Source of the DNA: an uncultured Acidobacteriota bacterium | Lineage (GTDB): Bacteria > Acidobacteriota > Thermoanaerobaculia > Gp7-AA8 | Direction: 5' to 3' | Length of the DNA stretch: 64,000 nucleotides | NCBI GenBank assembly: GCA_937870635.1 | Contig: CALMZP010000167.1 | Coordinates: 40,917 to 104,916, forward strand | Shown here: in pieces, positions 1 to 64,000 of the stretch | Position numbering within the stretch: position 1 is the stretch's first letter | How the letters are laid out: each line of letters opens with the position of its first letter | Notes under the pieces: model-generated | Database searches by the model: none | What the model saw: the letters and a program-made list of their open reading frames with translations, nothing else | Told to the model about the DNA's origin: nothing | Position numbers and translations under genes: made by a program

Positions 1-185
1 TTCTCGTATCCATGGAGCCCCGCGGCGATCCTGCTGATGCACTCCGATGGCATCGGAACGGGCTGGAGCATCGATCAGTATCCGGGACTGCGGACGCAAT
101 CCCCCGAGGTGATCGCTGCCGTGATCTATCGCGATCATTGCCGCGGGACCGACGACGCCACGATCGTCGTCGCAAAGGGACGGGG

Positions 186-1934
186 ATGACGATCGGGATC
201 TCATCGATCACACTCGCTCACGACCACGATCTGGTTGCCGCCCGTCAGAGAGCGCGTCAGATCGCCACGACCCTCGGTTTCGATGCCCAGGATCAGACCC
301 GGATCGCCACGGTGGTATCGGAGACGGCGCGAAACGTCATCCGTTACGCGAAGTCGGGAAAAATCGAGTTTGGCATCGCACCGGGCGACGTCGCGCTGCT
401 GGTCATCACCGTCACCGATCGCGGACCGGGCATCGCCGATCTCGAAATGATCCTCGCCGGCAAGTACGTGTCGAAGAGCGGGATGGGCATCGGGATCACC
501 GGTGCGCGGCGTCTCATGGACGATTTCCAGATCACTTCGTCGTCGGACAACGGAACGACCGTGCGCATGAGCAAGATCATTCCGCGCCGCGGCGGGATCA
601 GGCCGGACGACATCGAACGGATCAGCCGCGAGCTCGTGAGACAGACGCCGCAAAGTCCGCTGGACGAGCTGGCGGATCAGAATACACACCTCCTGAAGGC
701 CCTGGCCGATCTTCAGGACCGTCAGTCCGAGCTCGAAGGACTGAACCAGGAGCTCGAGGACACGAACCGCGGAGTGCTGGCGCTCTACGCGGAGCTGGAC
801 GAGAAAGCTGTTTCTCTGCGCCGGGCCGACACTCTGAAGACCCGCTTCCTGTCCGACATGGGCCATGAGTTCCGCACGCCCGTCAATTCCATTCTGGCCC
901 TCACGAGATTGCTGGACGAGGCCGACCTCTCCGCGCAGGCGCGCAAACAGGTGTCGCTCATCCGGCGCGCGGCAGAAGACCTCGAATCGCTGCTGAGCGA
1001 TCTCCTCGACCTCGCGAAGATCGAGGCCGGGAAAGTCGATGTTCGGGAAACGGCGTTCGAGGTGAACAATCTGTTCAGTGCGCTCCGGGGCATGCTCCGT
1101 CCGCTGCTGCTGAACCGTTCGGTCGCGCTGATCTTCGAGGATACGGAAGGCTTTCCGCCGATGGTTTCCGACGAAGGGAAGATCTCGCAGATCCTGCGCA
1201 ACTTCATTTCCAATGCCTTGAAGTTCACCGAAGCGGGCGAGATCCGTGTCAGCGCCTCACTTTCGGACGACAGCCGTTTCGTCACCTTTTCGGTCGCCGA
1301 TACCGGGATCGGCATCGCGCCGGAAGATCAGGAGCGGATCTTCGAGGAGTTCACGCAGATCGACGGACCGCTGCAGCGCCGGCAGAAAGGTACCGGCCTC
1401 GGACTGCCCCTCACCAGAAAGCTGGCCGCGCTGCTCGGCGGAACCGTTCGAGTCGAAAGCCTGCCCGGCATCGGCTCGACTTTTTTCGCATCTCTCCCGG
1501 TCCAAGTCGGCGATACCGGTAAGATGGAGGAGATGCCTGAAGGAACACGGCCGGAGTCCGGCCGTTCCAACCGTATCCTCATCATCGATGATGACGAGAC
1601 GGCCAGGTACACCCTCGGCAGCTTCGCTTCCCGGCCGGGCATCGAGCTTTTCGAAGCGGAGAATGGCCTCGACGGGATCGAGGTAGCCCGCCGCGAAAAG
1701 CCGGATCTGATCATGCTCGACCTCATGATGCCGGGCATCGGAGGCCATGAGGTTCTGGAGCGGCTCAAGGACGATCCACAAACCGCATCGATCCCCGTGG
1801 TGATGATCACCTCCCGTTTCATCAATGAAGACGAGCGGCATCAGATCCTGGGCCGCGCCTCCAGGGTCATCTACAAAGGCGATCTGTCGCGGGAGCTCGT
1901 GACCAGCGTGATCGACGAAGCCGTGAAGGGGTAA
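186..1934 (+). CDS. Hybrid sensor histidine kinase / response regulator with an extra N-terminal RsbW/SpoIIAB-like GHKL Ser-kinase (anti-sigma regulatory factor) domain
   Basis: The longest ORF runs 12..1934 but the probable ATG is at 186 (MTIGISS...). The N-terminus has GHKL-like motifs (VSETARNVIRYA, DRGPGIADL, GMGIGITGARRLMDDF). This is followed by a coiled-coil, a HisKA H-box (HEFRTPVNSI), a HATPase_c domain (DTGIGIAPEDQERIFEEF, GTGLGL) and a C-terminal receiver domain (ILIIDDDETARY, DLIMLDLMMPGIGG). Confidence 0.8.
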   Translation: MTIGISSITLAHDHDLVAARQRARQIATTLGFDAQDQTRIATVVSETARNVIRYAKSGKIEFGIAPGDVALLVITVTDRGPGIADLEMILAGKYVSKSGMGIGITGARRLMDDFQITSSSDNGTTVRMSKIIPRRGGIRPDDIERISRELVRQTPQSPLDELADQNTHLLKALADLQDRQSELEGLNQELEDTNRGVLALYAELDEKAVSLRRADTLKTRFLSDMGHEFRTPVNSILALTRLLDEADLSAQARKQVSLIRRAAEDLESLLSDLLDLAKIEAGKVDVRETAFEVNNLFSALRGMLRPLLLNRSVALIFEDTEGFPPMVSDEGKISQILRNFISNALKFTEAGEIRVSASLSDDSRFVTFSVADTGIGIAPEDQERIFEEFTQIDGPLQRRQKGTGLGLPLTRKLAALLGGTVRVESLPGIGSTFFASLPVQVGDTGKMEEMPEGTRPESGRSNRILIIDDDETARYTLGSFASRPGIELFEAENGLDGIEVARREKPDLIMLDLMMPGIGGHEVLERLKDDPQTASIPVVMITSRFINEDERHQILGRASRVIYKGDLSRELVTSVIDEAVKG

Positions 1935-1938
1935 CGGT

Positions 1939-2003
1939 AATTTTGGATTTTGGATTTTAGATTTTGGATTGCGTCTCGAATCCAAAATCGCAAATCCAAG
2001 AAT
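1939..2003. terminator. Imperfect palindrome of tandem heptamers (ATTTTGG)n / (CCAAAAT)n between convergent stop codons; probable bidirectional terminator
   Basis: Left arm is aattttggattttggattttagattttggatt and right arm is aatccaaaatcgcaaatccaagaat. It lies between the TAA stop at 1932-1934 and the minus-strand stop at 2006-2008. Confidence 0.5.
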
Positions 2004-2005
2004 AT

Positions 2006-2416
2006 TCAGGCGCTTTTCAGCTCCACTTCCACCGCGCGCAGCAGCCCGTCCAGGTCCACCGGTTTCCGATAGACCGCGCGCGCGAGGCCTCCGTACCGCT
2101 GCTCGATCGTTTCGCTCGGCAGGTCGTCAGCCGGCGCGCCGGTCACGACGATGATCGCCGGCGGGTCTCCCTGAAAGTTCAGCGACGGATCTGAGATCAT
2201 CGCCCGCAGAGAGTCGAGAAAATCGGCGCCGCTCATCTTCGGCATCATCATGTCGAGGATCACGACTTGAAAGCGGCGTGTGAGGATGTGATGGAGCGCG
2301 TCGACACCGTCCCGCGCGCCCTCGACGCATACCCGGCCGCGATCGCCGAGGTGCTCGATGAGGGCTTTCCGGATCGCTTCGTCGTCCTCGACCACAAGAA
2401 CCTGGCTTCGGGCCAT
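2006..2416 (-). CDS. Single-domain response regulator (CheY-like receiver)
   Basis: MARSQVLVVEDDEAIRKAL ... FQVVILDMMMPKMSGADFL; ATG start (cat) at 2414-2416. Confidence 0.8.
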   Translation of the reverse strand: MARSQVLVVEDDEAIRKALIEHLGDRGRVCVEGARDGVDALHHILTRRFQVVILDMMMPKMSGADFLDSLRAMISDPSLNFQGDPPAIIVVTGAPADDLPSETIEQRYGGLARAVYRKPVDLDGLLRAVEVELKSA

Positions 2417-2448
2417 CTGCTCCGTTCGTCGAGCACGAAATCGGCCAG

Positions 2449-2973
2449 CTACCAGCCCTTCTCTTTTCGAAGCGAAGTGATGTGGGCGACGTGATGGCGG
2501 CCGTGCCACGCGTACATCGCGATGAGCCAATCCACCGTGACCGCGCCGTGCTCAGGGTGCCGGAACGTGCGCTCGAACGCCGCAGCGTCGAGTGATCGGA
2601 GCAGGCGGACCCAACGGTCGTGAACGGACTCGAGGAGCATCAGTGACGTTTCGATCGGGGTATCGCGGCTGTCGGCGAGATCGGCCCACGCTGACTGGTC
2701 GTACGGCTTGATCGTCGGCTCTCGCTCAGTCAGAGCGAGTTTGAGGCGGGTGTATCCATTGAGGTGGCTGTCCGGCACGTGATGAACCACCTGCCGGACC
2801 GTCCAGCCACCTTCCCGATACGGAGTATTCAGCTGCGGCTCGCTGAGTCCCCGCACCGCGTCGCGCATCCTCGCCGGGGCGGCTGCGATCTGTTCGATCA
2901 TCGCGAGCCGCTCGTCTGGATTCAGCTTCGAGCGGCTCTCAAATTTCCCGACGGGGTAGCGCAGGTCTGTCAT
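2449..2973 (-). CDS. DinB_2 / YfiT-like metal-dependent hydrolase family protein
   Basis: MTDLRYPVGKF ... VVHHVPDSHLNGYTRL ... AWHGRHHVAHI, with His motifs typical of the DinB/YfiT fold. ATG at 2973. Confidence 0.65.
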   Translation of the reverse strand: MTDLRYPVGKFESRSKLNPDERLAMIEQIAAAPARMRDAVRGLSEPQLNTPYREGGWTVRQVVHHVPDSHLNGYTRLKLALTEREPTIKPYDQSAWADLADSRDTPIETSLMLLESVHDRWVRLLRSLDAAAFERTFRHPEHGAVTVDWLIAMYAWHGRHHVAHITSLRKEKGW

Positions 2974-2981
2974 TTCGGACC

Positions 2982-3851
2982 CTACGGTTTGACCAGGCCC
3001 TGGTAGGTATCGGGGCGGCGGTCGCGAAAGAATTGCCAGGTGTTTCGAACTTCGCGAATCTTGTCGAGATCGAGCTCTGCCGTGACCAGCGCATCCTTGT
3101 CGCGTGCGGCCATCGCCTCGAACTGACCTCGCGGGTCGCAGAAGTAGCTCTGCCCGTAGAACTCGCCGATGTTCCACGGAGCTTCATATCCGACACGGTT
3201 GATCGCGCCGACGAAGTATCCGTTCGCAACCGCGTGCGCCGGCTGTTCGAGCTTCCACAGATATTCGGACAGCCCCGCAACGGTGGCCGATGGGTTGAAT
3301 ACGATCTCAGCCCCATTGAGGCCGAGCTCGCGCGCACCTTCCGGGAAGTGGCGGTCATAACAGATGTACACGCCGACCCGGGCGTAGCGCGTGTTGAATA
3401 CCGGGTAGCCCAGGTTACCCGGGCGGAAGTAATACTTTTCCCAGAACCCCGGCGCAACGTGGGGGATGTGATTCTTCCGGTATTTGCCGAGGTAGGTGCC
3501 GTCGGCGTCGATGACGGCCGCGGTGTTGTAGTAGACGCCGGTCGCCTCCTCTTCATAGAGGGGAACGACGATGACCATGCTGTAGCGCTTCGCATAGTCC
3601 TGCATGAGTTTCGTCGTCGGCCCATCGGGGATGCGCTCGACGGATTCGTACCAGCGCGGATTCTGTTCCGCACAGAAGTAGGGGCCGGTGAAGATCTCCT
3701 GCATGCAGAGGAGCTGGACGCCGGCCCTACCGGCCTCGTCAACGTACTTCAGCGTGCGCTCGATCTGAGCCTCACGGATTTTCTCGAGTGGCTCGTCGAC
3801 GCTCGCGGCGAGCGAGGTCTGAATGAGGCCGGCTTTCACGATTCGGGACAT
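2982..3851 (-). CDS. Beta-ureidopropionase / N-carbamoyl-beta-alanine amidohydrolase (carbon-nitrogen hydrolase superfamily)
   Basis: Nitrilase-superfamily fold with the catalytic Cys in VGVYICYDRHFPE, which resembles the ICYGRHHP motif of beta-ureidopropionases. Genomic context is the pyrimidine catabolic gene set. Confidence 0.8.
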   Translation of the reverse strand: MSRIVKAGLIQTSLAASVDEPLEKIREAQIERTLKYVDEAGRAGVQLLCMQEIFTGPYFCAEQNPRWYESVERIPDGPTTKLMQDYAKRYSMVIVVPLYEEEATGVYYNTAAVIDADGTYLGKYRKNHIPHVAPGFWEKYYFRPGNLGYPVFNTRYARVGVYICYDRHFPEGARELGLNGAEIVFNPSATVAGLSEYLWKLEQPAHAVANGYFVGAINRVGYEAPWNIGEFYGQSYFCDPRGQFEAMAARDKDALVTAELDLDKIREVRNTWQFFRDRRPDTYQGLVKP

Positions 3852-3991
3852 GGATTCTCCTTGGATGGGATGGGGGGACATTATCTGTCAAGTGCTGTCA
3901 TCTCGGAGTGCGGCAGCAAGCCGCACTCCATGACGCAAGTATTTGTATCTGTAACCTAACTTCCTACGACGCCGCTCGTAGTTACTCAGGA

Positions 3992-5011
3992 ATGACATTG
4001 CCAGGGTCGGTCCCGGCCGGGACTCGGGTCGGCCGTTACGAAATCGTGTCGCTCCTCGGACGCGGCGGTATGGGCGAGGTCTACAGCGCCACCGATTCGA
4101 ATCTCGGCCGGCAGGTCGCGCTGAAGATTCTTCCCAGCCACCGCACCTCCGATCTCGATCGCGTGGCGCGCTTCGTCCGGGAAGCACGAGCCTCCTCGGC
4201 GCTCAACCATCCTTCGATCGTCGCCGTTCACGACGCCGGATCCGAGGGAGATGTGCACTACCTGGCGATGGAGCTGATCGACGGCGAACCGTTGAGCATC
4301 TGGATGAAGAAGTCGCGTGGTCTGTCGCGAATCATCGAGCTGATGGCGCAGGTCGCCGAAGGCCTCGCTCGCGCGCACGCTCATGGAATCGTTCATCGCG
4401 ATCTCAAGCCGGACAACTCATCCATCTCGATTCGCCGCTGGACGAGATTCCCGAAAAGGTCGGCGGATTATCCGGCCTCGCCAGACGACTTCGAATGGAT
4501 CTCACTGGTGACCGCAAATCACGGGGTCACGACGGGCACGACGAGCGGCGAACGAGCGGCCGCGTACGGCGCGGCGATCCGCACGCAGCTCGGCGCAAAG
4601 AACGGGTTCCCGGTGTTCAGTCCATACAATCCGGACTGGGCGCCGAAGTATCATACGAACTTCCTATCCGCGTACGCGGTACTCGGCACCTATGTCAATC
4701 TCCTTTACGAGAACGTCGATTATCCGCTCGAGCAGACGGGCTGGGTGTTCGCGCACGAGATGGGCCACGTTTTCTGGGCGTGTGACGAGTATCAGGCCCA
4801 GTGCCAGCGGTTCATGGATCCGCCATGTTCGAACTGCTATGGCACCTTCAGCGGCGATCCTGAAGCCGCCGAGAACGGGCCCGGTCCGCGAGAGGCCTCC
4901 ATGAACTGGAATTGTGAATTGTGCACGCCGAACGGACCGGATGCATGCTTGATGCATGCAACCACGTCAAGCAACTGGAGCAACCGTAGTACGTGCATAC
5001 CCGGCGAATGA
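3992..5011 (+). pseudogene. Chimeric ORF made of a Ser/Thr protein kinase N-lobe (truncated immediately after HRDLKPDN) fused in-frame to a lower-GC Cys-rich segment with an HEXXH zinc-metalloprotease motif (HEMGH)
   Basis: The kinase subdomains are present (GRGGMGEVY, VALK, HRDLKPDN) but the DFG/APE half is missing. From about 4435 the GC content drops and the sequence reads FAHEMGHVFWACDEYQAQCQ... The kinase C-terminal remnants appear separately at 5765-6092. Confidence 0.55.
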
Positions 5012-5039
5012 TCGGATGGCCGGAATAGTGGAGGAGCAA

Positions 5040-5759
5040 ATGCGAACCACTCTTGCCCTCCTCGCCGTACTCATCGCCGTCCCGCTCTTCGGACAGGGTG
5101 TTCCTCCGAGCGAGCGAATCCTGGTGCCAATCTTTGCCCAGCCAGGTCCCGGTGCATTCGGCTCCTTCTGGCAATCGGAACTCTGGGACCACAACGATAC
5201 CGATGAGCCAGTCCAGACTGGCTTAGGTCCAGTCTTACCGCCGAAGACCACGATCGGACCGCTGGTCGGGGACCGGGCCGTCGGCACGCCAGGGTTAGTC
5301 ATGTTCACGCGTCGAGAACACGAGGCGCACCTCCATTTCAGTGTCCGGATTCGGGATTTATCACGCCAGGCGCAGACATGGGGTACAGAGATTCCGGTGG
5401 TACGCGAGTCAGAGTTCTTTACCGGCAGAATGCAGCTCCTCGCCGTCCCCACAGACGGCCGTTTTCGTACGATGCTCCGCGTTTACGAGTTCCTCGGATT
5501 TGGCCTGTCGCCGGGGGCGGTGCGGGTCCGCTTCTACAGGACCGGCGTCTCGCCAGACGTCCTTCTGCACGAGCAGACAGTCTCACTGGCAGGCACGGGC
5601 GTCCTCGCATACGCGCAGCTCGCCTCATTGCCGCCTGAGGTATCTGATGCAGCACCAGTTCGCATCGAGATCGAGCCGCTCAAAGAGATGTGGTTCTGGG
5701 CGTTCGTCAGTATCACCAACAACCAAACCCAGCACGTCACGATCATCACGCCCCAGTAG
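5040..5759 (+). CDS. Secreted hypothetical protein (signal peptide MRTTLALLAVLIAVPLFGQG)
   Basis: Good RBS (ggaggag) followed by an ATG at 5040. The GC content is lower than in the flanks. No recognisable domain. Confidence 0.55.
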   Translation: MRTTLALLAVLIAVPLFGQGVPPSERILVPIFAQPGPGAFGSFWQSELWDHNDTDEPVQTGLGPVLPPKTTIGPLVGDRAVGTPGLVMFTRREHEAHLHFSVRIRDLSRQAQTWGTEIPVVRESEFFTGRMQLLAVPTDGRFRTMLRVYEFLGFGLSPGAVRVRFYRTGVSPDVLLHEQTVSLAGTGVLAYAQLASLPPEVSDAAPVRIEIEPLKEMWFWAFVSITNNQTQHVTIITPQ

Positions 5760-5764
5760 AGCCG

Positions 5765-6092
5765 CCGTCAGGCTTCGGCCCTCACAGCCCGCAGGAGAAG
5801 TCAGCGCGGATGGGGTTCTCGCCCGACCGTAACTATCTCTACTACTCGTCTGCTCTCCGCAGCGAGCCGAACATCTTCCACGTCTTCCAGATGCCGCTGC
5901 TCGGTGGCAGGCCTCGCCGGGTCGCGACCGACACCGAGTCGTGGTTCTCGTTGTCGCCCGACGGAGCGTCGATCGTGTTTGCGTGCCAGCGGTGTGATCT
6001 TTTCGTACGACGTCTCCAGCGACGGGCGAACGCTCGTGATGGCGCGCGGCGAGCCAACCAGCGACGCGGTGCTGATCAGCAACTGGCGCTAG
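5765..6092 (+). pseudogene. Frameshifted remnant of the TolB/PD40 beta-propeller C-terminus of the disrupted Ser/Thr kinase
   Basis: Two frames translate to PD40-like blades: FSPDRNYLYYSS...SLSPDGASIVFA (frame 2) and GVIFSYDVSSDGRTLVMARGEPTSDAVLISNWR (frame 3). There is no start codon, and the fragment shares the reading frame of the 3992 kinase N-lobe. Confidence 0.5.
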
Positions 6093-6448
6093 GTTGCGGT
6101 TTTCGTCGCCGGGAGATCGCGTGAAACGCGCAGCAGCATCAGCGTCTTGCCGATCGTGAACTCGTCCCCGGTGCGAAGTTCCACGGGCGACGTGATGCGG
6201 ACCGTGCCCAGGTAAGAGCCGTTCTTGCTGCCGAGATCTTCGAGGGTGACGCGGTCGCCGTCGACGATGATCCGCGCATGATGGCGTGATACTTCGGGAG
6301 CGTTGATGCAGATGGTGTCGTTCGGATCGCGGCCGATCGGGTTCACGCCCTGGCGGAGAAAGATCCCCTCGCGCCCGACGATCACCACGAACTGCGCGGT
6401 GACGTCGGCCACGCCCGTGGCGTCGAAGGCGTAGCCGAATCGGTGCAC
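6089..6448 (-). CDS. FHA (forkhead-associated) domain protein
   Basis: IGRDPNDTICINAPEVSRHHARIIVDGDRVTLEDLGSKNGSYL, a canonical FHA core. Confidence 0.7.
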   Translation of the reverse strand: MHRFGYAFDATGVADVTAQFVVIVGREGIFLRQGVNPIGRDPNDTICINAPEVSRHHARIIVDGDRVTLEDLGSKNGSYLGTVRITSPVELRTGDEFTIGKTLMLLRVSRDLPATKTAT

Positions 6449-6711
6449 GGTGCGGATGATGGCGTGATCCTCGTCGCCCAGGGCCTGTCGAATCTCGGAG
6501 ACGAGATTGTGGAGGTTGCCCTGCTCGACGATGGTATCGGGCCAGAGCAGTTCACCGTCATCCTCTCGGCGCTTCCAGGCCTTCGGCCGGCGATCACCAG
6601 GAGGCGAAACGCCTCGCCCTTCCTGTTGTCGTCGTCACACCGTCGGCCGTGATCGCAGCGATGCCGGACGGCACGGCTCGCACGATGATCGCAGGACCGC
6701 ACTGGTGGCGC

Positions 6712-8097
<1,386 letters not shown>

Positions 8098-8115
8098 GCT
8101 CACTCTCCGTAAGCG

Positions 8116-9084
8116 GTGACTATAACGCCGGTTCTGTCAGACAATGCGCCGCGCATGTCCGTGATCCTTCCCGAATATCACCCGGTGGGCCAGCTGCCCG
8201 CGCAGGACATCCTCGCCCTCGTGACGTTCGGCGGTCCGGTGATCCGTACGGACGTGCTCAGCTTCAACGTGCCGATCCCCCAGATCGGAGACCCCGTCGC
8301 GGAGGTGTGGCGGACGAAGGGCAAAGTCCTGCGTGAGACGCGTGGCGGAATCGAGATTGCGCGTACGGATGACGTCCTGTTCGGTACGGTCCGGGCCACG
8401 GGCCGCTCCGATGAAGCCACATTCGACATTTACGACTCGCTGGTCGAGGTTTGCCGCGGATCGGGCTACCCGAATCTCTGGCGGATGTGGAATCACGTCG
8501 GCGGAATCAACGAGGATGAAGAATGCCTCGAGCGCTACAAGCGGTTCTCATCCGGCCGTCATGAGGCGCTGACCGCTCATGGATATTCGAAAGACCGTTT
8601 TCCGGCAGCGAGCGCCGTAGGTATGAGCGAGCCGGGACTGCTCGTGTACTTCATCGCCGGACGCCAGGAGGGCGTGCAGGCGGAGAATCCCCGCCAGGTC
8701 AGCGCATACGACTATCCGCCGCAATACGGGCCGCGAAGTCCGTCGTTCTCGCGCGCGACCGTCGTCCACGGCGGCCTGATTTTCGTTTCCGGCACGGCGA
8801 GCGTCGTCGGCCATGAGACGAAGCACAGCGGCGATGCGGCCCGCCAGCTGGAGGAGACGATCGAAAATCTCGACGTCACCCTCTCCTCGGCGGCTGCGCG
8901 TGTGGGGCGCACTGCGTCGGCGCGCGACCTCACGACCACGAAGATCTATCTCCGTGCAGGGGTCGACCATCGCGAGCTCGAGCCGCGCCTTCGAGAGGTC
9001 TTCCGGTCGAGGATGGTCCTCCAGTCGGACATCTGCCGCCGCGAGCTCCTCCTGGAGATCGAGGGCGTCGCCGCGATCGCCTAG
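8116..9084 (+). CDS. Hypothetical protein with a C-terminal RidA/YjgF-like domain; possibly FkbO/Hyg5-type chorismatase family
   Basis: The C-terminal ATVVHGGLIFVSGTASVVGHETKHSGDAARQLEETIENL resembles RidA. A roughly 320-aa length with an N-terminal extension is typical of FkbO/Hyg5 chorismatases. Start is uncertain: GTG at 8116 or ATG at 8155. Confidence 0.45.
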   Translation: MTITPVLSDNAPRMSVILPEYHPVGQLPAQDILALVTFGGPVIRTDVLSFNVPIPQIGDPVAEVWRTKGKVLRETRGGIEIARTDDVLFGTVRATGRSDEATFDIYDSLVEVCRGSGYPNLWRMWNHVGGINEDEECLERYKRFSSGRHEALTAHGYSKDRFPAASAVGMSEPGLLVYFIAGRQEGVQAENPRQVSAYDYPPQYGPRSPSFSRATVVHGGLIFVSGTASVVGHETKHSGDAARQLEETIENLDVTLSSAAARVGRTASARDLTTTKIYLRAGVDHRELEPRLREVFRSRMVLQSDICRRELLLEIEGVAAIA

Positions 9085-9437
9085 CGATCCCGCTGCGGGC
9101 GGTTGCGCGCCGCGATCTGGCCCGCCGCGGTGAGTGAAAGAGAGAGAGGTTGCCCTGCTTTCAGCGGCTGAAACGCTCTCCATTCACGATCCTGCCCCTG
9201 CCATCGGTAGGTCAGGACGAGATGCTCGCTGGGCGGGACCGACAGCGCGCGCGATTCGCCGTTGCGCAGCGTCCCGATCTGCACCGGTCCGCCAGCCGTC
9301 GCGAGAACCGCGTTCTCCATCGGCGCTCCCGACTGGTTCATCAGTGTGACCCGCGCGGGAATCCTTCCGGCGTCCCACGTGACGTAAAGCAGGCCGGCTA
9401 CGCCGGCCGCGAGGAACCACAGCGCCTTCTTTGGCAA
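9081..9437 (-). CDS. Small membrane-anchored hypothetical protein (probable TTG start)
   Basis: High GC3 codon bias. N-terminal hydrophobic helix PKKALWFLAAGVAGLLYV followed by a soluble domain. It fills the 355-bp gap between convergent genes. Confidence 0.4.
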   Translation of the reverse strand: MPKKALWFLAAGVAGLLYVTWDAGRIPARVTLMNQSGAPMENAVLATAGGPVQIGTLRNGESRALSVPPSEHLVLTYRWQGQDREWRAFQPLKAGQPLSLSLTAAGQIAARNRPQRDR

Positions 9438-9439
9438 GG

Positions 9440-10744
9440 TCAGACCGTTGCGAACGCGGCGTCGAGAGCCGAGACCAGCTCGTCGATGTCCGCCTTCGAC
9501 GCGATGAGCGGAGGACCAAGCCGGATCACATTGCCGAACAGACCACCCTTGCCGATGAGCACACCACGCCGGCGTGTCTCCTCGAACACCTTGAGCACGG
9601 CCTTCGGATGGGGTTCCTTCGTCTTGCGGTCCACGACGCACTCGATCGCCTGCATGAGACCCATGCCGCGCACGTCCCCGATCACGGGGTATTTTTCCTT
9701 CAGAAGCTCGAGCCGCTCGCGAAGATAGCCGCCGACCACCGCGGCGTTGCGCGGAAGCTCGTGCTCTTCCATATAGCGGATCGTGGCCACGGCCGCGGCG
9801 GAGGTCACGGGATTGCCGCCGAACGTTGAGAAGGTGAGCATGGGAAACGCCTTCGAGATCTCATCGGTCGTGATCGTCGCGCCGATGGGGGAGCCGTTGG
9901 CCATTCCCTTCGCGAACGTCATGACGTCGGGCTCGACGTCCCAGTGCTCGATTCCGCACCACTTGTCGCCCGTCCGTCCCCATCCGGTCTGCACCTCATC
10001 CGCGATGAAGATCCCGCCGTAGCGACTGATGATGTCCTTGACCAGGCCGAAGTACTCCTTCGGGGGGACGATGAAGCCGCCGACTCCGAGGATCGGCTCC
10101 GCGATGAAGCCCGCAATCTTGCCGCTCGTCGTCGTCTGAATCACCTCTTCGACGTCCTGCGCGCATTTGACGCCGCAGTCGGGATACGACTGGCCGAACG
10201 GGCAGCGGTAACAGTACGGCGCGATGGCGTGATGGATGCCGGGGACCGCCGTGCCGCCGAGGCGCCAGGTCGAGTGTCCTGCGGCGCTCATGGCGAGCAT
10301 CGTGCGGCCGTGATACGCGTGGCGCAGCGCGATGATCTCCTGGCGCCCGGTGTAGAGCCGCGCCAGAAGGATGGCTGTCTCGTCAGCTTCCGATCCGCTG
10401 TTCGTGAAGAACGTCCGGCTCAGATCGCCGGGTGTCACTTCGGCGACCTTCGCGGCGAGCTCCGCCGCCGGCTTGTTGATGTAGAGGGTCGACGTGTGGG
10501 TGACCTTGTCGACCTGCTCGTGAATGGCGCGGTTGACCGCCGGGTTGGCGTGTCCGATCGATACGGTGAGGACCCCGCCGAAGCAATCGAGGTAACGATT
10601 GCCCTGCTCGTCCCACACGTGCATCCCTTCGCCGCGCTCGATGACGAGCGGCGTCTCGTAGTACGTCGCCGCGGCCGGCCAGGCGTGCCGCTTGTACTGC
10701 GCGGTCACGTCCGATTTCGTTTTCGGGTCGAGTACGTCGGTCAT
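9440..10744 (-). CDS. Class-III (omega) aminotransferase, probable beta-alanine:pyruvate transaminase
   Basis: PLP fold-type I class III motifs (FIAEPILGVGGFIVPP, DEVQTGWGRTG, MTFAKGMANG with the PLP lysine). ATG at 10744 with a ggag RBS. Confidence 0.85.
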   Translation of the reverse strand: MTDVLDPKTKSDVTAQYKRHAWPAAATYYETPLVIERGEGMHVWDEQGNRYLDCFGGVLTVSIGHANPAVNRAIHEQVDKVTHTSTLYINKPAAELAAKVAEVTPGDLSRTFFTNSGSEADETAILLARLYTGRQEIIALRHAYHGRTMLAMSAAGHSTWRLGGTAVPGIHHAIAPYCYRCPFGQSYPDCGVKCAQDVEEVIQTTTSGKIAGFIAEPILGVGGFIVPPKEYFGLVKDIISRYGGIFIADEVQTGWGRTGDKWCGIEHWDVEPDVMTFAKGMANGSPIGATITTDEISKAFPMLTFSTFGGNPVTSAAAVATIRYMEEHELPRNAAVVGGYLRERLELLKEKYPVIGDVRGMGLMQAIECVVDRKTKEPHPKAVLKVFEETRRRGVLIGKGGLFGNVIRLGPPLIASKADIDELVSALDAAFATV

Positions 10745-10762
10745 GATTTCTCCAATTTCGCC

Positions 10763-11908
10763 TCAGCGACGCTCGGTCGAAGCGAGCGGAGCCTCGGGCT
10801 TCGCGTATCCCTCGTGCTCTTCTTCGTAGCCGCCATGGTATCCGGCCTGGTCGGGACGCTTGATCTGCGAGTGCGGGACGATGCGCTCCCGGCGCAATCC
10901 GCGGAAGTCGGCCAGGCTCTTCCATCCGCGTGAAGCGTTCTTCTCGAGGAATGCCGTCATGCCCGCGAGCAGCTCCCTGATCACGTTCGGACCGACCGCG
11001 TGGTCGAGCATGGCCGCGGTGCAGACCTGCGCGGTGCCACAGCCGAGGAGGAAGTAGCTGAGAGCGTGATCGAACGTCGAGATGCCGCCGATGCCCGAGA
11101 ACTCCTTGTCGGGGAAGGCTTTCGTCAGCTGCGCCATCTTCGCCAGCGACAGCGGCAGGATGGCCGGGCCTCCCAGCCCGCCGGGCGATACCTGTCCTTC
11201 GACATTCATTTCGAACTCGAGGGTCTCAGGATCGATGAGAGGCAGCGACGGAAAGGTGTTCGTCGACGAAACGGCATCGGCGCCGCCGCGGAAACATGCT
11301 TCCGCCTCGACGACGATATTGGCCGTGGCCGGAGTCAGCTTGACCCACACCGGAATCCGGGCCACTTCCTTGACGGCCTGCGTCACGACCGAGCAGAGGA
11401 CCTTGTCCTTGCCGACGTTCGAGCCCATGTCTACGCGGTCCATGTGGGGACAAGAGAAATTGAGCTCGACCGCGTCGCAGCCCTCGTCCTGCATGGCCTT
11501 CGTCAGGAGCTGCCAGTTATGCAGTTCCTTGTCGTTTCCCGAGCCGGCCATGATCGATGCGACGAGGACCTTGTTCGGGTAAGCCTTCTTGATCTTCGCA
11601 AGTTTGCCGATCCACCAGTCCAGCGGTTTGTCCGAGATCAGCTCCCAGTTCCACGACGCCATGAGAGTGGTGTCGGGGCGGCGGTTCATCGACAGACGTG
11701 TCTGGCCGTTGTCCGCGCGAAGGAACTTGGTCTTCGGACCTTTCACGTTGGTGACGGGGTGAAGGCCGATGGTCTTGCAGACCACACCGCCCCAGCCCGC
11801 GTCGAACGCCCGCATGATGTTCGCGTCCGACTCCGTGGGCGGCGCCGAAGCGAGCAGAAACGGATTGTCGAATCGAATCCCTGTGAACACCGTCGACAAA
11901 TCGGCCAT
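10763..11908 (-). CDS. Dihydropyrimidine dehydrogenase PydA/PreA-like subunit (DHOD-like TIM-barrel domain only)
   Basis: FMN/dihydroorotate-dehydrogenase-like barrel (GIGGISTFDHALSYFLLGCGTAQVCTA; SCPHMDRVDMGS). It lacks a C-terminal 2x[4Fe-4S] ferredoxin domain. ATG at 11908 with a ggagga RBS. Confidence 0.75.
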   Translation of the reverse strand: MADLSTVFTGIRFDNPFLLASAPPTESDANIMRAFDAGWGGVVCKTIGLHPVTNVKGPKTKFLRADNGQTRLSMNRRPDTTLMASWNWELISDKPLDWWIGKLAKIKKAYPNKVLVASIMAGSGNDKELHNWQLLTKAMQDEGCDAVELNFSCPHMDRVDMGSNVGKDKVLCSVVTQAVKEVARIPVWVKLTPATANIVVEAEACFRGGADAVSSTNTFPSLPLIDPETLEFEMNVEGQVSPGGLGGPAILPLSLAKMAQLTKAFPDKEFSGIGGISTFDHALSYFLLGCGTAQVCTAAMLDHAVGPNVIRELLAGMTAFLEKNASRGWKSLADFRGLRRERIVPHSQIKRPDQAGYHGGYEEEHEGYAKPEAPLASTERR

Positions 11909-12074
11909 CGGAAGTCCTCCGTCAGTGGGAAACAATGACTATACCGCTGATCACCCGGGGGACGGGAATGGTGAATGCTGAGTGGTGAGTGTTGAATGGT
12001 GAACCCAGGGGATGAAAGCGTTCCGCTTCACCACTGACCATTCACCATTCCACATTCACCATTCCCGTCTCTTC

Positions 12075-13565
12075 TTAGCTCTCCGCGGGACTGGCTTGCC
12101 GGTTAACCCCCATCATCAGCAGGTACACCACAAAGCTGAGCCCGAACGTCACAAACCAGGCGTGTGTATAGAGGTGGTCGAAGAGGGTCGGTTCGGCAAC
12201 GACGCCGCCTGGCGTCACCGCGGCACGCAGGAAACCGGGGACGACCGGCGCCACGGAGGCGACGAGCGCGATCACCGCTTTCCAGTTCGTGCCGTTGCTG
12301 TAGGTGTATTCGCCTTTGAGCTCGAAGAGGTCGCGGAGGTTCAGCTTCTGCCGGCGTACGACCCAGTAGTCAGCGATGAGGATGCCGCCCAGCGCGCCCA
12401 TCAGGCTCGAGTATCCGATGAGCCACGTGAAGATGTACGCAGCCGCGTCGGAGTAGAGCTTCCACGGCATCATGGCAATGCCGATGACGGCGGTAATCAG
12501 GCCGCCAGTCACATACGAGATGCGCCGGGGGCTGAGATTGGAGAAGTCGTTGGCCGGCGAAACGACGTTCGCAGCCATGTTCGTCGTGATCTGTGCCGCG
12601 AGAACGACGAGCGCACCGAAGATGATCACGATTGGCGAACCGATCATCGTGATGAGCTCCACCGGGTCCCACACGGCGCGGCCGAAGACGAGAATGGTGG
12701 CGCTGGTCACGGCGACACCGATGAACGCGAACAGGGTCATCGTGGTGGGAAGGCCGAGCGCCTGGCCGAGCATTTGTGAGCGCTGGTTCTTTGCGTAGCG
12801 CGTGAAGTCGGGGATGTTCAACGACAGCGTCGCCCAGTAGCCGACGTTCGCGGTCAGCGCGGCGGGAAAGAGCGCCCAGAAATCCGTATCTCTGCCGGCC
12901 TGGAGGCGGGAAGACTCGGCGAGGATCCGGCCAAGGCCGCCGCCGCTTCGGATCGCCCAGAAGAGCAGCGCCAGCCCGCCCAGCAGAAGAAGGGGCGCGG
13001 CCCAGCTCTCGAGCATTTTGATCCCTTCGGTGCCGCGCAGGATGATCACGACCTGAATCGCCCAGAAGATCATGAAGGACACCGCGGTCGCGTACGGCAT
13101 TGCCGCCCAGCCTGGCCACATGGCCGTGAGAAGCGCGTTGAGGGCAATGCCCCCGATCCAGGTCTGAATGCCGAACCATCCGCAGGCCACGATCGCGCGA
13201 AGCACCGCCGGCACGTTCGCACCGCGCACGCCGAAGCTGGCGCGGCAGAGCACGGGAAACGAGATGCCGTACTTCGTCCCCGCGTGAGCATTGAGCACCA
13301 TTGGTACGAGCACGATGATGTTGCCGAGGAGGATGGTGATGAGGGCCTGGGACCAGCTCATGCCCTGGGACATCAGCCCTGAGGCCAGCGTGTACGTCGT
13401 GATGACGACCGACATCCCGATCCACAGCGCGGCGATGTTGTACGTCGTCCAGGTGCGGCGCGCCGCCGGTGTCGGCGCCAGGTCGGGATTCCAGAGCGGG
13501 CTGTGCGAGACGTCCGCATCCAGCTCCACGAAGTCGCGTTGCGGCGGGGCCGGGCTCGTCGTCAT
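12075..13565 (-). CDS. NCS1 family nucleobase:cation symporter (uracil/cytosine/allantoin permease-like)
   Basis: 12-TM NCS1 topology and conserved segments (e.g. GISFPVLCRASFG, IQTWIGGIAL). ATG at 13565 with a ggagga RBS. Confidence 0.9.
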   Translation of the reverse strand: MTTSPAPPQRDFVELDADVSHSPLWNPDLAPTPAARRTWTTYNIAALWIGMSVVITTYTLASGLMSQGMSWSQALITILLGNIIVLVPMVLNAHAGTKYGISFPVLCRASFGVRGANVPAVLRAIVACGWFGIQTWIGGIALNALLTAMWPGWAAMPYATAVSFMIFWAIQVVIILRGTEGIKMLESWAAPLLLLGGLALLFWAIRSGGGLGRILAESSRLQAGRDTDFWALFPAALTANVGYWATLSLNIPDFTRYAKNQRSQMLGQALGLPTTMTLFAFIGVAVTSATILVFGRAVWDPVELITMIGSPIVIIFGALVVLAAQITTNMAANVVSPANDFSNLSPRRISYVTGGLITAVIGIAMMPWKLYSDAAAYIFTWLIGYSSLMGALGGILIADYWVVRRQKLNLRDLFELKGEYTYSNGTNWKAVIALVASVAPVVPGFLRAAVTPGGVVAEPTLFDHLYTHAWFVTFGLSFVVYLLMMGVNRQASPAES

Positions 13566-13607
13566 TCATGTCCTCCGTTTGGGCGATTTCCTGGATTGTA
13601 AGGGCGA

Positions 13608-13689
13608 TTTGGACCTTGGACCTTGGACCTTGGACCTTGGGAGAACTCAGGCATCATCCAGGGTCCAAGGTCCAAGGTCCAAGGTCCAA
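13608..13689. repeat. Perfect palindrome of tandem heptamers (GGACCTT)x4 ... (AAGGTCC)x4 filling the divergent intergenic region; its right arm ends on the ATG of the downstream gene
   Basis: tttggaccttggaccttggaccttggaccttgggagaactcaggcatcatccagggtccaaggtccaaggtccaaggtccaATG. Confidence 0.8.
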
Positions 13690-14174
13690 TGACCGCGCGA
13701 GCGCTCCGTGGCGACCCCCAGCGGCCCGTTTTCGAGACCCGGTTCGATCTCGATCGGCATGACTTCGGAGTGAGCGGCGGCTCGGTGAGCCGCCATGGCA
13801 TCAGCGACAGGGTGAACGTCCATCTTCGTTTAGAGGGTGTGATCGTGTTTGCGTATCACACCGATCGTACCGGGGTTTACAACCGGCCTGGCGTTCGTGA
13901 CTGGCGCTTGAAGGGATGGGCGAAGACCGATGAGCAGGGGCGGTTCGAGTTCCGCGCGATCCGCCCCGGGTCGTATCCCGGCCTGCGGCCGCCTCCGGCC
14001 CACATTCACGTCACGATCGACGGCCCCGGCCTTCCGCGACGCTGGACCGAAGAGATCGAGTTCGCCGACGACCCGCTCCTGGCCGACAAGGCTCACGCGC
14101 TCCCGGTGACGACGCGCAATGGAGTGCAGCACGTGAACTACACGATTCGGGTGAAGGAGACGGGAAAGTGTTGA
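13689..14174 (+). CDS. Intradiol ring-cleavage dioxygenase-like (Dioxygenase_C family) small protein
   Basis: RPGSYPGLRPPPAHIHVTIDGPG ... EEIEFADDP, matching the Y/H iron-ligand region of intradiol dioxygenases. The longest ORF begins at 13623 inside the repeat, so the ATG at 13689 is preferred. Confidence 0.55.
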   Translation: MTARALRGDPQRPVFETRFDLDRHDFGVSGGSVSRHGISDRVNVHLRLEGVIVFAYHTDRTGVYNRPGVRDWRLKGWAKTDEQGRFEFRAIRPGSYPGLRPPPAHIHVTIDGPGLPRRWTEEIEFADDPLLADKAHALPVTTRNGVQHVNYTIRVKETGKC

Positions 14175-14208
14175 GGGTGACGCGGTGCTGCACGCTCTTG
14201 CGCAGCGG

Positions 14209-14240
14209 AGTGGAGCGCGGGCGACCTCGCCCGCGGGCTG
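14209..14240. repeat. Single degenerate copy of the REP-like palindrome (gtggagcgcgggcgacctcgcccgcgg)
   Basis: Matches the GTGGAGCGCGGGCGA..TCGCCCGCG family that recurs at 25297, 29977, 45615, 53800, 60604 and 62498. Confidence 0.6.
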
Positions 14241-14327
14241 CAACAGGGCTGCTCGAGTGATGCAAGGGCCGACGCGGGCGGGGTTGCCCGCGCTCCACCG
14301 GCTTACTATGCTGCAGCACTCTGACGG

Positions 14328-15809
14328 TCAGCTCATCCAGTTCGTACCGGCTTCGCGGTTCCACTTGGTCGTCATCTTCTTCGGCTTCGTCCAGAAGTCG
14401 ATCGAGCTGCGGCCGGTGATGTCGCCGGCGCCGAACTTCGATTCGTTCCAGCCGCCGAAGCCGAAGGGCTCGCGCGGAACGGGGACGCCGACGTTCACGC
14501 CCACCATGCCGGCGCTGGCCGTCTCCATGACGTGGCGTGCGATGCCGCCGCTCTCCGTGAAGACGCTCGCGGCGTTGCCATAGCGCGACTTCGACTGCAC
14601 TTCGAGCGCTTCGTCGATGTTCTTCGCGCGGATGATGACCATCACCGGGCCGAAGACCTCTTCCTGCGCGATCCGCATGTCCGGGGTGACGTGATCGATC
14701 AGCGTCGGCCCGATGTAATAACCGTTCTCACGGCCCGGCACGACGTAGTTCCGGCCGTCGACGAGGATTTTCGCGCCGGCACGTTCCGCTTCGCCGATGT
14801 ACTTTTCGATCCGCTGCTTCGCTTCACGCGAGATGACCGGGCCGATGTGCGTTCCCGGCACCATTCCCCGGATCACCTCGACCATGCGTTCGATGATGTG
14901 ATCGCTCTTGCCGACGGCCATCATCACCGACGCGGCCATGCAGCGCTGGCCGGCACAGCCTGACATCGAAGCCACGACGTTCGACGATGTCATCTCCGGC
15001 TCGGCATCGGGCATGACGAAGAGATGATTCTTCGCCCCGCCGAGTGCCAGGACCCGCTTCAGGCTGGCCGTGCCGCGGCGATAGACGATCTTGGCCACGC
15101 GCGTGGAGCCGACGAACGTGATCGCTTCGATGTCGGGGTGATCGCAGATCGCTTCGACGGTCTGCTGCCCGCCATTGACGATGTTGAACACGCCGTCCGG
15201 CAGCCCCGCTTCGCGGAGCAGCTCGGCGATGCGCACGGCACTGAGCGGCACCAGCTCGCTCGGCTTGAGGATCATGCAGTTGCCGAGAGCGAGGGCATTG
15301 GGAAGGGTCCAGTTGGGGACCATGTTGGGAAAATTGAACGGAGTGATCGAGGCCACCACACCCACCGGGAACCTTTCCACACGGCACTCCACCCCCCGGC
15401 TCACTTCGAGGATCTCTCCCGCGGTGAGCTGCGGGAGAGAACAGGCGAACTCGGTGAGCTCGGCGGACTTGAGCACTTCCGCGCGCGCTTCGCTGTCGAT
15501 CTTCCCGTTTTCTTCGGTGACGAGCGCCGCGAGCTCGTCGATGTTCTTCTCGAGGAGTGTCTTGTAGCGGAAGAAAACCTGGACCCGCTCTTTGATGGGA
15601 GTCGCTGCCCAGGCAGGGAAGGCCTTCTTCGCAGCGGCAGCGGCCTTGTCCACTTCACTCTCGGTCGAGAGCGGAACGCGGGAGATCACGCTACCGTCTG
15701 CCGGATTCGTGACGTCGAGGTGCTCGCCTGCGGGATCGCTGAAGCTGCCGCCGATGAAATTCAGTGCAGCGGGGTATCGGATGGGTGCGGTTCGTTCGAC
15801 GACGCTCAT
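14328..15809 (-). CDS. mmsA: Methylmalonate-semialdehyde / malonate-semialdehyde dehydrogenase (CoA-acylating)
   Basis: Aldehyde dehydrogenase fold with the catalytic Cys in MSGCAGQRCMAASV and full-length MmsA-like sequence. ATG at 15809 with a gaggag RBS; the upstream ORF extension to 16190 is non-coding. Confidence 0.9.
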   Translation of the reverse strand: MSVVERTAPIRYPAALNFIGGSFSDPAGEHLDVTNPADGSVISRVPLSTESEVDKAAAAAKKAFPAWAATPIKERVQVFFRYKTLLEKNIDELAALVTEENGKIDSEARAEVLKSAELTEFACSLPQLTAGEILEVSRGVECRVERFPVGVVASITPFNFPNMVPNWTLPNALALGNCMILKPSELVPLSAVRIAELLREAGLPDGVFNIVNGGQQTVEAICDHPDIEAITFVGSTRVAKIVYRRGTASLKRVLALGGAKNHLFVMPDAEPEMTSSNVVASMSGCAGQRCMAASVMMAVGKSDHIIERMVEVIRGMVPGTHIGPVISREAKQRIEKYIGEAERAGAKILVDGRNYVVPGRENGYYIGPTLIDHVTPDMRIAQEEVFGPVMVIIRAKNIDEALEVQSKSRYGNAASVFTESGGIARHVMETASAGMVGVNVGVPVPREPFGFGGWNESKFGAGDITGRSSIDFWTKPKKMTTKWNREAGTNWMS

Positions 15810-16338
15810 GCTGTCTCCTCGTATGTGGACGGGAAATGTACGCTTCTGGCCGCAGGAATCAAGCTGGTGGCTGCAAAGGAACGGTTCGGTTTCTGCACGA
15901 ACGCGGCCGGATGCGCGACACATGCGTCGGGCGCTGCGGTTGATCAGAAACCCGAGCCTCTGTCTCGAAACACAATGCTTTCCGATCTGTTCGTCGTGAT
16001 CGGACCGCGCTGGTGCTGGTCCTGTTTGGTTGGGCACCAGATGCTTCCCGCTAGGGCATTTCGGGTACTGGACCTGGGCAGGATTGATACTTGTGCATTT
16101 GGTGGCGCAAGGAATTCTCGCAAGAATTCCAGCGAGCGAGACGCGTCTCGGCGAGGTAGAAGACCATGCACTGATCGGATGAGAGCTCAATCCCTCAGCG
16201 AACGAGTGTGTTCACTTGACCCGCTCCCTACCAACAAGCGATAGACAACAGGATTGACTGCATTCCGCAGCTTGATCGCCGGCATTACTAACTGCTCGGT
16301 CGAAGTCAGAGAGCACCAAGTCGTAGCCATCATGGTAT

Positions 16339-16857
16339 GTGGCGAATCGCCTGAGCATCGTCTATCACGCCCGTAACTCCGTTCGCACCGACATTTTTCT
16401 ATCTTCCGCGAGCTGCACAATCGGTAACCCGGCAAATTGTGCTTGGCAGTTTCCAGCCAAGATCAACGACAACGCCATCAATGGGCAACCAGTGGTGGGC
16501 GTTGACACGAATACCGACCAATTCATGCCTGGCATTGATTACACGAGTTCAGGCAACCTGATCGTCACCTTTTATGACCGCCGCGAAGATGCGAACAACA
16601 TCTCTTACCACGAATACTTTGCTCATGTATCGGCGATCGGAGGTTACATCGAGCCCAACCGGCGTGCGTGCCCGACGTGTCCCGCAAGCGATCCGGGCAC
16701 GCTTGTATTGCCAGGTGCGGCGCGCGATCGATTCATCGGCGACTACCAGGATGTGTGGACTGATTCGTATCCAGAAGGCGAGCGAGCTATCAGCGCATGG
16801 GTGGAAGTGATGAGCGGAGGCCGATCGGACATCAACTGGTCGAGACTTGGGTATTGA
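16339..16857 (+). CDS. Hypothetical protein in a lower-GC island; possibly the C-terminal fragment of a larger beta-propeller/BNR-like protein
   Basis: GTG start. Lower GC than the flanks. Ends ...FIGDYQDVWTDSYPEG...INWSRLGY. No N-terminal signal or domain. Confidence 0.35.
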   Translation: MANRLSIVYHARNSVRTDIFLSSASCTIGNPANCAWQFPAKINDNAINGQPVVGVDTNTDQFMPGIDYTSSGNLIVTFYDRREDANNISYHEYFAHVSAIGGYIEPNRRACPTCPASDPGTLVLPGAARDRFIGDYQDVWTDSYPEGERAISAWVEVMSGGRSDINWSRLGY

Positions 16858-16870
16858 GAGGAAGTTGACG

Positions 16871-17581
16871 ATGCAAGTACGTATCGCTCTCTTTTGCTGC
16901 ATCATTTTCTCGAATGCGTTCGCTCTCAGCGCCGGGGAGGTCTATATTATTCGCGGAGACGCGCGCGGACGACCTGACGTAGCTCCGTCCCGGTTACTGT
17001 GGACTGTGGAAACGCTGGTGATGAATCCCGGCCAGGCCGATTCCGAGATTCGTCTCCTGGAGATTTCTAATGGGGGAGTTCTCCGGGAACCCGCCACTGT
17101 TCCGATCCCGGCCGAACGCACGATTACGCTCAATCTCGCCGAGTTCATCCGGCCGCTGGATCCGTTGTGGGTAATCCGAGCGGACATTCCTGACCATCTG
17201 ATTGTTGCGGGTTTCCTGCGGGTCGGTGTCTCGGTGGACGTTCCGGTTCCCATCGACCACCCTACTGCGTTTGGAAAGGCTCGCATGCCCGTCATCCGAG
17301 CGTTAGTCCCTCCGGGCCAAAGGCAGATCCATTTGGGGACTGACCTTGGGAGCCGTCCAGCACGGCTGAACGTCGGCATCTTCAATGGCGAAACAACTCC
17401 GGCCTTCGCGCACATTGAAGTGCGGAGCCATTGCGACGATCGGGTTCTTCAGAGCCGCACTGTGAATGTGCCGGGAAATACTCTGCTGCAGTTCCCCAAC
17501 TTTATGGCATCGACGGAGATCTGTGGACTTCCCCGCGATTGTCTCCGAGGGTGTATACGTAGTGGTAACGATGGACCGTAG
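16871..17581 (+). CDS. Secreted hypothetical protein (signal peptide MQVRIALFCCIIFSNAFALSA)
   Basis: gagagg RBS followed by an ATG at 16871. Lies in the lower-GC island. Confidence 0.5.
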   Translation: MQVRIALFCCIIFSNAFALSAGEVYIIRGDARGRPDVAPSRLLWTVETLVMNPGQADSEIRLLEISNGGVLREPATVPIPAERTITLNLAEFIRPLDPLWVIRADIPDHLIVAGFLRVGVSVDVPVPIDHPTAFGKARMPVIRALVPPGQRQIHLGTDLGSRPARLNVGIFNGETTPAFAHIEVRSHCDDRVLQSRTVNVPGNTLLQFPNFMASTEICGLPRDCLRGCIRSGNDGP

Positions 17582-17678
17582 CGGTTTTTCGTTTGTGTCG
17601 ATCTTGTCACAGCGAGATCCACCGGGGGTCACGTTTGACGTCGCCCCATAAGTAGAGCTGCTACGCTGCGCTGGTCCA

Positions 17679-19613
17679 CTAGTCAGCAGCGAGGGTTGTG
17701 TCTGTCGCCGGTTGCCAGTCGCTCCGTTTGCCGAAGAGCATCACACCGGCGATGATCACGATCGTGCCGACGGCAAGCGAGAGCCACGGGCTCAGTCCGT
17801 ACGCCGTGGGAATGTCACCGACGATCATGCCCAGGACGCCGATGGCCAGAGCGTAGGGGAGCTGCGTTCGGACGTGCGCGATGTGATCGGAGCCTGCTCC
17901 CATGCTCGAGAGAATCGTGGTGTCGGAAATGGGAGAACAGTGATCGCCCCACACGCTGCCCGCGAGCACCGATGAGATGGTCCCCAGCATCAGGATGTGA
18001 TGCAGCTCCGTCCCATTCGGATGTCCCGCCGCCACGGAGAGCCGGTGCGCGATCGGGATGACCAGCGGCATGAGGATGGCCATCGTGCCCCACGACGTAC
18101 CGGTGGCGAACGAGATCGCCGCCGCGGCGATGAACACCAGCACAGGAAGGAAATGCGGTGAGATCACTCCCTCGGCGATTCCGACCACGAAGTCGGCCGT
18201 GTGCAATTCGATCGTGATGCGGCCGATGCCCCAGGCGAGCACGAGGACGATGATCGCCAGGAGCATCGACTTGAAGCCTTCGACAAGGGCTTCCATCGCT
18301 TCCTTCATCGTGAGGAGGCGCTGCGCAAGCGGCAGGAACAGCGCGACGAGCACCGCCGCCAGGCTGGCCCACAGCAGGCTGTCGATGCTCGACGCATTGG
18401 AGAAGACTTCGCGCAGCCATGCGCCCGTCGCCGGATAGTCGGCGCGGTTCAGCCCGGCGGCTCCGGAGACATACATGCCCCAGAGGGCGACGGCAACGAC
18501 GGTGGCAATCGGAATGAGCGCGTTGAAAGCGCGGTGTGGAATGTTGCCGGGCGCGGTGAGTGCGACGGCGTTGTAATCCGCCAGCGGTGTATCGCCCGGC
18601 GCGACGACCGCGCCCGTCTGACTGGCGCGAAGCTCGGCTTTGAGCATCGGTCCGAAATCGCGGCACGTCGCGGCGATCGTGAATCCAAGGACGAGCGCGA
18701 GAATCGGATAGAAGCGGAACGGGATCGTCTCGAGGAATGTCAGGTAGGGGTTCATCGTGATGCCGAGCTGCGTGAAGGCGGCGGCGATCAGGCCCACCTC
18801 GAATCCGATCCAGGTGGAGATCGGGAAGACGCTGGCGACCGGTGCCGCCGTGGAATCAACGATGTACGAAAGCTTCTCGCGGCTGATGCGCAGCCGGTCG
18901 GTGATCGGGCGCATGGTGGAGCCGACGATCAGCGTATTGGCGTAATCATCGAAAAAGATGATGACGCCCATGATCCAGGCGGTGAGCTGACCGCGACGCG
19001 GTGTCGTGGCGTAGTTGCGCACGCGTTCGACGATTCCCATCGTTCCGCCGCTCTTGCTGATCAGGCCGATCATGCCGCCGAGGAGCATGGAGAAGAGGAC
19101 GATCTTGGCGTGGTCGGAGTCGGCCAGCGCCGGTGCGACGATGCTGTCGATCGATCGTGCGAACGCCGTGATGGGGTTCCAGTTGTAGAGGATGAGCGCG
19201 CCGGAGAAGATGCCCAGGGTCAGGGAGACGAGGACTTCGCGAAGGATCAGGGCCAGCACGATCGCCACGACTGGCGGAATGATCGAGAGCCAGCCCGGGA
19301 TCGCCCGGATGGTCGTCTCCGCGGTTACGGCTCCGGCGCGAACCCGCACCGTTTGGCGGTTTCCCGTCGGCTTGATGGTATCGATCACGATCGTCTGCTC
19401 GCCGTGCGCCAGCTTGATCTGCTGCACGGGGCGGCCGTCGATCAGGAGTGTCGCCGGCGCACCGGGCGCGAAACCGTCGGCCGTGAGCTTGACGTGGAAC
19501 CGGCCGCCTCGCAGCGCGACTCCGGAATGCTCGACCTTGAGAGCGGGCGCCTGGGCGGCGAGCGGCGACGAAACTGCGAAGAGCAGAGTGAGGGCGCAAA
19601 GAAGCTTCTTCAT
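17679..19613 (-). CDS. NhaC-family Na+/H+ antiporter with an N-terminal extracytoplasmic domain of about 100 aa
   Basis: Signal peptide followed by a beta-rich domain, then an NhaC core (e.g. FFDDYANTLIVGSTMRP, GTSWGTMAILMP). ATG at 19613. Confidence 0.85.
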   Translation of the reverse strand: MKKLLCALTLLFAVSSPLAAQAPALKVEHSGVALRGGRFHVKLTADGFAPGAPATLLIDGRPVQQIKLAHGEQTIVIDTIKPTGNRQTVRVRAGAVTAETTIRAIPGWLSIIPPVVAIVLALILREVLVSLTLGIFSGALILYNWNPITAFARSIDSIVAPALADSDHAKIVLFSMLLGGMIGLISKSGGTMGIVERVRNYATTPRRGQLTAWIMGVIIFFDDYANTLIVGSTMRPITDRLRISREKLSYIVDSTAAPVASVFPISTWIGFEVGLIAAAFTQLGITMNPYLTFLETIPFRFYPILALVLGFTIAATCRDFGPMLKAELRASQTGAVVAPGDTPLADYNAVALTAPGNIPHRAFNALIPIATVVAVALWGMYVSGAAGLNRADYPATGAWLREVFSNASSIDSLLWASLAAVLVALFLPLAQRLLTMKEAMEALVEGFKSMLLAIIVLVLAWGIGRITIELHTADFVVGIAEGVISPHFLPVLVFIAAAAISFATGTSWGTMAILMPLVIPIAHRLSVAAGHPNGTELHHILMLGTISSVLAGSVWGDHCSPISDTTILSSMGAGSDHIAHVRTQLPYALAIGVLGMIVGDIPTAYGLSPWLSLAVGTIVIIAGVMLFGKRSDWQPATDTTLAAD

Positions 19614-20103
19614 GAGTCGGACGCGCGCGACTCTAACACGCTAACGCCCGGCGCATGTTCTCAGGTGTGGTGCGGATGGGATAGAGGTACACGTGGTCGC
19701 GCCGATGATTCGTACGCAGGCCGATGAGGTCGCGTTCGTCGCCGATGACGTTCATCAGCACCGAGATCGTATGTGCGCGTCTCGTAGCGGTATGCCTGCG
19801 CTGCCATCCGTCCTGATCCGGGGCCGCCGCGAGACCGACGCGTGCGGTGGATGCCATCGAGGGACAAGGAAGGATCGCAGTCACGTGTGACGCCGGCGGC
19901 CTGACGGGGCGCGATTCAGGCCCTGGCATCGCCGAGGAGATCAGGGACGAACTCTTCACCGCGCTTTTTTGACGCGAAAAGACGGCCCCGGCCTGGATCT
20001 GACGATTGATCAGGAAATCCTTACGAATCATGGATTTGCGTATGCGTTGGAGAATCATCCCGGCGGCGGGGCGCAGTTTCGGATCACATGGTGACGTCCC
20101 GGG

Positions 20104-20117
20104 GTGACACCCGTCAC
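20104..20117. promoter_or_regulatory. GTGAC-N4-GTCAC palindrome upstream of the Crp/Fnr gene (candidate autoregulatory operator)
   Basis: ggGTGACacccGTCACa, centred about 83 bp upstream of the ATG at 20194. The same 5-4-5 palindrome occurs twice upstream of PFOR. Confidence 0.35.
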
Positions 20118-20193
20118 ACGGACCGGTGACGCGGCTCCATATCGCGTGGAGATGACCACCTCTAGATTATGTGACGACAGATCGGAGGCAGTT

Positions 20194-20913
20194 ATGCCGT
20201 CGCCCTATAACCTCGAAGTCGAATACAACTGCAGCGAGTGCCGCGTCCGTGCGGAGAGACTCTTCTGCAACATGACCGTGCCGACAGTTGGCGCACTCGA
20301 TACGGTGAAGTTCACCGGTCTCTACCCCAAGGGGTCCCTGCTGTTCGTCGAGGGCGAAGAACCGCGTGGCGTCTTCATTCTCTGCAGTGGCCGGGCGAAG
20401 CTCACGACGTCGTCGACCGAAGGGAAGACGCTGATCGTGAAGATCGCCGAACCCGGGGAAGTGCTCGGGGCCAGTGCGACGATCCTGAACAAGCCGTACG
20501 AGGTTTCCGCTGAAACGATCGAACCGTCGCAGCTCAACTTCATCAAGCGAGAAGACTTCATGAAGTTCCTCGGCGGTCACCCTGAAGCATGCATGCACAC
20601 CGCCCAGCAGCTCAGTGAGAAGTATCACTCCGCTCAGCGCGAGATCCGATCTCTCGGCCTCTCTCAGACGACTTCCGAGAAGCTGGCGCGGCTGCTGCTC
20701 GACTGGTCGGTCAAGAGCGGCGAGACGACCACCAAGGGCGTGCGCATCAAGGTCCTGCTCACGCACGAGGAGATCGCACAGATGATCGGGACGACGCGTG
20801 AGACGGTGACGCGACTGCTCAGCGACTTCAAGCGCCGCAAGATGATCGACGTGAAAGGCTCCAGTCTTTTCATCACCAACAAGTCCGGCCTGGAAAACAT
20901 GGTTTCCGTCTGA
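20194..20913 (+). CDS. Crp/Fnr-family transcriptional regulator with an FNR-like N-terminal Cys cluster
   Basis: cNMP-binding fold plus a C-terminal HTH (TRETVTRLLSDFKRRKMI). N-terminal Cys arrangement is CSEC-x9-C, with a further Cys near residue 130, as in O2-sensing FNR. ggagg RBS followed by an ATG at 20194. Confidence 0.85.
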   Translation: MPSPYNLEVEYNCSECRVRAERLFCNMTVPTVGALDTVKFTGLYPKGSLLFVEGEEPRGVFILCSGRAKLTTSSTEGKTLIVKIAEPGEVLGASATILNKPYEVSAETIEPSQLNFIKREDFMKFLGGHPEACMHTAQQLSEKYHSAQREIRSLGLSQTTSEKLARLLLDWSVKSGETTTKGVRIKVLLTHEEIAQMIGTTRETVTRLLSDFKRRKMIDVKGSSLFITNKSGLENMVSV

Positions 20914-21057
20914 GGACCATGTCACTTCCTCACGTTTGCGTGTGCGAACAGTCACCGAGGATGCGAGGTGTGCCCGCTAACGTCATTCAGTAACAAATCA
21001 TTTCTGGCGAGGTGCGATGTGACTGCGCAGACAGGTGCGGGTACGTTTCAGAATGCG

Positions 21058-21450
21058 ATGCCTTTTGTGGCAGATGTGCTTGGACCGCTCGAGAGGCCTT
21101 CGAAGATCGGCGCTGGCGATGTCCTCTTCCGCGAAGGCGAAGATCCCCGCGGTGTCTACTTTGTCCATGATGGCCGGTTCGACCTGGTGTTCTCGTCGCG
21201 CGGCGGGGATGCGAAACCCCTTCGCACCGCCGACACCGGACAGATCCTCGGCTTGAGCTGCATCGTGTCCAACCGTCCTCATGACTGCTCCGCGACGGCC
21301 AAGTCGGAAGCCACGGTCGGCTTCATTCCGAAAGACGAGTTTCAGAAGGTTCTGGACGCGAACCCGCAGCTCTGGATGACCGTCCTGCAGATGATCAGCA
21401 GCGATATCGGCGCCTGCTGGGACTGCATGCGCAGCCTGGGAAAATGTTGA
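21058..21450 (+). CDS. Stand-alone cyclic-nucleotide-binding-domain protein (no DNA-binding domain)
   Basis: GDVLFREGEDPRGVYFVHDGRF ... TADTGQILG, a cNMP-binding beta-roll. Start uncertain (GTG at 20968 or ATG at 21058). Confidence 0.55.
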   Translation: MPFVADVLGPLERPSKIGAGDVLFREGEDPRGVYFVHDGRFDLVFSSRGGDAKPLRTADTGQILGLSCIVSNRPHDCSATAKSEATVGFIPKDEFQKVLDANPQLWMTVLQMISSDIGACWDCMRSLGKC

Positions 21451-21652
21451 GCCACCCGGCCGGCCGCCCGTGACGCCACCGCCCGGGCCGCCGTGACGCC
21501 TTCCCTTCGCCCACCCGTGACGCCGGCCGCCCGCCGCCCGTGGACGGGGGCGGTTCTGCTTTACGGGCGGTGGGGTGGCGGCGTCACGGGCAGGCGGGCG
21601 AAAGGCATCACGGTGGGAAGTGCGGGCGGCGTCCCGGGGCGGCGAGGGCAGG

Positions 21653-21688
21653 GTGACGAATGTCACGCGCCGGCATGACGCCGGTCAT
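21653..21688. promoter_or_regulatory. Two adjacent nTGAC-N4-GTCAn palindromes 47-82 bp upstream of PFOR (candidate Crp/Fnr-family operator sites)
   Basis: GTGACgaatGTCAC (21653-21666) and ATGACgccgGTCAT (21675-21688), with centres 22 bp apart. They are preceded (21468-21590) by three direct and one inverted copy of CCGTGACGCC at 22-24 bp spacing. Confidence 0.4.
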
Positions 21689-21734
21689 GAGGCGATGTTT
21701 GCGCCGGATTTAACTTGCCGATGGAGGCTGTCCC

Positions 21735-25286
<3,552 letters not shown>

Positions 25287-25296
25287 TGGGTGCTCA

Positions 25297-25376
25297 GTGG
25301 AGCCGCGGGCGATCTCGCCCGCGGTTCTTTCTTATCCGACGAGGGGACCTGCGGGCGGGATCGCCCGCGGCTCCAC
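25297..25376. repeat. Paired REP-like palindromes (the composite is itself palindromic) between convergent genes
   Basis: gtggagccgcgggcgatctcgcccgcgg ... cctgcgggcgggatcgcccgcggctccac. Confidence 0.8.
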
Positions 25377-25385
25377 TTTGTCCGA

Positions 25386-26387
25386 CTACGACGTTGCCGT
25401 GGTCAGCTTCTCCGCCGGCTGAGGCCGCAGCGCTTCCGTGAGCCCCTGCAGCCTTTTTCTCGCCTCGGTCTGCTCCTCCAGGGTGCCGCCGAGGAGGCGC
25501 TGGATCTCCAGGAGCTCGTGGATGACGTCAGGCGTGGCGTCGCCCATTGTGACGCTGCCTTTGGTCTGATCGGCAGCCACCGCGGCCTTGCGTGCCTCGA
25601 CCGCCCGCTGAAGCTCGGCGGCACGCGCTTCCATCTCGCCGGGAATGCCCAGGATCGCTTCATCGGTGATGGTCTTGAGTGCGCCGCGCTGGATGTCATC
25701 CGCTTTCGCGATCTCCCGAAGCTGAAGGAGCCGCTTGACGGCCGGATAGTACGGGCTCGACGGATCGTCTACGAGCTTCGCCTCGAGGAGTACCACTTCG
25801 GCCACGGCCTGCTTGTTTCCGCTCTCCACTCCGACTTCGGCGGTGGCGCGGACGCTCTTGCCGATCTCCGGCAGCGCGATGCCGTGCGTGTCACCAGGAT
25901 TGACCCAAACGTTCACTGGCAGCTCGTGCTTCGTGACCGTACCGCTGAATGCGGTCGATTCGAGGAAGATGTTCCGAACGAACACGCGGTTGTTCGCGGA
26001 GACGAAATTCCGCTTGCGCGGCGACACGACGAGAACGCGATAGGCGTTCGGTGCCGTGACAGTGATCAGCTGCAGCTCTTTCTCGGTCTGAACCTTCTGA
26101 ACGGCTTTCTCGTCCGATACGCGGCCGCCTTCCTCGCGCTGGAGCGCCGCCCAGCGATACGTGCCGTCATCGCGCTTCTCACGCATGCTCTCGATGTTCT
26201 CGTCGACGATCGCCAGGATGACCTGACGGTTGTCGCGGAGGTCTTTGGCGACGGCGGCGACGCGGGTCAGCGCGTGGAGATCGGCGCCGAGGGCGGTGAC
26301 TTTCTCGTCGCGGGGAAGGGGAGCTTCGGCGGCCAGAGGGATCGAGAGAACAGACAACAGCAGCGCTGCGGGAGCGAGCTTACGCAT
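25386..26387 (-). CDS. Secreted hypothetical protein (signal peptide, coiled-coil-rich C-terminus)
   Basis: MRKLAPAALLLSVLSIPLAAEA; ATG at 26387. Confidence 0.55.
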   Translation of the reverse strand: MRKLAPAALLLSVLSIPLAAEAPLPRDEKVTALGADLHALTRVAAVAKDLRDNRQVILAIVDENIESMREKRDDGTYRWAALQREEGGRVSDEKAVQKVQTEKELQLITVTAPNAYRVLVVSPRKRNFVSANNRVFVRNIFLESTAFSGTVTKHELPVNVWVNPGDTHGIALPEIGKSVRATAEVGVESGNKQAVAEVVLLEAKLVDDPSSPYYPAVKRLLQLREIAKADDIQRGALKTITDEAILGIPGEMEARAAELQRAVEARKAAVAADQTKGSVTMGDATPDVIHELLEIQRLLGGTLEEQTEARKRLQGLTEALRPQPAEKLTTATS

Positions 26388-26443
26388 GGTGATTCAACTC
26401 CTCTTTTTCAATACCGTGGACCGGGCGGGAGGATATCAGAGCG

Positions 26444-26533
26444 GGGGCCTGGACCCTGGACCCTGGGAGTGACGCGTTGCGAGTCTCACGTGGGAGCTGT
26501 CACTCGTCTCCCAGGGTCCAGGGTCCAGGGCCC
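26444..26533. repeat. Heptamer-based palindrome (GGACCCT)x2-3 ... (AGGGTCC)x3 with an imperfect central segment
   Basis: gggggcctggaccctggaccctgggagtgacg ... gtcactcgtctcccagggtccagggtccagggccc, immediately 3' of the nitroreductase stop. Confidence 0.7.
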
Positions 26534-26538
26534 AATGG

Positions 26539-27567
26539 CTACTTGACCACGGACTCCACGGGCCGCCGGGGCATCGGTTTGGGCACCGGACGGCCGTAGC
26601 CGATGCGCATCAGCAGCTGCGGGGGCTTGCTCGAGCGGAGCATGGACCACAGCTCCTTCCGCATCTCCTCGATCCCGATGGGTTGGTTGAGAAACGAGTA
26701 ATCGATCCCGTGAAGCGTCAGCAGCAGGAGAAGACATTCCAGGGTTTCGCCGGCGCGAAGGAGGGAGATGGCGTCGTCGTCGGCCGTCACCGCGATGAGG
26801 CCTGCCGCCTGCTCGGCGAGCTCGTGGTCGTGAGCGGCATGGCTGGACGCGACGTCGAACCGTCTGATCATCCATGGAGCGAGTGCCGAGAGCGGGCCGG
26901 GAATCCCGAACGCATCGGCAGACATCCCGTCGAGTGCCGAGCTTTCGTTCGGGCGGATCCAGTCCGCCAGCTCGTGGCGGAACGATTCCTGGCTCATGAG
27001 AACGCGATCGGCCGCAGCGACGAGGTCCGCCACGTGCCTGCGGTCATGAGGCACGACAAAAACCATCGTGGCGGCGTGTTCTTCCATGAAGTCGACGACC
27101 GCGGCGAGCGCGCTCTCGTCGATTGCTTTTTCCTGGAAGGGCTGCCGATTGGTATGACGGCGGGTGATGGCCGCGAAAAGCCGGCTGAGCGACGTGTCGG
27201 GCGCGCAAGTCTCACGAAGGGCAACCAGTGCGATCGGTACGCTCTCCTCGCGCGGCGTGCGATAGAGCACCGTCGTCCCGTAGCCGAAATGCGCAGCGGC
27301 GACGCGAAGATTCGCGACGGCGGCTCCGAGGCTCATCAGAAGCTCGCGGTCGTTGGGGTCGGCGATGGGCAGGCGGCGCTCGAAGTCGGCGAAGACCTCG
27401 ATGCCGTCGGGAGTGAGCCGGAACGACCAGGGCTGTGTGTTGTGACCGGACGGAGCGAGGACGGCGTAACGCAGGAGAAAACGCAGCTGTTCATCGCGGC
27501 TCTCGATTTCGTAGTAATCAGCCTCGTCGATCTGCCAGGGCGTCTTCCGCGGATTGAACTCTTCCAT
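26539..27567 (-). CDS. Acg-type (tandem-domain) nitroreductase family protein
   Basis: LAPSGHNTQPWSF nitroreductase signature. The 342-aa two-lobed architecture resembles the mycobacterial Acg family. Confidence 0.75.
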   Translation of the reverse strand: MEEFNPRKTPWQIDEADYYEIESRDEQLRFLLRYAVLAPSGHNTQPWSFRLTPDGIEVFADFERRLPIADPNDRELLMSLGAAVANLRVAAAHFGYGTTVLYRTPREESVPIALVALRETCAPDTSLSRLFAAITRRHTNRQPFQEKAIDESALAAVVDFMEEHAATMVFVVPHDRRHVADLVAAADRVLMSQESFRHELADWIRPNESSALDGMSADAFGIPGPLSALAPWMIRRFDVASSHAAHDHELAEQAAGLIAVTADDDAISLLRAGETLECLLLLLTLHGIDYSFLNQPIGIEEMRKELWSMLRSSKPPQLLMRIGYGRPVPKPMPRRPVESVVK

Positions 27568-27571
27568 CGTT

Positions 27572-28687
27572 TCACCTCACGGCGTGGTTGAGAATCGGCG
27601 CGGCGGCGGCGAACTGTCCCGGTTCGTAACTGCAGAGCGGGTCTGCGGCGAACAGGTCGCCGGTCGTCGCGTAGGCACGTGCGCGGGAGCCGCCACAGAT
27701 ACGCCTGAACTCGCACTGGCCGCATTTTCCCTTGAGCCGGCTGTCGTCACTGATCTGCAGGAACAGATCGGACGACCGGTAAATCGTCGAGAGAGGTTGA
27801 TACCGGACATTTCCCGCAGTGAGCGGGAGGAACGGGCTGATGCTCACTTCGCCGGAATGTGAGATGAAGACGATCTCGCTGCGATCCGTCGTGGCGCGTG
27901 AGATGGCCTGCTGCTCGAGCGAGGCGTCATCCGCATCAGCCGATTCGAAGTAACGGTCGATCGTGCGGCGGCGTTCGTCGAGTCCCTTCTGCAGGACGAA
28001 GCGGCGGTAGTGCGGCGCCTCGATCGTGCGGATCGCGACCCGCGACCTCGAGCCGATCCCGAAGAGGCGTTCGAACACCGCCTCGGCCTCCGCTGAGCTC
28101 AGTGAGTCGTTTCTGTTCATCTCGCGCGTCGGGACCGCGAAGTAGACGTTCCAGCGCTGAACGGAGAGGCCGGCCAGCAGCTGGGCGATCGTCTCGAGGT
28201 CGTTGACGTTGTGGCGCGTCACGAGCGTGTTGACGTCGAGCGCCATCTCGTACGTTCGCGCCCACCGGATCGCGAGGAGGCTCTGAGTGAAATGGCCGGG
28301 GACGCCGCGCGCCGCATCGTGACGATCAGGGGAGGAGGAGTCGATGCTGATCGCGAGGCGCGAAAGGCCGTGGCGGCGGAGCTTGCCGATGGCGTTGCCC
28401 GTGAGGAGCTGCGTGACGCTGAGGGCCAGCGTCGGCTGCAGGTTCCTCCGGACGGCGTAGTCGACGAGCTGATAGACGTCCGCCCGTTCGAGCGGATCGC
28501 CGCCGGTGATCAGCAGCTCTTCGGGATGCAATGCGGCGATCTGGTCGATCGTCTTGTACGCCTCGTACGTCGAGAGCTCGACAAGACTCCGCTTCTGCTG
28601 CGCTCCGACGGTGCAGTGCAGGCAGGCCAGTTTGCATGCACGCGTCAGCTCCCACATCACGATCCGCGCCTGGTTGTAATGACCCAT
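27572..28687 (-). CDS. Radical SAM / SPASM-domain enzyme
   Basis: CKLACLHC (CxxxCxxC) near the N-terminus, a GGDPL SAM-binding motif, and a C-terminal SPASM Cys cluster (CGQCEFRRICGG...PLC). ATG at 28687; the alternative GTG at 28756 would add 23 aa including a CC pair. Confidence 0.85.
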   Translation of the reverse strand: MGHYNQARIVMWELTRACKLACLHCTVGAQQKRSLVELSTYEAYKTIDQIAALHPEELLITGGDPLERADVYQLVDYAVRRNLQPTLALSVTQLLTGNAIGKLRRHGLSRLAISIDSSSPDRHDAARGVPGHFTQSLLAIRWARTYEMALDVNTLVTRHNVNDLETIAQLLAGLSVQRWNVYFAVPTREMNRNDSLSSAEAEAVFERLFGIGSRSRVAIRTIEAPHYRRFVLQKGLDERRRTIDRYFESADADDASLEQQAISRATTDRSEIVFISHSGEVSISPFLPLTAGNVRYQPLSTIYRSSDLFLQISDDSRLKGKCGQCEFRRICGGSRARAYATTGDLFAADPLCSYEPGQFAAAAPILNHAVR

Positions 28688-28774
28688 CGGTACCTCAGTC
28701 GTTGTGTTTGTTCGATGACAACACGACACCGAGTCGCCCCCGATGACCGCCCGCACACGGCCTTGTGACGATGG

Positions 28775-29518
28775 TTACGTCGTGAGAAACGGGCAGGAGC
28801 GCGGGATGCCCGATGGGTGAGGATGGTCATGGTGGCAGGCATCGGGCGCTTCCCCGAGAAGGCAGGGGCCGGGCACTCCATCGATCCACACCACGTCTCC
28901 AACCGTCTGCATCGTGCCCGCGGCGAGCAGTTCGACGATCCGGCGGAGCATCGGTCCCCACGCATCGCGGATCATCCACGCGCGATGGACATCGGCGTAG
29001 GCGGCCACGAGGGCAGCATCTCCGCGCCGCTGCGCGTCCGCGGCCGCGGGGGGAACGCGATACGGAGCACTCAGAAGGAACAGCGGCCCTTCCTCTACGT
29101 TTTCCGTGACGACGAATGCAGAGCAGCGGGTCTGGTCGAGACCGTCGAAGAGGGCCGTCCGGACGGGGTGCAGGCCCTTGTACCGGCGCTGTCCGTTTTC
29201 ATCGAGCAGGGTAAGGTCGCCGTCGTGCAGGGCGATGATCCTTCCGGGAAAGGCTTCGACCATCGGAACGGTGAGAATCCATGGGTAGCCCGCCAGCAGC
29301 ACGAAATCGGCGCCGGCGGTCTGGAGTGAATCGGCGAGCTCACGATCGAAGACGCGGCGATTGTTGAGATTGCGCGGCGGACACCGCGCGCCTCCGTCGA
29401 TCGTGGCCACGATGTCGTACACGACCTCGTATCGATGGTCGTTGGTGAGGGCGTCGACGCCGGGTGCTCCCTGCGATGTCAGGATCGCGACGCGGAGCGG
29501 CGATGAATCGAGACGCAT
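28775..29518 (-). CDS. Formyltransferase-fold (PurN/Fmt N-domain-like) protein, divergent active site
   Basis: RVAILTSQGAPGVDAL ... ADFVLLAGYPWIL ... ALHDGDLTLLDENGQRRYKGLHP ... CSAFVVTENVEEGPLF aligns to PurN (DLIVLAGYMRIL / NIHPSLLPKYPGLH / TSVHFVTDELDGGP). The catalytic N/H/D region has substitutions. Confidence 0.6.
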   Translation of the reverse strand: MRLDSSPLRVAILTSQGAPGVDALTNDHRYEVVYDIVATIDGGARCPPRNLNNRRVFDRELADSLQTAGADFVLLAGYPWILTVPMVEAFPGRIIALHDGDLTLLDENGQRRYKGLHPVRTALFDGLDQTRCSAFVVTENVEEGPLFLLSAPYRVPPAAADAQRRGDAALVAAYADVHRAWMIRDAWGPMLRRIVELLAAGTMQTVGDVVWIDGVPGPCLLGEAPDACHHDHPHPSGIPRSCPFLTT

Positions 29519-29522
29519 GGTT

Positions 29523-29825
29523 TCAGACCAGCACGGGCTCGTCTTCGGCGACTTCGATGAGGCCGTCCATCTCGGCCATGACATCGCGGGCGATGGGATC
29601 CTCACCCGCCTCCGTCAGAAGGACTTCATACAGCGCCAGCGTGTCAGCGACATCCTCGACGCCGATGATGCGCACGGCAAATCCGGCGTGGTCGATGATG
29701 TAGTCGCCCACCGCCGGCTGGCTGTCGAGGTGATCGAGGCGGACGGGCCGCCGGGTTCCCCAGAAGTCGACAGTGGCCGTCTTGCCTTCAATCTCGAGAA
29801 TCTGTCCGGGCACACCCAGGCACAT
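29523..29825 (-). CDS. HypC/HupF/HybG-family small protein
   Basis: N-terminal MCLGVP (essential Cys2 motif) and a central GDYIIDHAGFAV (HypC His51 region). 100 aa. ggaggt RBS followed by an ATG at 29825. Its stop lies 4 nt from the next start. Confidence 0.7.
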   Translation of the reverse strand: MCLGVPGQILEIEGKTATVDFWGTRRPVRLDHLDSQPAVGDYIIDHAGFAVRIIGVEDVADTLALYEVLLTEAGEDPIARDVMAEMDGLIEVAEDEPVLV

Positions 29826-29976
29826 GAGAAACCTCCGTGTCGTGAGAGTAGGTGGGGTGGGTCAACGGCCGGATGACCAGTCGTACGTCGCCATGTGTCG
29901 TCTGTCACATGAGCGAGCAGAACGTGGAGCACGGGCGACCCGCGCCCGCGCCCTTTTGACAACGAGAGACATGAAC

Positions 29977-30052
29977 GGCGCGGGCGAGGTCGCCCGCGCT
30001 CCACTGGATCGCGCGTCAGGCCCCATGGTGGCGGGATCGCCCGCGGCTCCAC
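29977..30052. repeat. Paired (partly degenerate) REP-like palindromes in the intergenic gap inside the radical-SAM / HypC locus
   Basis: ggcgcgggcgaggtcgcccgcgctccac ... ggcgggatcgcccgcggctccac. Confidence 0.7.
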
Positions 30053-30107
30053 ACCAAGGCGAGCCGGGGACGGAAGGTCGAAGGTCGAATCGCCCCGAAG
30101 CCAGCCT

Positions 30108-31334
30108 TCAGGCGGCCGGGATCTTCTTCCAGGCGATGTAAGGACGGGCCAGTTGGCGCAGCGTCCAGTTCTTGAGGTGGTACGCCTTCGTGGCAAAGGA
30201 CGGCTCGACGAGCCCCGCCGTTTCTTCGGGCTGTACGACGAGCGAGACCTCGATGGGGAGCACTCCGACCGGGAGACCTGCGCGGCGGCAGCTCTCATGA
30301 AGGTACGCGAAGACTTCGCGCATCGCGTCGGGATCGGGAGAAGGTACGTTCTCCATCTCGCTGCCGATCGTGGGCCGGAAGATGCAGACGGTCGGAAAGG
30401 CGCCGGCGTTGACGATGCGGTCGATGCCGCGCTTCGTGGCCTCGATGGGCTCGATGCCGGCGATGATCTCGCCCGAAACGCGGCCGCGCCCGAGCTTTTT
30501 CGCGGTGTACTCCATGGCTTCGAAGAACGCGCTCTGTCCGACGGTTTGGGCCTTTCCGGGACAGAGCCGCGCGAACGTCTCGGGATCCTCGAACTCATAG
30601 CAGAACGAGAAGTGATCCGTGCCGGCGTCGATCAGCGCGTCGTACTCGTTGAAGTTGCGGCGGGGAACGGGCACCGCCTGCACGCCGATGAAGCCGCCGA
30701 CGTATTTGCGCACCGCCCGAACGTACGGCTCGCACATTCGCAGCCCGTGCATCGATTCGCGGTCGTTCTGGTCCTCGTAGTGGTAGCCGGTGTTGAAGTG
30801 CGTGAAGATCGCGCCCGACTCGTCACGCGCCGCGCGCGCCACCTCGATCACGTCCTCGACGCGCTTGCGTGACTCTTCGGCGGTGCCGACGTTCTTTCCC
30901 GTCGTGCAAAACTTGCAGGCCAGGTTCAGTTTCGATGACCAGTACAGGCACCGCGCCGATACGTAGATGCCGAGGTAGTTGCCCTGCAGGACGCCGATAC
31001 GGCTCATGGGCGTGTCGGACGAGGTCATGCGCGAGTACCACGCCGGTTCGGCGGGGATGGTGACCTCGTAAAGGAGGCCTGTGCGCGTGTCGACGACTCC
31101 GTACCGGTCGTCGCCCTGCTGCAGAAGGAACGGCGAATCGGCCGCGAATTTTTCCACGACCGGGACGTTCGCCCAGATGTTCTTGGGACGCGAAGGAATG
31201 ACGATCTCCAGCCCTGAGCCGAGTCCGGCGCGTGTACGGGTGATCCGGCGGCCGATTTCTCCGGCGTGGCAGCTGGGGTCGATCCTCATTCCACGGCAGA
31301 ACAGCTCGATCTCGAGTTCAACCGGTTTGAACAT
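30108..31334 (-). CDS. Radical-SAM-like TIM-barrel protein with a noncanonical Cys motif (C-x10-C-x2-C) and an N-terminal extra domain of about 110 aa
   Basis: SARCLYWSSKLNLACKFCTTGKN, followed by barrel-like segments (NFNEYDALIDAGTDHF, GEIIAGIEPIEATKRGIDRIVNAG). ATG at 31334. Family assignment is uncertain. Confidence 0.45.
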   Translation of the reverse strand: MFKPVELEIELFCRGMRIDPSCHAGEIGRRITRTRAGLGSGLEIVIPSRPKNIWANVPVVEKFAADSPFLLQQGDDRYGVVDTRTGLLYEVTIPAEPAWYSRMTSSDTPMSRIGVLQGNYLGIYVSARCLYWSSKLNLACKFCTTGKNVGTAEESRKRVEDVIEVARAARDESGAIFTHFNTGYHYEDQNDRESMHGLRMCEPYVRAVRKYVGGFIGVQAVPVPRRNFNEYDALIDAGTDHFSFCYEFEDPETFARLCPGKAQTVGQSAFFEAMEYTAKKLGRGRVSGEIIAGIEPIEATKRGIDRIVNAGAFPTVCIFRPTIGSEMENVPSPDPDAMREVFAYLHESCRRAGLPVGVLPIEVSLVVQPEETAGLVEPSFATKAYHLKNWTLRQLARPYIAWKKIPAA

Positions 31335-31476
31335 GCGCTGAGTGAACCTCACCGCTGCACACGAGCAAGTGACGGAAGGAAGAGTGACGTGTGACGATCG
31401 TCACACGCCCGTGTGAGACCGTGTACCGCCGCGGGAGAGCTCCGAATCCATGATCCATTCACCGACGGAGGACATC

Positions 31477-31866
31477 ATGGGAAAAACGATCGAGACGTTG
31501 AACCGGAACGAGCTTATCTCCCGACTGCGTCGTGAGTTGATGCAGGGTACGGACGAAGAAAACTCGGTATGTAAGGTAGCCGCCGAGCGCGGCGTGTTCT
31601 GCAAAGGGTTCACGCGTTACACCGACGAAGAGTTCCGCAAACGCTACGACTGGATCGTGGCCAAGAACCCGGTCATGACCCGCGAGGACCTGGAGCGGAT
31701 CGCCAATGACTGGCAGCTCGGGCAGCAGGAAGTCCACGAGCTGCCCACGGCGTGCGACGTCCAGCAGAAGGTCTACGACACGTGCCGCGGATGGAACGAC
31801 TTCACCAATGAACAGCTCGCGAAGTTTTACTTCCAGCTCACGGGCGACGAGATAGCAATCCTATAG
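31477..31866 (+). CDS. Small hypothetical protein with four Cys residues
   Basis: Perfect GGAGG RBS 6 nt before the ATG at 31477. 129 aa. Divergent from the radical-SAM-like gene. Its stop lies 5 nt before the next start. Confidence 0.55.
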   Translation: MGKTIETLNRNELISRLRRELMQGTDEENSVCKVAAERGVFCKGFTRYTDEEFRKRYDWIVAKNPVMTREDLERIANDWQLGQQEVHELPTACDVQQKVYDTCRGWNDFTNEQLAKFYFQLTGDEIAIL

Positions 31867-31871
31867 ACTTC

Positions 31872-34553
31872 ATGACCATCACGATCTACCCAGCTCAATT
31901 CGAATCCGACGTAGTCCTCCGCAACGGTCGCACCCTCCGCATCAGGCCCGTCCGGCCCGATGACGGCGGAGCGCTCCTAGCGCTTTACCGTGGCCTCTCG
32001 ACGGACAGCCTCTACATGCGCTTCTTCGACACGCGCAGCGCGGACGCCGCCCTGCGCGATGCGCCGGCCGACGTCGACTACTCCGCGGATTTCGGCGTCG
32101 TGGGAGAGATGGTCGGCGGCATCGTCGGCATCGCTCACTACTTCCGTTCGGCACGGCATCAGAACTGCGCCGAAGTGGCGTTCGCAATCGCCGACAAGGC
32201 GCACGGCGGGGGCATCGGCACGCATCTGCTGCAGAAGCTCGCCGACATCGGACGCACGAAGGGCATCGAGGAGTTTCGCGCCGAGGTGCTGCCGGAAAAC
32301 ACGAAGATGCTCGATGTTTTCCTGTCATCCGGATTCGACGTCCGCAGCAGGTCGGCGGAGGGGACGGTGCACGTCTCGTTCGCGATCGCGCCGACGGAGG
32401 AGTATCAGGACCGTGCGGCGGAACGTTCGCGGAAAGCCGCGTATGCGTCCATGCGGTCGATCTTCTCGCCGCAGACGATCGCCGTCGTCGGCGCAAGCCG
32501 CCGGCGCGGGCAGCTCGGCACGGAGATCCTGCAGAACCTGAAGACCACCGGTTTCCGGGGCAGCCTATTCGCCGTCAACCCGAAAGCGACGGAGATCGAC
32601 GGCGTGCCATCCTATCCCACCGTCGATGCCATACCAGGCAACGTCGATCTGGCCATCATCGCCGTGCCGTCCGACGCCGTCGAATCGGTGATCGACGACT
32701 GTGTGACGAAGGGCGTTCCGGCAGCGGTCGTCATCACCGCCGGATTCGGAGAGACCGGCGAGGCCGGAAGGGCAGCCGAACGGCGTCTCCTCGACAAGGT
32801 GCGCGCCTCGGGGATGCGCATGGTCGGCCCGAACTGCATGGGCGTGATCAACAGCGATCCCGCGGTGAACATGCACGCGACGTTCTCATCGATCTTCCCG
32901 CCGCGCGGAAATGTGGCAATGTCAAGCCAGAGCGGGGCGCTGGGGCTCGCCATTCTCGACTACGCGCGCAATCTCAACATCGGGTTTTCGACGTTCATCT
33001 CCGTCGGAAACAAGGCCGACGTCTCCGGCAACGACCTCATCCAGTACTGGGCGGAAGACCCGAACACCGAGGTGATGCTCCTCTATCTCGAGAGCTTCGG
33101 CAATCCGCGCAAGTTCGGCGAGATCGCGCGCCGTGTCGGCCGGAAGAAGCCGATCGTCGCGGTGAAGGCCGGCCGCTCTGCAGCGGGCGCGCGCGCCGCG
33201 TCGTCGCATACCGGTGCGCTGGCCACGAGCGACGCCATCGTCACGAACCTGTTCAAGCAGGCGGGGGTCATCCGCACCGAAACGCTCGAGGAGCTCTTCG
33301 ACGTCGCCGCGCTGCTGGCGAATCAGCCGTTGCCGGCCGGGCGGCGCATCGCGATCGTGACGAACGCCGGAGGCCCGGGCATCCTCGCCGCCGACGCATG
33401 TGAATCGAGCGGCCTGCAGCTTGCCACGATTTGCGAGGAGACGACTGCGAAGCTCCGCGAGTTTCTGCCGGCAGCCGCGAGCGTCGGCAATCCGATCGAC
33501 ATGATCGCCAGCGCGACGGCCGATCAGTACCGCCGCAGCATCGAGCTCGTTCTCGCCGATCCGGGTGTCGACTCGGTCATCATCATCTACATCCCGGTTC
33601 TACCGACGGACGCCCAGGCGGTGGCGGAAGTGATCCGGGAGACCGCCGGAGTCGCCGGAGGCAAGACCCTCATCGCCACATTCATGAGCGCACAGGGCTC
33701 GCCGACCGCCCTCAAGCCCGTCCCCTCGTTCCCCTTTCCTGAACGCGCGGTGGCCGCGCTCGCGCGATCCACGGCGTACGCCGAATGGCGCCGCCGCCCC
33801 GCGGGCAAAGTCGTCAAGTATCCCGACTTCGACCGCGCCGCGATGCGCGCCATCGTCGAGAAGCGCCTCGCGTCCGGCGGCGGCTGGCTCGAGGCGACCG
33901 ACGTCAACGCGCTCTTCGGCGCCGCCAGCATCAAAGTGGCTTCGGTCGAATCGGTGTCCACGGTCTACGAAGCCGTGAATGCCGCCATGCGCATGGGCTT
34001 TCCCGTCGTTCTGAAGGCTCAGGGGTCGGAGCTTCTCCACAAATCCGATGTCGGGGCAGTCAAGCTCGGGATTCAGGACGAACGCGAAATGCGCGAGGCC
34101 TACCTCGAGATGGCCGGCCGCCTCGGAACCAAAATGCAGTCGGCGATCATCCAGCAGATGATCGCCGGCGGCGTCGAGATGATGGCCGGCGCGACGGACG
34201 ATCCCACCTTCGGTCACATCGTCGTTCTCGGCGCGGGCGGGACGCTCGTCGAACTGCTCGGCGACGTCGCCTTCCGCATCCATCCGATGACTGACGTCGA
34301 CGCGGACGACATGTTGCGCGAGATCCGCGTCTCGCGCCTGCTGCAGGGCTACCGCGGATCGAAGCCATGCGATGTCGCCGCCGTGCGCGAAGCGTTGCTG
34401 CGGCTCTCGGCGATGCTGGACGTCTGTCCCGAGATTCGGGAGCTGGACATCAATCCGATCAAGGCGCTGGAACAGGGCGCGATCGTCGTCGACGCCCGCG
34501 TGCGCATCGAACCGATCGCGGCAAGACCGCCGAGCCGTCGAATCTCATATTGA
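31872..34553 (+). CDS. Bifunctional GNAT acetyltransferase / ADP-forming acyl-CoA (acetate-CoA) ligase family protein
   Basis: N-terminal GNAT domain (IRPVRPDDGGALLALY), then a CoA-binding domain and the succinyl-CoA-synthetase-like alpha/beta and ATP-grasp domains. 893 aa. Confidence 0.85.
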   Translation: MTITIYPAQFESDVVLRNGRTLRIRPVRPDDGGALLALYRGLSTDSLYMRFFDTRSADAALRDAPADVDYSADFGVVGEMVGGIVGIAHYFRSARHQNCAEVAFAIADKAHGGGIGTHLLQKLADIGRTKGIEEFRAEVLPENTKMLDVFLSSGFDVRSRSAEGTVHVSFAIAPTEEYQDRAAERSRKAAYASMRSIFSPQTIAVVGASRRRGQLGTEILQNLKTTGFRGSLFAVNPKATEIDGVPSYPTVDAIPGNVDLAIIAVPSDAVESVIDDCVTKGVPAAVVITAGFGETGEAGRAAERRLLDKVRASGMRMVGPNCMGVINSDPAVNMHATFSSIFPPRGNVAMSSQSGALGLAILDYARNLNIGFSTFISVGNKADVSGNDLIQYWAEDPNTEVMLLYLESFGNPRKFGEIARRVGRKKPIVAVKAGRSAAGARAASSHTGALATSDAIVTNLFKQAGVIRTETLEELFDVAALLANQPLPAGRRIAIVTNAGGPGILAADACESSGLQLATICEETTAKLREFLPAAASVGNPIDMIASATADQYRRSIELVLADPGVDSVIIIYIPVLPTDAQAVAEVIRETAGVAGGKTLIATFMSAQGSPTALKPVPSFPFPERAVAALARSTAYAEWRRRPAGKVVKYPDFDRAAMRAIVEKRLASGGGWLEATDVNALFGAASIKVASVESVSTVYEAVNAAMRMGFPVVLKAQGSELLHKSDVGAVKLGIQDEREMREAYLEMAGRLGTKMQSAIIQQMIAGGVEMMAGATDDPTFGHIVVLGAGGTLVELLGDVAFRIHPMTDVDADDMLREIRVSRLLQGYRGSKPCDVAAVREALLRLSAMLDVCPEIRELDINPIKALEQGAIVVDARVRIEPIAARPPSRRISY

Positions 34554-34617
34554 TTTTAGATTTTGGATTTTGGATTTTGGATTCGAGCAAAATCCAAAAT
34601 CCAAAATCAAAAATATG
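34546..34617. terminator. Near-perfect palindrome of TTTTGGA heptamers between convergent stops
   Basis: catattgattttagattttggattttggattttggattcgagcaaaatccaaaatccaaaatcaaaaatatg. Confidence 0.6.
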
Positions 34618-34619
34618 TA

Positions 34620-35213
34620 TCACGCCATCTCGAGCCCTGACACCTCGTCGCGCAGGGAGGGCGAGATCCACAGGTACGGGCCGACCCACCGGAAGCCTGC
34701 TCGCTCGAAGCGGCGGCGATACCAGGCTGCGGGGCGTCGATTGAGGCCGTGCAGATCGCCGACGATGTTGTCTTCTTCGGTCAGTACTTCCAGGTAGGCC
34801 ACGCCGCCGGTGAGACGCGCGAGCTCGCCGATGCCCTGGCTGATCTCGCGTTGTGTCAGGTAATGCAGCACGTCCGAGCAGACGACGAGATCGTAGGGAC
34901 CCTTCAACCGCAGGTCGCCGAGCGTTGCAAAGCTGCCCTTCCGCAGATTGCGAGTCGATCCGAATGCCTCGATGGCGTAGTCGCTCGGCTCGATTCCGAG
35001 GTAGGAGACTTTCCGGCGCGCGGGGCGGAGGTGGGTGAGCCAGGCGCCCTCGCCGGCGCCGACGTCGAGGACCGTCTCGATCGGCCGGCGCAGAAAATAT
35101 TCTGCCGTCGCGACGGCAAGCATGATCTTCCTGCGTACTTCGCCGTGCGTGTGGACCCTGTTGCGGCCGCGATACCAGCGGTCGAAATATTCGCGGTCGT
35201 ACTCTTTCGTCAT
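34620..35213 (-). CDS. Class I SAM-dependent methyltransferase
   Basis: VLDVGAGEG motif I and a DLVVCSDVLHY motif. ATG at 35213. Confidence 0.75.
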   Translation of the reverse strand: MTKEYDREYFDRWYRGRNRVHTHGEVRRKIMLAVATAEYFLRRPIETVLDVGAGEGAWLTHLRPARRKVSYLGIEPSDYAIEAFGSTRNLRKGSFATLGDLRLKGPYDLVVCSDVLHYLTQREISQGIGELARLTGGVAYLEVLTEEDNIVGDLHGLNRRPAAWYRRRFERAGFRWVGPYLWISPSLRDEVSGLEMA

Positions 35214-35821
35214 TCGGGGACGATTCTCTCGTCTTCTTTGTCCGCGCCGATGCCCAGCCTTCGCAGGAACCGGACGGTGCGCGGGAGCTTCGGTTCGGCT
35301 TTGTGGAGGATCTTCTCGGTGAACTTTGCCTTCGGGAAGAGGACAAGGACGCCGAGAAGGATGAAGATCCATCCCTGGAGGATCGGGATGAACCCGCCAA
35401 TGACGCCGAGGATCAGGAAAACGATACCGAGGGTGATGCGGATGACGACCATACCGGCGTGCATTTTACGGGCAGGGTCTCCCGCGTGGCGCCGGAGAAT
35501 CATCGCGCCGATGAGCGACATCACGCCGAGATGGACGAATGTGTTGGCGCCGAAATACACGAAGTTGATGTCTGCCGTGCGGTTCCCGCGATGCTCGTCC
35601 TGCCAGCGGAAATGGAATGGCTTCGGAAAGCCGCGGCTCCGCAGGGTACCGGTGCCCGACGTCCGCTGTCTTTCATGGATCGCCGAGCCGGCGCTCGTGA
35701 TCATCGCCAGAAGGAAGATGGCCAAGAGGCGGCCAGGAGTCACGCCGCCGCGATAGGTCATCACAACGAGCGCAAGCGCCAGGAGACCGCCACCGATCAG
35801 CAGCGCGTGCAGAGCAGCCAT
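35210..35821 (-). CDS. Hypothetical integral membrane protein (4 TM)
   Basis: Hydrophobic segments; 4-nt overlap with the downstream methyltransferase start. ATG at 35821. Confidence 0.55.
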   Translation of the reverse strand: MAALHALLIGGGLLALALVVMTYRGGVTPGRLLAIFLLAMITSAGSAIHERQRTSGTGTLRSRGFPKPFHFRWQDEHRGNRTADINFVYFGANTFVHLGVMSLIGAMILRRHAGDPARKMHAGMVVIRITLGIVFLILGVIGGFIPILQGWIFILLGVLVLFPKAKFTEKILHKAEPKLPRTVRFLRRLGIGADKEDERIVPE

Positions 35822-35877
35822 TCCTTAGCAAGGTGCAGGCCTCCGTCAGCCCAATCCACTTATGGTGAAATCCACGC

Positions 35878-36871
35878 TATGCGACGAGCGACCTCTCTCT
35901 TTCTCCTCCTCATCACGATGGCCGTCCATGCGGATGACCCCAAAATCGCCTCGCTGGGCGATTTTCGTCTCGAGAATGGAGAGACGATCCGCGACTGCCG
36001 GATCGGGTATCGCACGGCCGGTGTTCTCAACGCGGACCGGTCGAACGTGGTCGTCGTTCTGACCTGGTTCGGCGGCAATTCGGCCGGACTGGCCTCTTCG
36101 ATCGGTCCCGGAAAGCTGTTCGACACGAACCATTGGTTCGTCGTCACCATCGATGCGCTCGGCAACGGCGTCTCCTCTTCACCGTCCAACAGCACAACGC
36201 GGCCGGACGCGCGCTTCCCGAAGTTCACGATGCGCGACATGGTGCGAACACAGCACGCGCTTCTCACTCGCGAGCTGAAACTGCCGCAGGTGCATGGCGT
36301 AGCAGGGCTCTCGATGGGGGGCACGCAGGCGCTGCAATGGGCGTTCAGCTATCCCCGCTACATGAAGAAGGTCGTGTCGATCACCGGTACTCCGCGACAG
36401 ATGTCGCACGACCTGATCCTGTGGAAGACGCAGCTCGAGCTTCTGGAGTCGTTCAGCGGATCGAAAGCTCACCTGCGCGAAGTCATGGAAGGAGTGGCCG
36501 GCATCAACATGCTCGAGCTTTGGACCCCGTCGTGGATGGCGAAGAACGTCAAGCCCGCGGAGGTCGACGAAAGGATGGCCACCCATCGGGCATCGCTGGC
36601 GGACCGCAACGCGTTCGATTACATGTCGCAGCTTCGCGCGATGATCGGGCACGACGTCGGCCCGTTCGACGAGGCGGCAAAGGCTCTGCGGGCTGAGCTG
36701 CTGATGATCGTGGCTCTTCAGGACGAGATGGTCAACCCTGGACCTTCCCGGGAACTGGCCCGTGCGACGGGTGCGCGCATTGCTACGCTCAGCAGCGATT
36801 GCGGCCATCTGGCGCCGGGCTGCGAGGCCGAGGTCGTGGCTCGGGAGGTCGCCCGGTTTCTCGCTCCGTGA
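35878..36871 (+). CDS. Alpha/beta-hydrolase, homoserine O-acetyltransferase (MetX)-like, with a signal peptide
   Basis: GLSMGGTQALQ nucleophile elbow; MRRATSLFLLLITMAVHA signal. Confidence 0.7.
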
Positions 36872-36919
36872 GCCGCCGCGGCAAACACGGGCACGACTCG
36901 TGCGTCGCGCACGGACGCC

Positions 36920-37291
36920 ATGTCTGAGTATCCCGTGCTGATCGTGGAAGATGATGTGGTCGTCGTGAACGGACTTCGCGACGCCCTTGGGGACAAGGAA
37001 GTGGTCACCGAAGTGGCCCGGGACTCGGCCACCGCGATCGAGCTTCTCAAGACACACAAATTCTGCGGTCTGGTGCTCGACCTCGTGCTCGACGGCGGCT
37101 CCGGCTTCGACGTTCTCCGCTACCTCAACCGGAATCGCGTTGATCTTCCGGCGGTCGTCATCTCGTCTAGGCTGCCAGACTACGTGCGGGAGCTCCTCGT
37201 CGAAGATCAGGTGAAGCTCATCCTGGCGAAGCCGGTCGACATGCGGTTGCTCGCCACGATCGTACGCGGGCTGTGCGGGCTGCCGGCCTGA
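36920..37291 (+). CDS. Stand-alone receiver-domain response regulator
   Basis: VLIVEDDVVVVNGL ... GLVLDLVLDGGSGFDVL. Confidence 0.7.
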   Translation: MSEYPVLIVEDDVVVVNGLRDALGDKEVVTEVARDSATAIELLKTHKFCGLVLDLVLDGGSGFDVLRYLNRNRVDLPAVVISSRLPDYVRELLVEDQVKLILAKPVDMRLLATIVRGLCGLPA

Positions 37292-37403
37292 GGCTCATAG
37301 AGGAGTGCGGCAGCTTGCTTCAGCGGTTCCTGGCACCAGCCGGGCTTCCCGCTTCAGAGAGACCCAGAGAGATCCTCCCTGTGAATCTCTGTGGTCGCTT
37401 GTC

Positions 37404-39737
37404 TCAGCCCTCGCGCTTCTTCTCGTCCGCCCGAACCTGCCGGCGGAACTGCCGCCAGCGCGGGTCGTCGTGAAGGTTCTCGAGGTCGTCATCGTCGTCG
37501 AGGTAGTCGCTGAGCTTGAACCCGGCATTACGAGATTTCTGCAGCCACTCGAATGCGAGATCGTTCCTTCCGGCGCGTGCGTAGGCACACGCCGTGTTGT
37601 ATGTGGAAGCGCCGACGCGATAACCGAGCTTTAGAGCCTTCTGGAATGACTGCGCGCTCGCATCGTTCTCGCCGGCCTGCAGCTGTGCGTAACCGAGGTT
37701 GAACCAGGTACGGCCGATCTCGGGATAGCGGACCGTCATCTCTTCGTAATGCGTGAGCATGTCCTTCCAGGCAGCCTCCTCGCCGCCGAAGAACAACCAC
37801 GCTTTGCCATTGCCCCACGTCGTGGTCTGCAGCTTGAGGTCGTTCGCCATCTGGATCAGCCTGTCCAGCTTCACTTCGTTGCGGACGTTGCGCAGGTCAG
37901 GATCGTTCTTCAGCTTCTCGACGTCATCGAAGCCGTTCTGCACCGCGCGGTCGAGGTATTGCGCTGCCGTTTTCGCATCGCCCTTGAGAGACAGAGCGCA
38001 CGCCATGTTGTAGAGCGCGGAGGAAGTCTTTCCGTCGAGGTTGACCGCGTTCTGGAACGCGACGAGGCTCTCGTCGAGCTTCCGGAGACGCAGGAGGTCC
38101 ACACCAACGGAGTACCAGTCGCCGCCGTCGTAGCTGCCGGCGCGGAGCGCGTCGAAGCGGTCGAGGGTCTCCTCGATGCGGCGGTCCTGCTTGCGCGCGG
38201 CGGGCCCGTCCAACGAAGCGACGAGCTGCTTGAAACGGGGAGAGGTACGGATCGGATCGAAATCAGAATCTTTGGCGATGTGGTTGTAGTCGTCCCAGCC
38301 GGACGCGATGGCATCCTGCAGCCAGGCCACGGCGTTCTGCTCGTCTTCCATGAGCGCGTAACCGCAGGCGATGTTGTACTTCGAGGCCGCCACGCGGTGA
38401 CCGAGCGCAATGGACTGTTTGAATGCTTCGATCGCCTCGGCGTGGCGGTCGGAGCGATGCAGCTCATATGCGTGACCGTACCAGTCGGCGCCGTCGGTCG
38501 GCTCCGAATTCCGTTTGTGCTTGAGCTTCTCGAGCCCGGCCAGCAACATCTCGGGTGTCGCAATCACCTTCGCAGCGACCGACGGGCCGATTTCGACGAT
38601 GCCCTCGCGCTCTTTCGATTCCTGTTTCGTCGGCTCCCGCGGCGTGGCGCCGAGCCGGAGGGATGCAAGGGGAACGACGATCATCAGCGCTGCTGCTGCA
38701 TAGGTCGAAAGCGTGCGCATCGAGAAGCCTCCGCGGCGTGTGCGAGGTTGCAGAATGGAGAGAAGACGGCCCTCGAGCTGCGAGCGCCGCGTCATCGCGA
38801 GCGTGACCGATCGGAACGGGTCGGTGTGCGGCAGAGCTCTCGCGATCGACAGAAGATGTTCGGCGTAGTCGGAAGGTTTCGCACCCGATTCGAGCACGAG
38901 ATCATCACAGGCGCGCTCGCATTCGCTTCGCGAGATCCGCTCGAGCGCCCACATCAGCGGATGGAACCAGAAGACGGCAACGGCGGCGCGCGTCAGGAGC
39001 AGGGTCAGGCTGTCCCAGCGCTTCACGTGAGCGAGCTCGTGAAGAATGACGACCCGCAGTCGTTCGGTGGTCCACTCCGCCGATGCGGATGGGAGAAGGA
39101 GCATCGGCTCCCGGATCCCCCAGACCACGGGGACCGAGATCTCCGCCGATCTCAGCAAATGCACCTCGGCGTCGAGCTTGAGGTGGTCGCACGCGCTGTC
39201 GAGCTCGCGCAGCGCCTCGTCGTCGGTGATTCTCGAGGCGCGGTGCACCACTCTGGACACGCCGGCGATCCCGAATCCCATGCGGATGAGAAACACGATG
39301 GAGACTGCCGCGACCATGAGGACCAGCAGACCCTGCCAGCTGTTCCTCACCATCTCCAGGCCTTTTGACATCGCGGTGAGACGCTCCTGCGGAACGACAC
39401 CCGTCGCTCGCGCCACGGTCATTGCTGCTTCGAGCGCGGTCGGCGCCTCATCGTCCTCGCCGGTCGTTCCGATCGAACGGACGGTGTTCGCAGAGCGCTC
39501 TGGAAAAAGCGGTACGTTCCAGGCCGGAACCAGCACCATCAGGAGCGGAAGGATGAGGACCGCCGTGATCGCTGCGGTCAGCGCCACATGCCTCGCCGCA
39601 GCGGATGCATTGGCGAGAGCGGCGACGACCAGGCGGGCGATGACGAGGACGACAGTGGCTTTCACGATCAGCAGGATGAATGCGCCGATGGCGCCGAGGG
39701 ACTGGAGTCGTGCAGCGAATTCGATGAGGGGGGTCAT
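37404..39737 (-). CDS. BlaR1/MecR1-like M56 peptidase membrane sensor with a large C-terminal TPR-repeat domain
   Basis: Four TM helices plus an HEXXH in VVILHELAHVKRWD (M56). The C-terminal 400 aa are TPR-like repeats rather than a penicillin-binding domain. Confidence 0.85.
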   Translation of the reverse strand: MTPLIEFAARLQSLGAIGAFILLIVKATVVLVIARLVVAALANASAAARHVALTAAITAVLILPLLMVLVPAWNVPLFPERSANTVRSIGTTGEDDEAPTALEAAMTVARATGVVPQERLTAMSKGLEMVRNSWQGLLVLMVAAVSIVFLIRMGFGIAGVSRVVHRASRITDDEALRELDSACDHLKLDAEVHLLRSAEISVPVVWGIREPMLLLPSASAEWTTERLRVVILHELAHVKRWDSLTLLLTRAAVAVFWFHPLMWALERISRSECERACDDLVLESGAKPSDYAEHLLSIARALPHTDPFRSVTLAMTRRSQLEGRLLSILQPRTRRGGFSMRTLSTYAAAALMIVVPLASLRLGATPREPTKQESKEREGIVEIGPSVAAKVIATPEMLLAGLEKLKHKRNSEPTDGADWYGHAYELHRSDRHAEAIEAFKQSIALGHRVAASKYNIACGYALMEDEQNAVAWLQDAIASGWDDYNHIAKDSDFDPIRTSPRFKQLVASLDGPAARKQDRRIEETLDRFDALRAGSYDGGDWYSVGVDLLRLRKLDESLVAFQNAVNLDGKTSSALYNMACALSLKGDAKTAAQYLDRAVQNGFDDVEKLKNDPDLRNVRNEVKLDRLIQMANDLKLQTTTWGNGKAWLFFGGEEAAWKDMLTHYEEMTVRYPEIGRTWFNLGYAQLQAGENDASAQSFQKALKLGYRVGASTYNTACAYARAGRNDLAFEWLQKSRNAGFKLSDYLDDDDDLENLHDDPRWRQFRRQVRADEKKREG

Positions 39738-39740
39738 GGG

Positions 39741-40124
39741 TCAGCGTCCTTCTTTGCGGGCTTGTTCGATGAGGCTGGAAAGGCGGTCCAGATCGTCGGG
39801 AGTCATCTGATCTTTCGACTGCTCGAGCAGCGTCGCCACGACGCTCGCGGCAGAGCCTTCGAAAAAGGTCGTCAGCAGGTGGGCCAGCGCCGAAATGCGC
39901 GCTTTCTCGCGGTTCACGGTGGGGGTGTATACGTAACGGACGCCGTCATGTTGATGGCGAAGGTGACCTTTTTGTTCGAGGACCCGGAGCGTGGCACGGA
40001 CCGCCGAGTAGCTGGGAGGGTCGGCCATGGCTTCCAGGACGTCGGCAGCGGTGGCTGTGCCCCGCCGGAAGATGATGTTCATCATTTCGCGCTCCCGGCG
40101 GCTGAGTCCCTCGGAACGGGTCAT
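39741..40124 (-). CDS. BlaI/MecI/CopY-family transcriptional repressor
   Basis: Winged-helix N-terminus (SRREREMMNIIFRRGTATAADVLEAM). Lies immediately upstream of the M56 sensor. Confidence 0.85.
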   Translation of the reverse strand: MTRSEGLSRREREMMNIIFRRGTATAADVLEAMADPPSYSAVRATLRVLEQKGHLRHQHDGVRYVYTPTVNREKARISALAHLLTTFFEGSAASVVATLLEQSKDQMTPDDLDRLSSLIEQARKEGR

Positions 40125-40295
40125 GGGAAACCTCGCGGACTGCTGAATTTTTAGCAAGTGCTGGAAATTTAGCGGCCACCGGGCGTTCTGTCAAGGCCCC
40201 GGGAGCCACAAAGGTGTTTCGAAGAAGGCCGAAGGTCGAAGGTCGAATCAGGGTCCTGTACGATGCGCCCCGATTTTGCAGTCCGAGGAGACGTC

Positions 40296-41270
40296 ATGCC
40301 TGGTCCGATCACGGAATTCATTCAGCATCACTATCGCCATTTCAACGCGGCCGCGCTTCGGGCGGCTGCCGACGACTACATCAAGCATCTGGACCGCCAC
40401 GGAAAGATGCTCGTCACGCTGGCCGGCGCGATGTCGACCGCGGAGCTGGGCTTGTCGCTTGCCGAGATGATCCGGCAGGGGAAGGTCCACGCCATCAGCT
40501 GCACGGGCGCGAACCTCGAGGAAGACATTTTCAATCTGGTGGCCCACGACTGCTACGAGCGGGTGCCTCACTACCGTTATCTGAGCGCTCTCGACGAGAA
40601 GGCTCTTCTCGACCGGCACATGAACCGCGTCACCGATACGTGCATCCCCGAAGGTGAAGCGATGCGACGCATCGAGAAGGCGGTCCTGCGTCACTGGATG
40701 GAGAAGGACAAGCAGGGAAAGAGACTGTTCCCGCACGAGTTCATGTACGAGATCATCCGCGACGGCTCGATCAAGGAGTTCTACCAGATCGATCCGAAAA
40801 ACAGCTGGATGGTTGCGGCCGCGGAGAAGAACCTTCCGATGTTCGTTCCCGGCTGGGAAGACTCGACCCTCGGCAACATGTATTCGGGCCACTGCATCTC
40901 CGGCGACGTCAAGAACGTGCACACGGTGAGGACGGGGATCGAGTACATGATCGAGCTCGCCGAGTGGTACACGAAGATCTCCAGCTCGTCATCGATCGGC
41001 TTCTTTCAGATCGGCGGCGGTATCGCCGGAGACTTCCCCATCTGCGTCGTACCGATGCTGCACCAGGACCTGCAGCGGACGAATGTTCCGCTGTGGGGCT
41101 ACTTCTGCCAGATCAGCGATTCGACAACGAGTTTCGGATCGTACTCAGGTGCCGTGCCGAACGAGAAGATCACGTGGGGCAAGCTCGGCGTCGACACGCC
41201 GAGTCACGTGATCGAGTCGGATGCCTCGATCGTCGCGCCCCTCGTGTTCGCGTACGTCATGGGATGGTGA
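40296..41270 (+). CDS. Deoxyhypusine synthase-like family protein
   Basis: ISCTGANLEEDIF and GGGIAGDFPI motifs of the DHS-like NAD-binding fold. gaggag RBS followed by an ATG at 40296. Confidence 0.75.
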   Translation: MPGPITEFIQHHYRHFNAAALRAAADDYIKHLDRHGKMLVTLAGAMSTAELGLSLAEMIRQGKVHAISCTGANLEEDIFNLVAHDCYERVPHYRYLSALDEKALLDRHMNRVTDTCIPEGEAMRRIEKAVLRHWMEKDKQGKRLFPHEFMYEIIRDGSIKEFYQIDPKNSWMVAAAEKNLPMFVPGWEDSTLGNMYSGHCISGDVKNVHTVRTGIEYMIELAEWYTKISSSSSIGFFQIGGGIAGDFPICVVPMLHQDLQRTNVPLWGYFCQISDSTTSFGSYSGAVPNEKITWGKLGVDTPSHVIESDASIVAPLVFAYVMGW

Positions 41271-41273
41271 GAC

Positions 41274-41373
41274 GATTTTGGATTTTGGATTTTGGATTTT
41301 GGATTTTGGTTTCACGTCAATCCCCGTGAGGATGTCAAATCCAAAATCCAAAATCTAAAATCTAAAATCTGAA
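41274..41373. terminator. Palindrome of (GATTTTG)x5 ... (CAAAATC/CTAAAAT)x5 between convergent genes; overlaps the last codons of the minus-strand gene
   Basis: gattttggattttggattttggattttggattttggtttcacgtcaatccccgtgaggatgtcaaatccaaaatccaaaatctaaaatctaaaatctgaa. Confidence 0.6.
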
Positions 41374-42147
41374 TCCCGCCGCCGCCAGCGCCGCTGTCAT
41401 CGCACCGAATGCGATCTCGCGCCAGCCGATGGTCTTCGCGGCGAGCGGCTCGTGGGTGAGGCCCCACGCTGCGCGGGCGAAGAGAACGATCATCGCCACG
41501 GTGGCGGCGACGGGCGCAAACGCGGCGACGGCACCCACCGCGGCGGCGTGAAGGGCCAGCGGCGCCATGGGCGAAGTCTCTTTCCCGCGCGAGCGCGTGA
41601 TGAGGATGCGCACGTAGACGATCGTCGGAATCAGCCGGGCCACGACCACTCCTGCGATCGCGAACGAGGGCACGATGCGCATGCCGCCGGCGATCGCGAT
41701 CGCTGCGGCGCTGCTCGTCATCGCCGTTGCGCCGCAGAGCTCCGCGAAGAGCGAGCGGCTCCTGTTGCTCGCGTCGTAGAGAATCTGGGTGATCGCCAGC
41801 GGGGCCACGAGCCCGAGCGGGATGAGGATGGCGGGACTCTCGAGAAACACCGCGGCAGTGAGCGTCACCGCCGCGGCTCCGCCGTATGCGGCGGCAAACT
41901 TCCAGCACCACGCCGTCCGCGGGTAGCGCTTGTGCCGCAAGACGTCCTGCAACGCGAACTTCAAGGGCTGCCGCACGAGAAACCCGAACACGAACCCAAG
42001 GGCGACCAGTATGCCCGTCATTGATGGCGCAACGAGAAGGCTGAGGAGGATCGGCTCGAACAGGAAACCCCAGCCGCCGTGCTCGGTCGGCAATGCGATC
42101 GGCCGAAGCGATGGCACAGGCCGCGAGGCGAGCGGGACGGTGGTCAA
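41362..42147 (-). CDS. YwiC-like hypothetical membrane protein
   Basis: EHGGWGFLFEPILLSL motif and multiple TM helices. Apparent TTG start at 42147, 3 nt after the RIC stop. Confidence 0.5.
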   Translation of the reverse strand: MTTVPLASRPVPSLRPIALPTEHGGWGFLFEPILLSLLVAPSMTGILVALGFVFGFLVRQPLKFALQDVLRHKRYPRTAWCWKFAAAYGGAAAVTLTAAVFLESPAILIPLGLVAPLAITQILYDASNRSRSLFAELCGATAMTSSAAAIAIAGGMRIVPSFAIAGVVVARLIPTIVYVRILITRSRGKETSPMAPLALHAAAVGAVAAFAPVAATVAMIVLFARAAWGLTHEPLAAKTIGWREIAFGAMTAALAAAGFRF

Positions 42148-42851
42148 ATGCCCGTCCTCACCCCGAGGAGCCGCGGCTGCCCGAGCCTGATCACCGATGG
42201 AAACAACACCTCATTCTCGAGTTGGAAATGCTCGCGCAGGTCGGTCTCGAGATCCCTCAGCCGCTCGTAAAGAGCCCGGTAACTGAGGCAGGCGTCGCCG
42301 GGCAACGCGTATCCGGCGGTGATCTGCCGCAGCGTGACGAGAATCTCGCCGGGTCTTTCATGCTCGACGATCATCGATTGAACGCCGCTCGTCGACGCGG
42401 GCTCGGCGCCCTTTTCCATCGCCTCGATCTGCGGGAACACGATCTCTTCCTCGCGCCTCATGTGCATGAGAAGCTCGGTCGCGAGCTCGAATACGAGCCG
42501 ATGCACTTCGACGAGTTCAGTGTGCACGCCGCCATGCCTGACCAGGACTTTGTCGGCGAGAAGGCTGATGGTTTCCAGGCTCTGGCGCGTGTAGGCATGG
42601 TGCGTATCGACGATGTAACGCTGCAGATCGGCCAGTGGCTTCTGATCCCACCCACCGGTCGACTGCGAGCGGGGATCGCCGATCTCCCGGACCAGTTCGG
42701 CTACGGGCACCCCGGCCGCGAGGCAGGCCTCGGCGACGGAACGGTTGTGATGACAGCAGTAATCGATCTGCCACCGTTCCATCACGGCGATGGCGCGCGG
42801 GAACTCCAGCGCCAGCTCACCAATGGTTTTCGCGTTCACGTCGATGGTCAT
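42144..42851 (-). CDS. Iron-sulfur cluster repair di-iron protein (RIC/YtfE/ScdA family)
   Basis: N-terminal ScdA_N domain (TIGELALEFPRAIAVMERWQIDYCCHH) plus hemerythrin-like His/Glu motifs. The larger ORF 42144..44087 is mostly antisense to the porin gene. Confidence 0.85.
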   Translation of the reverse strand: MTIDVNAKTIGELALEFPRAIAVMERWQIDYCCHHNRSVAEACLAAGVPVAELVREIGDPRSQSTGGWDQKPLADLQRYIVDTHHAYTRQSLETISLLADKVLVRHGGVHTELVEVHRLVFELATELLMHMRREEEIVFPQIEAMEKGAEPASTSGVQSMIVEHERPGEILVTLRQITAGYALPGDACLSYRALYERLRDLETDLREHFQLENEVLFPSVIRLGQPRLLGVRTGI

Positions 42852-42959
42852 GGCAGTTTCGTTCTCATGCTCATCCTGCGGCCCGCTCGAACCAACGACC
42901 ATGATTTTCGTCATAGGACGGGCCCGAAAGCTGCGTTTATATCTCTGCAGGAGATCCTC

Positions 42960-44351
42960 ATGCGCCGTGCCGTGATCGTTGTGTTCCTCCTGCTGTTCGT
43001 CTCTCTCTCCGCCGCTGGAGACCCGGTGAAATTCAGCGGGAGCGTTCGTCTGCGGGCCGAGAACTGGGATTGGTTCGAAACCCCCGGACACGACGATTCC
43101 TACCTTTTTTTCGGAAGCCTGATCCGGGTATCCGCGGCGCAGCAGCGCGGACATTTCGACTGGCAGGCCGAGGTCGCGCAGCCGGCGCTCTTCGCGCTGC
43201 CGGACCGCGCCATCGCCCCCGGCGATCCAGGTCAGCTCGGCTTTGGCGGGACCTATTTCGCCGCGAACGGCGGCGACGAGAACGCAGCATCGATCTTCGT
43301 CAAGCAGGCCGCGGTTCGATTCAAATGGGCAAACCACTCCATCCGCGCCGGCCGATTTGAATTCATCGACGGCACTGAGGTCGCGCCGAAGAATCCGGTT
43401 CTTGCGGCCGTCAAGTCCGGCAGGGTCAGTCACCGTCTTCTCGGCAACTTCGGCTTCAGTCATGTCGGCCGGAGTTTCGATGGTCTGCAGTACGTGCATT
43501 CGAGACCCTCGATCAACTTCACGGCCCTCGCTGTGCGGCCTACGGTGGGCGCCTTCGATCTCAGCGGCATGGAGGAGATCGAGGACGTCAGCCTTCTCTA
43601 CGGATCGGTCACGCACTCCGCCGCGAACAGCGACGCTCGCCTCTTCGTCATCGGATACAAAGACGAACGAGCTGTCGTGAAAACCGACAACCGCCCGCAG
43701 GCCGTTCGCGCCGCGGACCGCGGCGCAGTCGACATCCTGACGATCGGCGGCCATTACCTCGCCGCATCCGGGCCTTTCAACCTCCTCGCGTGGGCTGCTT
43801 TCCAGAGCGGTGAGTGGGGAGCTCTCGACCACTCCGCGACGGCGCTCGATTTCGAGGCCGGATACAACGTCGATGGTCCGATGAATACTTCGATTCGTGG
43901 CGGTGTGTTCCGGTCGAGCGGCGACGACAGTCCGGGCGACGGCGATCACGGAACGTTTTTCCAGATCCTGCCGACGCCTCGGGTTTATGCGCGCTTCCCG
44001 TTTTACAACGCGATGAACAGCACCGACCTGTTTGTCGCCGCGGCAATGAAGCCTACGCCCAGGCTGAGTCTCGCCTCGGAGATCCATCGTCTCCGTCTGA
44101 GCGAGAGCTCCGACCTCTGGTACAGCGGTGGAGGCGCGTTCCAGGAACAGACTTTCGGGTTTGCCGGACGGCCATCCGGCGGCAACAGCGACCTCGCCCT
44201 CGTCGCCGATCTCAACGTCGATTACGCCTTCACGCCGAAAACCACGTTCACGCTCTACTTCGCAGCTGCCAGAGGGAACGACGTCATCGATGCGATTTAC
44301 GGAGGCCGGAGCGCGACGATGGCCTACTTCGAGGTGTTGCGGCGATTCTGA
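42960..44351 (+). CDS. Outer-membrane beta-barrel protein (alginate-export/porin-like) with a signal peptide
   Basis: MRRAVIVVFLLLFVSLSAAG signal, alternating amphipathic strands, and a C-terminal aromatic residue (…VLRRF). The upstream part of the long ORF (42093..) is antisense to the RIC gene. Confidence 0.6.
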   Translation: MRRAVIVVFLLLFVSLSAAGDPVKFSGSVRLRAENWDWFETPGHDDSYLFFGSLIRVSAAQQRGHFDWQAEVAQPALFALPDRAIAPGDPGQLGFGGTYFAANGGDENAASIFVKQAAVRFKWANHSIRAGRFEFIDGTEVAPKNPVLAAVKSGRVSHRLLGNFGFSHVGRSFDGLQYVHSRPSINFTALAVRPTVGAFDLSGMEEIEDVSLLYGSVTHSAANSDARLFVIGYKDERAVVKTDNRPQAVRAADRGAVDILTIGGHYLAASGPFNLLAWAAFQSGEWGALDHSATALDFEAGYNVDGPMNTSIRGGVFRSSGDDSPGDGDHGTFFQILPTPRVYARFPFYNAMNSTDLFVAAAMKPTPRLSLASEIHRLRLSESSDLWYSGGGAFQEQTFGFAGRPSGGNSDLALVADLNVDYAFTPKTTFTLYFAAARGNDVIDAIYGGRSATMAYFEVLRRF

Positions 44352-44368
44352 TCGGCGACAATGCCCCG

Positions 44369-45052
44369 ATGCCGATCGAAGTTCCGATTCCCTTCAGCTC
44401 GATTCCTCTCCTGGCAGCGCTGCGGAAGGAGGACCGCGAGCTGCTTGCCCCGCTCTGTCGGCTTCGCGGTCATGAGAAGGGCGATGCAATCTTTCACGAG
44501 GGCGATCCTGCCGACCGTATCTACTTCGTACACGTCGGCCGCGTGAAGATCATGAAATCGGCCGGAGGCCGCGACGTCATCCTGGAGATCCTCGGCCCCG
44601 GGGAGCCGGTGGGCGCGGTGGCCGTCTTCGAGCGCCGGCCGTTCCCGGCGAGCGCGATCACCCTGGAGCCCTCGTCGATTCTGTCGATCCCGGAGCGGGA
44701 GTTCTTCACGCTGCTCGAGTCGCGTCCCGAGATGATGAGACTCGTGCTGGCCGGGCTCACTTATCGCCTGATGATGGTCAACAAGCGTCTCGCTGACATG
44801 ACGGGTTCAGCCGAGTACCGCACAGCGCGGCTTTTCCTGACATTGTCCGACCGCGTCGGTTTGACGGTCGGGGGGGGCGTCCGGATCCCGCTGCCGCTCT
44901 CGCGACAGGAGATCGCGGATCTCATCGGAACCACGCTGGAGACGGCCATCCGGCTCATGAGCCGTTGGCAGAAGGACGATGTGGTGAGGACCGAGAAGGA
45001 CGGCTTTTTCGTTCCCGACATCGGTCATCTGCGCGAGCTGACCGTCGAGTAA
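44369..45052 (+). CDS. Crp/Fnr-family transcriptional regulator
   Basis: cNMP-binding fold plus a C-terminal HTH (RQEIADLIGTTLETAIRLMSRW). Confidence 0.85.
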   Translation: MPIEVPIPFSSIPLLAALRKEDRELLAPLCRLRGHEKGDAIFHEGDPADRIYFVHVGRVKIMKSAGGRDVILEILGPGEPVGAVAVFERRPFPASAITLEPSSILSIPEREFFTLLESRPEMMRLVLAGLTYRLMMVNKRLADMTGSAEYRTARLFLTLSDRVGLTVGGGVRIPLPLSRQEIADLIGTTLETAIRLMSRWQKDDVVRTEKDGFFVPDIGHLRELTVE

Positions 45053-45112
45053 TACTGCCCGTCGTGACTCGTATCACTTACCCCGCCTTGCCTGAGCGCG
45101 CACTGTCTGCAC

Positions 45113-45589
45113 ATGCCGGCAACAGTCGGACACGAACCGTTCCTCGCCATCGCCGCCGCCTTTGAATCGCTCGGGAAAGTCGTTGCGCTCCTGGATGACG
45201 ATTTCAGGATCGTATGTGCGTCCCCGGCTTTGCGTGGACTGTTCTCGACGCCGGAGCCCGAAGGCCGTTTTCTCAGTGACTTCCTCAACGCTCCCGAAGC
45301 GCTGAAGTCACTTTTCGAGCGACGGCGCTGTGAGGGCGAAGTGAAAACGCGCGACGGCCGCACGCTTGTGACATGCGGCGGGCTCCTGGCCGACCGCTCG
45401 TTCTTCCCCGAAGCGCGTTACGTGATCGCCTTCGACCTCGGCGAAGGTGCGGCGATCTCGCCCTCGGAAGAAGCGGAGCGGATCATCCGCGCACTCGAAT
45501 CGAACCGGTGGCGGCGCAGCGCGGCCGCGCGGTCGCTCGGCATGAGCCGGGCCACGCTGTGGCGCCGGATGCGCGAATTCGGGATCTGA
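45113..45589 (+). CDS. Small regulator with a Fis-type HTH C-terminus (possible PAS-like N-terminus)
   Basis: C-terminal AARSLGMSRATLWRRMREFGI, matching the Fis/NtrC-type HTH_8. Confidence 0.55.
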   Translation: MPATVGHEPFLAIAAAFESLGKVVALLDDDFRIVCASPALRGLFSTPEPEGRFLSDFLNAPEALKSLFERRRCEGEVKTRDGRTLVTCGGLLADRSFFPEARYVIAFDLGEGAAISPSEEAERIIRALESNRWRRSAAARSLGMSRATLWRRMREFGI

Positions 45590-45614
45590 AGAGGCGAAGC
45601 GCATCAAAGAGGTC

Positions 45615-45698
45615 GTTGGAGCCGCGGGCGATCTCGCCCGCGGTTTTTTGTTACGACGAGAAAAGCGAAACCCGCGGGCGGATCGCCCGCGGCTCCAC
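45615..45698. repeat. Paired REP-like palindromes
   Basis: gttggagccgcgggcgatctcgcccgcgg ... cccgcgggcggatcgcccgcggctccac. Confidence 0.8.
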
Positions 45699-45702
45699 CT
45701 GT

Positions 45703-46173
45703 CTATCGTCTGACCGTCACCTCGATCGTCGCGCTGGTGGGGGTTCCGCTGTCGTCCACCGCGTCGACGCGCAACTTGGCCGACACGCTGCTGAATAGCC
45801 GGTCGTCCGGCACCGACTTGCGCGGCGCGAACTTGTAACGCAGCTCTCCGTTCGCCGGTAGCGAAGTGCTGTATCCAAGGCTGCGGATTTTGGCGGCGTC
45901 GTAGCTCTCATCGGCGATGCGGATGCCGCCCAGCGCAAAAACTTCGGCAGAAACCCGCGAGATCTCGACCGGTCGTCCTCCCGTTTCCCGGATGACCACC
46001 TCGAAAGGAAAGTCGTAAGTCTCGCCGCTGACCTTGTAGGCGACGATCGGATTCGGCACGAGCTGAATTGCGATCGCGCCGTGGCCCGGCCGGGCCACGG
46101 CGCCTGATCCGCCGCCGCCGCTGGCGCAGAACGTGGAAAGCAGAAGAAGCGGAATCAGGGCGAGGCGCTTCAT
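45703..46173 (-). CDS. Hypothetical lipoprotein
   Basis: LLLSTFCASGGGGSG lipobox-like signal. Overlaps the sodC stop by 4 nt. Confidence 0.55.
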   Translation of the reverse strand: MKRLALIPLLLLSTFCASGGGGSGAVARPGHGAIAIQLVPNPIVAYKVSGETYDFPFEVVIRETGGRPVEISRVSAEVFALGGIRIADESYDAAKIRSLGYSTSLPANGELRYKFAPRKSVPDDRLFSSVSAKLRVDAVDDSGTPTSATIEVTVRR

Positions 46174-46694
46174 CTCGGTCCCATCTCTTGCAGCGAAACG
46201 ACACCGCAGGCGATTCGGCCGCCGGCGTTGCCCGTCGGCTGCGTCACCAGATCGTCGGGGTTCGCGTGCAGGATGATCGCCTTGCCGATGGCGGAGTTCT
46301 GTCCCGGCGAGACGGTGATCGACCGGGTGATGAAGCTCGTGTGCACTTCACCGTTCGCGCCGGCCGTCACGTTGCCGAAATCTCCGGCGTGATGCGAGGC
46401 GGCGTCAGGCGATGAATGCGGCATGCTGGTCGGGTTGAAATGCCCCCCGGCGGCATTGCCGTTGTCGGCGCAATTCCCGAATTCGTGGACATGGAAGCCA
46501 TGCACCCCGGGCGGGACGCCCGTCAGGTCCACCTTCACTTCAACGCCTCCATCTTTGAGCTCCTGCAGATGGACCGTTCCTTGAGCGGTCGAGCTCCCCA
46601 TGGGTGCCAGCGCCGTCATGGCAGCGGGGCGGCGGGCCGTGGCGCACCCTCCAAGAACCAGAAGCGGGATCGCAATCAGAATGACTTTTTTCAT
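46170..46694 (-). CDS. sodC: Cu/Zn superoxide dismutase
   Basis: GFHVHEFGNC, GGHFNP, HAGDFGN and ILHANPDD metal-ligand motifs. Perfect ggaggag RBS. Confidence 0.9.
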   Translation of the reverse strand: MKKVILIAIPLLVLGGCATARRPAAMTALAPMGSSTAQGTVHLQELKDGGVEVKVDLTGVPPGVHGFHVHEFGNCADNGNAAGGHFNPTSMPHSSPDAASHHAGDFGNVTAGANGEVHTSFITRSITVSPGQNSAIGKAIILHANPDDLVTQPTGNAGGRIACGVVSLQEMGPR

Positions 46695-46881
46695 TTCTCC
46701 TCCAAACCTCTCTTTTTGCCCTGCGAAGATTATTCCGGGTGACACCGATCACGCATGCCTGTGGGGTTTCCTCACGCCGCCCGCCGTGCGGAAACGCCAC
46801 ACTGACCGCGTGATAAAAAAGTTCGCTCCCTGGCTGTTTGCCGTCGCGTTCCTGTTCTGGATCGGCACGACGATCGCCTGA

Positions 46882-48309
46882 TCACTGGGTCCACGCGGCG
46901 ATTCGCCGCCCCGCCGCCCCGATCCACCCGCCGCTGAGCCGCTGGTAATGGATCGCTGCTGCTCTCTGCACGGCGTCCGCCAGCGACGGGTAAGGCGCGA
47001 TGACCTGCGCCAGCTCGCCAATTCGGACTCCTTTCTCACGCGCGAGCACCAGCTCCGCGATCAGCGCCGATGCCGACGTCGCGACGATGTGCGCACCGAG
47101 GAGTCTGCCTTTGCGATCGCACAGCAGCTTCACGAAGCCGGCGGTCGTACGGTCGACGATCGCTCGATCGACATCGGAGAGATCGACCTCGTACACACTC
47201 ACATCGCTGCCGTGCGTTTGGCGTGCTTCGCTTTCCGTCAATCCGAGATGAGCAACCTCCGGATCCGTGTAGAACGCCCAGGGGATGTTCGAGTAATCGA
47301 CTGGCGACCGGCCCGGGAAGAGCATGTTCCGTACGACCTTCACCGCTTCGTATGCGGCAACGTGCGTGAAACGAAGTCCGCCGTGCACATCGCCGATTGC
47401 CCAGATGCGGGGAGCCGATGTCTGCAGATATCGATCGACTTCGATGAACGAACCTCGCGTTCGGACGCCTGCTGTTTCGAGCCCGAGATCTTCGATGTTT
47501 CCGCGGCGGCCCGAGGCGATGAAGATCTCGTCGGCCAGGACTTGATCGGTGGCGCCGGACGTATGCTCGATCTCCGCTGCCCGGCCGCTTCCTTCGCGAC
47601 GCACCGACACGACTTTCCATCCTGTCCGCACGTCGATGCCTTCCGCGGACAACACCGAGCCGATTCTCTCGACGACCGATGAATCTTCGGTACCGAGGAT
47701 CGATGACGCCATCTCGACGACTGTGACCTTCGAACCGAATCGTCGAAAGATCTGCGCGAACTCGATGCCGATCGCGCCGCCGCCGACGATGAGAATCGAC
47801 GAAGGAAATTCGTCCCGTTCCAGAAAGGATGCGTGATCCAGATACCCGCTCTCAGCGAGTCCGGGAACGGCAGGCACGGCGGTGCGCGAGCCCGTCGCGA
47901 TCACGATGTCTTTCGCGGTCAGGCGGCGATCACCGCAAATGACTTCGGCGGGCCCGATGAAGCGCGCATTCCCCTCGATGATGTCGACCCCGAGGTCCCG
48001 GAAGCGTTGGGGATCGTCGTGAACTGCAGTGGCGCGGCGTGCCTCCCGCATCGACTCCATGACGGCGCGTGGCGAAATCTGAGGGTCTACGGCCGGCAGT
48101 CCCCATCGCTCCGCGGTGCGCATCTGGTGCGCCAGCCGGGCCGAGGCGACGAGAGCCTTGGTCGGCACGCAGCCTGTCCAGAGGCAGTCGCCGCCGAGGG
48201 CCGCCTTTTCGATGATAGCCACACGACGTCCCAGGCGTGCGCAGCCCGATGCGGTCACCAGGCCCGCCGTGCCTCCGCCGATGACGAGGACGTCGAATGA
48301 TTCAGACAT
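46882..48309 (-). CDS. Pyridine nucleotide-disulfide oxidoreductase (class I; dihydrolipoamide-dehydrogenase / mercuric-reductase-like)
   Basis: FAD motif VLVIGGGTAGL, redox-active disulfide GGDCLWTGCVPTK, an NAD motif and a C-terminal dimerisation domain. Confidence 0.8.
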   Translation of the reverse strand: MSESFDVLVIGGGTAGLVTASGCARLGRRVAIIEKAALGGDCLWTGCVPTKALVASARLAHQMRTAERWGLPAVDPQISPRAVMESMREARRATAVHDDPQRFRDLGVDIIEGNARFIGPAEVICGDRRLTAKDIVIATGSRTAVPAVPGLAESGYLDHASFLERDEFPSSILIVGGGAIGIEFAQIFRRFGSKVTVVEMASSILGTEDSSVVERIGSVLSAEGIDVRTGWKVVSVRREGSGRAAEIEHTSGATDQVLADEIFIASGRRGNIEDLGLETAGVRTRGSFIEVDRYLQTSAPRIWAIGDVHGGLRFTHVAAYEAVKVVRNMLFPGRSPVDYSNIPWAFYTDPEVAHLGLTESEARQTHGSDVSVYEVDLSDVDRAIVDRTTAGFVKLLCDRKGRLLGAHIVATSASALIAELVLAREKGVRIGELAQVIAPYPSLADAVQRAAAIHYQRLSGGWIGAAGRRIAAWTQ

Positions 48310-48691
48310 AAACGGTGACCTTCCGCTCGCGGGGCCCATCGAGCTCGATGAAGTAAACGCCCTGCCAGGTTCCCAGAACGAGACTTCCGTTCCGATAGGG
48401 CCACGACAGGGAGGTCCCGATCATCATGGAAAGAAGGTGCGAATCCGAGTTTCCTTCTCCATGGCGGAAGGAGACGGCCGGGATCATGGCCCGCAGGGCT
48501 TTGACGAGGTCGGCGGGTACGTCCGGATCGGCATTCTCGTTGACCGAGATCGCACAGGTCGTGTGCGGGGTGACCACGGTGCAGATGCCGTCGCCGTCCG
48601 TCAGGCCGCGCAGCGCCTTCTGGATCGGCTCGGTGACGAGGAGGATCTGCTCCCGCTCCCGGGTCCGGACGGTGAACGTCTGCTCTTTCAT
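48302..48691 (-). CDS. YjbQ/UPF0047 family protein
   Basis: Full-length match to the conserved YjbQ fold (…TCAISVNENADPDV…GTWQGVYFIELDGPRER…). Confidence 0.75.
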   Translation of the reverse strand: MKEQTFTVRTREREQILLVTEPIQKALRGLTDGDGICTVVTPHTTCAISVNENADPDVPADLVKALRAMIPAVSFRHGEGNSDSHLLSMMIGTSLSWPYRNGSLVLGTWQGVYFIELDGPRERKVTVYV

Positions 48692-48739
48692 GTTCCGAGC
48701 ATATAATTTCGGACACCGCAAAACGGGTCCAGGGTCCTT

Positions 48740-50305
48740 ATGCCTTTCTACTGCATTCATTGCCGGTCGGAGATTGAGCCGGCCTACAAAGCGTGTCCGC
48801 ATTGCGGCGAGCCGATCACCGATTTTCTACGCCGTTATCTCGAGACGCCTGTGGACGGGAAGTACCAGATCCTCTCCCGTCTGGGCGTAGGCGGGATGGG
48901 TGAGGTCTACAAGGTCGTTCACGTCGACCTCAACGCGATCCGTGTGATCAAGCTGATGCGGAGCGCGATTGCGGACGACCCCGGCGCGCACGAGCGGTTC
49001 CTGCGCGAGGCCCGCCTCGCCACACGGATCTCCCACCCGAACGTCGGCACGCTCTACGACTTCTCGACGCTCGAAGACGGCTCGAGGTACATGGTGTGGG
49101 AGTTCATCGAGGGGATCAACATCCACGAGCTCATCGAGGAGCGCGGGCCGTTGTCGCCGCGTTACGCCGCGAAACTGGCGATCCAGGCCCTGCAGGGACT
49201 CGAGGCGGTGCATCGCGCCGGCATCGTTCATCGCGACGTCAGTCCCGAGAACCTCATGATCACGCACGACTCCAGCGGCGAAGAGCGCGTGAAGATCATC
49301 GACCTCGGCATCGCCAAACAGTGGAGCGAAGAAACCGACGAGAAGACAAAGACAGGGATGTTCGTCGGCAAGTGGAAGTACTGCTCGCCCGAGCATCTCG
49401 GAATCCTCCCCGAGGGCGAGCGGATCGACGGCCGCGCCGATATCTATTCGTTCGGGATCGTGCTGTACGAGATGCTGACCGGCACGACACCCTTCCAGGC
49501 GACGACACCGCACGGCTATCTGATGCTGCATGCGTCTGAGAGGCCGCGGCCGCTCCGCCAGGTCAATCCGAGCGTCACGTCGTCGCCGGAGCTCGAGGGC
49601 GTCATCCTTCGCGCGCTGGAGAAGAACCGCGCGAACCGGTTTGCGTCGGCGCGCGATTTTGCGCAGGCGCTCGAGACCCTGCTGCCCATCCTCAGCGACA
49701 CACCGGGCGAACCGGTCCCGATGCCGCTCGGAACCGAGCCGACCGACGGCGCCACGAATGTCGTACGAGTCGATGGCGATGCAGCGACCGTCGTGACGAT
49801 CGGACATTCCGAACCGACGGTGCAGACGTCGCTGGGCGAGACGCCGCCGACCATCGAGATTCGAAATCAGCCGTGGCGGAGATATCTGCCTCACATCGCA
49901 GCGGCTGCCGGCGTGGTGATCGTCCTCGTTCTCCTCGTCTCGATGTGGAGTCGCGAGGAACCGCAGACCCTTCAGGCCGCCGTTCCGCCGCGCGCTGCCA
50001 GAGCATCCGTCCTCGTTCCTGCTGCAACGGGCCGCGTGGGGATCAATGCATTTCCCTGGGCGACGGTGCTCGAGGTGCGCAACGTCGCGACTGGCGAGAC
50101 CGTAGCGATCGAAGCGGGGCTGGTGACGCCCGCGCCGATCGAGCTTGCTCCCGGCAGGTACGAGATTACGCTCTCCAATCCCTCGTTCCGTGACCCGGTC
50201 AAAGAGGTAGTGGAGGTGACGGCCGGACACGATGAGCTGATCAACGTTCATTTCACCGATCCGGCGACCGCATCCCTTCCGTCGCTGCTCCGAGGTGGAC
50301 GATGA
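48740..50305 (+). CDS. Ser/Thr protein kinase with an N-terminal zinc-ribbon and a C-terminal TM plus extracytoplasmic domain
   Basis: CIHC-x11-CPHC ribbon; kinase subdomains GVGGMGEVY, HRDVSPEN, DLGIAK; a TM helix near residue 395. Confidence 0.85.
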   Translation: MPFYCIHCRSEIEPAYKACPHCGEPITDFLRRYLETPVDGKYQILSRLGVGGMGEVYKVVHVDLNAIRVIKLMRSAIADDPGAHERFLREARLATRISHPNVGTLYDFSTLEDGSRYMVWEFIEGINIHELIEERGPLSPRYAAKLAIQALQGLEAVHRAGIVHRDVSPENLMITHDSSGEERVKIIDLGIAKQWSEETDEKTKTGMFVGKWKYCSPEHLGILPEGERIDGRADIYSFGIVLYEMLTGTTPFQATTPHGYLMLHASERPRPLRQVNPSVTSSPELEGVILRALEKNRANRFASARDFAQALETLLPILSDTPGEPVPMPLGTEPTDGATNVVRVDGDAATVVTIGHSEPTVQTSLGETPPTIEIRNQPWRRYLPHIAAAAGVVIVLVLLVSMWSREEPQTLQAAVPPRAARASVLVPAATGRVGINAFPWATVLEVRNVATGETVAIEAGLVTPAPIELAPGRYEITLSNPSFRDPVKEVVEVTAGHDELINVHFTDPATASLPSLLRGGR

Positions 50306-51471
50306 ACAGGTTGACCCTCACGGCCGTTCTCTTGATCGCGTTTCCTCTCGCCGCGGCGGAGCGCTGGTGGGAGTCCTACAACCGCGGCGTCAAAGCCGTG
50401 AATGCGAAGCAGTACGAGGTGGCCGTGCAGGCGCTCGCAGCGGCGATCGCCGCTGCGCCAGCGGAGAGCAGCGCCGCGCGCGTGCGGAATGCCGCGATCG
50501 TCTACGTGCCGCACTACTGGCTCGGCGTGGCGAAGTTCAACCTCGGCGATGTCGATGGCGCAGTCCGCGCCTGGCGTACCTCGGAAGAGCAGGGAGCGAT
50601 CGCCAAAACCGAGTTTTATCCAAAGCTCCGCGAGTGGGTTTCCCGCGCGCAGGCGGAGAAGAAACGCGATGCCGCCGACGCAGCGTCCTCGTCGAAGAAA
50701 GCAGCCGACAAAGCCGTCAGTGCGGCGATGGTTGCACAGGTTGCGGCGCTGTCCGCGGGCGCTGACCGTACGGATACCTATCGCGCAGGCGAAGCGAAGC
50801 TCCGTGAAGCGATGACGCAGTTCCGCGCCGCCGGAACCGACGTGACCGTGTTCGAGCGTGTCGCGCAGACGGCCGGCCGGGCGCGCGAATTGTTCACGAA
50901 GGCCGCGGATGATGCGAAGAAGCTGAAAGCGACGCGCCAGCAGCAGATCGCAGCGAAGCAGGCCGCGCCGCCGCCCGTGGTTGCCCTGAAACCGACGCAG
51001 CCCCAACCCGAGCCTGAACCCGAGCCTGAACCCCAGCCGGTGCCCGTGTCTGCGCCTGTGGCAACGGCCACGGCCGCCGAGGCACCAGCGGAAACCGTGG
51101 CCGTGGCTGAAACGGCACCTGTCCCGGTGGTCGGGAAGGCCGCCGCTGCGCCGACGGCCGAGATCTCCAAAGCGGCTCTGCGCTCCCAGCTGGAATCGGC
51201 CTACCGGTTCTACGCGAGCGGGAACTTCGAGGCGTCGGAGAGGGCGCTGACGTCGATCCTGAACGCGACGCGCTCCGGGGAGGCTTACCTGCTCCGAGGA
51301 TGCGCGCGATACACCCGCGCGATCCTCTCGCGGCAGCCTGATCCCGGCCTGGCAACCGCGAGCAGCGACTTCAAAGCCGCGCTCAAGGTGAACCGCAGCC
51401 TGAGACTCGACAAGCGGACGTTCTCACCAAAGCTCGTGGAGTTTTTCGAGAGCGTGCGGAAATCGGGGTGA
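50302..51471 (+). CDS. Secreted hypothetical protein with low-complexity PEPEPEP/Ala-rich and TPR-like regions
   Basis: Signal peptide. Translationally coupled to the kinase (ATGA overlap). Confidence 0.5.
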   Translation: MNRLTLTAVLLIAFPLAAAERWWESYNRGVKAVNAKQYEVAVQALAAAIAAAPAESSAARVRNAAIVYVPHYWLGVAKFNLGDVDGAVRAWRTSEEQGAIAKTEFYPKLREWVSRAQAEKKRDAADAASSSKKAADKAVSAAMVAQVAALSAGADRTDTYRAGEAKLREAMTQFRAAGTDVTVFERVAQTAGRARELFTKAADDAKKLKATRQQQIAAKQAAPPPVVALKPTQPQPEPEPEPEPQPVPVSAPVATATAAEAPAETVAVAETAPVPVVGKAAAAPTAEISKAALRSQLESAYRFYASGNFEASERALTSILNATRSGEAYLLRGCARYTRAILSRQPDPGLATASSDFKAALKVNRSLRLDKRTFSPKLVEFFESVRKSG

Positions 51472-51483
51472 GGGAGACGACCC

Positions 51484-51580
51484 TTCACCGCGGAGACGCG
51501 GAGTACGCAGAGGGACGCGGAGATTTTCAGAACGTCCTTTGCCGTCCCCCTGCGCTCTCTGCGTCTCCGCGGTGAACGTG
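51484..51580. terminator. Inverted repeat between convergent genes
   Basis: ttcaccgcggagacgc[ggagtac]gcagagggacgc ... gcgctctctgcgtctccgcggtgaacg. Confidence 0.5.
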
Positions 51581-51585
51581 TGGGG

Positions 51586-52044
51586 TCAGTCCGCTGTGCG
51601 CAGCTCGACGCCGTTGGCCACGAACGAGACTTCGCGCGCGGTGCCGTCTTCGTTGCGCGTGAGCTTCGCCCCTTCCTCTGAAAGGTGATCCGCTTCCTTC
51701 TTCGAAAGAGTCTTGATGGTCGTCACGCCCTCGGCGCGGGCAACCATGCCTTTCGAGTCGAGCGGGATGAAGAATCCGTAATCCTTGAACGTGACGCGGA
51801 CGCCCGGTTTGCCGGCTTCCGGCACGAGCTCCATCCAGCAACCCTTGCGGGTGCAGGCCTGGCTGATCACGCCGTCGACGACGACGGCAGTCTTCGCATA
51901 CGTCTCGGGCGACTCGAGCACCGTTGCGAGCGGAACCACCTTCGCGTCGGGCATGATTGCTGCGCCGCGCTTGATGACTTCCTCGCCGGCGAGCGCTGCC
52001 ATCGCGATCAGGAGCATCGCCGTCATTGCTGCAATTCGTTTCAT
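51586..52044 (-). CDS. DUF4920-like secreted protein
   Basis: Signal peptide and a CTRKGCWMEL motif. GGAGG RBS. Confidence 0.55.
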   Translation of the reverse strand: MKRIAAMTAMLLIAMAALAGEEVIKRGAAIMPDAKVVPLATVLESPETYAKTAVVVDGVISQACTRKGCWMELVPEAGKPGVRVTFKDYGFFIPLDSKGMVARAEGVTTIKTLSKKEADHLSEEGAKLTRNEDGTAREVSFVANGVELRTAD

Positions 52045-52102
52045 GTTCGAGCCTCCGTTGGCCTGGTGAATATACCGGATCACGGCAATATAGACTCCAC
52101 CC

Positions 52103-53674
52103 ATGCTTCCGAAAACACTGCTGGCCATTCTCATTCTTGCGGCATCCGTGGCGAACGCTGCGGACTATGACGTGATCATCAGGAACGGGCGGATCATCGA
52201 TGGAACGGGCGCGCCGTGGTATCGAGGCGAGATTGCCATCAAGGGCGATTCGATTGCGGCGATGGGGCGCAGGATCGAAGGGACCGCTGCGCGCGAGATC
52301 GATGCGAAGGATCGTGTCATTGCCCCTGGATTCATCGATCTGCACACGCACGCGCGGCGGGGAATCTTCGAGGTGCCCGGCGCGGACAACTACATCCGGC
52401 AGGGCGTGACGACGATCTTCGAAGGTCCGGACGGCGGCTCACCGATTCCGATCGGCGAATTTCTCGACAAAATCGCCGCGGCAAAACCAGCTCCGAACTT
52501 TGCGACGTTCGTCGGCCAGGGAACCGTCCGCAACAGTGTCATCGGCTCGATCGACCGGAAGGCGACGCCCGACGAGCTCGCACGCATGAAGGAAATCGTG
52601 CGCCAGGCCATGCTCGACGGAGCCTGGGGGATGAGCACCGGCCTCTACTACGTGCCGGGCAGTTTCACGCCGACCGAGGAAGTGGTCGAGCTGGCGAAGG
52701 TGGCGGGGGCACTCGGTGGAATTCACATCTCCCACATGCGCGATGAGACGGCGAAAGTCCGCGACAGCGTCCGGGAGACGATCCGCATCGGCGAGGAAGG
52801 AAATCTCCCAACCCAGGTCACCCACAACAAGGTCCTCGGACAGCCGAACTGGGGCGCGAGCGTCGACACGCTGAAGCTCATCGACGACGCCCGCGCGCGT
52901 GGCGTCGATGTCACGAGCGACCAGTATCCGTACACGGCGTCGAGCACGTCCGTCACCGCTGCGCTGATGCCGGCGTGGTCGCTCGAAGGCGGCCGAAAGG
53001 AGATGCTGCAACGCCTCCAGGATCCCGCGGCGCGCCGGAAGATCATCAACGTGATGGTCGACAGGATCCGGAACGAGCGCGGGGGCGGCGATCCGAAGAA
53101 CATCCAGATCTCTTCGACCGACTTCGACCCTTCGCTCGCCGGAAAGAACCTGGCCGAGATCACGCGCGCGGCAGGGAAGGAGCCGACACCCGAGAACGCC
53201 GCGGCCATGGCGCTGCAGCTGATCGAGAAGGGAAGCGTTGGCGGCATCTTTCACGCGATGGCCGAGGCAGACGTGGAGCGCATCCTCCGTCACCCGGCGA
53301 CGATGATTGCTTCCGACGGGGAAGTGCCGGTCTTCGGCAAGTCGTCACCGCATCCGCGATCGTACGGGACGTTTGCCCGCGTTCTGGGCCGCTACGTGCG
53401 CGAGAAGAAGGTGATCACGCTGGAAGAAGCAGTGCGGAAGATGTCGTCAATGCCCGCCCGCCGGGTCGGCATTCGCGATCGAGGGATGCTGCAGCCCGGC
53501 TTCAAGGCCGACGTCGTGGTGTTCGATCCCGCGACGGTGATGGATCGCGCGACATTCGAGAAACCGCATCAGTACGCGGAGGGTTTCTCGCACGTGCTGG
53601 TCAACGGCGTGCTCGTGATCGATGACGGAAAGGCCACAGGGGAGCGGCCGGGGGCGGTGCTGCGGAGGAAGTAG
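52103..53674 (+). CDS. N-acyl-D-amino-acid deacylase (D-aminoacylase) family amidohydrolase, secreted
   Basis: Signal peptide plus the GFIDLHTH metal motif and full-length D-aminoacylase-like sequence. Confidence 0.85.
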   Translation: MLPKTLLAILILAASVANAADYDVIIRNGRIIDGTGAPWYRGEIAIKGDSIAAMGRRIEGTAAREIDAKDRVIAPGFIDLHTHARRGIFEVPGADNYIRQGVTTIFEGPDGGSPIPIGEFLDKIAAAKPAPNFATFVGQGTVRNSVIGSIDRKATPDELARMKEIVRQAMLDGAWGMSTGLYYVPGSFTPTEEVVELAKVAGALGGIHISHMRDETAKVRDSVRETIRIGEEGNLPTQVTHNKVLGQPNWGASVDTLKLIDDARARGVDVTSDQYPYTASSTSVTAALMPAWSLEGGRKEMLQRLQDPAARRKIINVMVDRIRNERGGGDPKNIQISSTDFDPSLAGKNLAEITRAAGKEPTPENAAAMALQLIEKGSVGGIFHAMAEADVERILRHPATMIASDGEVPVFGKSSPHPRSYGTFARVLGRYVREKKVITLEEAVRKMSSMPARRVGIRDRGMLQPGFKADVVVFDPATVMDRATFEKPHQYAEGFSHVLVNGVLVIDDGKATGERPGAVLRRK

Positions 53675-53697
53675 GGGTGGAGTGCGGCAGCAATAGC

Positions 53698-53800
53698 CTG
53701 TCATCCGGAGCGTGAGCGAGGGACCGGGGGGTTGGGTGGCACGAAGCACGATGTTTCGCGCCACCCGCCCCCCAGGTCCCTCGCTACGCTCGGGATGACA
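53698..53800. repeat. Long near-perfect hairpin (about 43-bp arms, 20-nt loop) 3' of both convergent genes
   Basis: cctgtcatccggagcgtgagcgagggaccggggggttgggtggc / loop acgaagcacgatgtttcgcg / ccacccgccccccaggtccctcgctacgctcgggatgacag. Confidence 0.8.
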
Positions 53801-53831
53801 GTGGAGCGCGGGCGACGTCGCCCGCGCTCCA
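53800..53831. repeat. Perfect 32-bp REP-like palindrome GTGGAGCGCGGGCGAC|GTCGCCCGCGCTCCAC
   Basis: This is the exact self-complementary sequence and serves as the archetype of the family. Confidence 0.9.
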
Positions 53832-53843
53832 CCCGTTCATCGT

Positions 53844-56315
<2,472 letters not shown>

Positions 56316-56410
56316 TTTTCCTCCGAGCTGGGATGAGAGTTTTTTGTTCGAGTGCCGCATCCGGAGCAGGCCAGAGGCTGGGCTCACGCAAAAGGCCGGC
56401 GGATTCTAGC

Positions 56411-56526
56411 AGAGAGGGAGGGTCACGTCTGCACTTGGCACTTTCTCCACGAACGGTAGATCGGCGAAGTCGTGGGGAATCTACCGCTCGTGGAGAAAGT
56501 GCCAAGTGCAGACGTGACCCTCCTCC
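56411..56526. repeat. Long near-perfect hairpin (about 45-bp arms, 20-nt loop) in the divergent promoter region between the two PPase genes
   Basis: gagggagggtcacgtctgcacttggcactttctccacgaacggtagat / cggcgaagtcgtggggaatc / taccgctcgtggagaaagtgccaagtgcagacgtgaccctcctccc (one mismatch). Confidence 0.85.
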
Positions 56527-56566
56527 CAGTATCATGCGCGGCCAACCACCCCTGAGGAGACGACCG

Positions 56567-58636
56567 ATGTCGAACTCGATCTATCTGATTCCGCTGGCCG
56601 GGGTCCTCGCCCTGATCTTTGCCCTGGTCAGGAGTTCCTGGATCAGCAGGCAGGACGCCGGGACGCCCGAGATGAAAGTCATCGCCGGCCACATCCGCGA
56701 AGGGGCGATGGCATTCCTCACCCGCGAATATCGCGTCCTGGCGGTATTCGTCGTCGTGGTCTCGGTCCTCCTCGCCTGGGCGAACGCCGCGCGCGCCGAA
56801 AGCTCCTGGCTGATCGGCGTCTCCGTGGCCACCGGCGCGTTCTGCTCGGCCCTGGCCGGCTGGTTCGGAATGAGCGTGGCGACGCATGCAAACGTGCGCA
56901 CGGCGGCAGCCGCGCGGACCAGCATGAACGGCGCGCTGCGCCTCGCATTCGCCGGCGGCGCCGTGATGGGCTTTGCCGTCGTCGGCCTCGGACTACTCGG
57001 ACTGTCGCTTCTGTACATCCTCTACGAGCGCTTGTTCGCCTCCGCCGATCCGCAGGCGACGATGATCCGCAACATCAACGTGCTCTCCGGCTTCTCGTTC
57101 GGGGCGAGCTCCATCGCGCTCTTCGCGAGAGTCGGCGGCGGCATTTACACGAAGGCGGCCGACGTCGGCGCTGACCTCGTCGGCAAGCTCGAGGCGGGAA
57201 TCCCCGAAGACGATCCACGCAACCCGGCCGTCATCGCAGACAACGTCGGCGACAACGTCGGCGACGTCGCCGGCATGGGCGCCGATCTCTTCGAGTCCTA
57301 CGTCGGCTCCATCGTCGGCACCCTCGTCCTCGGCATGGTGGCGACGCAGGTTGGCGGTTCCAGCTATACACCGATGCTCGTGCTCTTTCCGCTCGTGCTC
57401 GCGGCGGTCGGCATCGTGCTCTCGCTCGTGGGTACGACTCTGGTCCGGATGAAAGAGGACGGTGATCCCGGCCGGGCGCTGCAGGCGGGCCCGATCGTCG
57501 CCGCCGTTCTGACTCTCATCGCCATCTGGTTCATCGCGCAGCGCATGCTGCCGGGGACCTACCTGCTCGAAGGGAGAGAGTTCAACGCCACGGGCGTCTT
57601 TTTCGCTACCGTCGCCGGACTCGTCGCCGGCGTCCTGATCGGACTGATCACCGAGTACTACACGTCCGAGGCGCGTGGTCCGGCGCGCGGGATCGCGCGG
57701 GACTCGCTGACGGGCGCGGCGACGAACATCATCAGCGGGCTGGCGGTAGGCATGAGGTCGACCGCGCTTCCGATCGTCGTCCTCGTCGTGGCGATCATCG
57801 TCTCGTATCGCCAGGCGGGCCTGTACGGGATCGCGATCGCCGCGCTGGGCATGTTGCTCACCACGGGAATCCAGCTCGCGGTCGATGCCTACGGCCCGAT
57901 CGCAGACAACGCCGGCGGCATCGCGGAGATGAGCCATCTCGGCAAGGAAGTGCGGGCACGGACGGACAAGCTCGACGCCGTCGGTAACACGACCGCCGCG
58001 ATCGGGAAAGGGTTCGCGATCGGGTCAGCGGCACTCACTGCGCTGGCGCTCTTCGCGGCCTTCAAGGCGACCGTCGGTCTGAAAGTGATCGACCTCAGCG
58101 ACCCCGATGTCATGGGAGGCCTCTTCCTTGGCGGCATGATGCCGTTCCTCTTCTCGGCGATGTCCATGAAGGCGGTGGGACGCGCGGCGTTCAAGATGAT
58201 CGAAGAGGTACGCCGCCAGTTCAAGGAAATACCCGGACTGATGGAGGGGACAGGGAAGGCCGACTACGCGCGTTGCGTCGACATCTCCACGCAGGCCGCG
58301 ATCAAGGAGATGGTCATCCCGGGATTGCTCGCCGTCGTCGCTCCGGTCGTGGTTGGCCTGTACAGCGTTCCTGCGCTCGGCGGTCTGCTGGCGGGCGTCA
58401 CTGTGACGGGCGTGCTGATGGCGATCTTCATGGCCAACGCCGGCGGCGCCTGGGACAACGCGAAGAAGCACATCGAGGCGGGAGCGCACGGCGGGAAGGG
58501 CTCCGATGCTCATCGTGCCGCGGTGGTCGGTGACACGGTCGGCGATCCGTTCAAGGACACATCCGGACCGAGCCTGAACATCCTCATCAAGCTGATGTCG
58601 GTGGTGGCGCTGATCGTGGCGCCGCTGCTGATTTAG
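56567..58636 (+). CDS. hppA: Membrane-bound pyrophosphatase, K+-dependent subfamily (Ala in [10 protein letters not shown])
   Basis: [24 protein letters not shown] and [21 protein letters not shown] motifs. GGAGA RBS followed by an ATG at 56567. Confidence 0.9.
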
Positions 58637-58639
58637 CTC

Positions 58640-58800
58640 CAGTTTTATCCTGAAGAGATCCCAGTTCATCCTGAGGAGCTCGAGTTTATCCTGAGGAGCG
58701 AAGCGACGAAGGATCTCCCGGTGCACCGGCAGCGCCTGAAGATTGAGCGCTGCAAGTGCACCGGAGATCCTTCGCTTCGCTCAGGATAAACTTCCGAAAC
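58640..58800. terminator. Composite element: three direct 14-mers (TT[T/C]ATCCTGA[A/G]GAG), a GC-rich hairpin, then one inverted 14-mer
   Basis: ttttatcctgaagag / ttcatcctgaggag / tttatcctgaggag ... gcgaagcgacgaaggatctcccggtgcac...gtgcaccggagatccttcgcttcgc tcaggataaa. Confidence 0.5.
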
Positions 58801-58802
58801 CA

Positions 58803-59447
58803 CTACTCCGACGGATTCGCGTCTTCTCTCGCCTTGATGCTGATCTCCACACGGCGATTCAGCTGGCGACCTTCGGCGGTCTCGTTCGTCGACTTCGGCT
58901 GCGACTCGCCGAATCCGCGCGCAACGATGTGGCGGCTGGCGACACCCTGGTCGACGAGGTAGTCGCGGACCGAGTTCGCGCGGCGTTTGGACAGGTCGAG
59001 GTTGAAGTCGGCCGAACCGACGGAGTCGGTGTGGCCGTCGACCTCAATGTAGTTGATGTCCGAATAGCGGCCGAACGTGGTCGCGAGCTCACGAAGAGTG
59101 GCTCTCGACTCGGAACGAAGAGCGGATGAGTTGAAGTCGAAGAGAATGTCGCTGGTGAGGCGGACTTCGATCTCGCCTTCGGAAGGACGGCTGACTTCGA
59201 CGCCCTCGATCTGACGGAGCTCTTTCTCCTGCTGATCCATGCGCCGTCCGATGGCCGCGCCGATGGCGCCGCCGATGACAGCTCCCGCCACTGCGCCGGT
59301 ACGGTTGTTACCTGACTGGTTGCCGATGACCGCGCCGGCCGCGGCACCTGCGCCGGCGCCGACTGCCGCACCGGTCTGTGTCTTCGTGGCGCATGAGACC
59401 GCCAGAAGGCTCAACACTGCTATGACGACTACGAGTTTGCGAAACAT
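58803..59447 (-). CDS. OmpA-family lipoprotein with an N-terminal Gly-zipper segment
   Basis: LAVSC lipobox, then GAAVGAGAGAAAGAVIG, then the OmpA_C domain (FDFNSSALRSESRATL...NRRVEI). Confidence 0.8.
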   Translation of the reverse strand: MFRKLVVVIAVLSLLAVSCATKTQTGAAVGAGAGAAAGAVIGNQSGNNRTGAVAGAVIGGAIGAAIGRRMDQQEKELRQIEGVEVSRPSEGEIEVRLTSDILFDFNSSALRSESRATLRELATTFGRYSDINYIEVDGHTDSVGSADFNLDLSKRRANSVRDYLVDQGVASRHIVARGFGESQPKSTNETAEGRQLNRRVEISIKAREDANPSE

Positions 59448-59531
59448 GTACTCCTCCATCGTTCTGAAAAACAAAAGGGCGCTCCCGTGGGAGCGCCCTT
59501 CGTCTAATTCACGAACGATACCCGTTGCGGC

Positions 59532-60182
59532 TCAGGCTGCGTTCGCGCGGACGTTGATCTCGACCCGGCGGTTCAGCTGGCGGCCGCTGGCGCTGGCGTT
59601 CGACGCCCGGGGCTGCGATTCGCCGTAGCCGATCGCGTCGATGCGCGAGCCGCGAACGCCGAGGTTCTGCAGGTAGCGCTCAACCGAGGCGGCGCGACGT
59701 TCCGACAGGCGCTGGTTGTACGAGGCCGATCCGGTCGAGTCCGCATGCCCCTCGACCACAATCGTGGTGTCCGGGTAGTTCTGGAACACTTCCGCCATCT
59801 CCCGCAGCGCGGAGCGCGACGCCGACCGGAGAGCAGTGGAGTTGTAGTCAAAGAGCACTTCGTTGCGGACGGTGACCTTCAGCTCATCTTCGTCGACGCG
59901 CGTGACGTCGAGGCCTTCGATCTGCCGGAGCTCGCGCTCCTGCTTGTCCATCATCGCTCCGACGATGGCGCCGGTGGCCACACCGACGACGCCGCCGATT
60001 GCCGCGCCGCGCTTGGCGTTGCCACTCCCTCGGTTGTTGCCGAGGACGCCGCCGACGATCGCGCCGGCCACACCGCCGATGACGGCGCCCTTTCGGGTCT
60101 TGTCCCGCTCGGTGGCCACATCGGCGAAGGCAGGGGTGACTGCCAGGAGAGCGATCAACAGTGTTGCGAAGAGCTTGTTCAT
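59532..60182 (-). CDS. OmpA-family protein with a Gly-zipper (paralog of the previous gene)
   Basis: Same architecture; OmpA_C motifs FDYNSTALRS...NRRVEI. Confidence 0.8.
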   Translation of the reverse strand: MNKLFATLLIALLAVTPAFADVATERDKTRKGAVIGGVAGAIVGGVLGNNRGSGNAKRGAAIGGVVGVATGAIVGAMMDKQERELRQIEGLDVTRVDEDELKVTVRNEVLFDYNSTALRSASRSALREMAEVFQNYPDTTIVVEGHADSTGSASYNQRLSERRAASVERYLQNLGVRGSRIDAIGYGESQPRASNASASGRQLNRRVEINVRANAA

Positions 60183-60303
60183 GGTTTCCTCCGTTTGAAC
60201 CTGCCTCCACTATCGCAACCGGAATGCCACTGTCACAATAACTATGGACAGAAGGCCCGGGCTGGGAGCCGGCTGGGCGGGCGAGAGGTGTACCATTCGC
60301 GCC

Positions 60304-61467
60304 ATGGCGGCCGGTGTACCACTGATTGATGTCATCCATAAGTTACTGGAATCAAGCGACTTGACGTTCCATGACTTCATGGAGATGGCGCTCTATCACC
60401 CCGAACACGGGTACTACGCCCGGGCCGAAAACCCGGTCGGGAAGGAGGGTGATTACGTCACTTCGCCCAGTCTTTCGCCCCTCTTTTCGGATACGCTGAG
60501 CCTGCTGGTTACCGAATTTGCGAGCCGTGGCGGCGACGAGGTGTCCACGGTTGTGGACATTGGCTGCGGGGATGGCTCGCTCATCCATTCTTTATATGAC
60601 GCGGTTGGAGCGCGGGCGATCTCGCCCGCGACCGAGATGGCGGGCGAGATCGCCCGCCCTCCACGTTTCTACGGGGTCGACCGCTCTCTGAGTCGGGTCA
60701 AGAGAGGGGATGGCGTCCAATTTGCCGGAAGCCTGGCCGAGGTTCCGCGGGAGGGTCAGCATCTCCTGATCGCGAACGAGCTCTTTGACGCTCTTCCGGT
60801 CCATCGCCTGGTCCAGCGTGGCGAGCATCTTCACGAACTGTGGGTGACGGAGCGCAATGGCGAGCTCGACTGGAGCGAGCATGAGGCCCCTGCGGCATTC
60901 GAAGACTATTTCGCGGCGAGAGACATCGAACTGGCCGACGGCCAGTTCGTCGACGTCTCGCTCGAGTGGGAATCGCAATTCGAGGAGATGTGCGGTTTCT
61001 TACGTCGGGGCGTGATTGTCGTCTTTGATTACGGATACCCTGAAAAGAGACTCTTCGACCCGCGGGTTCGGCGCTTCGGCACTTCAGCGTCTTATCGACA
61101 GCAGCGCGTCTCTCGAGATCTTCTGGTCGATCCTGGCCTTCAGGACCTGACAGCACACATCAATTTCACGGATCTGATCCGCGCGGGCGAAAGGAAGGGG
61201 TTACGGACAGTCTTCTTCGATCGGCAGGCGAAGTTCCTTCTCGCCCTGGGCGGCGCGGAGCACGATCTGCTGCGGCCGATCGACCAGGGCATGGATCAGA
61301 GGAAGATCGCCTCGCTCGAAGGCGGACTGGCCTTTCTGCAGCAGCGCGAGGATGCGAAGCGGCTTCTGCTGCCGGACGGGATTGGAGAGGACATCCGGGT
61401 CCTCGTGCAGATCAAAGACCTCGACGATTCGGGGTGGTCTTTTCAAAGACCGCTCTTCAATCGTTGA
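60304..61467 (+). CDS. MidA / NDUFAF7-like SAM-dependent methyltransferase (DUF185) encoded immediately upstream of nuoA
   Basis: FHDFMEMALYHPEHGYY, DFVTSPxLSPLF-like and IANELFDALPVHR motifs. Contains an in-frame REP-derived insertion (AVGARAISPATEMAGEIARPP). Confidence 0.8.
   Translation: MAAGVPLIDVIHKLLESSDLTFHDFMEMALYHPEHGYYARAENPVGKEGDYVTSPSLSPLFSDTLSLLVTEFASRGGDEVSTVVDIGCGDGSLIHSLYDAVGARAISPATEMAGEIARPPRFYGVDRSLSRVKRGDGVQFAGSLAEVPREGQHLLIANELFDALPVHRLVQRGEHLHELWVTERNGELDWSEHEAPAAFEDYFAARDIELADGQFVDVSLEWESQFEEMCGFLRRGVIVVFDYGYPEKRLFDPRVRRFGTSASYRQQRVSRDLLVDPGLQDLTAHINFTDLIRAGERKGLRTVFFDRQAKFLLALGGAEHDLLRPIDQGMDQRKIASLEGGLAFLQQREDAKRLLLPDGIGEDIRVLVQIKDLDDSGWSFQRPLFNR
60604..60664. repeat. 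Paired REP-like palindromes located inside the MidA coding sequence, in-frame
   Basis: gttggagcgcgggcgatctcgcccgcg ... ggcgggcgagatcgcccgccctccac. Confidence 0.8.
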
Positions 61468-61525
61468 CTCCTGAGACGTCACGTTTACAATTACGGGCGG
61501 TCTCGACGATTCACAGCGAGTAAAG

Positions 61526-61885
61526 ATGGCGAACTACTCAGTATTGCTGGTGGCTGCGCTTGTTGTGCTCTCCGTTCCGATTCTCACCCTTTTCATCATC
61601 GTGCCCCTCGTGAGCGCGTATCGAGCGAACAAGGTGAAACTCGAACCGTACGAGTGCGGCGTACCGGCCACGTCTCTTGCCTTCGACCACCGCTTCTCGG
61701 TGCGTTACTTCCTGATCGCTGTACTCTTCATCATCTTCGACGTCGAGACGGTCTTTCTCTTCCCGTGGGCGATCCGGTTCAAACAGCTCGGCTGGTTCGG
61801 GGCTGTCGAGATGGCAATCTTTCTTGCGATTCTCCTGATCGGTTACTTCTACGCGTGGAAGAGGAAGGTTCTTTCATGGGTCTGA
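61526..61885 (+). CDS. nuoA: NADH-quinone oxidoreductase subunit A
   Basis: 3-TM subunit of about 120 aa with a conserved YECG motif (EPYECGVP). Confidence 0.9.
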
Positions 61886-62937
61886 TCGAGAATCGCTTCG
61901 ACTCGAACGTCCTCACCACCTCCGTCGACAAGATTTTCAACTGGGCCCGCAAGTCATCGCTCTGGCCGATGCAGTTCGGCCTCGCCTGCTGCGCGATCGA
62001 GATGATGGCCGTCCTCGATCCGCGTCACGACATGGCTCGGTTCGGCGCGGAGGTCTTCCGCGCCACGCCGCGCCAGGCGGATCTCATGATCGTCTCCGGC
62101 ACGGTCACGGAGAAGATGGCGCCGATCGTCCGCCGGCTGTGGGATCAGATGCCCGAGCCGAAATGGGTGATCGCCATGGGTTCGTGCGCGACTTGCGGCG
62201 GCCCTTACGATACCTACGCCGTCACGCAGGGCGTCGACCGCCTGATCCCTGTCGATGTCTATATCCCCGGTTGCCCGCCGCGCCCCGAGGCTCTCATCTG
62301 GGGGCTGATGGAGCTGCAGAAGAAGATCGAGAAGATGCACATCCTCCGCAAAGGAGGAGAGGCGTACGACTTCGCGCGCGCCGCGGTGCGCGATTCGCTC
62401 CGGCCGCAGCACGAAGGTCCCGCCCTTCGCGCCGAGCAGGCCGCCGCGCAGCTCAAGCCCGCACCGGTATCGGGCGTGAAAAGAGAGGCGAAGCCGAGTG
62501 GGGCGCGGGCGACCCCGCCAGCGCTTTCCGCTCCGGCCCCAACAACCGCGGGCGAGGTCGCCCGCGCTCCACAGGATGCTGCCACTTCCACGGCTGTCCT
62601 GGAAGCCGATGTGCAGCAGGCGGCGGCGCCGGAAGTCGTGCCGGGCGACACGACCGATGGTGCCTCTCCCGCTGTCCCTTTTCACAAGGAAGATCTCACC
62701 CTGCCCGAGCGCATGCAGATGGCCGAGCAGATGGGCGGCAAGTTCGAGACGAAGCTCTTCGCGGCGATGGCGCAGACCGATTGCGGTGCCTGCGGCTGGG
62801 ACTGCGAAGGGTACGCGAACGCCCTCGCTACGGGCGAGACGAAAGACATCTCTCTCTGCGTCCCCGGCGAAGCAGAGACGCTCGATGAGCTGAAGAAGCT
62901 GATGGAACAGGCAGGGAAGGAGTACGAAGGGGCCTGA
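61876..62937 (+). CDS. nuoB: NADH-quinone oxidoreductase subunit B (N2 cluster motifs CCAIEM...GSCATCGG...PGCPP) with a C-terminal extension of about 170 aa: an Ala/Pro-rich linker plus a Cys-rich putative Fe-S domain
   Basis: Canonical NuoB core up to about residue 185. The tail then runs ...[10 protein letters not shown]...[54 protein letters not shown] at 61876 overlaps the nuoA stop. Confidence 0.85.
62498..62572. repeat. Paired (left copy degenerate) REP-like palindromes inside the nuoB linker, in-frame
   Basis: gtggggcgcgggcgaccccgccagcgct ... aaccgcgggcgaggtcgcccgcgctccac, encoding [25 protein letters not shown]. Confidence 0.7.
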
Positions 62938-63926
62938 TGTCAGAGACCACCCCCCCTCCAGCCGCGCCGGCCGCGGCACCCGCCGGCCGCACGGCAAGCG
63001 ACATCAAGCGCGACCCGCTTGTTCTCGTCGCCGTATCGCGCGACTGGGAGGCCGTCACCGACGCGAAGGAGTTCGCGAACGAGATCACTCTCATCGTCGA
63101 TCGCGCTCGCATCGTCTCCGTCTGCCGTGCCTTCAAGGACGAGGGGTTCAGCTATCTCGTCGATCTGTCCGGCGTCGATTACTCGAAGTACCCCGGACAT
63201 GCCGGCCCGCGGTTCGGCGTGGTCTACACCCTCTATTCATTCAACGCCAACAAGCGCGTCAGGCTCCGCACCTTCACCGACGAGAACACCCCCATCCCGT
63301 CCGTGACGGACGTCTGGAAGACCGCGAACTGGCACGAGCGCGAGACCTTCGACATGCTGGGCATCCAGTTCGAAGGTCATCCGAATCTCGAGCGGATCCT
63401 CATGTGGGAAGGCTTCAACGGGCATCCGCTCCGTAAAGACTTTCCGATCCGCGGCATCGACACCGGCGCGCGCATCTATCCCGAGGTCTTCCCGCCCGGC
63501 GGAGGACCGAAACCGGGATCGACGGGCAAGGACGCGAAGGACGTCAATATCTTCCAGGGCGAATGGAACACCTACGGCACCTGGCCTGCCGCGCAGATCG
63601 CCGGACAGCGCGCCGCCGCGAAGACGCAACAGCCCGCAGCGCCGGAGCTCGCCGCGGTTGTCGCGGAAACGGCGAAGCCGACCCAGGAAGCGCCGTGGCA
63701 CAACCCCGATCTTCAGCTGCCCGAGCGGATGAAGATGGCCGAAAAGGGGAGCCTCAAAGACAAGCTCTTCGCGGCGATGGCCCAGACCGACTGCACCGCC
63801 TGCGGCTGGGACTGCGAAGGCTACGCAAACGCGATCGCCACCGGCGAAACCAAAGATCTGACGCTCTGCGTACCGGGCGAACAGGAAACGGAGGACATGC
63901 TGAAGAAGCTGATGTCTGCGGGCTGA
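62937..63926 (+). CDS. nuoC: NADH-quinone oxidoreductase subunit C (30 kDa) with a C-terminal extension of about 130 aa ending in the same Cys-rich putative Fe-S domain
   Basis: NuoC core (…WHERETFDMLGIQFEGHPNLERIL…). The tail runs ...LPERMKMAEK...[55 protein letters not shown] overlap with the nuoB stop. Confidence 0.85.
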   Translation: MSETTPPPAAPAAAPAGRTASDIKRDPLVLVAVSRDWEAVTDAKEFANEITLIVDRARIVSVCRAFKDEGFSYLVDLSGVDYSKYPGHAGPRFGVVYTLYSFNANKRVRLRTFTDENTPIPSVTDVWKTANWHERETFDMLGIQFEGHPNLERILMWEGFNGHPLRKDFPIRGIDTGARIYPEVFPPGGGPKPGSTGKDAKDVNIFQGEWNTYGTWPAAQIAGQRAAAKTQQPAAPELAAVVAETAKPTQEAPWHNPDLQLPERMKMAEKGSLKDKLFAAMAQTDCTACGWDCEGYANAIATGETKDLTLCVPGEQETEDMLKKLMSAG

Positions 63927-63990
63927 CGGTTAACGGTTAACGGTTAACGGTCGAAGGCGACCGTTGAACGCTGACCGGTGATCGTTCATG
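63927..63990. terminator. Heptamer-repeat hairpin (ACGGTTA)x3 ... imperfect complement, 3' of nuoC
   Basis: gacggttaacggttaacggttaacggtcgaaggcgaccgttgaacgctgaccggtgatcgttcatg. Confidence 0.45.
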
Positions 63991-64000
63991 TTTGACGTCC

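Follow-up and report, generated by a model that had tools for sequence, protein, structure and literature searches.

The window analyzed here is a 64,000-nt stretch of DNA from a genome of the Thermoanaerobaculia (Acidobacteriota). It carries seven hairpins with arms of 3-5 tandem heptamers, two one-armed heptamer arrays and one related hairpin built from 8-9-nt units. All palindromes listed in a preliminary description of this DNA were recovered with TRF and an inverted-repeat finder, and two elements overlooked there were added (11961-12069 and 51484-51576). Nine arrays or pairs in the 64 kb all lie between Pfam-supported genes, with coding overlap restricted to stop-proximal codons; they are structured repeats of gene boundaries, as proposed there. 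Hairpins are listed below without a strand, and folding energies (dG, in kcal/mol) and z-scores of the heptamer hairpins refer to the + strand unless stated otherwise.

Three of the hairpins are built from the TTTTGGA unit, and the Pfam annotations confirm that all three sit between convergent stop codons. The first (1940-2003; left arm 1940-1970, ATTTTGG x4.4 with one G>A unit; loop 1971-1978; right arm 1979-2003) occupies the 71-nt spacer between the stops of a histidine kinase gene (1934) and a response-regulator gene (2006), and folds with a dG of -25.7 (z -4.0). In the second (34552-34614; left arm 34552-34583, loop 34584-34589, right arm 34590-34614; dG -32.9, z -7.3) the first unit is overlapped by the TGA stop (34551-34553) of a GNAT/ADP-forming acetyl-CoA-synthetase gene, and the other flank is a methyltransferase stop at 34620. 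The third (41274-41370; dG -53.5, z -9.1) has a left arm of 5.1 units (41274-41309), a core that contains a small stem of its own (41310-41336) and a right arm of AAAATCC/AAAATCT units (41337-41370). The overlap reported for its YwiC-like neighbor holds, with the stop codon (41362-41364) and the last three codons lying within the right arm.

The other hairpins use different units. The GAATGGT hairpin (11961-12069; 43-nt arms, 84% complementary, 23-nt core; dG -71.5, z -9.1) lies between a permease stop (12075) and a TATAGT -10-like box upstream of a DHO-dehydrogenase-like gene (start 11935). In the GGACCTT hairpin (13609-13689; 32-nt arms, 97% complementary, 17-nt loop; dG -74.5, z -11.1), 9 nt separate the left arm from a -10-like box, TACAAT, that belongs to the permease gene. 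The GGACCCT hairpin (26444-26533; 26-nt arms, 96% complementary, 38-nt core with its own stem; dG -73.8, z -7.7) is 5 nt past the stop of a nitroreductase-like gene (26539) and precedes the start of the next gene (26387), 57 nt away. The left arm of the ACGGTTA hairpin (63926-63987), with 3.7 perfect units, begins with the A of the TGA that terminates a nuoC-like gene, and the degenerate right arm ends at an ATG (63988); the hairpin's fold reaches significance only for + strand RNA (dG -37.9, z -3.7, compared with z -1.1 for the - strand). This hairpin appears to lie inside an operon. A comparable rpoB-rpoC-like case occurs in locus L108, and in both cases the flanking genes are likely co-transcribed. 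The related hairpin (51484-51576; dG -71.6, z -8.2) has arms of tandem 8-9-nt units (CGCGGAGA, CGCAGAGGGA) and separates two convergent genes whose stops are at 51471 and 51586.

The identical 19-mer GAAGGTCGAAGGTCGAATC that had been grouped with these palindromes is indeed present at 30073 and 40231, but both copies belong to one-armed arrays on the + strand and neither forms a hairpin. The GAAGGTC array at 30073-30091 (2.4 units) is part of a dispersed element of ~30 nt (GAAGGTCGAAGGTCGAATCGCCCCGAAGC); it adjoins a REP unit (30030-30052) and is immediately 3' of the stop of a minus-strand gene (30108). The GAAGGYC array at 40224-40249 (3.4 units) ends 10 nt ahead of an extended -10-like sequence (TGTACGAT) upstream of a deoxyhypusine-synthase (DHS)-like gene.

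Across the heptamer hairpins, stems span 21-43 bp (71% A+T in the TTTTGGA stems) and loops about 8-44 nt, and + strand dG values range from -25.7 to -74.5 kcal/mol (z -3.7 to -11.1). All seven are more stable as + strand RNA, irrespective of gene strand. Copies per array range from 2.4 to 5.4 at all sites (TRF and exact-period scan). The distance from stop codon to hairpin start is 0-11 nt, and of the window's 11 convergent junctions that could be defined with confidence, at least 8 bear a long inverted repeat (the three TTTTGGA hairpins, three REP pairs and the repeats at 51484 and 53715).

The period of seven is in strong excess in this DNA. Counting exact arrays that span at least 2p+3 nt, where p is the period, we found 13 in the window for period 7, 8 for period 4, 2 for period 12, 1 for period 6 and none for periods 5 and 8-11. 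In 567 kb comprising the window and Acidobacteriota loci fetched via protein homology, there were 39 period-7 arrays, at most 12 for any other period and none in shuffled sequence; in 115 loci from other phyla, the counts were 363 and at most 35. The same arrays are present in independent assemblies (L117, L118, L201-L204 and L206), and the heptamer arrays are real DNA. Short-read contigs frequently terminate within them. A search of the whole window against Rfam gave zero matches at the gathering score.

Heptamer arrays have been described in cyanobacteria (STRR), Xanthomonas, Beggiatoaceae and, as (GATAGRA)n, in Chloroflexus (PMC4692102, PMC4679880, PMC6749651). The sources cited for the cyanobacterial STRR heptamers and for heptameric long simple-sequence repeats (LSSRs) are Mazel 1990 and Mrazek 2007 (in PMC4692102, PMC4679880); the heptamer excess and the idea of slippage are likewise credited to Mrazek 2007 in PMC4679880. 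The features of the STRR/heptameric-LSSR class are found in the window, namely tandem 7-nt units, a period-7 excess, intergenic dispersal and variation in unit number, and the window elements belong to this already described class. The suggestion of a lineage-specific class does not survive, given that the same architecture has been published for Xanthomonas (PMC4692102) and that (TTTTGGA)n arrays are spread over at least five phyla (Cyanobacteria, Chloroflexota, Acidobacteriota, Verrucomicrobiota and Planctomycetota). The cyanobacterial STRRs and long SSRs also resemble the window in having several unit families per genome, and the TTTTGGA unit itself occurs in many Nostocales; however, single or compound direct repeats prevail in cyanobacteria, whereas hairpin pairs, among the loci examined, come mainly from Acidobacteriota, Planctomycetota and Chloroflexota.

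The closest published counterpart in arrangement is the GGGAATC repeat of Xanthomonas, with 70-75 convergent heptamer pairs per genome that are able to form stem-loops (Rehm et al. 2015, PMC4692102). Its modal length is four units, its length varies between related species while the single or paired type is usually retained, 83% of its sites are common to species, and it formed a G-quadruplex (G4) in vitro (PMC4692102). Like these pairs, the window elements are dispersed, intergenic tandem 7-nt units with a mode of about four, and seven window pairs have the same unit on opposite strands, with the G-rich strands converging in all skewed units. Xanthomonas uses one G3-containing unit family and mostly keeps its sites between species, whereas the window has many families with GG at most, and its sites and units turn over even at 97% identity. 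By analogy with the switch put forward for the GGGAATC repeats, each arm could supply four G-tracts to a predicted G4 that competes with the hairpin. The modal length of about four units, in TTTTGGA arrays as in Xanthomonas (PMC4692102), and a G-rich arm lying 5' on both strands would fit such a switch. Nevertheless, we regard it as highly improbable: none of the window units has a tract of three or more Gs, TTTTGGA, GAATGGT and ACGGTTA offer GG only, GGACCTT and GGACCCT lack G skew, and the predicted structures are limited to weak two-tetrad forms with 5-nt loops.

Comparison with relatives shows that the elements appear, resize and are replaced quickly. The preliminary description had proposed that arm length could vary by slipped-strand mispairing, and whole-unit changes of arm length do occur: at 11961-12069, L117 (~90% nucleotide identity) and L118 carry the hairpin with one arm shorter by one GAATGGT unit. 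At the same permease 3' end, L119 is empty and L120 has a one-armed CACCCGG array. The hairpin at 1940-2003 shares an identical left arm with four other assemblies and is missing from the 96%-identical relative L205; in an 80% relative the spacer is 19 nt. The arms of the 13609-13689 hairpin are the same in L117, where they enclose a loop of 83-87 nt with a REP pair in it; the hairpin is missing from L119 and L120. The 97% relative L206 has (GGACCTT)4 arms with 112 nt between them at the 26444-26533 site, where the window has GGACCCT x2.7; it also carries the GAAGGTCGAAGGTCGAATCGCCCCGAAGC element of 30073 within a hairpin loop and, after its acetyl-CoA-synthetase gene at the 34552-34614 junction, a (CGCAGAGG)n array of the CGCGGAGA/CGCAGAGGGA unit family (the spacer is 5 nt in L207 and 15 nt in L208). 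In the place of the 40224-40249 array, L122, L127 and L129 have other hairpins of 7-8-nt units. Downstream of the DHS gene, L131, L149, L171, L179 and L196 have canonical terminators, and in L177 arms of tandem units enclose an A-tract/stem/T-tract terminator. Another unit or no repeat was found at orthologous sites (permease 3' end, histidine kinase/response regulator, acetyl-CoA-synthetase/methyltransferase, 26448, 30073 and DHS 3' end). The hairpins are very young, fast-changing insertions that lack conservation even between relatives of 80-97% identity. Because relatives without a hairpin exist at the same junctions, the elements are dispensable there.

One hairpin marks the end of a deletion. 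The right arm at 13609-13689 had been described as reaching the start codon (ATG) of a gene resembling dioxygenases, with a possible role as a translation attenuator. It abuts a deletion junction instead: from 13690 onward the window aligns with the middle of the YceI gene of L117, and four genes of L117, L119 and L120 are missing, which places a deletion of ~3.3 kb at 13689/13690. A second deletion, of 210 nt, joins the YceI C-terminus to the dioxygenase C-terminus. The downstream ORF is a gene-fusion remnant, and the ATG next to the arm is thus an accident of the junction.

This turnover bears on the possibility that the arrays and their pairing are a neutral or selfish by-product, functionless and tolerated until a deletion removes them, which would arise only when replication slips and templates are switched in spacers that are not translated. 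The repeat-free 5-19-nt spacers of 80% relatives, the replacement of units between 97% relatives, the unequal arms in L117 and the deletion located at an arm end all agree with such an origin, and the + strand stability of all seven hairpins fits a G/T mutational skew better than selection on RNA. The order within the elements argues against it. Both arms of a pair always have the same unit, and every skewed unit in the window has its G-rich arm on the 5' side; across all loci 17 pairs are G-rich-first and 3 C-rich-first, with TTTTGGA GGATTTT-first in 12 out of 12. Array length is peaked, and placement is polar with respect to gene ends (see below). We consider this by-product scenario rather unlikely, although worth keeping in mind.

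A further possibility is that spacers are invaded by miniature mobile elements of the MITE, REP or REPIN type, with the heptamer arrays as terminal inverted repeats. The same unit does recur at multiple sites of a genome, complete hairpins of ~60 nt stand where relatives have spacers of 5-19 nt, the relative L119 has a Y1-transposase gene, and a genuine REP family (GTGGAGCCGCGGGCGATCTCGCCCGCGG) is present in the window, a pair of which can occupy a heptamer hairpin loop, as in L117. Like the heptamer hairpins, REP/BIME/REPIN elements are intergenic palindromes, often paired and with a preference for 3' ends; in E. coli, REPs are mRNA 3' stabilizers. REPs, however, have a conserved sequence recognized by RAYT transposases, while the heptamer hairpins have only their architecture in common: no REP/REPIN-type conserved palindrome occurs across the heptamer copies, whose units differ and whose loops are unrelated even for the same unit. 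Comparison of empty with filled sites showed no target-site duplications. Dozens of units would require dozens of recognition specificities, copy number changes by single units, and one-armed forms are common. Mobility of this kind seems very unlikely.

The TTTTGGA copies had further been read as bidirectional terminators, for which their position speaks: they share with intrinsic (Rho-independent, including bidirectional) terminators a stable hairpin right after the stops, between convergent genes. The heptamer hairpins nevertheless do not resemble canonical intrinsic terminators. They have no following U-tract (the sequence 3' of the stems is not T-rich), the U-rich arm of the TTTTGGA hairpins is the 5' arm, the combination of a short G+C-rich stem and a loop of 3-8 nt is absent, and 80% relatives cope with 5-19-nt spacers. 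A consensus scan for a hairpin plus T-run over positions 1-60000, a range ending before the ACGGTTA hairpin (in 60001-64000), flagged none of the six heptamer hairpins covered, nor the hairpin at 51484, whereas it picked up canonical REP-based terminators (REP units at 25299 and 45692) as well as a hairpin at 59501.

Our preferred explanation, to which we give a probability of about one half, is that slippage-driven heptamer arrays became paired into long hairpins at transcription-unit boundaries and act at most as dispensable barriers to RNA decay or transcription. The hairpins are long simple-sequence repeats of 7-nt units whose arrangement as convergent pairs allows each pair to form a 21-43-bp hairpin, in a habitat of intergenic spacers that otherwise measure 5-20 nt. 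Slipped-strand mispairing of whole units would alter arm length, copying or repair across the palindrome may maintain the likeness of the arms, and secondary insertions, to which the nested REP and other elements point, may enlarge the loops. As RNA, the elements would be long perfect duplexes directly past stop codons that could stop 3' exonucleases, hinder RNA polymerase or make it pause, or be cut by RNase III, so that any transcript-boundary role would be weak and dispensable. As DNA, they would be fragile palindromes, as the deletion breakpoint and the contig ends within the arrays suggest.

Free slippage does not explain the length peak and phase, the stop/start polarity or the recurrence of the same unit within one genome (TTTTGGA at three sites, GAAGGTC at two, and GGACCTT at two within the species group). 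The hairpin-free junctions of relatives and the two cases between genes likely to be co-transcribed (the ACGGTTA hairpin and L108) also speak against our preferred explanation. In many phyla, TTTTGGA arrays show a sharp length peak at 31-33 nt (mode ~32) with a fixed phase, and the modal element is G(ATTTTGG)4ATT. Among 122 TTTTGGA arrays, with gene ends outside the window assigned heuristically from ORFs, those in the AAAATCC sense have a start codon at most 40 nt downstream in 38 cases and follow a stop in 10, whereas those in the GGATTTT sense follow a stop in 22 and precede a start in 7. Other skewed heptamers have the same gene-end bias, and many arrays abut genuine N-termini without a Shine-Dalgarno sequence. 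Tentatively, and in a reading that we judge unlikely, the arrays may be discrete polar cis-elements of ~32 nt (4.5 units) common to phyla, (GGAUUUU)4-type past stops and (AAAAUCC)4-type at starts in place of the Shine-Dalgarno sequence. If so, a conserved reader of the 7-nt register, or directed making or spreading of arrays, is implied, and the window hairpins are two such elements face to face.

In a specific version, which we find doubtful and clearly unlikely, a trans-acting factor (an RNA-binding protein, S1, the ribosome or RNA polymerase) reads the elements in the 7-nt register; G/U-rich arrays would mark RNA past stops, A/C-rich arrays would be SD-less leaders before starts, and the hairpin would possibly be self-masking. 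The polarity of the 122 arrays, the like bias of other heptamers, the abutted N-termini and the modal element speak for this. So does a precedent in marine Beggiatoaceae, where TAACTGA repeats lie a few nt upstream of starts lacking Shine-Dalgarno sequences, with a patchy distribution over several phyla, and where binding of S1, Csp or CsrA was proposed (MacGregor 2015, PMC4679880). The likeness extends to the arrays just before such starts and to the patchiness; TAACTGA repeats are almost all direct (one indirect repeat in 170 sets, PMC4679880), whereas the window elements are paired and mostly at 3' ends. Against a reader, many units per genome would require many factors or very loose recognition, a candidate factor was not found, the window's three TTTTGGA hairpins are all at convergent 3' ends, genes local to the hairpins have normal GGAGG sites, and the gene ends in other loci are heuristic. 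Variable heptads with a measurable effect are known from the ctxAB promoter of Vibrio cholerae, where the copy number of TTTTGAT correlates with promoter activity (bioRxiv 10.1101/2021.05.14.444153). Although that array is a single locus bound by ToxR/H-NS, neither palindromic nor genome-wide, it resembles the window elements as an AT-rich heptamer array of variable copy number upstream of a promoter.

All elements of the preliminary description were recovered in place; they are real and slightly more numerous than it had them. On either side of each hairpin, Tandem Repeats Finder placed period-7 arrays. The inverted-repeat finder returned arms of 32 nt (97% complementary) for the GGACCTT hairpin (13609-13640/13658-13689), 33 nt (94%) and 27 nt (96%) for two TTTTGGA hairpins (41274-41306/41337-41369 and 34553-34579/34588-34614, respectively), and 26 nt (96%) for the GGACCCT hairpin (26444-26469/26508-26533). 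Two hairpins had been overlooked: one of GAATGGT units (11961-12069), its 43-nt arms 84% complementary, and a related one (51484-51576) with arms built of tandem 8-9-nt units (CGCGGAGA). The 19-mer shared by 30073 and 40231 is indeed identical at both sites; both are one-armed arrays, not hairpins.

Period 7 is far above chance. The window holds 13 exact arrays of period 7, one of period 6 and none of periods 5 or 8-11. Across 567 kb, comprising the window and loci obtained via protein homology (and hence not selected for repeats), we counted 39 period-7 arrays; no other period exceeded 12, and a shuffled control gave none. Short two-copy arrays (GAATTGT, ACTGTGG and CAGAGAGA) also occur at 4909-4923, 16996-17010 and 37355-37400; these may represent emerging or decaying members, or match by chance.

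The genes flanking the hairpins are supported by Pfam. As had been proposed, the three TTTTGGA hairpins lie between convergent stops, and each occupies the entire spacer: between a hybrid histidine kinase and a response regulator, between a GNAT/ADP-forming acetyl-CoA synthetase and a methyltransferase, and between deoxyhypusine synthase and a YwiC-like gene. At 34552 the first TTTTGGA unit includes the TGA stop, and the overlap described for the YwiC-like gene is confirmed, the right arm holding its stop (41362) and last three codons. The GAATGGT and GGACCCT hairpins each follow a minus-strand gene, 3-11 nt past its stop, and precede the -10-like box or ribosome-binding site of the next gene. 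The ACGGTTA hairpin runs from the stop of a nuoC-like gene to an ATG (63988), and is therefore probably within an operon. The GGACCTT hairpin does sit in a divergent region. Upstream of the deoxyhypusine-synthase start, by 10-40 nt, is a conserved extended -10-like box (TGTACGAT or TATACGAT; window 40250-40298 and the upstream regions of the homologous loci L121-L129). Tandem-unit arrays stop 3-10 nt upstream of this box. In several relatives the box lies so near the ATG that a leaderless mRNA is possible.

The heptamer arrays, arranged as convergent pairs, fold into long duplexes. As plus-strand RNA, the seven hairpins have folding energies of -25.7 to -74.5 kcal/mol (z -3.7 to -11.1), and the fold of the ACGGTTA element is significant on that strand only. 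U-tracts are absent from the hairpins, and a hairpin-plus-T-run scan of 1-60000 reported neither the heptamer hairpins of that range nor the one at 51484-51576. It did return two units of the separate REP palindromic family (25299 and 45692) and one hairpin elsewhere (59501). Judged on these features, the bidirectional terminator role once suggested does not fit the canonical model. An Rfam scan of the whole window matched no family. As candidate identities, intrinsic terminator, REP element, MITE and Rfam family each failed their tests. A broader boundary role nevertheless seems plausible, because a long inverted repeat of some kind (a heptamer hairpin, REP pair, 8-9-mer hairpin or unique palindrome) is present at no fewer than 8 of the 11 convergent junctions definable in the window, and relatives have terminators at the same place. 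Any such role must be dispensable, since close relatives lack any hairpin there. Two long unique palindromes stand out: one at 56417-56523, in a divergent promoter region, whose 45-nt arms are 98% complementary, and one at 53715-53785, between convergent genes, with a stem of ~40 bp and -91.7 kcal/mol.

In all seven hairpins the plus-strand RNA folds better than the minus-strand RNA, regardless of the strand of the flanking genes, and cumulative GC skew climbs over the entire window. Together these suggest that one replication strand has a G/T mutational bias. Within the A+T-rich arms, variant units give -10-like hexamers (TTTTAGA yields TAGATT and AAAATCT yields TAAAAT) at 41332-41361, 1957-1963 and 34556-34562; a promoter scan reported one of them.

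Comparison with relatives showed that, over very short evolutionary times, the elements appear, disappear and give way to others, and that their size changes in steps of whole units. The permease at 12075-13565 shares 94% identity with a protein from a Thermoanaerobaculia MAG (contig L117, GCA_035699425.1), whose DNA is ~90% identical to, and collinear with, window 2980-15778. In L117 and the homologous locus L118 the GAATGGT hairpin has one arm one unit shorter and a shorter core, which supports the earlier idea of slippage. Past the permease stop, relatives at ~80% identity have either no repeat, the stop directly adjoining a conserved TATAGT box (L119), or a one-armed CACCCGG array (L120). 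The array at the kinase/regulator junction is common to four assemblies with an identical kinase; it is missing from a 96% relative (L205), and an 80% relative (P0123) has a 19-nt spacer there, as taken from gene coordinates. Four Logan contigs, compared as same-strain samples, all stop at one point inside the array. At the synthetase/methyltransferase junction we found a (CGCAGAGG)n array in L206, a relative at 97% protein identity spanning the equivalent of window 25290-34553, and spacers of 5 nt in L207 and 15 nt (CTTTTCAGTTTTCAA) in L208. Element sites are spacers only a few nucleotides long in relatives. L206 also has (GGACCTT)4 arms enclosing ~112 nt with the GAAGGTC element at the 26448 site, and a GTGCTTG/CCCAGCA hairpin at the 30073 site.

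Past the deoxyhypusine-synthase gene, 80 metagenomic relatives show varied solutions, including canonical terminators and arrays or hairpins of GAGTGCT, CACAGAGA, GAGTTCG, CAGGAGT and GTGAATGA. In one relative (L177) an A-tract/stem/T-tract terminator is enclosed by tandem-unit arms. Two others carry arrays (TGGTTGC/GCAACCA, and GCGCAACC, heptamer or octamer; L123 3975-4085 and L122 3763-3840) that appear to lie within the signal-peptide and linker coding region of the following gene.

One element lies at the edge of a deletion. The GGACCTT hairpin of L117 has the same arms as that of the window and a loop of 83-87 nt with a REP pair inside. Directly 3' of the right arm, window 13690-13831 aligns inside the L117 YceI gene; ~3.3 kb encoding an amidohydrolase, a sigma-70 factor, a FecR-like gene and the 5' part of YceI is absent from the window, and these genes are found in L117, L119 and L120 alike. 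A second deletion, of 210 nt, joins the YceI remainder to the C-terminus of a dioxygenase. The ORF described as dioxygenase-like (13689-14174, versus L117 5829-9929) consists of the two C-termini. Given both deletions, the ATG at the arm end is, on the alignment, best read as a junction accident and the ORF as a fusion remnant; synteny with the three relatives rules out the translation attenuator proposed at this site. An assembly artefact is unlikely because the hairpins are present in independent assemblies; for the 13689 junction itself a slight chance of a mis-join persists, given that more than one locus carries arrays of the same unit. Short-read assemblies often terminate inside heptamer arrays (L001 1-30, the ends of L201-L204 and of L206), so these repeats fragment metagenome assemblies of this lineage. 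In practice, arrays break short-read assemblies and can yield misleading ORF starts and ends in annotation.

The elements had been regarded as lineage specific, a view that fails on a wider scan. Requiring 3.5 TTTTGGA units and using one genome per species, we retrieved at least 115 stretches; the matches listed include Nostocales and other Cyanobacteria, Chloroflexota, Acidobacteriota, Verrucomicrobiota, Planctomycetota and others, a spread to be read qualitatively, and the window's own genome is not among them. In the matched loci listed, period-7 arrays of many other units are abundant (363, versus at most 35 for other periods). A mobile-element reading was rejected after comparing the loops and flanks of TTTTGGA hairpins, both within the window and between phyla: shared sequence was confined to the arms, and no target duplications were seen.

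Three regularities emerged among the matches listed. The first is chirality: all inverted TTTTGGA pairs (three in the window and nine elsewhere) read 5'-(GGATTTT)n...(AAAATCC)n-3', and over all pairs, window included, the G-rich arm leads 17 times and the C-rich arm 3 times. This rule is inapplicable to GGACCTT and GGACCCT, whose units are not G-skewed. The second is polarity, with gene ends set by a simple ORF rule. Of 122 TTTTGGA arrays, those in GGATTTT sense lie within 40 nt past a stop in 22 cases and before a start in 7; those in AAAATCC sense lie before a start in 38 and past a stop in 10. Many directly adjoin recognisable N-termini without a Shine-Dalgarno site. Other skewed heptamers show the same polarity (40 versus 10 and 24 versus 9, n = 159). 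The third is length: 77 of 120 TTTTGGA arrays measure 31-33 nt and none 25-28 nt, though 25 nt is detectable, and the phase is fixed as G(ATTTTGG)4ATT.

Slipped-strand mispairing could set arm length, copying or repair across the palindrome would keep the arms alike, and secondary insertions might enlarge the loops. The resulting RNA duplexes could impede exonucleases or polymerase and would be substrates of RNase III, an enzyme specific for duplexes of ~20 bp or more. Arm order, stop/start polarity and the sharp length mode are not predicted by simple slippage, and a purely neutral origin fails on the same three points. Besides pure neutrality, the rival explanations are recognition of the 7-nt register by a trans-acting factor, mobility and G4 switching.

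To our knowledge, heptamer arrays are among the commonest unexplained bacterial repeats, with no established function or mechanism. Because this class is already known, though unexplained, the elements are an Acidobacteriota addition to it, with many unit families, and not a new kind. The nearest published match is the Xanthomonas GGGAATC repeat set (PMC4692102), in which each genome has 70-75 convergent pairs, four units is the commonest length and lengths differ from species to species. Cyanobacterial STRR, the TAACTGA repeats of Beggiatoaceae (PMC4679880) and the (GATAGRA)n arrays of Chloroflexus (PMC6749651) fall within this same broad class. Mrazek 2007, as cited in PMC4692102 and PMC4679880, already raised heptamer excess and polymerase slippage. 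Literature searches found nothing relevant for the TTTTGGA array sequence and nothing specific for heptamer repeats in Acidobacteria. Acidobacteriota (Thermoanaerobaculia) thus become a new phylum-level host, with direct comparative evidence that hairpins arise in 5-20-nt spacers, as well as single-unit changes, unit swaps between near-identical relatives and a possible location at deletion breakpoints. Their interest rests on very fast turnover and on the unexplained rules of chirality, polarity and length.

The window also has other dispersed repeats. A REP-like 23-mer family (GTGGAGCCGCGGGCGATCTCGCCCGCGG), distinct from the heptamer elements, which we rejected as members, occurs mainly as inverted pairs between convergent genes (14210-14298, 25296-25377, 45617-45697, 60606-60663 and 62498-62572), with a single unit at 30030-30052. 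Single units have a 3' T-run and score as canonical terminators. Adjoining the dioxygenase gene of L119 is a gene for a 328-aa Y1-transposase (PF01797; 4770-5756), which may be the REP-associated transposase (RAYT) partner of this family. Another repeat, with CTCAGGATGAC / ATCCTGAGGAGC, is found at window 58635-58790 and in L129, L135, L144, L205 and L206; in the window it comprises 3.2 tandem 20-mers and an inverted copy past the stop at 58636.

What the first reader, a model, noticed from the sequence alone, without database searches (positions are those of the whole stretch)
3992..6092. Eukaryotic-type Ser/Thr kinase gene destroyed by a lower-GC insertion, leaving a chimeric ORF (kinase N-lobe plus HEXXH fragment) and frameshifted PD40 remnants
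Seen in sequence:
- A normal kinase N-lobe ends abruptly at HRDLKPDN (about 4434).
- The ORF continues in-frame into a roughly 58%-GC segment encoding a Cys-rich peptide with HEMGH, then a separate secreted-protein gene (5040-5759).
- At 5765-6092, recognisable PD40/TolB propeller blades of the original kinase C-terminus appear in two frames with no start.
- The kinase C-lobe, the TM segment and most of the propeller are missing.
- An FHA-domain gene, a typical kinase partner, lies immediately downstream on the opposite strand.

Inference: this is an insertion-plus-deletion event that pseudogenised the kinase. The inserted DNA has no transposase, so its origin is unclear.
Basis: partly seen in the sequence, partly recalled or inferred. 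Interest (0 to 1): 0.55.

Follow-up and report, generated by a model that had tools for sequence, protein, structure and literature searches.

The report
Decaying kinase locus holding foreign fragment
A membrane sensor kinase gene and its neighbouring partner genes in a soil Acidobacteriota (Thermoanaerobaculia-like) chromosome have been broken up by at least four separate deletions, with a piece of an unrelated secreted-protease cassette filling one of the gaps; this is ordinary gene decay, not a new fusion protein.

Summary
An intact syntenic ortholog (L090) has this order: CN-hydrolase, an 866-aa kinase with a PD40 propeller, a wHTH-FHA regulator, a small JAB ORF, dihydropyrimidinase.

Mapped against it, the window keeps:
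- kinase codons 1-142 (3992-4417);
- about codons 232-250, read out of frame (4418-4472);
- codons 383-438 (5819-5985);
- codons 833-866 (5988-6092).

The break after HRDLKPDN is a 268-nt internal deletion between ACAACRTCAT repeats. It is not the insertion junction.

The foreign DNA spans about 4473-5762. It holds the last 40% of a 458-aa secreted metzincin-fold protease gene, itself frameshifted, plus an intact downstream gene for a beta-sandwich secreted protein. It has no terminal repeats and no target duplication. Its GC content (60.5%) is not unusual for the window.

The FHA gene has also lost its 5' end, in a deletion of about 470 bp that also cut the JAB ORF.

Seven assemblies from different sequencing runs show the same structure, so this is not a misassembly. 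A relative (L009) has degraded the same kinase independently. No kinase-HEXXH fusion family exists in the database searched. The finding is of low interest.

The parts
3992..4417 (+). Kinase remnant A: codons 1-142 of the ancestral 866-aa Hanks-type kinase (Gly-rich loop, VALK, HRDLKPDN), still in frame.
   Evidence: Pkinase profile 1-128/263, E 1.2e-23. 88% identical to the partial ortholog P0004 and 76% to the intact syntenic ortholog in L090.
4417..4418 (+). Deletion junction 1. 268 nt are missing (codons 143-231 plus 1 nt), taking out the DFG motif, the activation loop, APE and most of the C-lobe, and shifting the frame.
   Evidence: Nucleotide alignment to L170 and L090. The orthologs carry ACAAC(A/G)TCAT at both end points; the window reads GACAAC|TCATCC.
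4418..4472 (+). Kinase remnant B: codons about 232-250 (LIHLDSPLDEIPEKV...), read out of frame inside the chimeric ORF as SSISIRRWTRFPKRS...
   Evidence: tblastn with P0004 residues 232-257, E 7e-5 within the 2.4-kb region. 30 of 34 nt identical to L170 over 4418-4451.
4473..5028 (+). 3' fragment of a secreted metzincin-fold metalloprotease gene (residues about 273-458 of a 458-aa protein). It keeps HEMGHVFWACD and the C-L-M-H turn. It lacks the signal peptide, the pro-domain and the first part of the catalytic domain. A 4-nt deletion near 4997 gives a premature TGA at 5009-5011; the ancestral stop is TAG at 5026-5028.
3992..5011 (+). Chimeric ORF (339 codons from ATG 3992; the public gene call P0001 starts two codons downstream at 337 aa) made of remnant A, out-of-frame remnant B and the protease fragment.
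   Evidence: ORF list. Gene call P0001 on Logan contig L001, 100% identical to 3717-5322.
5040..5759 (+). Intact gene for a 239-aa signal-peptide beta-sandwich protein, the usual downstream partner of the protease gene. A GGAGGAG ribosome-binding site lies at 5030-5036.
   Evidence: 46% identical to the gene downstream of the HEXXH gene in L002. The same gene order is seen in L173 and in P0002's contig. 97 homologs, many of them named by their sources as from Thermoanaerobaculia MAGs. It carries all 7 invariant residues of a 68-sequence alignment. AF2 pLDDT 91.9.
5763..5818 (+). Unassigned 56 nt between the end of cassette homology and the first clear propeller homology. The right junction lies in here.
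   Evidence: Homology to L002, L171 and L172 stops at the stop codon, 5759-5762. Homology to L090 resumes at 5819 for protein and 5830 for nucleotides.
5819..5985 (+). Kinase remnant C: codons 383 to about 438 (one PD40 blade region).
   Evidence: tblastn with the L090 kinase: 61% identity, E 8e-21. PF07676 E 4.8e-6.
5988..6092 (+). Kinase remnant D: codons 833-866 and the original stop codon, in a different frame from remnant C. About 395 codons are deleted between C and D.
   Evidence: tblastn with the L090 kinase: 51% identity, E 7e-7, ending at the stop. Junction at 5980-5989; L090 has TCCGGCG at both end points, in different codon phases.
6089..6568 (-). Remnant of the wHTH-FHA regulator: codons 65-221 of 221. 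The only possible start is GTG 6448, with no Shine-Dalgarno sequence, giving an FHA-only ORF of 119 aa.
   Evidence: tblastn with the L090 221-aa protein (Trans_reg_C + FHA): 55% identity, E 1e-49. In-frame stop at 6637-6635 and no start codon before 6448.
6550..6675 (+). Remnant of a small JAB-domain ORF: codons 79-120 of 125, with no start codon. Together with the previous part it marks a deletion of about 470 bp that removed both 5' ends and the divergent intergenic region.
   Evidence: tblastn with the L090 125-aa ORF: 62% identity, E 2e-13. Prok-JAB E 8.7e-8 for the L090 protein. Coordinates of the missing L090 segment, 10695-11166, are derived.

Best explanation
Window 3992-6675 is what remains of a three-gene signalling block that is intact in a relative. 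The block comprises a transmembrane Hanks-type Ser/Thr kinase with a PD40 beta-propeller, a wHTH-FHA transcription regulator convergent with it, and a small JAB ORF. It lies between two conserved pyrimidine-catabolism genes.

**What happened in this lineage**
1. A 268-nt deletion inside the catalytic domain, between short direct repeats.
2. Loss of about codons 251-382, now occupied by a 1.29-kb fragment of an unrelated two-gene cassette (the 3' 40% of a secreted metzincin-type protease gene plus its intact downstream beta-sandwich gene).
3. A deletion of about 1.2 kb inside the propeller.
4. A deletion of about 470 bp that took the 5' ends and the shared promoter region of the FHA regulator and the JAB ORF.

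The foreign fragment most likely arrived by illegitimate recombination, probably as a longer piece that was later trimmed by the same deletion process. Its donor was most likely another member of the same class.

The long 'kinase-HEXXH' ORF is a by-product. The frameshift after codon 142 happens to meet no stop for 18 codons and then to be in phase with the protease fragment.

**Shown:** the map of remnants, the missing segments, the intact ortholog, and the fixation of this structure in the population.

**Inferred:** the mechanism of each lesion, their order, and the non-function of the chimeric ORF.
For: - **Intact syntenic ortholog.** L090 carries CN_hydrolase, the 866-aa kinase, wHTH-FHA, the JAB ORF and dihydropyrimidinase. 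P0008, a partial ortholog 75% identical over the N-lobe in tblastn (80% in the table), is also intact into the propeller and also lies next to the CN-hydrolase.
- **Remnant map** by tblastn and with P0004.
- **Junctions at base level**.
- **The protease fragment is incomplete.** It covers only residues about 273-458 of P0220, which has a signal peptide, an I9-like pro-domain and a metzincin fold. It has its own 4-nt deletion.
- **The cassette order 'protease then partner' recurs** in L002, L173 and P0002's contig.
- **No mobile-element signature:** no terminal inverted repeats and no target duplication.
- **Not an assembly artefact:** contigs from seven sequencing runs are 99.93-100% identical without gaps over 3150-13185.
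- **Independent decay in a relative.** L009 has reduced the same kinase to codons 1-104 plus 504-611 and lost the FHA gene.
- **Relaxed constraint on the remnant.** Non-synonymous divergence of the N-lobe is about 2.5-fold higher on the window branch.
Against: - The kinase N-lobe is still an open 142-codon frame.
- The partner gene is fully intact and keeps every conserved residue of its family. Part of the region may therefore still be expressed and useful.
- The order of the events cannot be recovered. A single complex rearrangement cannot be formally excluded.
- The right junction is only bracketed (5763-5818). The closest ortholog with DNA for the C-terminal half is only 51-61% identical there.
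- The ancestral state is inferred from one full-length syntenic locus (L090) plus partial orthologs.
- The donor of the cassette is not identified. The nearest sequences are about 70% identical in nucleotides.
Confidence: 0.88

Rival explanations
1. One reading: one event inserted lower-GC DNA at about 4435-5760 and at the same time deleted the C-lobe, the transmembrane segment and most of the propeller.
For: Foreign DNA does sit between kinase pieces, and the middle of the kinase is missing.
Against: - Kinase-derived sequence continues for 55 nt beyond the break at 4417, in another frame. The break at HRDLKPDN is therefore an internal 268-nt deletion and not the insert edge.
- Cassette homology begins only at 4473.
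- A separate deletion lies inside the propeller at about 5985, and another in the FHA/JAB genes.
- GC content is not distinctive.
Confidence: 0.06
2. Promoter capture. The beta-sandwich partner gene (5040-5759) is alive and is now transcribed from the former kinase promoter. The open chimeric ORF acts as a translated leader that ends 29 nt before the partner's start codon and so prevents transcriptional polarity.
For: - The partner gene is full length with a signal peptide, an RBS and all invariant family residues.
- The upstream ORF is open from the kinase start to 5011.
- No sigma-70-like promoter was found inside the block.
- In L171 a partner homolog also survives after loss of its protease gene.
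Against: - By my estimate, an open ORF would arise by chance in about 1 case in 5: one in three for phase, times no stop in 18 GC-rich codons.
- All three strain polymorphisms in the partner are non-synonymous, which fits relaxed constraint at least as well as function.
- There are no expression data.
Confidence: 0.2
3. A genuine new fusion protein: the kinase N-lobe joined to a zinc-peptidase module forms a functional enzyme or regulator.
For: One uninterrupted ORF, called as a gene in public assemblies (P0001). HEMGH and the conserved cysteines are retained.
Against: - Among the proteins returned by the two database searches, none but this strain's own shows this architecture.
- The linker is out-of-frame kinase sequence.
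- The kinase lacks the DFG motif, the activation loop and the C-lobe.
- The peptidase part lacks 59% of the protein, including the first strands and helix of the catalytic domain and the signal peptide. It has also lost the conserved C-terminal HTRRxxGWP through a frameshift.
Confidence: 0.03
4. Assembly chimera: the junctions are artefacts of metagenome assembly.
For: The region comes from metagenome-type data, and the cassette is unrelated to its flanks.
Against: Logan contigs from SRR33230350, SRR28285651, SRR28401819, SRR33230365, SRR33230348, SRR33230283 and SRR28401868 span the junctions with 0-4 mismatches and no gaps.
Confidence: 0.01

Closest known systems
Bacterial Hanks-type (eukaryotic-like) Ser/Thr kinases with an extracellular beta-propeller sensor, e.g. 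M. tuberculosis PknD (NHL propeller) and the kinase-TM-PD40/TolB-like proteins common in Acidobacteriota (from my own knowledge of these families)
   Same: The ancestral gene, seen intact in L090, has the same layout: an N-terminal cytoplasmic kinase domain, one transmembrane segment and a C-terminal PD40 propeller, 866 aa in all.
   Different: Only about 30% of the gene survives here, in four pieces and three reading frames. The catalytic domain lacks everything between HRDLKPDN and helix H. It is a pseudogene, not a working member.
The PknH/EmbR pair of Mycobacterium tuberculosis: a Ser/Thr kinase with an FHA-containing winged-helix transcription regulator as substrate (PMC8636726, PMC9239209)
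   Same: In the intact locus the kinase is paired with a Trans_reg_C + FHA protein encoded next to it. This is the same logic of kinase, phospho-threonine reader and DNA-binding output.
   Different: The regulator here has no BTAD domain (my recollection of EmbR's architecture; not checked in the papers). In the window it has lost its first 64 codons, and with them most of the DNA-binding domain. Phosphorylation was not tested.
Independent deletion polymorphisms at the pknH locus (RD900) in the M. tuberculosis complex (PMC7785237)
   Same: A sensor-kinase locus is hit repeatedly and independently by deletions in related lineages. Here the window and L009 carry different deletions of the same kinase.
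   Different: According to the paper's abstract, RD900 loss leaves a single pknH gene. Here the deletions are between repeats of only 7-10 bp, the gene is destroyed, and foreign DNA is included.
Deletional decay of bacterial pseudogenes (general principle of deletional bias; my own knowledge)
   Same: Several independent deletions of 0.27-1.2 kb, small frameshifts, loss of promoters and neighbouring partner genes, and no mobile element.
   Different: One gap holds imported coding DNA whose second gene is still intact.
Metzincin metalloproteases with pro-domains (fragilysin, adamalysin/ADAM, ulilysin, mirolysin)
   Different: There is no Pfam or NCBIfam model and no sequence match to the PDB. 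Trp replaces the usual Gly after the second His. The C-terminal part is Cys-rich. In the window only the C-terminal 40% is present.

Membership tests
Hanks-type Ser/Thr protein kinase (Pfam PF00069), functional member | N-lobe motifs: Gly-rich loop, VAxK lysine, and the HRDxKxxN catalytic loop | tested here: met
   GRGGMGEV, VALK and HRDLKPDN are present. Pkinase profile 1-128, E 1.2e-23.
Hanks-type Ser/Thr protein kinase (Pfam PF00069), functional member | Complete catalytic domain: DFG, activation loop, APE/SPE, and C-lobe helices F-I | tested here: not met
   The profile match stops at position 128 of 263. 268 nt equal to codons 143-231 are absent, and the remainder is out of frame.
PD40/TolB-like beta-propeller sensor domain | A full set of propeller blades in one reading frame after a transmembrane segment | tested here: not met
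   Only codons 383-438 and 833-866 of the 866-aa ortholog remain, in two frames, with no transmembrane segment.
Insertion by a mobile element (IS, transposon or integron cassette) | A transposase or integrase gene, terminal inverted repeats and a target-site duplication at the edges of the foreign block | tested here: not met
   No repeats above chance level flank 4473-5762. The block holds only the protease fragment and the partner gene. Pfam gave the eight ORFs scanned (all of at least 620 aa) metabolic, transport or peptidase domains, none of them a transposase or integrase; the other ORFs of the window were not scanned.
Horizontally acquired island recognised by composition | GC content or codon usage clearly outside the host range | tested here: not met
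   60.5% against 63.2 +/- 2.0% (8th percentile). GC3 is 0.71-0.74 against 0.79 +/- 0.05. The flanking core genes are 60.6-60.9% GC.
Conserved kinase-HEXXH fusion family | The same domain order in orthologs from other organisms | tested here: not met
   The search with the HEXXH part returned only this strain's own protein plus two stand-alone HEXXH proteins. In the best 150 of 1352 profile hits the domain is never the C-terminal part of a protein of P0001's length (337 aa). The five of these hits that were scanned against Pfam and gave any match carry only surface-type domains (BACON, Ig-like, Calx-beta, FG-GAP, InlB B-repeat). The remaining hits were not inspected.
Metzincin zinc metalloprotease | HEXXHXXGXXH/D zinc site, Met-turn, and a catalytic domain with a five-stranded sheet and three helices | tested here: inconclusive
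- The motif HEMGHVFWACD and C-L-M-H are present in the window.
- The window lacks residues 1-272, which include strand 192-203, helix 220-243 and strand 248-255 of the domain.
- Catalysis was not tested.
EmbR-like wHTH-FHA regulator | A complete OmpR/PhoB-type winged-helix domain together with an FHA domain | tested here: not met
   The FHA domain is present (E 9.9e-20). Codons 1-64, which hold most of Trans_reg_C, are missing, and no start codon precedes GTG 6448.

The most novel reading that the evidence does not exclude
The intact beta-sandwich gene (5040-5759) may be a live passenger whose expression was captured by the dead kinase's promoter, with the chimeric ORF kept open as a translated leader. 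More broadly, it may belong, together with the metzincin-fold protease, to an uncharacterised secreted two-gene system. Neither family has a Pfam model: the protease family has more than 1300 cluster representatives, and the partner family has 97 homologs, many of them named by their sources as from Thermoanaerobaculia MAGs.
Probability: 0.2. Interest if true: 0.35.

Novelty: new member of a known kind. Interest (0 to 1): 0.17.

Why it matters
This matters mainly for annotation. Public gene calls list the 337-aa chimera as a protein kinase and the 119-aa ORF as an FHA protein, but both are remnants. The locus is a clean worked example of how a bacterial signalling module is dismantled. It shows several short-repeat deletions, loss of the kinase, its FHA regulator and their promoter, and independent decay of the same gene in a related lineage, while the flanking metabolic genes stay intact. 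It also brings to light two unannotated secreted-protein families, a metzincin-fold protease with an I9-like pro-domain and its beta-sandwich partner. These may deserve a family description, but nothing here changes current understanding of kinases or of gene transfer.

Tried and rejected
1. **Genome-contig scan with the kinase N-lobe**. They served only to place the PD40 remnants roughly.
2. **P0004, the closest partial ortholog (88-89%).** No DNA is on record for it, so the left junction was refined with L170 and L173 instead.
3. **Local origin of the cassette.** In L172 a partner homolog lies next to an FHA gene and a PD40 gene. However, the FHA is only 46% identical, and the PD40 protein is a distant paralog with a different C-terminus. 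Rejected.
4. **An apparent extension of the wHTH homology to about 6614.** This comes from a near-palindromic stretch: EAKRL on one strand reads EAFRL on the other, so the extension overlaps the solid JAB match. Rejected in favour of the deletion model.
5. **An apparent repeat element interrupting the L170 kinase near the same codon as the window's junction.** It turned out to be Illumina adapter at the contig end.
6. **Terminal repeats or target duplications around the block:** none found.
7. **Promoter scan:** no sigma-70-like site. The terminator-like hits lie inside coding remnants and are not informative.
9. **Pfam and NCBIfam on the cassette proteins:** only sub-threshold hits around the zinc motif.
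Full report
**1. What is in the sequence**

ORF 3908-5011 has its likely start at ATG 3992. It opens with a protein-kinase N-lobe that matches Pkinase profile positions 1-128 of 263 (E 1.2e-23). It then continues into a Cys-rich peptide containing HEMGH. A 239-aa signal-peptide gene follows at 5040-5759. PD40-like pieces lie in two frames between 5765 and 6092 (PF07676, E 4.8e-6). An FHA-domain ORF (6089-6448) lies on the other strand. The flanks are a CN-hydrolase gene (2982-3881, minus strand) and a dihydropyrimidinase-type amidohydrolase gene (6712-8103, minus strand).

**2. It is not a misassembly**

- The chimeric protein is on record from a Logan assembly (P0001). Its contig, L001, is 100% identical to window 3717-5322.
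- A look-up of the exact FHA protein found 18 contigs.
- The six contigs retrieved come from six further sequencing runs. They align to the window over 3.4-10 kb at 99.93-99.97% identity without a single gap, and they span every junction discussed below.
- The structure is therefore fixed in a population sampled many times.

**3. The ancestral state**

The best kinase matches are named by their sources as Thermoanaerobaculia (Acidobacteriota).

- *Partial orthologs.* P0004 (88% identical over the N-lobe) and P0008 (75%) continue after HRDLKPDN with a normal IMISREGYAKIVDFG... sequence. They then show a complete C-lobe, a transmembrane segment and the start of a PD40 propeller. P0008's upstream read-through is the antisense of the CN-hydrolase 5' end, so it sits in the same place.
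- *Full locus.* A metagenome scan restricted to the ortholog-specific C-lobe region returned L090 (JGI contig Ga0307505_10001213). Its gene order is:
  - CN-hydrolase;
  - an 866-aa kinase with transmembrane segment and PD40 propeller;
  - a convergent 221-aa protein with Trans_reg_C plus FHA domains;
  - a 125-aa Prok-JAB ORF;
  - dihydropyrimidinase.

I take this as the ancestral organisation.

**4. Map of the remnants (unless stated)**

| Ancestral element | Window coordinates | Note |
|---|---|---|
| Kinase codons 1-142 | 3992-4417 | in frame |
| Kinase codons about 232-250 | 4418-4472 | out of frame; LIHLDSPLDEIPEKV against P0004 IIHLDPPLDEIPERV, E 7e-5; 30 of 34 nt identical to L170 |
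| Kinase codons 383-438 | 5819-5985 | 61% identity, E 8e-21 |
| Kinase codons 833-866 plus stop | 5988-6092 | different frame, E 7e-7 |
| wHTH-FHA codons 65-221 | 6568-6125, minus strand | E 1e-49 |
| JAB ORF codons 79-120 | 6550-6675 | E 2e-13 |

About 30% of the kinase gene survives, in four pieces.

**5. The lesions**

- *(a) At 4417|4418.* The window lacks 268 nt. In L170 and L090 both end points carry ACAAC(A/G)TCAT (GACAACATCATG... and CACAACGTCATC...). The window reads GACAAC|TCATCC. This is a deletion between short direct repeats, either imprecise or followed by a 1-nt loss. It removes the DFG motif, the activation loop and most of the C-lobe, and it shifts the frame. It is not the edge of the insert.
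- *(b) Between codon about 250 and codon about 383.* Here the kinase sequence is replaced by foreign DNA (section 6).
- *(c) At 5980-5989.* About 395 codons of the propeller are missing. In L090 the two end points share TCCGGCG in different codon phases, which would explain the frame change. Using L090 as a stand-in for the ancestor is an inference.
- *(d) The equivalent of L090 10695-11166 (about 470 bp) is missing.* This segment held the first 64 codons of the wHTH-FHA gene, the divergent intergenic region, and the first 78 codons of the JAB ORF.
  - In the FHA frame there is a stop at 6637-6635 and no ATG, GTG or TTG until GTG 6448.
  - GTG 6448 lies inside the last strand of the winged helix and has no Shine-Dalgarno sequence.
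  - The 'typical kinase partner' is therefore a remnant too.

**6. The foreign block**

- *First search.* The HEXXH part found only two stand-alone proteins of about 240 aa, P0002 (60% identical) and P0003 (48%). Each is followed by a gene of about 240-250 aa.
- *Collinearity.* L002 is collinear with window 4487-5762, and its HEXXH ORF runs off the contig edge.
- *Wider family.* A profile search of 1.84 billion cluster representatives found 1352 relatives at E <= 0.001. The domain usually sits at residues about 180-430 of secreted multi-domain proteins.
- *Closest relative.* P0220 is a complete 458-aa protein with a signal peptide. Its contig, L173, aligns to window 4473-5031 at 70.4% nucleotide identity, and it also carries the partner gene downstream.
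- *Left edge.* The foreign block therefore starts at about 4473. This corresponds to P0220 residue about 273, so 59% of the protease gene is absent.
- *Frameshift at the 3' end.*
  - A 4-nt deletion near 4997 replaces the conserved C-terminus HTRRxxGWP with a premature TGA at 5009-5011.
  - In the ancestral frame, TRRMIGWPE and TAG 5026-5028 are still readable.
  - These are followed by GGAGGAG and by the partner's ATG at 5040.
- *Right edge.* Homology to L002, L171 and L172 stops at the partner's stop codon, 5759-5762. The stretch 5763-5818 is unassigned.
- *No mobile-element or composition signal.*
  - No inverted or direct repeats above chance level flank the block.
  - GC content is 60.5% against 63.2 +/- 2.0% for windows of equal size. 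That is the 8th percentile and the same as the conserved flanking genes.
  - GC3 is only about 1-2 sd low.

**7. What the cassette encodes**

- *Protease.*
  - There is no Pfam, NCBIfam or PDB sequence match.
  - The motif HEMGHVFWACD has the HEXXHXXXXXD spacing, and a C-[IL]-M-H turn follows. The reading of the motif is my inference.
- *Partner.*
  - It has 97 homologs, many of them named by their sources as from Thermoanaerobaculia MAGs, and no Pfam domain.
  - It keeps all invariant residues of a 68-sequence alignment.
  - It models with high confidence (pLDDT 91.9) as an all-beta protein of beta-sandwich type.
  - Its function is unknown.
- *Likely donor.* The partner family's many Thermoanaerobaculia members and the unremarkable composition of the block both point to a donor within the same class.

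**8. The chimeric ORF**

After the frameshift at 4417, 18 codons of out-of-frame kinase sequence contain no stop. The cassette fragment then happens to be in phase. I estimate the chance of this at about 1 in 5 (one in three for phase, times about 0.6 for no stop in GC-rich sequence). Neither half can be functional:
- the kinase half lacks the DFG motif and the C-lobe;
- the protease half lacks its signal peptide, its pro-domain and the first strand-helix-strand of its catalytic domain.

Among the proteins returned by the database searches, no other shows this architecture.

**9. Age and parallel decay**

Nei-Gojobori estimates on the 142-codon N-lobe give dN of 0.18 from the window to L170 or L090, against 0.10 between those two intact genes. 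This is about 0.13 on the window branch against about 0.05 on the others. Constraint has therefore been relaxed for part of that branch. dS is near saturation, so the estimate is rough.

A second relative, L009, is about 80% identical in nucleotides in the flanking genes. It has reduced the same kinase to codons 1-104 and 504-611, has lost the FHA gene entirely, and keeps JAB codons 53-120. These break points are different, so the decay was independent.

**10. Comparison with what is known**

- The ancestral module works like the PknH/EmbR type of pair: a sensor Ser/Thr kinase plus an FHA-bearing winged-helix regulator (PMC8636726, PMC9239209).
- Repeated independent deletions at a kinase locus are known from pknH/RD900 in the M. 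tuberculosis complex (PMC7785237).
- Dismantling by multiple deletions is standard bacterial pseudogene decay (my own knowledge).

Nothing here requires a new mechanism.

**Verdict**

The finding is real and is now resolved to base level. It is an ordinary pseudogene cluster containing an imported gene fragment. The only open point of mild interest is whether the intact partner gene is still in use, expressed from the old kinase promoter. Related to that is what the unannotated metzincin and beta-sandwich cassette does.

Noticed in passing
window 5188, 5237, 5724: Among the six near-identical strain contigs, 3 of the 4 variable sites in 10 kb fall in the 720-bp partner gene, and all three are non-synonymous (D50V, L66F, Q229E). 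None falls in the surrounding dead sequence of about 1.9 kb. This could be relaxed constraint, diversifying selection on a secreted protein, or a conversion tract.
   Followed up: partly
L009 10001-10879: A relative from a different metagenome has independently degraded the same kinase to codons 1-104 plus 504-611. It has lost the FHA gene and keeps part of the JAB ORF, between the same two flanking genes.
   Followed up: yes
L171 7900-8726 and 3988-6352: A 60%-identical partner gene is preceded only by the last 12 codons of the metzincin gene (CEHTRRQVGWQN). These are joined to sequence that in L173 lies upstream of the complete gene, so the protease was lost independently while the partner was kept. 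A second partner paralog on the same contig follows a Peptidase_S8 gene.
   Followed up: partly
L170 about 1035-1094 (C-terminus of P0011): The last 19 residues of this public protein (RSEERRVGKECRSRWSPYH) are translated Illumina adapter (AGATCGGAAGAGCGTCGTGTAGGGAAAGAGTGT) at the contig end. This is an artefact in the protein collection (I recognised the adapter from memory).
   Followed up: partly
P0220 / L173 875-2251, and 1352 relatives: A large family of secreted proteins has no Pfam or NCBIfam model. It combines an I9-like pro-domain with a Cys-rich metzincin-fold domain and is often followed by BACON, Ig-like, Calx-beta or FG-GAP domains.
   Followed up: partly
L172 7022-7675: The partner homolog in a Thermoanaerobaculia MAG (GCA_035525015.1) is itself split by a frameshift near 7520 and is called as a 151-aa gene. 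It lies next to a non-orthologous FHA gene and PD40 gene.
   Followed up: yes
window 53844-56387 (-) and 56333-58636 (+): Two divergently oriented H+-translocating pyrophosphatase genes lie side by side (H_PPase E 2e-184 and 7.5e-279).
   Followed up: no
window 2449-3177 (-) compared with L009 5815-8892: Between the response-regulator gene and the CN-hydrolase, the window and L090 carry a DinB-like ORF of about 175 aa (label from my reading of the ORF translations; not scanned against Pfam), whereas L009 carries an acetyltransferase, a 67-aa ORF and an alkyl-sulfatase-type gene. The neighbourhood upstream of the kinase is therefore also variable.
   Followed up: no

Follow-up and report, generated by a model that had tools for sequence, protein, structure and literature searches.

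GT[AG]G-class palindromes in Acidobacteriota DNA, very probably REP elements of the RAYT-copied kind, with two copies in frame inside genes

Introduction

The palindromes found along 64 kb of Acidobacteriota (Thermoanaerobaculia-like) DNA, the whole of which is here called the window, are very probably GT[AG]G-class REPs, mostly arranged as REPINs, i.e., non-autonomous elements of a type that RAYTs copy. A RAYT is a single-copy HUH/Y1 “REP-associated tyrosine transposase”, and by analogy with the systems discussed below we infer that such an enzyme mobilises, or once mobilised, the copies in the source genome. It would recognise the 5′ GTGG head and the hairpin on single-stranded DNA, where two inverted REPs with their heads outward would fold into one long hairpin, and would leave no target duplication. 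Copies would last in places where their cost is low, most of them in gaps at the 3′ ends of genes, chiefly where two genes converge. A copy inside a gene would survive if its length is a multiple of three and if it enters the protein at a surface loop that tolerates it, as in MidA, or at a disordered linker, as in NuoB, and would add a peptide of 20–25 aa rich in Gly, Ala, Arg and Pro.

The repeat unit

A 26-nt unit is present in 14 copies at seven loci of the 64-kb window, and each of the seven palindrome sites named in a preliminary description exists. The unit is laid out as GTGG-AG-CGCGGGCGA-NN-TCGCCCGCG, that is, a GTGG head, AG and a hairpin whose stem (CGCGGGCGA/TCGCCCGCG) is 9–10 bp long and whose loop is 2–3 nt; the REP 26-mer of the family is GTGGAGCGCGGGCGANNTCGCCCGCG, and family REPs are also written GTGGAGCGCGGGCGA. 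GTGG followed by AG occurs in 12 of 15 heads, the remaining three reading TTGG (two) or GTGGGG (one). REPs have been defined by a GTAG or GTGG placed 0–2 nt 5′ of a fully paired stem of ≥7 bp (7–20 bp) with a loop of 2–5 nt (PMC6006769), and the units agree with this definition in the spacing of the GT[AG]G head, the length of the paired stem and the size of the loop.

A strict scan by that rule (PMC6006769) returned eight family units, against ~1.4 matches of any kind per shuffle, and the observed family count was matched in 0 of 100 shuffles. Within the window, the 16-mer GTGGAGCGCGGGCGAC has 11 matches at up to 3 mismatches (shuffle mean 4.08, shuffle maximum 9), 10 of which are family members; the hairpin core GCGGGCGANNTCGCCCGC has 11 at up to 2 mismatches against 0.27 expected; the variant head GGAGCCGCGGGCGA has 5 against 0.59 expected; and a perfect 32-mer occurs once against 0 expected. 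Because of these shuffle statistics a chance origin of the palindromes is rejected, and the earlier view of a REP-like palindromic family is upheld by both the head-and-hairpin rule and counts far above those of shuffles. The picture of a palindrome of ~30 bp, with pairs about 30 bp apart, was right as to the repetition and the inverted pairing; the unit is instead a ~26-nt REP (GTGG head, AG, 9-bp stem, 2-nt loop), mostly in inverted doublets whose spacers vary from 10 to 37 nt. No Rfam family matched in the window.

Doublets and their genomic positions

The elements and their neighbours are as follows, in window coordinates; a strand is assigned to the extra single REP, which lies on the minus strand, and the other elements are given without one.

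REPIN A, 14210–14298: doublet with arms 14210–14235 and 14273–14298 and a 37-nt spacer; single hairpin, DNA dG −41 kcal/mol, z −7.3; between convergent ORFs 13623–14174 (+, dioxygenase-like) and 14328–16190 (−, aldehyde dehydrogenase)
REPIN B, 25297–25376: doublet of the GGAGCC subtype; dG −40.6, z −8.5; between convergent PFOR 21735–25286 (+) and ORF 25386–26387 (−)
REPIN C, 29924–30004: intergenic doublet upstream of the stop of ORF 30108–31352 (−); dG −34.8, z −7.2
Extra single REP, 30026–30052 (−): GGAGCC subtype, partly degenerate, 22 nt downstream of REPIN C
REPIN D, 45616–45698: doublet of the GGAGCC subtype; dG −40.5, z −9.4; between convergent ORFs 45113–45589 (+, Fis-type HTH) and 45703–46173 (−)
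Element E, 53801–53832: single hairpin, a perfect 32-nt palindrome with a GTGGAG head on both strands; dG −20.7, z −6.4; between convergent amidohydrolase 52103–53674 (+) and H+-PPase 53844–56387 (−)
REPIN F, 60605–60664: doublet of 60 nt with a 10-nt spacer, in frame inside a MidA-like methyltransferase gene
REPIN G, 62498–62572: doublet of 75 nt, in frame inside nuoB

Two positions in the preliminary description are thereby revised. The site placed at 29977–30052 does hold repeats, its extent taking in only the right arm of the 29924–30004 doublet and the extra half-unit at 30026–30052, and the perfect 32-mer given as 53800–53831 is real and lies one position further on.

At six of the seven loci two inverted REPs with outward heads flank a short spacer, as in a REPIN, and the seventh (E) is the single hairpin. 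The doublet arms are 24–32 nt long and 80–96% complementary, and every one of the six doublets folds as one long hairpin at minimum free energy (z −5.5 to −9.4). Both arms belong to the same subtype (GGAGC-G or GGAGCC-G) in all six, for which the estimated P would be ~0.03 were the arms independent; identical full-length REPIN pairs were not seen among them.

Intergenic positions at the 3′ ends of genes account for five of the seven loci, and at least four of these five lie between convergent ORFs, the mostly extragenic, 3′-of-gene placement expected of REPs; the statement that most copies sit between convergent genes therefore holds for at least four of the seven loci. This placement would also suit hairpins that are primarily bidirectional intrinsic terminators, non-mobile and alike through selection or convergence. 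A terminator scan picked out one hairpin each in B (the left one) and D (the right one), and inspection by eye shows GTTTTTTGTT after the remaining hairpin of D. The spacer of B is T-rich beside the left hairpin and that of D is T-rich on both strands, so that the left side of B resembles an intrinsic terminator and D a bidirectional one. We nevertheless consider termination very unlikely as the primary explanation: a T-tract is missing from A, C and E and the U-tract from F and G as well, the conserved GTGGAG head lies outside the stem and is unneeded for termination, two copies are within essential-looking ORFs in which termination would be harmful, and, in another phylum, RAYT genes have an identical 25-mer on either side (see below). 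Any termination is more plausibly a secondary role of the REPs, and the 3′-end hairpins, to judge by their placement and sequence, probably serve also as terminators or as stabilisers of mRNA 3′ ends.

REPIN D is identical wherever it is read across nine independent read-set assemblies, six of which span the whole element, and four contigs from such assemblies end at or inside it. At this locus, the one intergenic locus compared, no presence/absence variation was seen in the contigs from independent same-species samples that reach it. Two independent assemblies likewise break inside REPIN G, and REP copies explain contig breaks and odd Ala/Arg/Pro-rich protein inserts in Thermoanaerobaculia MAGs.

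Copies inside genes

The two host genes are the following.

Host gene 1, 60244–61467 (+): MidA/NDUFAF7-like SAM methyltransferase (PF02636), 407 aa
Host gene 2, 61876–62937 (+): nuoB (PF01058) fused to a C-terminal PF04060 Fe-S domain, 353 aa

REPIN F encodes 20 aa of the methyltransferase (residues 121–140, VGARAISPATEMAGEIARPP), and REPIN G encodes 25 aa of NuoB (residues 208–232) within an Ala/Pro linker. Orthologues align with each host protein to the left and right of the insert and thereby confirm both reading frames, which removes mis-set frames as an explanation of the in-gene copies and leaves the two peptides and their stop-free frames as they were first quoted. The REP arms contain zero stop codons in all six frames, and in-frame copies can therefore survive inside genes. 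The in-gene copies vary among close relatives and are in frame every time; in-frame insertion into genes is a documented behaviour of REP elements.

The MidA site is a hypervariable loop in the orthologue alignment, and its relatives show the insert present, absent or rearranged, in keeping with the comparison of orthologues that had been proposed. Close relatives carry a single REP, a doublet, or a doublet with a partial duplicate, and more distant relatives carry zero REPs, with an empty site for example in P0008, which makes this loop a clear example of the series from single REP to doublet to doublet plus partial copy. The loop bases read TC/GA in the window and CC/GG in relative L156, i.e., both arms differ together. 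In a poor AlphaFold model (16-sequence alignment, mean pLDDT 58.9) the insert is predicted to lie between a helix and the next strand, and in the same model (mean pLDDT 58.9) it falls in a low-confidence segment between high-confidence flanks.

It had been suggested that the linker of a “novel fusion” may have arisen in part from the REP in nuoB, an idea that the orthologues do not bear out. The 120 orthologues listed are 332–414 aa long, those with organism names belonging to Thermoanaerobaculia or Acidobacteriota, and a PF04060 match is recorded in 104 of these 120. In each of the 15 that were aligned the C-terminal domain is present, as is an Ala/Pro linker that is hypervariable and of much the same length; orthologue P0264 has a REP, and a relative 92% identical (P0251, at locus L159) has none at the DNA level. 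Since the fusion and linker extend across the listed orthologues and the close relative is REP-free, the NuoB linker was, on this sequence comparison, not created by the REP. The two in-gene copies appear harmless and lie in variable loops of two proteins, and the proposal that such elements are tolerated in loops and linkers agrees with the in-frame, stop-free copies in the MidA variable loop and the NuoB linker. Annotators should take the 20–25 aa inserts of MidA and NuoB as products of REPs, and as neither functional motifs nor a signature of the NuoB fusion.

RAYT genes bracketed by the same REP in other genomes

The REP 25-mer TGGAGCGCGGGCGACCTCGCCCGCG is not confined to the window: it is abundant in Opitutaceae (Verrucomicrobiota), e.g., Lacunisphaera and Oleiharenicola. 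A scan of genome contigs, among which those of the source genome did not figure, lists at least 60 loci. One exact 25-mer copy lies on a contig binned as Gemmatimonadota, and units sharing the GGAGCG head lie on contigs binned as Alphaproteobacteria.

At four independent loci (L054, L149, L150/151 and L152-155) TGGAGCGCGGGCGACCTCGCCCGCG stands within ~130 bp of both ends of a RAYT ORF, and at the first three of these within ~40 bp of the ORF ends. The bracketed ORFs pass the NCBIfam equivalog NF047646 at 92–99 bits (cut-off 80 bits), and for the L054 RAYT the PDB contains a single relative, TnpA-REP of E. coli (4ER8). The REP is translated within the over-extended N-termini of the RAYT homologues P0125, P0127, P0128 and P0131, and in degenerate form in P0121. 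In these RAYT-linked copies of the other phylum the heads are mostly NTGGAG rather than GTGGAG. In a metagenome scan with a RAYT profile, 0 of 80 loci with distant RAYTs (40–53% identity) carry the window REP; one of them, P0220, from another assembly, has an unrelated GTAG-headed hairpin, with its head (GTAGGGCGGGATC...) upstream and the same hairpin headless downstream. The REP type therefore tracks the RAYT clade.

The association with a RAYT that was to be looked for is accordingly found in other genomes, at the four loci bracketed by the exact REP, and is absent from the 64-kb window, where a tblastn search with the L054 RAYT and a scan for the HUH...Y motif returned no RAYT. This absence would fit immobile relics of a past or horizontally acquired RAYT invasion whose transposase was lost, the copies decaying and rearranging by recombination and replication slippage. 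So would the fixed and identical REPIN D across samples, the degenerate arms and units (C left, G left and the extra unit at 30026), and the MidA variants, which deletion and slippage could have produced from a single old insertion. We regard this explanation as quite unlikely, since absence from 64 kb says little of genes that are single-copy, since perfect and near-perfect copies (the 32-mer of E and the 96% complementary arms of F) are unexpected for old relics, and since the joint difference of the MidA arms between relatives agrees with one REPIN having taken the place of another or with the hairpin being maintained.

Doublets of 60–89 bp with terminal inverted repeats of ~26 nt could also be read as classical MITEs, i.e., deletion derivatives of an IS moved by a DDE transposase. 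Such an origin, raised earlier as a “MITE-like” alternative, is extremely improbable: no target-site duplication or flanking direct repeat is present at any of the seven loci, each “terminal inverted repeat” is itself a GT[AG]G-tagged hairpin with a GTGG head, single units exist (E, the extra unit at 30026 and L158), and the sole transposase found adjoining the REP sequence is the Y1 RAYT. The family does resemble bacterial MITEs (Correia/NEMIS, RUP, ERIC) in being small, non-autonomous and hairpin-forming; unlike them, its window copies lack DDE-type terminal inverted repeats and target-site duplications. Co-transcription of bacterial MITEs is frequent, and they influence the 3′ ends of mRNAs.

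The reading as RAYT-copied REPs leaves the identity of the 25-mer in Acidobacteriota and Opitutaceae to be accounted for. A fairly recent movement of the REPIN-RAYT system between phyla is a tentative suggestion that we think rather unlikely; if true, it would go against the current view that REPIN-RAYT populations are inherited strictly vertically and stay bound to their lineage, and the REP identity across phyla is the only aspect of our results that could bear on horizontal transfer of these systems. The Opitutaceae RAYTs bracketed by the identical 25-mer are single-copy, stand in conserved synteny and are vertically inherited.

Comparison with known systems

With the REP/REPIN-RAYT systems, i.e., E. 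coli REP/BIME with TnpA-REP (PDB 4ER8) and the Pseudomonas fluorescens REPINs (PMC3116915, PMC3337134, PMC2817692), the window family has in common a 5′ GT[AG]G head beside a hairpin that is short and GC-rich, long hairpins built from inverted doublets, a 3′-end intergenic bias and the lack of target duplication, as well as a REP that, in Opitutaceae, brackets single-copy, syntenic RAYT genes. It differs from them in its acidobacterial (Thermoanaerobaculia-like) host and in a stem and loop sequence of its own. In a 2013 survey, Acidobacteria appear with TIR-associated tyrosine transposases only (Di Nocera et al., 2013; PMC3733652), and the present family extends GT[AG]G-type REPs to that phylum.

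The same survey (PMC3733652) describes the REP families GTAG-17 to GTAG-20 of Opitutus terrae, in which, as in the window, dimers are common and, in GTAG-20, the head is mutated to GTGG. O. terrae is there credited with a record number of intragenic REPs, ~70 intragenic dimers encoding 20–30 aa being documented in it, and one intragenic dimer lies in a NADH:ubiquinone oxidoreductase subunit. The encoded peptides differ, being VGPALAAG, GTGVPPV and VAGVADPG in the O. terrae families described (PMC3733652) and GARATSPA / AGEVARAP in the window. It is possible that the stop-free arms have repeatedly been recruited as loop or linker modules in complex I-associated proteins.

In-frame insertion is the only behaviour that the family has in common with the Rickettsia palindromic elements (RPEs), its unit being 26 nt, GC-rich and headed by GTGG, and it is therefore not counted among them. 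RPEs are longer (100–150 bp) and AT-rich, and are not known to have a dedicated RAYT. They are likewise palindromic selfish DNA lying in frame in functional genes, at positions described as surface-exposed (Ogata et al., 2000, as cited in PMC3733652 and PMC10969869), and the intragenic repeats of R. conorii are grouped with the CGTC-tagged class in the 2013 survey (PMC3733652).

The REP family of the window

The palindromes of the window form a real motif family that is far more frequent than chance. The hairpin core GCGGGCGANNTCGCCCGC has 11 matches (0.27 expected), a head variant bearing an additional C, GGAGCCGCGGGCGA, has 5 (0.59 expected), the perfect 32-mer occurs once (53801-53832; 0 expected) and the 16-mer GTGGAGCGCGGGCGAC, at 3 mismatches or fewer, has 11 matches, compared with a shuffle mean of 4.08 and maximum of 9. 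With each site read and then aligned, the repeated unit is ~26 nt, GTGG-AG-CGCGGGCGA-NN-TCGCCCGCG, i.e., a GTGG head, then AG, then a stem of 9 bp closed by a loop of 2 nt. Fourteen such REP hairpins are distributed over seven loci.

REP loci of the window
A, 14210-14298: inverted doublet, GGAGC-G subtype
B, 25297-25376: inverted doublet, GGAGCC-G subtype
C, 29924-30004: inverted doublet, GGAGC-G subtype; plus a degenerate single unit, 30026-30052
D, 45616-45698: inverted doublet, GGAGCC-G subtype
E, 53801-53832: one hairpin, head on both strands
F, 60605-60664: inverted doublet, GGAGC-G subtype, intragenic (MidA-like gene)
G, 62498-62572: inverted doublet, GGAGC-G subtype, intragenic (nuoB)

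The preliminary description had placed all but two of these sites correctly, covering only the right half of C and missing E by one nucleotide. A strict scan for typical REPs (GTAG or GTGG separated by 0-2 nt from the 5' foot of a perfectly paired stem of 7 bp or more, with a 2-5 nt loop; PMC6006769) returned 10 hits in the window, 8 of them from the GTGG-AG family, against ~1.4 in shuffles; an Rfam search of the window matched no family.

Six of the seven loci are inverted doublets (REPINs) whose heads face outward and whose arms are 10-37 nt apart, and in all six both arms share one subtype. As single-stranded DNA each doublet folds into one long hairpin (-31.8 to -41 kcal/mol; z-scores -5.5 to -9.4; 0/200 shuffles fold equally well). 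E is a perfect palindrome because the head is present on both strands of its single hairpin. Against a DDE-type MITE, the arms here are themselves hairpins and target-site duplications are absent, with no direct repeats flanking any of the seven loci. A GT[AG]G-class REP/REPIN family is the best explanation and a likely one, and it agrees feature by feature with REP/REPIN-RAYT systems, with the RAYT (REP-associated tyrosine transposase) of the source genome presumed. Such a RAYT would copy the REPs and REPINs via single-stranded DNA; none was found within the 64-kb window. Less probably, the copies are immobile relics.

Independent assemblies break inside REPINs G and D, as expected of multi-copy sequence: Logan short-read contigs of the source species have an end at or within them (L067 1-70; L068 1-30; 3' ends of L168, L169, L172 and L173). 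Nine of ten same-species contigs reach REPIN D, six of them running right through it; its sequence is the same wherever they cover it, and D thus gives no sign of recent mobility in this species.

Intergenic copies

The ORFs on either side of A, B, D and E are convergent, with coding character supported by Pfam or GC3, and C is placed just past the stop of a minus-strand gene. The spacers adjoining the hairpins of B and D are T-rich, a terminator scan picked one hairpin of each, and GTTTTTTGTT follows the remaining hairpin of D; A, C and E lack a T-tract. Were the copies pure terminators, the conserved head, the copies in coding sequence and the RAYT linkage described below would all be left unexplained. 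Under the REP/REPIN reading, copies would be kept at gene 3' ends, where they do no harm, and some of these probably serve in addition as terminators or mRNA stabilisers.

The window also holds a distinct class of intergenic hairpins built of inverted arrays of tandem heptamers (1938-2004, 11961-12069, 13609-13694, 26444-26533, 34550-34614 and 41274-41369), of the types (GATTTTG)n...(CAAAATC)n, (TTGGACC)n...(GGTCCAA)n, (CTGGACC)...(GGTCCAG) and GGTGAAT-like, which could represent a further repeat family or terminators. Long near-perfect unique hairpins lie at 21457-21625, 51484-51576, 53715-53785 and 56417-56523; one, with 45-nt arms of 98% complementarity, is between two divergent H+-PPase genes, and another, with 34-nt arms, is directly upstream of E. 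The adjacent, divergently transcribed H+-translocating pyrophosphatase genes (53844-56387, minus; 56333-58636, plus) are also kept as a pair in a relative's contig.

Copies within the MidA-like and nuoB genes

The two intragenic doublets are 60 nt (F) and 75 nt (G) long, both multiples of three, and contain no stop in any of the six frames; stop codons are confined to the spacers of some intergenic copies. Both are translated in the same register (GGA GCG CGG GCG, G-A-R-A). MidA and NuoB orthologues align on both flanks of the inserts, bearing out the earlier proposal of two in-frame copies. It is shown here that loops and linkers occasionally tolerate in-frame copies, since the arms are free of stops and a doublet can have a length divisible by three. 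Rickettsia RPEs, palindromic inserts in frame, are the classic analogue.

The host of F is a MidA/NDUFAF7-like methyltransferase (PF02636). Its exact 407-aa sequence recurs in several independent read-set assemblies and is therefore no assembly artefact. Orthologues match in frame both before and after the insert, and the insertion site is a hypervariable loop between LIHSLYxA and RFYGVDRS. The suggested comparison with orthologues showed variation here. At the DNA level, L158 (89% amino acid identity) has one minus-oriented REP in the loop, the window has a doublet, and L156/L157 (91%) have a doublet to which a partial tandem copy of the left arm is added. Relatives of ~80% identity lack the insert. 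The hairpin-loop bases of the window and of L156 differ in both arms together (TC/GA vs CC/GG). In an AlphaFold model of low quality the insert falls between a helix and the following strand, with pLDDT of 48-58, against 82-87 for the flanks. In more distant orthologues the short loop peptides (alignment columns 135-170) resemble decayed REP translations, e.g., AGGGERP, ARMMPRA and SVGARG..DVARRA (P0010); speculatively, insertion into this loop may be older than the recognisable REP copies. In the interval 60244-61885 the gene lies directly upstream of nuoA, and the order OmpA-OmpA-MidA-nuoABC... is kept in a relative with 77-81% MidA identity. In eukaryotes, the MidA/NDUFAF7 family is a complex I assembly factor.

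For G, the doublet was found among the NuoB compared only in the window and in P0264, a 95% identical NuoB with one extra GEVARA copy; P0251 (92% identical, L159) has ordinary Ala/Pro codons at the linker position and no REP. A hypervariable Ala/Pro linker and the Fe-S domain at the C-terminus are present in all 15 aligned orthologues. The linker was therefore already there when the REP inserted, and the suggestion that the REP helped create the linker of a novel fusion does not hold, the REP family and its intragenic copies having otherwise been read largely correctly. The 120 NuoB orthologues listed are all 332-414 aa long, 104 have a recorded PF04060 hit alongside PF01058, and those with an organism name are from Thermoanaerobaculia or Acidobacteriota, as are the database names of the MidA homologues. 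The C-terminal PF04060 on NuoB is hence a lineage trait, not peculiar to the source genome. This 'putative Fe-S cluster' domain is C-terminal in both NuoB (61876-62937) and NuoC (62937-63926). The exact 353-aa NuoB is not among the protein-collection matches listed because short-read contigs start or stop at REPINs.

Intragenic REP dimers coding for 20-30 aa are documented in a 2013 survey, which describes Opitutus terrae as having the most among the genomes surveyed, one of them in an NADH:ubiquinone oxidoreductase subunit, and GTGG heads on some of its REPs (PMC3733652). What the survey reports for Acidobacteria is only TIR-associated tyrosine transposases (PMC3733652), so a GTGG-REP family in Thermoanaerobaculia represents a new host range.

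Distribution and linkage to RAYTs

The motif is not confined to the window; restriction to it would have counted against the proposed mobile family. Scanning GTDB species genomes with GGAGC(N)GCGGGCGANNTCGCCCGC gave at least 60 loci; among the 60 matches listed, 41 are from Verrucomicrobiota, mostly Opitutaceae (Lacunisphaera, Oleiharenicola), typically with TGGAGCGCGGGCGACCTCGCCCGCG paired with a variant REP. Contigs binned as Alphaproteobacteria carry related doublets with the same GGAGCG head and another stem, and one binned as Gemmatimonadota has one exact copy of the 25-mer (the REP sequence shared by the window and Opitutaceae).

In the Verrucomicrobia locus L054, a 150-aa ORF adjoining the REP scores 99.3 bits on the RAYT equivalog NF047646 (NCBIfam; cut-off 80 bits), carries HUH and Y..NP motifs, has REP arrays on both sides and has E. 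coli TnpA-REP (4ER8) as its sole PDB relative. Three more independent RAYT loci (L149, L150/151 and L152-155; 61-66% identity), all above the cut-off and in conserved synteny, have the same REP within ~130 bp of both RAYT ends, and within ~40 bp in L149 and L150/151. The over-extended N-termini of four further homologues translate an upstream REP (e.g., NGARATLPA), and that of a fifth, P0121, does so in degenerate form. Among 80 metagenome loci with RAYTs of 40-53% identity no REP of the 25-mer type was found, and one is flanked by a hairpin that carries a GTAGGGCGGGATC... head on the upstream side but not on the downstream side; REP type therefore tracks RAYT clade. The conserved RAYT neighbourhoods (L149-L155, L054) fit vertical, single-copy inheritance. 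The identity of the 25-mer in two phyla hints at horizontal transfer of a REPIN-RAYT system and is the one thread with more potential.

At least three REPINs in tandem lie downstream of the L054 RAYT (7100-8000), and beyond them come a REP and a 5' fragment duplicated from the start of the RAYT gene, GACGAATACAACGTGCCGCTCGCGCATCCGGAT. One Opitutaceae-type RAYT neighbourhood reads NUDIX, 159-aa ORF, RAYT, peptidase M24 and Fapy glycosylase, and in another case the RAYT adjoins NAD kinase. In several Opitutaceae MAGs (L008, L017, L018, L025 and L043) a REPIN apparently occupies the same position, abutting conserved coding-like ...gaacttggcgaggcgcacgaagtccttaccgg..., and may be orthologous, at a gene end or within a gene.

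What the first reader, a model, noticed from the sequence alone, without database searches (positions are those of the whole stretch)
20104..21734. FNR-like (Cys-cluster) regulator plus a stand-alone cNMP-binding protein upstream of PFOR, with shared nTGAC-N4-GTCAn palindromes and an array of CCGTGACGCC repeats
Seen in sequence. The Crp/Fnr regulator (20194-20913) has an N-terminal C-x2-C-x9-C...C arrangement. The same 14-bp palindrome occurs at three places:
- upstream of the regulator itself: GTGACacccGTCAC (20104-20117)
- upstream of the PFOR gene, first site: GTGACgaatGTCAC (21653-21666)
- upstream of the PFOR gene, second site: ATGACgccgGTCAT (21675-21688)
Further upstream there are three direct and one inverted CCGTGACGCC copies at roughly two-helical-turn spacing (21468-21590).

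Established knowledge: FNR-type sites are 5-4-5 palindromes (TTGAT-N4-ATCAA), and FNR senses O2 via an N-terminal [4Fe-4S]. PFOR is an O2-sensitive enzyme.

Inference: an oxygen-responsive FNR-like factor with a variant half-site (TGAC) autoregulates and activates PFOR. The repeated half-site array may recruit further dimers or the adjacent DNA-binding-less cNMP protein.
Basis: partly seen in the sequence, partly recalled or inferred. Interest (0 to 1): 0.6.

Follow-up and report, generated by a model that had tools for sequence, protein, structure and literature searches.

The report
Cysteine-bearing Crp/Fnr regulator of fermentation genes
An uncultured acidobacterium (class Thermoanaerobaculia) carries a Crp/Fnr-family regulator with an FNR-like cysteine cluster but a CRP-like DNA-reading helix. 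Its paired binding sites sit at fixed distances in front of its own gene and of oxygen-sensitive fermentation genes, and the nearby "repeat array" is only a hairpin.

Summary
The interpretation needs three corrections.

1. **The conserved motif is CRP-type.** It is tGTGAY-N4-RTCACa (GTGA-N6-TCAC), not a TGAC variant of the FNR box. The regulator's recognition helix is RETVTR, as in CRP (RETVGR), not FNR (ETISR).

2. **The working unit is a 36-bp composite.** A strong site 1 is followed, exactly 22 bp later, by a weaker site 2. A TAnnnT -10 hexamer starts 58-59 bp after site 1 starts. If the -10 assignment is right, the sites are centred near -63.5 and -41.5. The composite is kept before the regulator gene in 31 of 31 orthologous loci. 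It is also kept before PFOR, a multi-subunit 2-oxoacid:ferredoxin oxidoreductase (next to feoB), tandem-Usp genes and an acetyl-CoA synthetase operon.

3. **The CCGTGACGCC "array" is a hairpin.** It forms the arms of a 200-nt hairpin. Orthologs have no hairpin there, or an unrelated one.

Four cysteines (C13, C16, C25, C64) are inherited together across the subfamily, and C64 replaces FNR's C122. Oxygen or redox sensing is plausible but untested.

The DNA-binding-less cNMP protein is a truncated Crp/Fnr paralog that always sits just upstream of PFOR.

The parts
20104..20117 (.). Site 1 of the regulator's own promoter, GTGACACCCGTCAC (strong CRP-type box)
   Evidence: An exact GTGA-N6-TCAC lies within 220 bp upstream of the regulator gene in 37 of the 38 sequences checked: the window plus 36 of 37 orthologous loci, down to 51% protein identity. 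The spacer sequence varies.
20126..20139 (.). Site 2 of the regulator's promoter, GTGACGCGGCTCCA (left half conserved, right half degenerate)
   Evidence: A GTGA or GTGC starts exactly 22 bp after the start of site 1 in 31 of 31 loci.
20163..20168 (+). -10-like hexamer TAGATT, followed by the conserved TGTGACG (20170-20176)
   Evidence: A TAnnnT hexamer lies 58-59 bp after the start of site 1 in 26 of 31 loci. No full sigma-70 consensus with a -35 was found. The transcription start is inferred, not mapped.
20194..20913 (+). Crp/Fnr-family regulator, 239 aa, with cysteines C13, C16, C25 and C64 and recognition helix R202-E-T-V-T-R207
   Evidence: Pfam assigns cNMP_binding, HTH_Crp_2 and Crp. 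The AlphaFold model has pLDDT 88, and Foldseek finds GlxR, MtbCRP and holo-FNR. It scores below the cut-off of every NCBIfam equivalog.
20920..20955 (.). Cluster of (G)TCAC half-sites in the regulator-cNMP spacer (GTCAC-N4-CTCACGTTTGCGTGTGC-N5-GTCAC)
   Evidence: The pattern is shared with L001, L002, L003 and L007. Other orthologs show different TCAC clusters or no spacer at all. Its function is not resolved.
21019..21450 (+). DNA-binding-less Crp/Fnr paralog, 143 aa: beta-roll plus full C-helix, with cysteines C81, C90, C133 and C136
   Evidence: It is 35% identical to regulator residues 47-155 and stops at the end of the C-helix. The model shows a beta-roll and helix 116-142. The best fold matches are the N-terminal halves of CRP proteins. 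Only 106 homologs were found.
21453..21652 (+). Long imperfect hairpin whose arms are about 24-nt tandem repeats; it contains all four CCGTGACGCC copies
   Evidence: Inverted repeats are listed. The RNA fold gives -154.6 kcal/mol, z -6.6. The element is not conserved in orthologs. No Rfam family matches.
21653..21666 (.). Site 1 of the PFOR promoter, GTGACGAATGTCAC
   Evidence: It is conserved before PFOR in 14 orthologous loci.
21675..21688 (.). Site 2 of the PFOR promoter, ATGACGCCGGTCAT
   Evidence: It starts exactly 22 bp after site 1 in 14 of 14 loci. The identical 14-mer occurs in L047.
21711..21716 (+). -10-like hexamer TAACTT of the PFOR promoter
   Evidence: A TAnnnT hexamer starts 58 bp after site 1 in 13 of 14 loci and 59 bp in L019. 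The A and the final T are invariant in alignment A3. This places site 2 at -41.5 if the hexamer spans -12 to -7 (inferred).
21735..25286 (+). Pyruvate:ferredoxin (flavodoxin) oxidoreductase, 1183 aa
   Evidence: Supported by Pfam and NCBIfam TIGR02176 at 1731 bits.
31391..31426 (+). Composite operator (site 1 GTGACGATCGTCAC; site 2 GTGAGACCGTGTAC at +22) facing the 129-aa gene and the GNAT/acyl-CoA-synthetase operon
   Evidence: Seen. It is conserved in L048, L049 and L020.
31477..34553 (+). Putative target operon: a 129-aa protein of unknown family, then a GNAT + ADP-forming acetyl-CoA synthetase-like fusion (893 aa)
   Evidence: Pfam and NCBIfam hits are.
45064..45077 (.). Single site GTGACTCGTATCAC, 36 nt before a 158-aa HTH_8 protein gene and just after a second Crp/Fnr gene
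   Evidence: Seen. There is no second site at +22.
46739..46752 (.). Single site before the sodC lipoprotein gene (- strand, ATG near 46692), abutting an AATAAT -10-like hexamer
   Evidence: Seen. The position suggests repression (inferred).

Best explanation
The gene at 20194-20913 encodes a Crp/Fnr-family transcription factor. It combines an FNR-like sensory unit with a CRP-like DNA-binding helix.

**DNA binding (well supported by comparison).** The protein most likely binds as dimers to tGTGAY-N4-RTCACa boxes. At the promoters it probably activates, the box is part of a rigid 36-bp composite: a strong site 1, an 8-bp gap, then a weaker site 2 ((A/G/T)TGAY-N4-RTCAT). A -10 hexamer lies 22 bp further on. 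If the -10 assignment is right, the two dimers sit near -63.5 and -41.5. That is the classical tandem geometry of activator-dependent promoters that lack a -35 element.

**Targets (inferred from site position).** Through such composites the regulator would control its own gene and switch on PFOR. In relatives the same composite precedes a multi-subunit 2-oxoacid:ferredoxin oxidoreductase beside feoB, and tandem universal stress protein genes. In this window and some relatives it precedes an acetyl-CoA-synthetase-like operon. A single box abutting the sodC promoter suggests repression there.

**Sensing (inference only).** The signal is probably read by a metal centre held by C13, C16, C25 and C64. 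The most likely centre is an oxygen- or redox-labile Fe-S cluster. On that reading the regulon is an anaerobic fermentation and iron-uptake programme.

**Other elements.** The CCGTGACGCC repeats are not part of the switch. They form a lineage-specific hairpin inserted between the small gene's stop codon and the PFOR operator. The adjacent 143-aa protein is a sensor-plus-dimerisation-helix paralog without a DNA-binding domain. Its role, whether co-sensor or modulator, is unknown.
For: **Motif and regulator are linked.**
- 37 of the 38 sequences checked (the window plus 36 of 37 orthologous loci) have an exact GTGA-N6-TCAC upstream of the regulator gene, with varying spacers.
- In 492 kb of window plus loci there are 61 GTGAY-N4-RTCAC sites. 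55 lie in the roughly 17% of sequence that is intergenic.
- The window holds 5 sites against 0.25 expected.

**Geometry is rigid.** Site 2 starts at +22 in 31 of 31 regulator promoters and 14 of 14 PFOR promoters, and TAnnnT lies at +58 or +59. An ungapped alignment of PFOR, OFOR and Usp promoters keeps GTGA, TCAC, TGA, the C and T of site 2, and the A and T of the -10 invariant.

**The helix fits the box.** The subfamily's helix is almost always RE[TS]V[TS]R. CRP-type RE-x-R helices go with TGTGA boxes, and Arg180 correlates with the G of the half-site (PMC3590769, PMC1274295).

**Targets.** Site-adjacent genes are.

**Cysteines travel together.**
- 68 of 103 representatives of 50%-identity clusters have all four cysteines.
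- Only one has the three N-terminal cysteines without C64. That one has Arg at position 64 and Cys at position 115, the FNR arrangement of R72 and C122.
- Fisher p = 4e-12.
- FnrP uses C14, C17, C25 and C113 for its [4Fe-4S] cluster (PMC4771820).

**No cAMP pocket.** The phosphate-binding Arg of CRP is absent; the segment reads PYEVSA.

**No -35 element.** The consensus scan found none, as expected for activator-dependent promoters.
Against: - No transcription start is mapped, so -41.5 and -63.5 rest on a -10 assignment.
- No binding, cofactor or expression data exist for any family member.
- The fourth ligand differs from every characterised FNR.
- The N-terminal 20 residues are modelled with low confidence (pLDDT 60-69), and cysteine-to-cysteine distances could not be measured.
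- Site 2 lacks the leading G, so it may belong to a different Crp/Fnr paralog. One such gene, with helix LETAIR, lies at 44378-45052.
- The co-occurrence statistic ignores shared ancestry.
- Only regulator-centred loci were sampled, which inflates the intergenic enrichment.
- feoB among the targets also fits an iron or Fe-S status sensor.
Confidence: 0.55

Rival explanations
1. The DNA-binding and regulon picture is the same, but the four-cysteine unit does not sense oxygen. It could bind structural zinc, act as a thiol-disulfide redox switch, report iron or Fe-S sufficiency (IscR- or RirA-like logic), or sense NO.
For: - feoB (ferrous iron uptake) and Fe-S-rich oxidoreductases are among the site-adjacent genes.
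- The fourth ligand position (C64) is unlike FNR's.
- Fe-S-containing Crp-family NO sensors are proposed in Desulfovibrio (PMC5701242).
- The cysteine region is modelled with low confidence.
Against: - The C-x2-C-x8-C spacing is close to FnrP's C-x2-C-x7-C oxygen-sensing cluster (PMC4771820).
- No hcp, nor or other nitrosative-stress genes were seen next to sites.
- The mix of PFOR, Usp, feoB and a repression-type site at sodC is the classic content of an anaerobic regulon. This last point rests on general knowledge of FNR and Anr regulons, not on a test made here.
Confidence: 0.25
2. The boxes, or at least the weaker site 2 with ATGA/TTGA half-sites, are bound by another Crp/Fnr paralog. The gene at 20194 would then only be a neighbour or one of two partners.
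For: - Site 2 consistently lacks the G that an Arg180-type residue reads.
- The window encodes a second Crp/Fnr protein with an FNR-like E-x-x-I-R helix.
- L027 and L036 carry a 39%-identical paralog nearby, and L042 has two copies.
Against: - Site 1 upstream of the regulator gene is kept in essentially every ortholog, whatever the neighbouring genes are.
- The RE-x3-R helix matches GTGA.
- Weak promoter-proximal sites that depend on a strong upstream site are common in tandem CRP/FNR promoters (general knowledge, not tested here).
Confidence: 0.12
3. The CCGTGACGCC repeats would be an array of half-sites that recruits further regulator dimers or the DNA-binding-less cNMP protein.
For: - Each repeat contains GTGAC, the preferred half-site.
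- The spacing is 23-24 bp, close to the 22-bp spacing of sites 1 and 2.
Against: - The repeats pair with inverted copies into a 200-nt hairpin.
- In L002, L045 and L047 the small gene's stop codon abuts or overlaps site 1, with no array at all.
- L013, L016 and L019 have hairpins of unrelated sequence without GTGAC.
- The window has many similar repeat-armed hairpins after other genes.
- No full palindrome occurs in the array.
Confidence: 0.04

Closest known systems
FNR / FnrP / FnrN-type oxygen sensors (E. coli FNR; Paracoccus FnrP with Cys14, 17, 25 and 113)
   Same: - The fold is Crp/Fnr, and holo-FNR aligns over 236 columns including the N-terminal extension.
- There is an N-terminal C-x2-C-x(7-8)-C cluster plus a fourth cysteine in the beta-roll.
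- The arrangement is autoregulatory.
- The target set looks anaerobic.
- Promoters seem to lack a -35 element and have a site near -41.5.
   Different: - The fourth cysteine is C64, which aligns with FNR R72. The FNR C122 position is Asn here.
- The recognition helix is RETVTR, not ETISR.
- The box is GTGA-N6-TCAC, not TTGAT-N4-ATCAA.
- It scores 54 bits against the 228-bit cut-off of the NCBIfam Fnr model.
- The operator is a fixed 22-bp tandem.
Bacillus subtilis-type Fnr
   Same: It is an Fe-S oxygen sensor of the Crp/Fnr family that recognises the CRP-type box TGTGA-N6-TCACA (bioRxiv 10.1101/2020.01.03.894683).
   Different: Bacillus Fnr holds its cluster with three C-terminal cysteines (227, 230, 235) and Asp141. 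The protein here has no C-terminal cysteines; its cysteines are N-terminal plus C64.
CRP / GlxR / Mycobacterium CRP (cAMP receptor proteins)
   Same: - They are the best sequence and fold matches among solved structures.
- They share the RE-x3-R recognition helix.
- They share the TGTGA-N6-TCACA-type box.
   Different: - The cAMP phosphate-binding Arg-Ser/Thr motif is missing here (PYEVSA).
- The protein here has an extra cysteine-bearing N-terminal extension.
- It scores 64 bits against the 266-bit CRP cut-off.
HcpR of Desulfovibrio and other delta-proteobacteria
   Same: It is a Crp/Fnr regulator of anaerobes with CRP-like TGTGA-N6-TCACA or TTGAC-N4-GTCAA boxes. The R180/E181 residues track the box sequence (PMC1274295, PMC5701242).
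   Different: - HcpR proteins were described as lacking the FNR-type cysteine motif (PMC1274295).
- They control hcp and nitrosative-stress genes, which were not seen next to sites here.

Membership tests
Crp/Fnr superfamily | An N-terminal beta-roll (cNMP_binding), a long dimerisation helix and a C-terminal winged HTH | tested here: met
   Pfam assigns PF00027, PF13545 and PF00325. The model has pLDDT 88 with a beta-roll, helix 130-156 and an HTH. Foldseek TM-scores are about 0.8 to CRP, GlxR and FNR.
FNR-type oxygen sensor | N-terminal cysteine cluster (C-x2-C-x5-C in FNR, C-x2-C-x7-C in FnrP) | tested here: inconclusive
   C13-x2-C16-x8-C25 is present. It is kept in 74-78 of 103 subfamily representatives. 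The spacing is one residue longer than in FnrP (PMC4771820).
FNR-type oxygen sensor | A fourth ligand cysteine at the position of FNR C122 / FnrP C113 | tested here: not met
   Asn115 aligns with FNR C122. A different cysteine, C64, co-occurs with the N-terminal three.
FNR-type oxygen sensor | E-x-x-S-R recognition helix and a TTGAT-N4-ATCAA box | tested here: not met
   The helix is RETVTR. The conserved box is GTGA-N6-TCAC.
FNR-type oxygen sensor | An oxygen-labile [4Fe-4S] cluster that controls dimerisation and DNA binding | not testable with these tools
   This needs anaerobic purification and spectroscopy.
CRP (cAMP receptor protein) | Cyclic-nucleotide phosphate-binding cassette with Arg82/Ser83 | tested here: not met
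   The aligned segment is PYEVSA where MtbCRP has PRTSSA. The subfamily consensus is PYExTAE. The NCBIfam CRP score is 63.6 against a cut-off of 266.
CRP (cAMP receptor protein) | RE-x3-R recognition helix and a TGTGA-N6-TCACA box | tested here: met
   R202, E203 and R207 are nearly invariant. The box consensus is tGTGAY-N4-RTCACa.
Bacillus-type Fnr | Three C-terminal cysteines plus an Asp as cluster ligands | tested here: not met
   There is no cysteine after residue 133, and the C-terminus reads ...KSGLENMVSV.
Tandem activator-dependent CRP/FNR promoter | Promoter-proximal site centred near -41.5 and a second site upstream on the same face | tested here: inconclusive
   The fixed spacings are site 1, +22 to site 2, and +58/59 to TAnnnT. 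They give -41.5/-42.5 and -63.5/-64.5 only if the -10 assignment is right. No transcription start data exist.
Cyclic-nucleotide-binding protein (the 143-aa product) | cNMP_binding fold with a functional phosphate-binding cassette | tested here: not met
   The fold is met. In the cassette Gln replaces the Glu and Cys90 replaces the Arg (GQILGLSC...HDCSATA). C90 is kept in 96 of 102 homologs.
Intrinsic terminator (the 21453-21652 hairpin) | A G+C-rich stem followed by a run of U | tested here: not met
   The stem is strong, but it is followed by GGGTGACGAAT. The scan flagged only a small inner stem at 21533-21554.

The most novel reading that the evidence does not exclude
The regulator and the DNA-binding-less paralog could form a two-sensor system. 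The 143-aa protein keeps the beta-roll and the whole dimerisation helix. It lines the former cAMP pocket with cysteines: C81 and C90, the latter at the Arg82 position. In two thirds of homologs there is also a CxxC on the last turns of the helix. It would bind its own metal or redox cofactor. It would then modulate the full-length regulator, either through mixed dimers or through contacts at the fixed 22-bp tandem operator. PFOR expression would then integrate two signals. A Crp/Fnr sensor half acting in trans on a full-length family member does not, to my knowledge, have a characterised precedent.
Probability: 0.15. Interest if true: 0.65.

Novelty: new variant of a known kind. Interest (0 to 1): 0.42.

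Why it matters
Thermoanaerobaculia are widespread, almost uncultured Acidobacteriota, and nothing is known about how they regulate genes. This locus offers four things:

- a testable regulon that links a sensor to pyruvate oxidation, acetate/ATP formation, ferrous iron uptake and stress proteins;
- a natural hybrid of FNR-type sensing and CRP-type DNA reading, in which the fourth cluster ligand has moved to another beta-strand, which bears on how Fe-S sensors evolve within one fold;
- an unusually rigid two-site operator;
- a conserved sensor-only paralog whose role is open.

It remains a variant of a very well-known regulator family, and no part of the mechanism has been shown experimentally.

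Tried and rejected
- **Cysteine distances.** Model coordinates are not exposed, so distances between C13, C16, C25 and C64 could not be measured. Only pLDDT and secondary structure were usable.
- **Promoter and terminator scan.** The sigma-70 scan found no promoter. It flagged only a small inner stem as terminator-like.
- **Rfam.** Nothing was found at E<=1 for 19800-21900.
- **Literature.** Searches found no paper on this regulator family or on Thermoanaerobaculia gene regulation. Two searches failed on syntax.
- **Metagenome scan.** The scan with the 129-aa protein gave only three loci, two of them usable.
- **Stop-codon finder.** My automatic finder for the small gene's stop codon picked the wrong frame in several loci. 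Only the unambiguous cases (L013, L016, L019) were used from it; for L002, L045 and L047 the junction was read directly from the sequence.
- **Rejected: chance.**
- **Rejected: a TGAC-N4-GTCA reading of the motif.** The inner positions are only Y/R-biased.
- **Rejected: cAMP as effector.** No phosphate-binding Arg is present.
- **Rejected: the 141-aa minus-strand ORF at 19633-20058 as a gene.** It is antisense to a histidine-kinase remnant.
Full report
**Observation**

- The three 14-bp palindromes lie at 20104-20117, 21653-21666 and 21675-21688.
- Three direct copies and one inverted copy of CCGTGACGCC are present.
- TGAC-N4-GTCA occurs four times in the 64-kb window against 1.0 expected.
- CCGTGACGCC occurs four times against 0.46 expected.

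Pfam confirms three genes: a Crp/Fnr regulator at 20194-20913, a protein with only a cNMP_binding domain, and a single-polypeptide PFOR at 21735-25286. NCBIfam agrees on PFOR. The cysteine spacing is C13-x2-C16-x8-C25, not x9. Homolog names place the window in Thermoanaerobaculia, phylum Acidobacteriota.

**What the motif really is**

A genome-collection scan returned 37 orthologous loci, with 51-92% regulator identity.
- 36 of them, like the window, have an exact GTGA-N6-TCAC within 220 bp upstream of the regulator gene.
- The six inner bases differ from locus to locus. Position 5 is a pyrimidine in 95% of half-sites, and a flanking T/A is present in about half.
- The conserved unit is therefore tGTGAY-N4-RTCACa, a CRP-type box.

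The refined pattern occurs five times in the window against 0.25 expected, and all five copies are intergenic. In 492 kb of window plus loci there are 61 copies. 55 of them lie in the roughly 17% of sequence not covered by my crude gene calls. Several of the six "coding" cases are known upstream sites overlapped by spurious ORFs. This sample is centred on the regulator, so the enrichment is inflated. It still includes many sites that are not next to the regulator.

The protein fits this box.
- Its recognition helix is R202-E-T-V-T-R207.
- RE[TS]V[TS]R is nearly invariant in 103 representatives of 50%-identity clusters.
- CRP has RETVGR and FNR has ETISR. CRP-type and FNR-type helices go with CRP-type and FNR-type boxes (PMC3590769). 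Arg180 tracks the G of the half-site (PMC1274295).
- The best sequence and fold matches among solved structures are actinobacterial CRP and GlxR. Holo-FNR aligns over the whole length, including the N-terminal extension.

**A composite operator with fixed geometry**

Upstream of the regulator gene, a second GTGA (GTGC in three loci) starts exactly 22 bp after site 1 in 31 of 31 loci. A TAnnnT hexamer starts 58-59 bp after site 1 in 26 of them.

Upstream of PFOR the picture is the same in 14 of 14 loci:
- site 1;
- an 8-bp gap;
- 22 bp;
- a TAnnnT hexamer.

The same arrangement, column for column, precedes two other gene classes in more distant relatives. One is a multi-subunit 2-oxoacid:ferredoxin oxidoreductase divergent from feoB (L024, L027, L036). 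The other is a set of tandem-Usp genes (L023, L025). An ungapped alignment of 13 such promoters keeps the following invariant: GTGA, TCAC, the TGA and the C/T of site 2, and the A/T of the -10.

In the window the composite also faces a 129-aa gene followed by a GNAT + ADP-forming acetyl-CoA-synthetase-like fusion (31391-31426). It is kept there in three further loci.

If the hexamer spans -12 to -7, site 2 is centred at -41.5 or -42.5 and site 1 at -63.5 or -64.5. No -35-like element is found. This is the geometry expected for activation by promoter-proximal and upstream dimers. The transcription starts are inferred, not mapped.

Two further boxes in the window are single.
- One lies 36 nt before a small HTH_8 protein gene (45064).
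- One abuts an AATAAT hexamer before a sodC lipoprotein gene (46739). That position would suggest repression.

**The cysteines**

Among the 103 representatives, C13, C16, C25 and C64 are present in 78, 74, 74 and 81 sequences. C133 is not conserved.
- All four cysteines occur together in 68 sequences.
- Only one sequence has the three N-terminal cysteines without C64. That sequence has Arg at position 64 and Cys at position 115, which are exactly the FNR residues R72 and C122 at the aligned positions.
- The association is strong (Fisher p = 4e-12), although the sequences are not independent.

This makes a four-ligand unit likely, with the fourth ligand moved to another strand of the beta-roll. 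FnrP binds its oxygen-labile [4Fe-4S] cluster with C14, C17, C25 and C113 (PMC4771820), so the N-terminal spacing here is only one residue longer. The CRP phosphate-binding Arg is missing (PYEVSA), so cAMP is an unlikely effector.

Whether the centre is an Fe-S cluster, and whether it reports oxygen, redox state, NO or iron, cannot be decided here.

**The repeat array**

The four CCGTGACGCC copies lie in two arms, each made of about 24-nt tandem units, that pair with each other.
- Region 21445-21655 folds into one almost continuous hairpin of -154.6 kcal/mol, z = -6.6.
- It fills exactly the space between the small gene's stop codon (21450) and site 1 (21653).
- In L002, L045 and L047 that space is absent; the stop codon abuts or overlaps site 1.
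- In L013, L016 and L019 the space holds hairpins of unrelated sequence built from other short repeats.
- The window contains many similar hairpins after other genes, mostly with heptamer-repeat arms.

The array is therefore a lineage-specific hairpin element and not a conserved binding platform. It has no U-tract, so calling it a terminator is not justified either.

**The DNA-binding-less protein**

- It is 35% identical to regulator residues 47-155 and ends where the regulator's dimerisation helix ends.
- Its model shows a beta-roll and a helix running from residue 116 to the C-terminus at 142. It best matches the N-terminal halves of CRP proteins.
- Only 106 homologs were found, all about 130-160 aa. 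Every source name that gives an organism says Thermoanaerobaculia.
- C81 and C90 are kept in 85 and 96 of 102 sequences. C90 sits at the position of the cAMP-binding Arg. A CxxC on the last helix turns is present in two thirds of them.
- Its gene always lies immediately upstream of PFOR, even where the regulator is not adjacent, as in L047.
- A divergent sensor-only gene follows the regulator in L023 without PFOR. L025 and L042 show a similar cNMP-like match just downstream of the regulator.

Its function is unknown. A co-sensor or modulator role is the most novel reading that is still open.

**Comparison and verdict**

[quoted passage not shown] It fails the defining tests of FNR (ligand position, helix, box), of CRP (cAMP pocket) and of Bacillus Fnr (C-terminal cluster). 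It scores below the cut-off of every NCBIfam equivalog.

It works most like an FNR-type anaerobic activator that reads a CRP-type box. Bacillus Fnr sets a functional precedent for that combination (bioRxiv 10.1101/2020.01.03.894683). I found no paper on this subfamily.

I rate it a new variant of a known kind, of moderate interest.

Noticed in passing
window 11966-12064, 13609-13689, 26450-26534, 34552-34614, 41274-41370, 58635-58800: Many intergenic hairpins have one arm made of a tandem heptamer repeat (for example GAATGGT x5, TTGGACC x4.6, GATTTTG x4.6) and the other arm its complement. They often start right after a stop codon. Fold z-scores reach -10 to -12. Orthologous loci have the same kind of hairpin with unrelated unit sequences (L014, L015, L016, L019, L021). 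I do not know a described family for these.
   Followed up: partly
window 14212-14296, 25300-25327, 29975-30002, 45619-45646, 53803-53830, 60607-60662, 62500-62570: A REP-like G+C-rich palindrome, GGAGCGCGGGCGAnnTCGCCCGCGCTCC, recurs. There are 17 strand-matches at up to 3 mismatches against 0.01 expected. One copy sits directly after the PFOR stop codon.
   Followed up: partly
window 19844-20091: Only the last 83 or so codons of a histidine kinase survive here, in two reading frames. The kinase is intact (423 aa) directly upstream of the regulator in L003. The 141-aa minus-strand ORF at 19633-20058 is probably spurious.
   Followed up: yes
window 44378-45052 (+): A second Crp/Fnr-family gene of 224 aa has no N-terminal cysteines and an FNR-like helix, LETAIR. 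It is followed at once by a GTGAY-N4-RTCAC box and a 158-aa protein with a Fis-type HTH_8.
   Followed up: partly
window 46692-46752 (- strand): A Cu-Zn superoxide dismutase lipoprotein gene (sodC) has a single box immediately upstream of an AATAAT hexamer. The position suggests repression by the same regulator.
   Followed up: partly
window 31872-34553: An 893-aa fusion joins an N-terminal GNAT acetyltransferase domain to an ADP-forming acyl-CoA synthetase. This is the Pat-like architecture with the domain order reversed. It is preceded by a 129-aa protein of no known family.
   Followed up: no
window 20170-20176 and orthologs: The heptamer TGTGACG is conserved directly after the -10-like hexamer of the regulator promoter in L001-L019. 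It is a half-site at the inferred transcription start and could mediate negative autoregulation.
   Followed up: no
L024, L027 and L036, around the OFOR start codon: The -10-like hexamer CAAGCT lies only 7 nt before the ATG of the multi-subunit 2-oxoacid:ferredoxin oxidoreductase. That suggests a leaderless transcript.
   Followed up: no
L045 1-5026: In one relative, the genes on the other side of the regulator encode a contractile injection system: phage sheath, gp19-like tube, eCIS core and baseplate.
   Followed up: no
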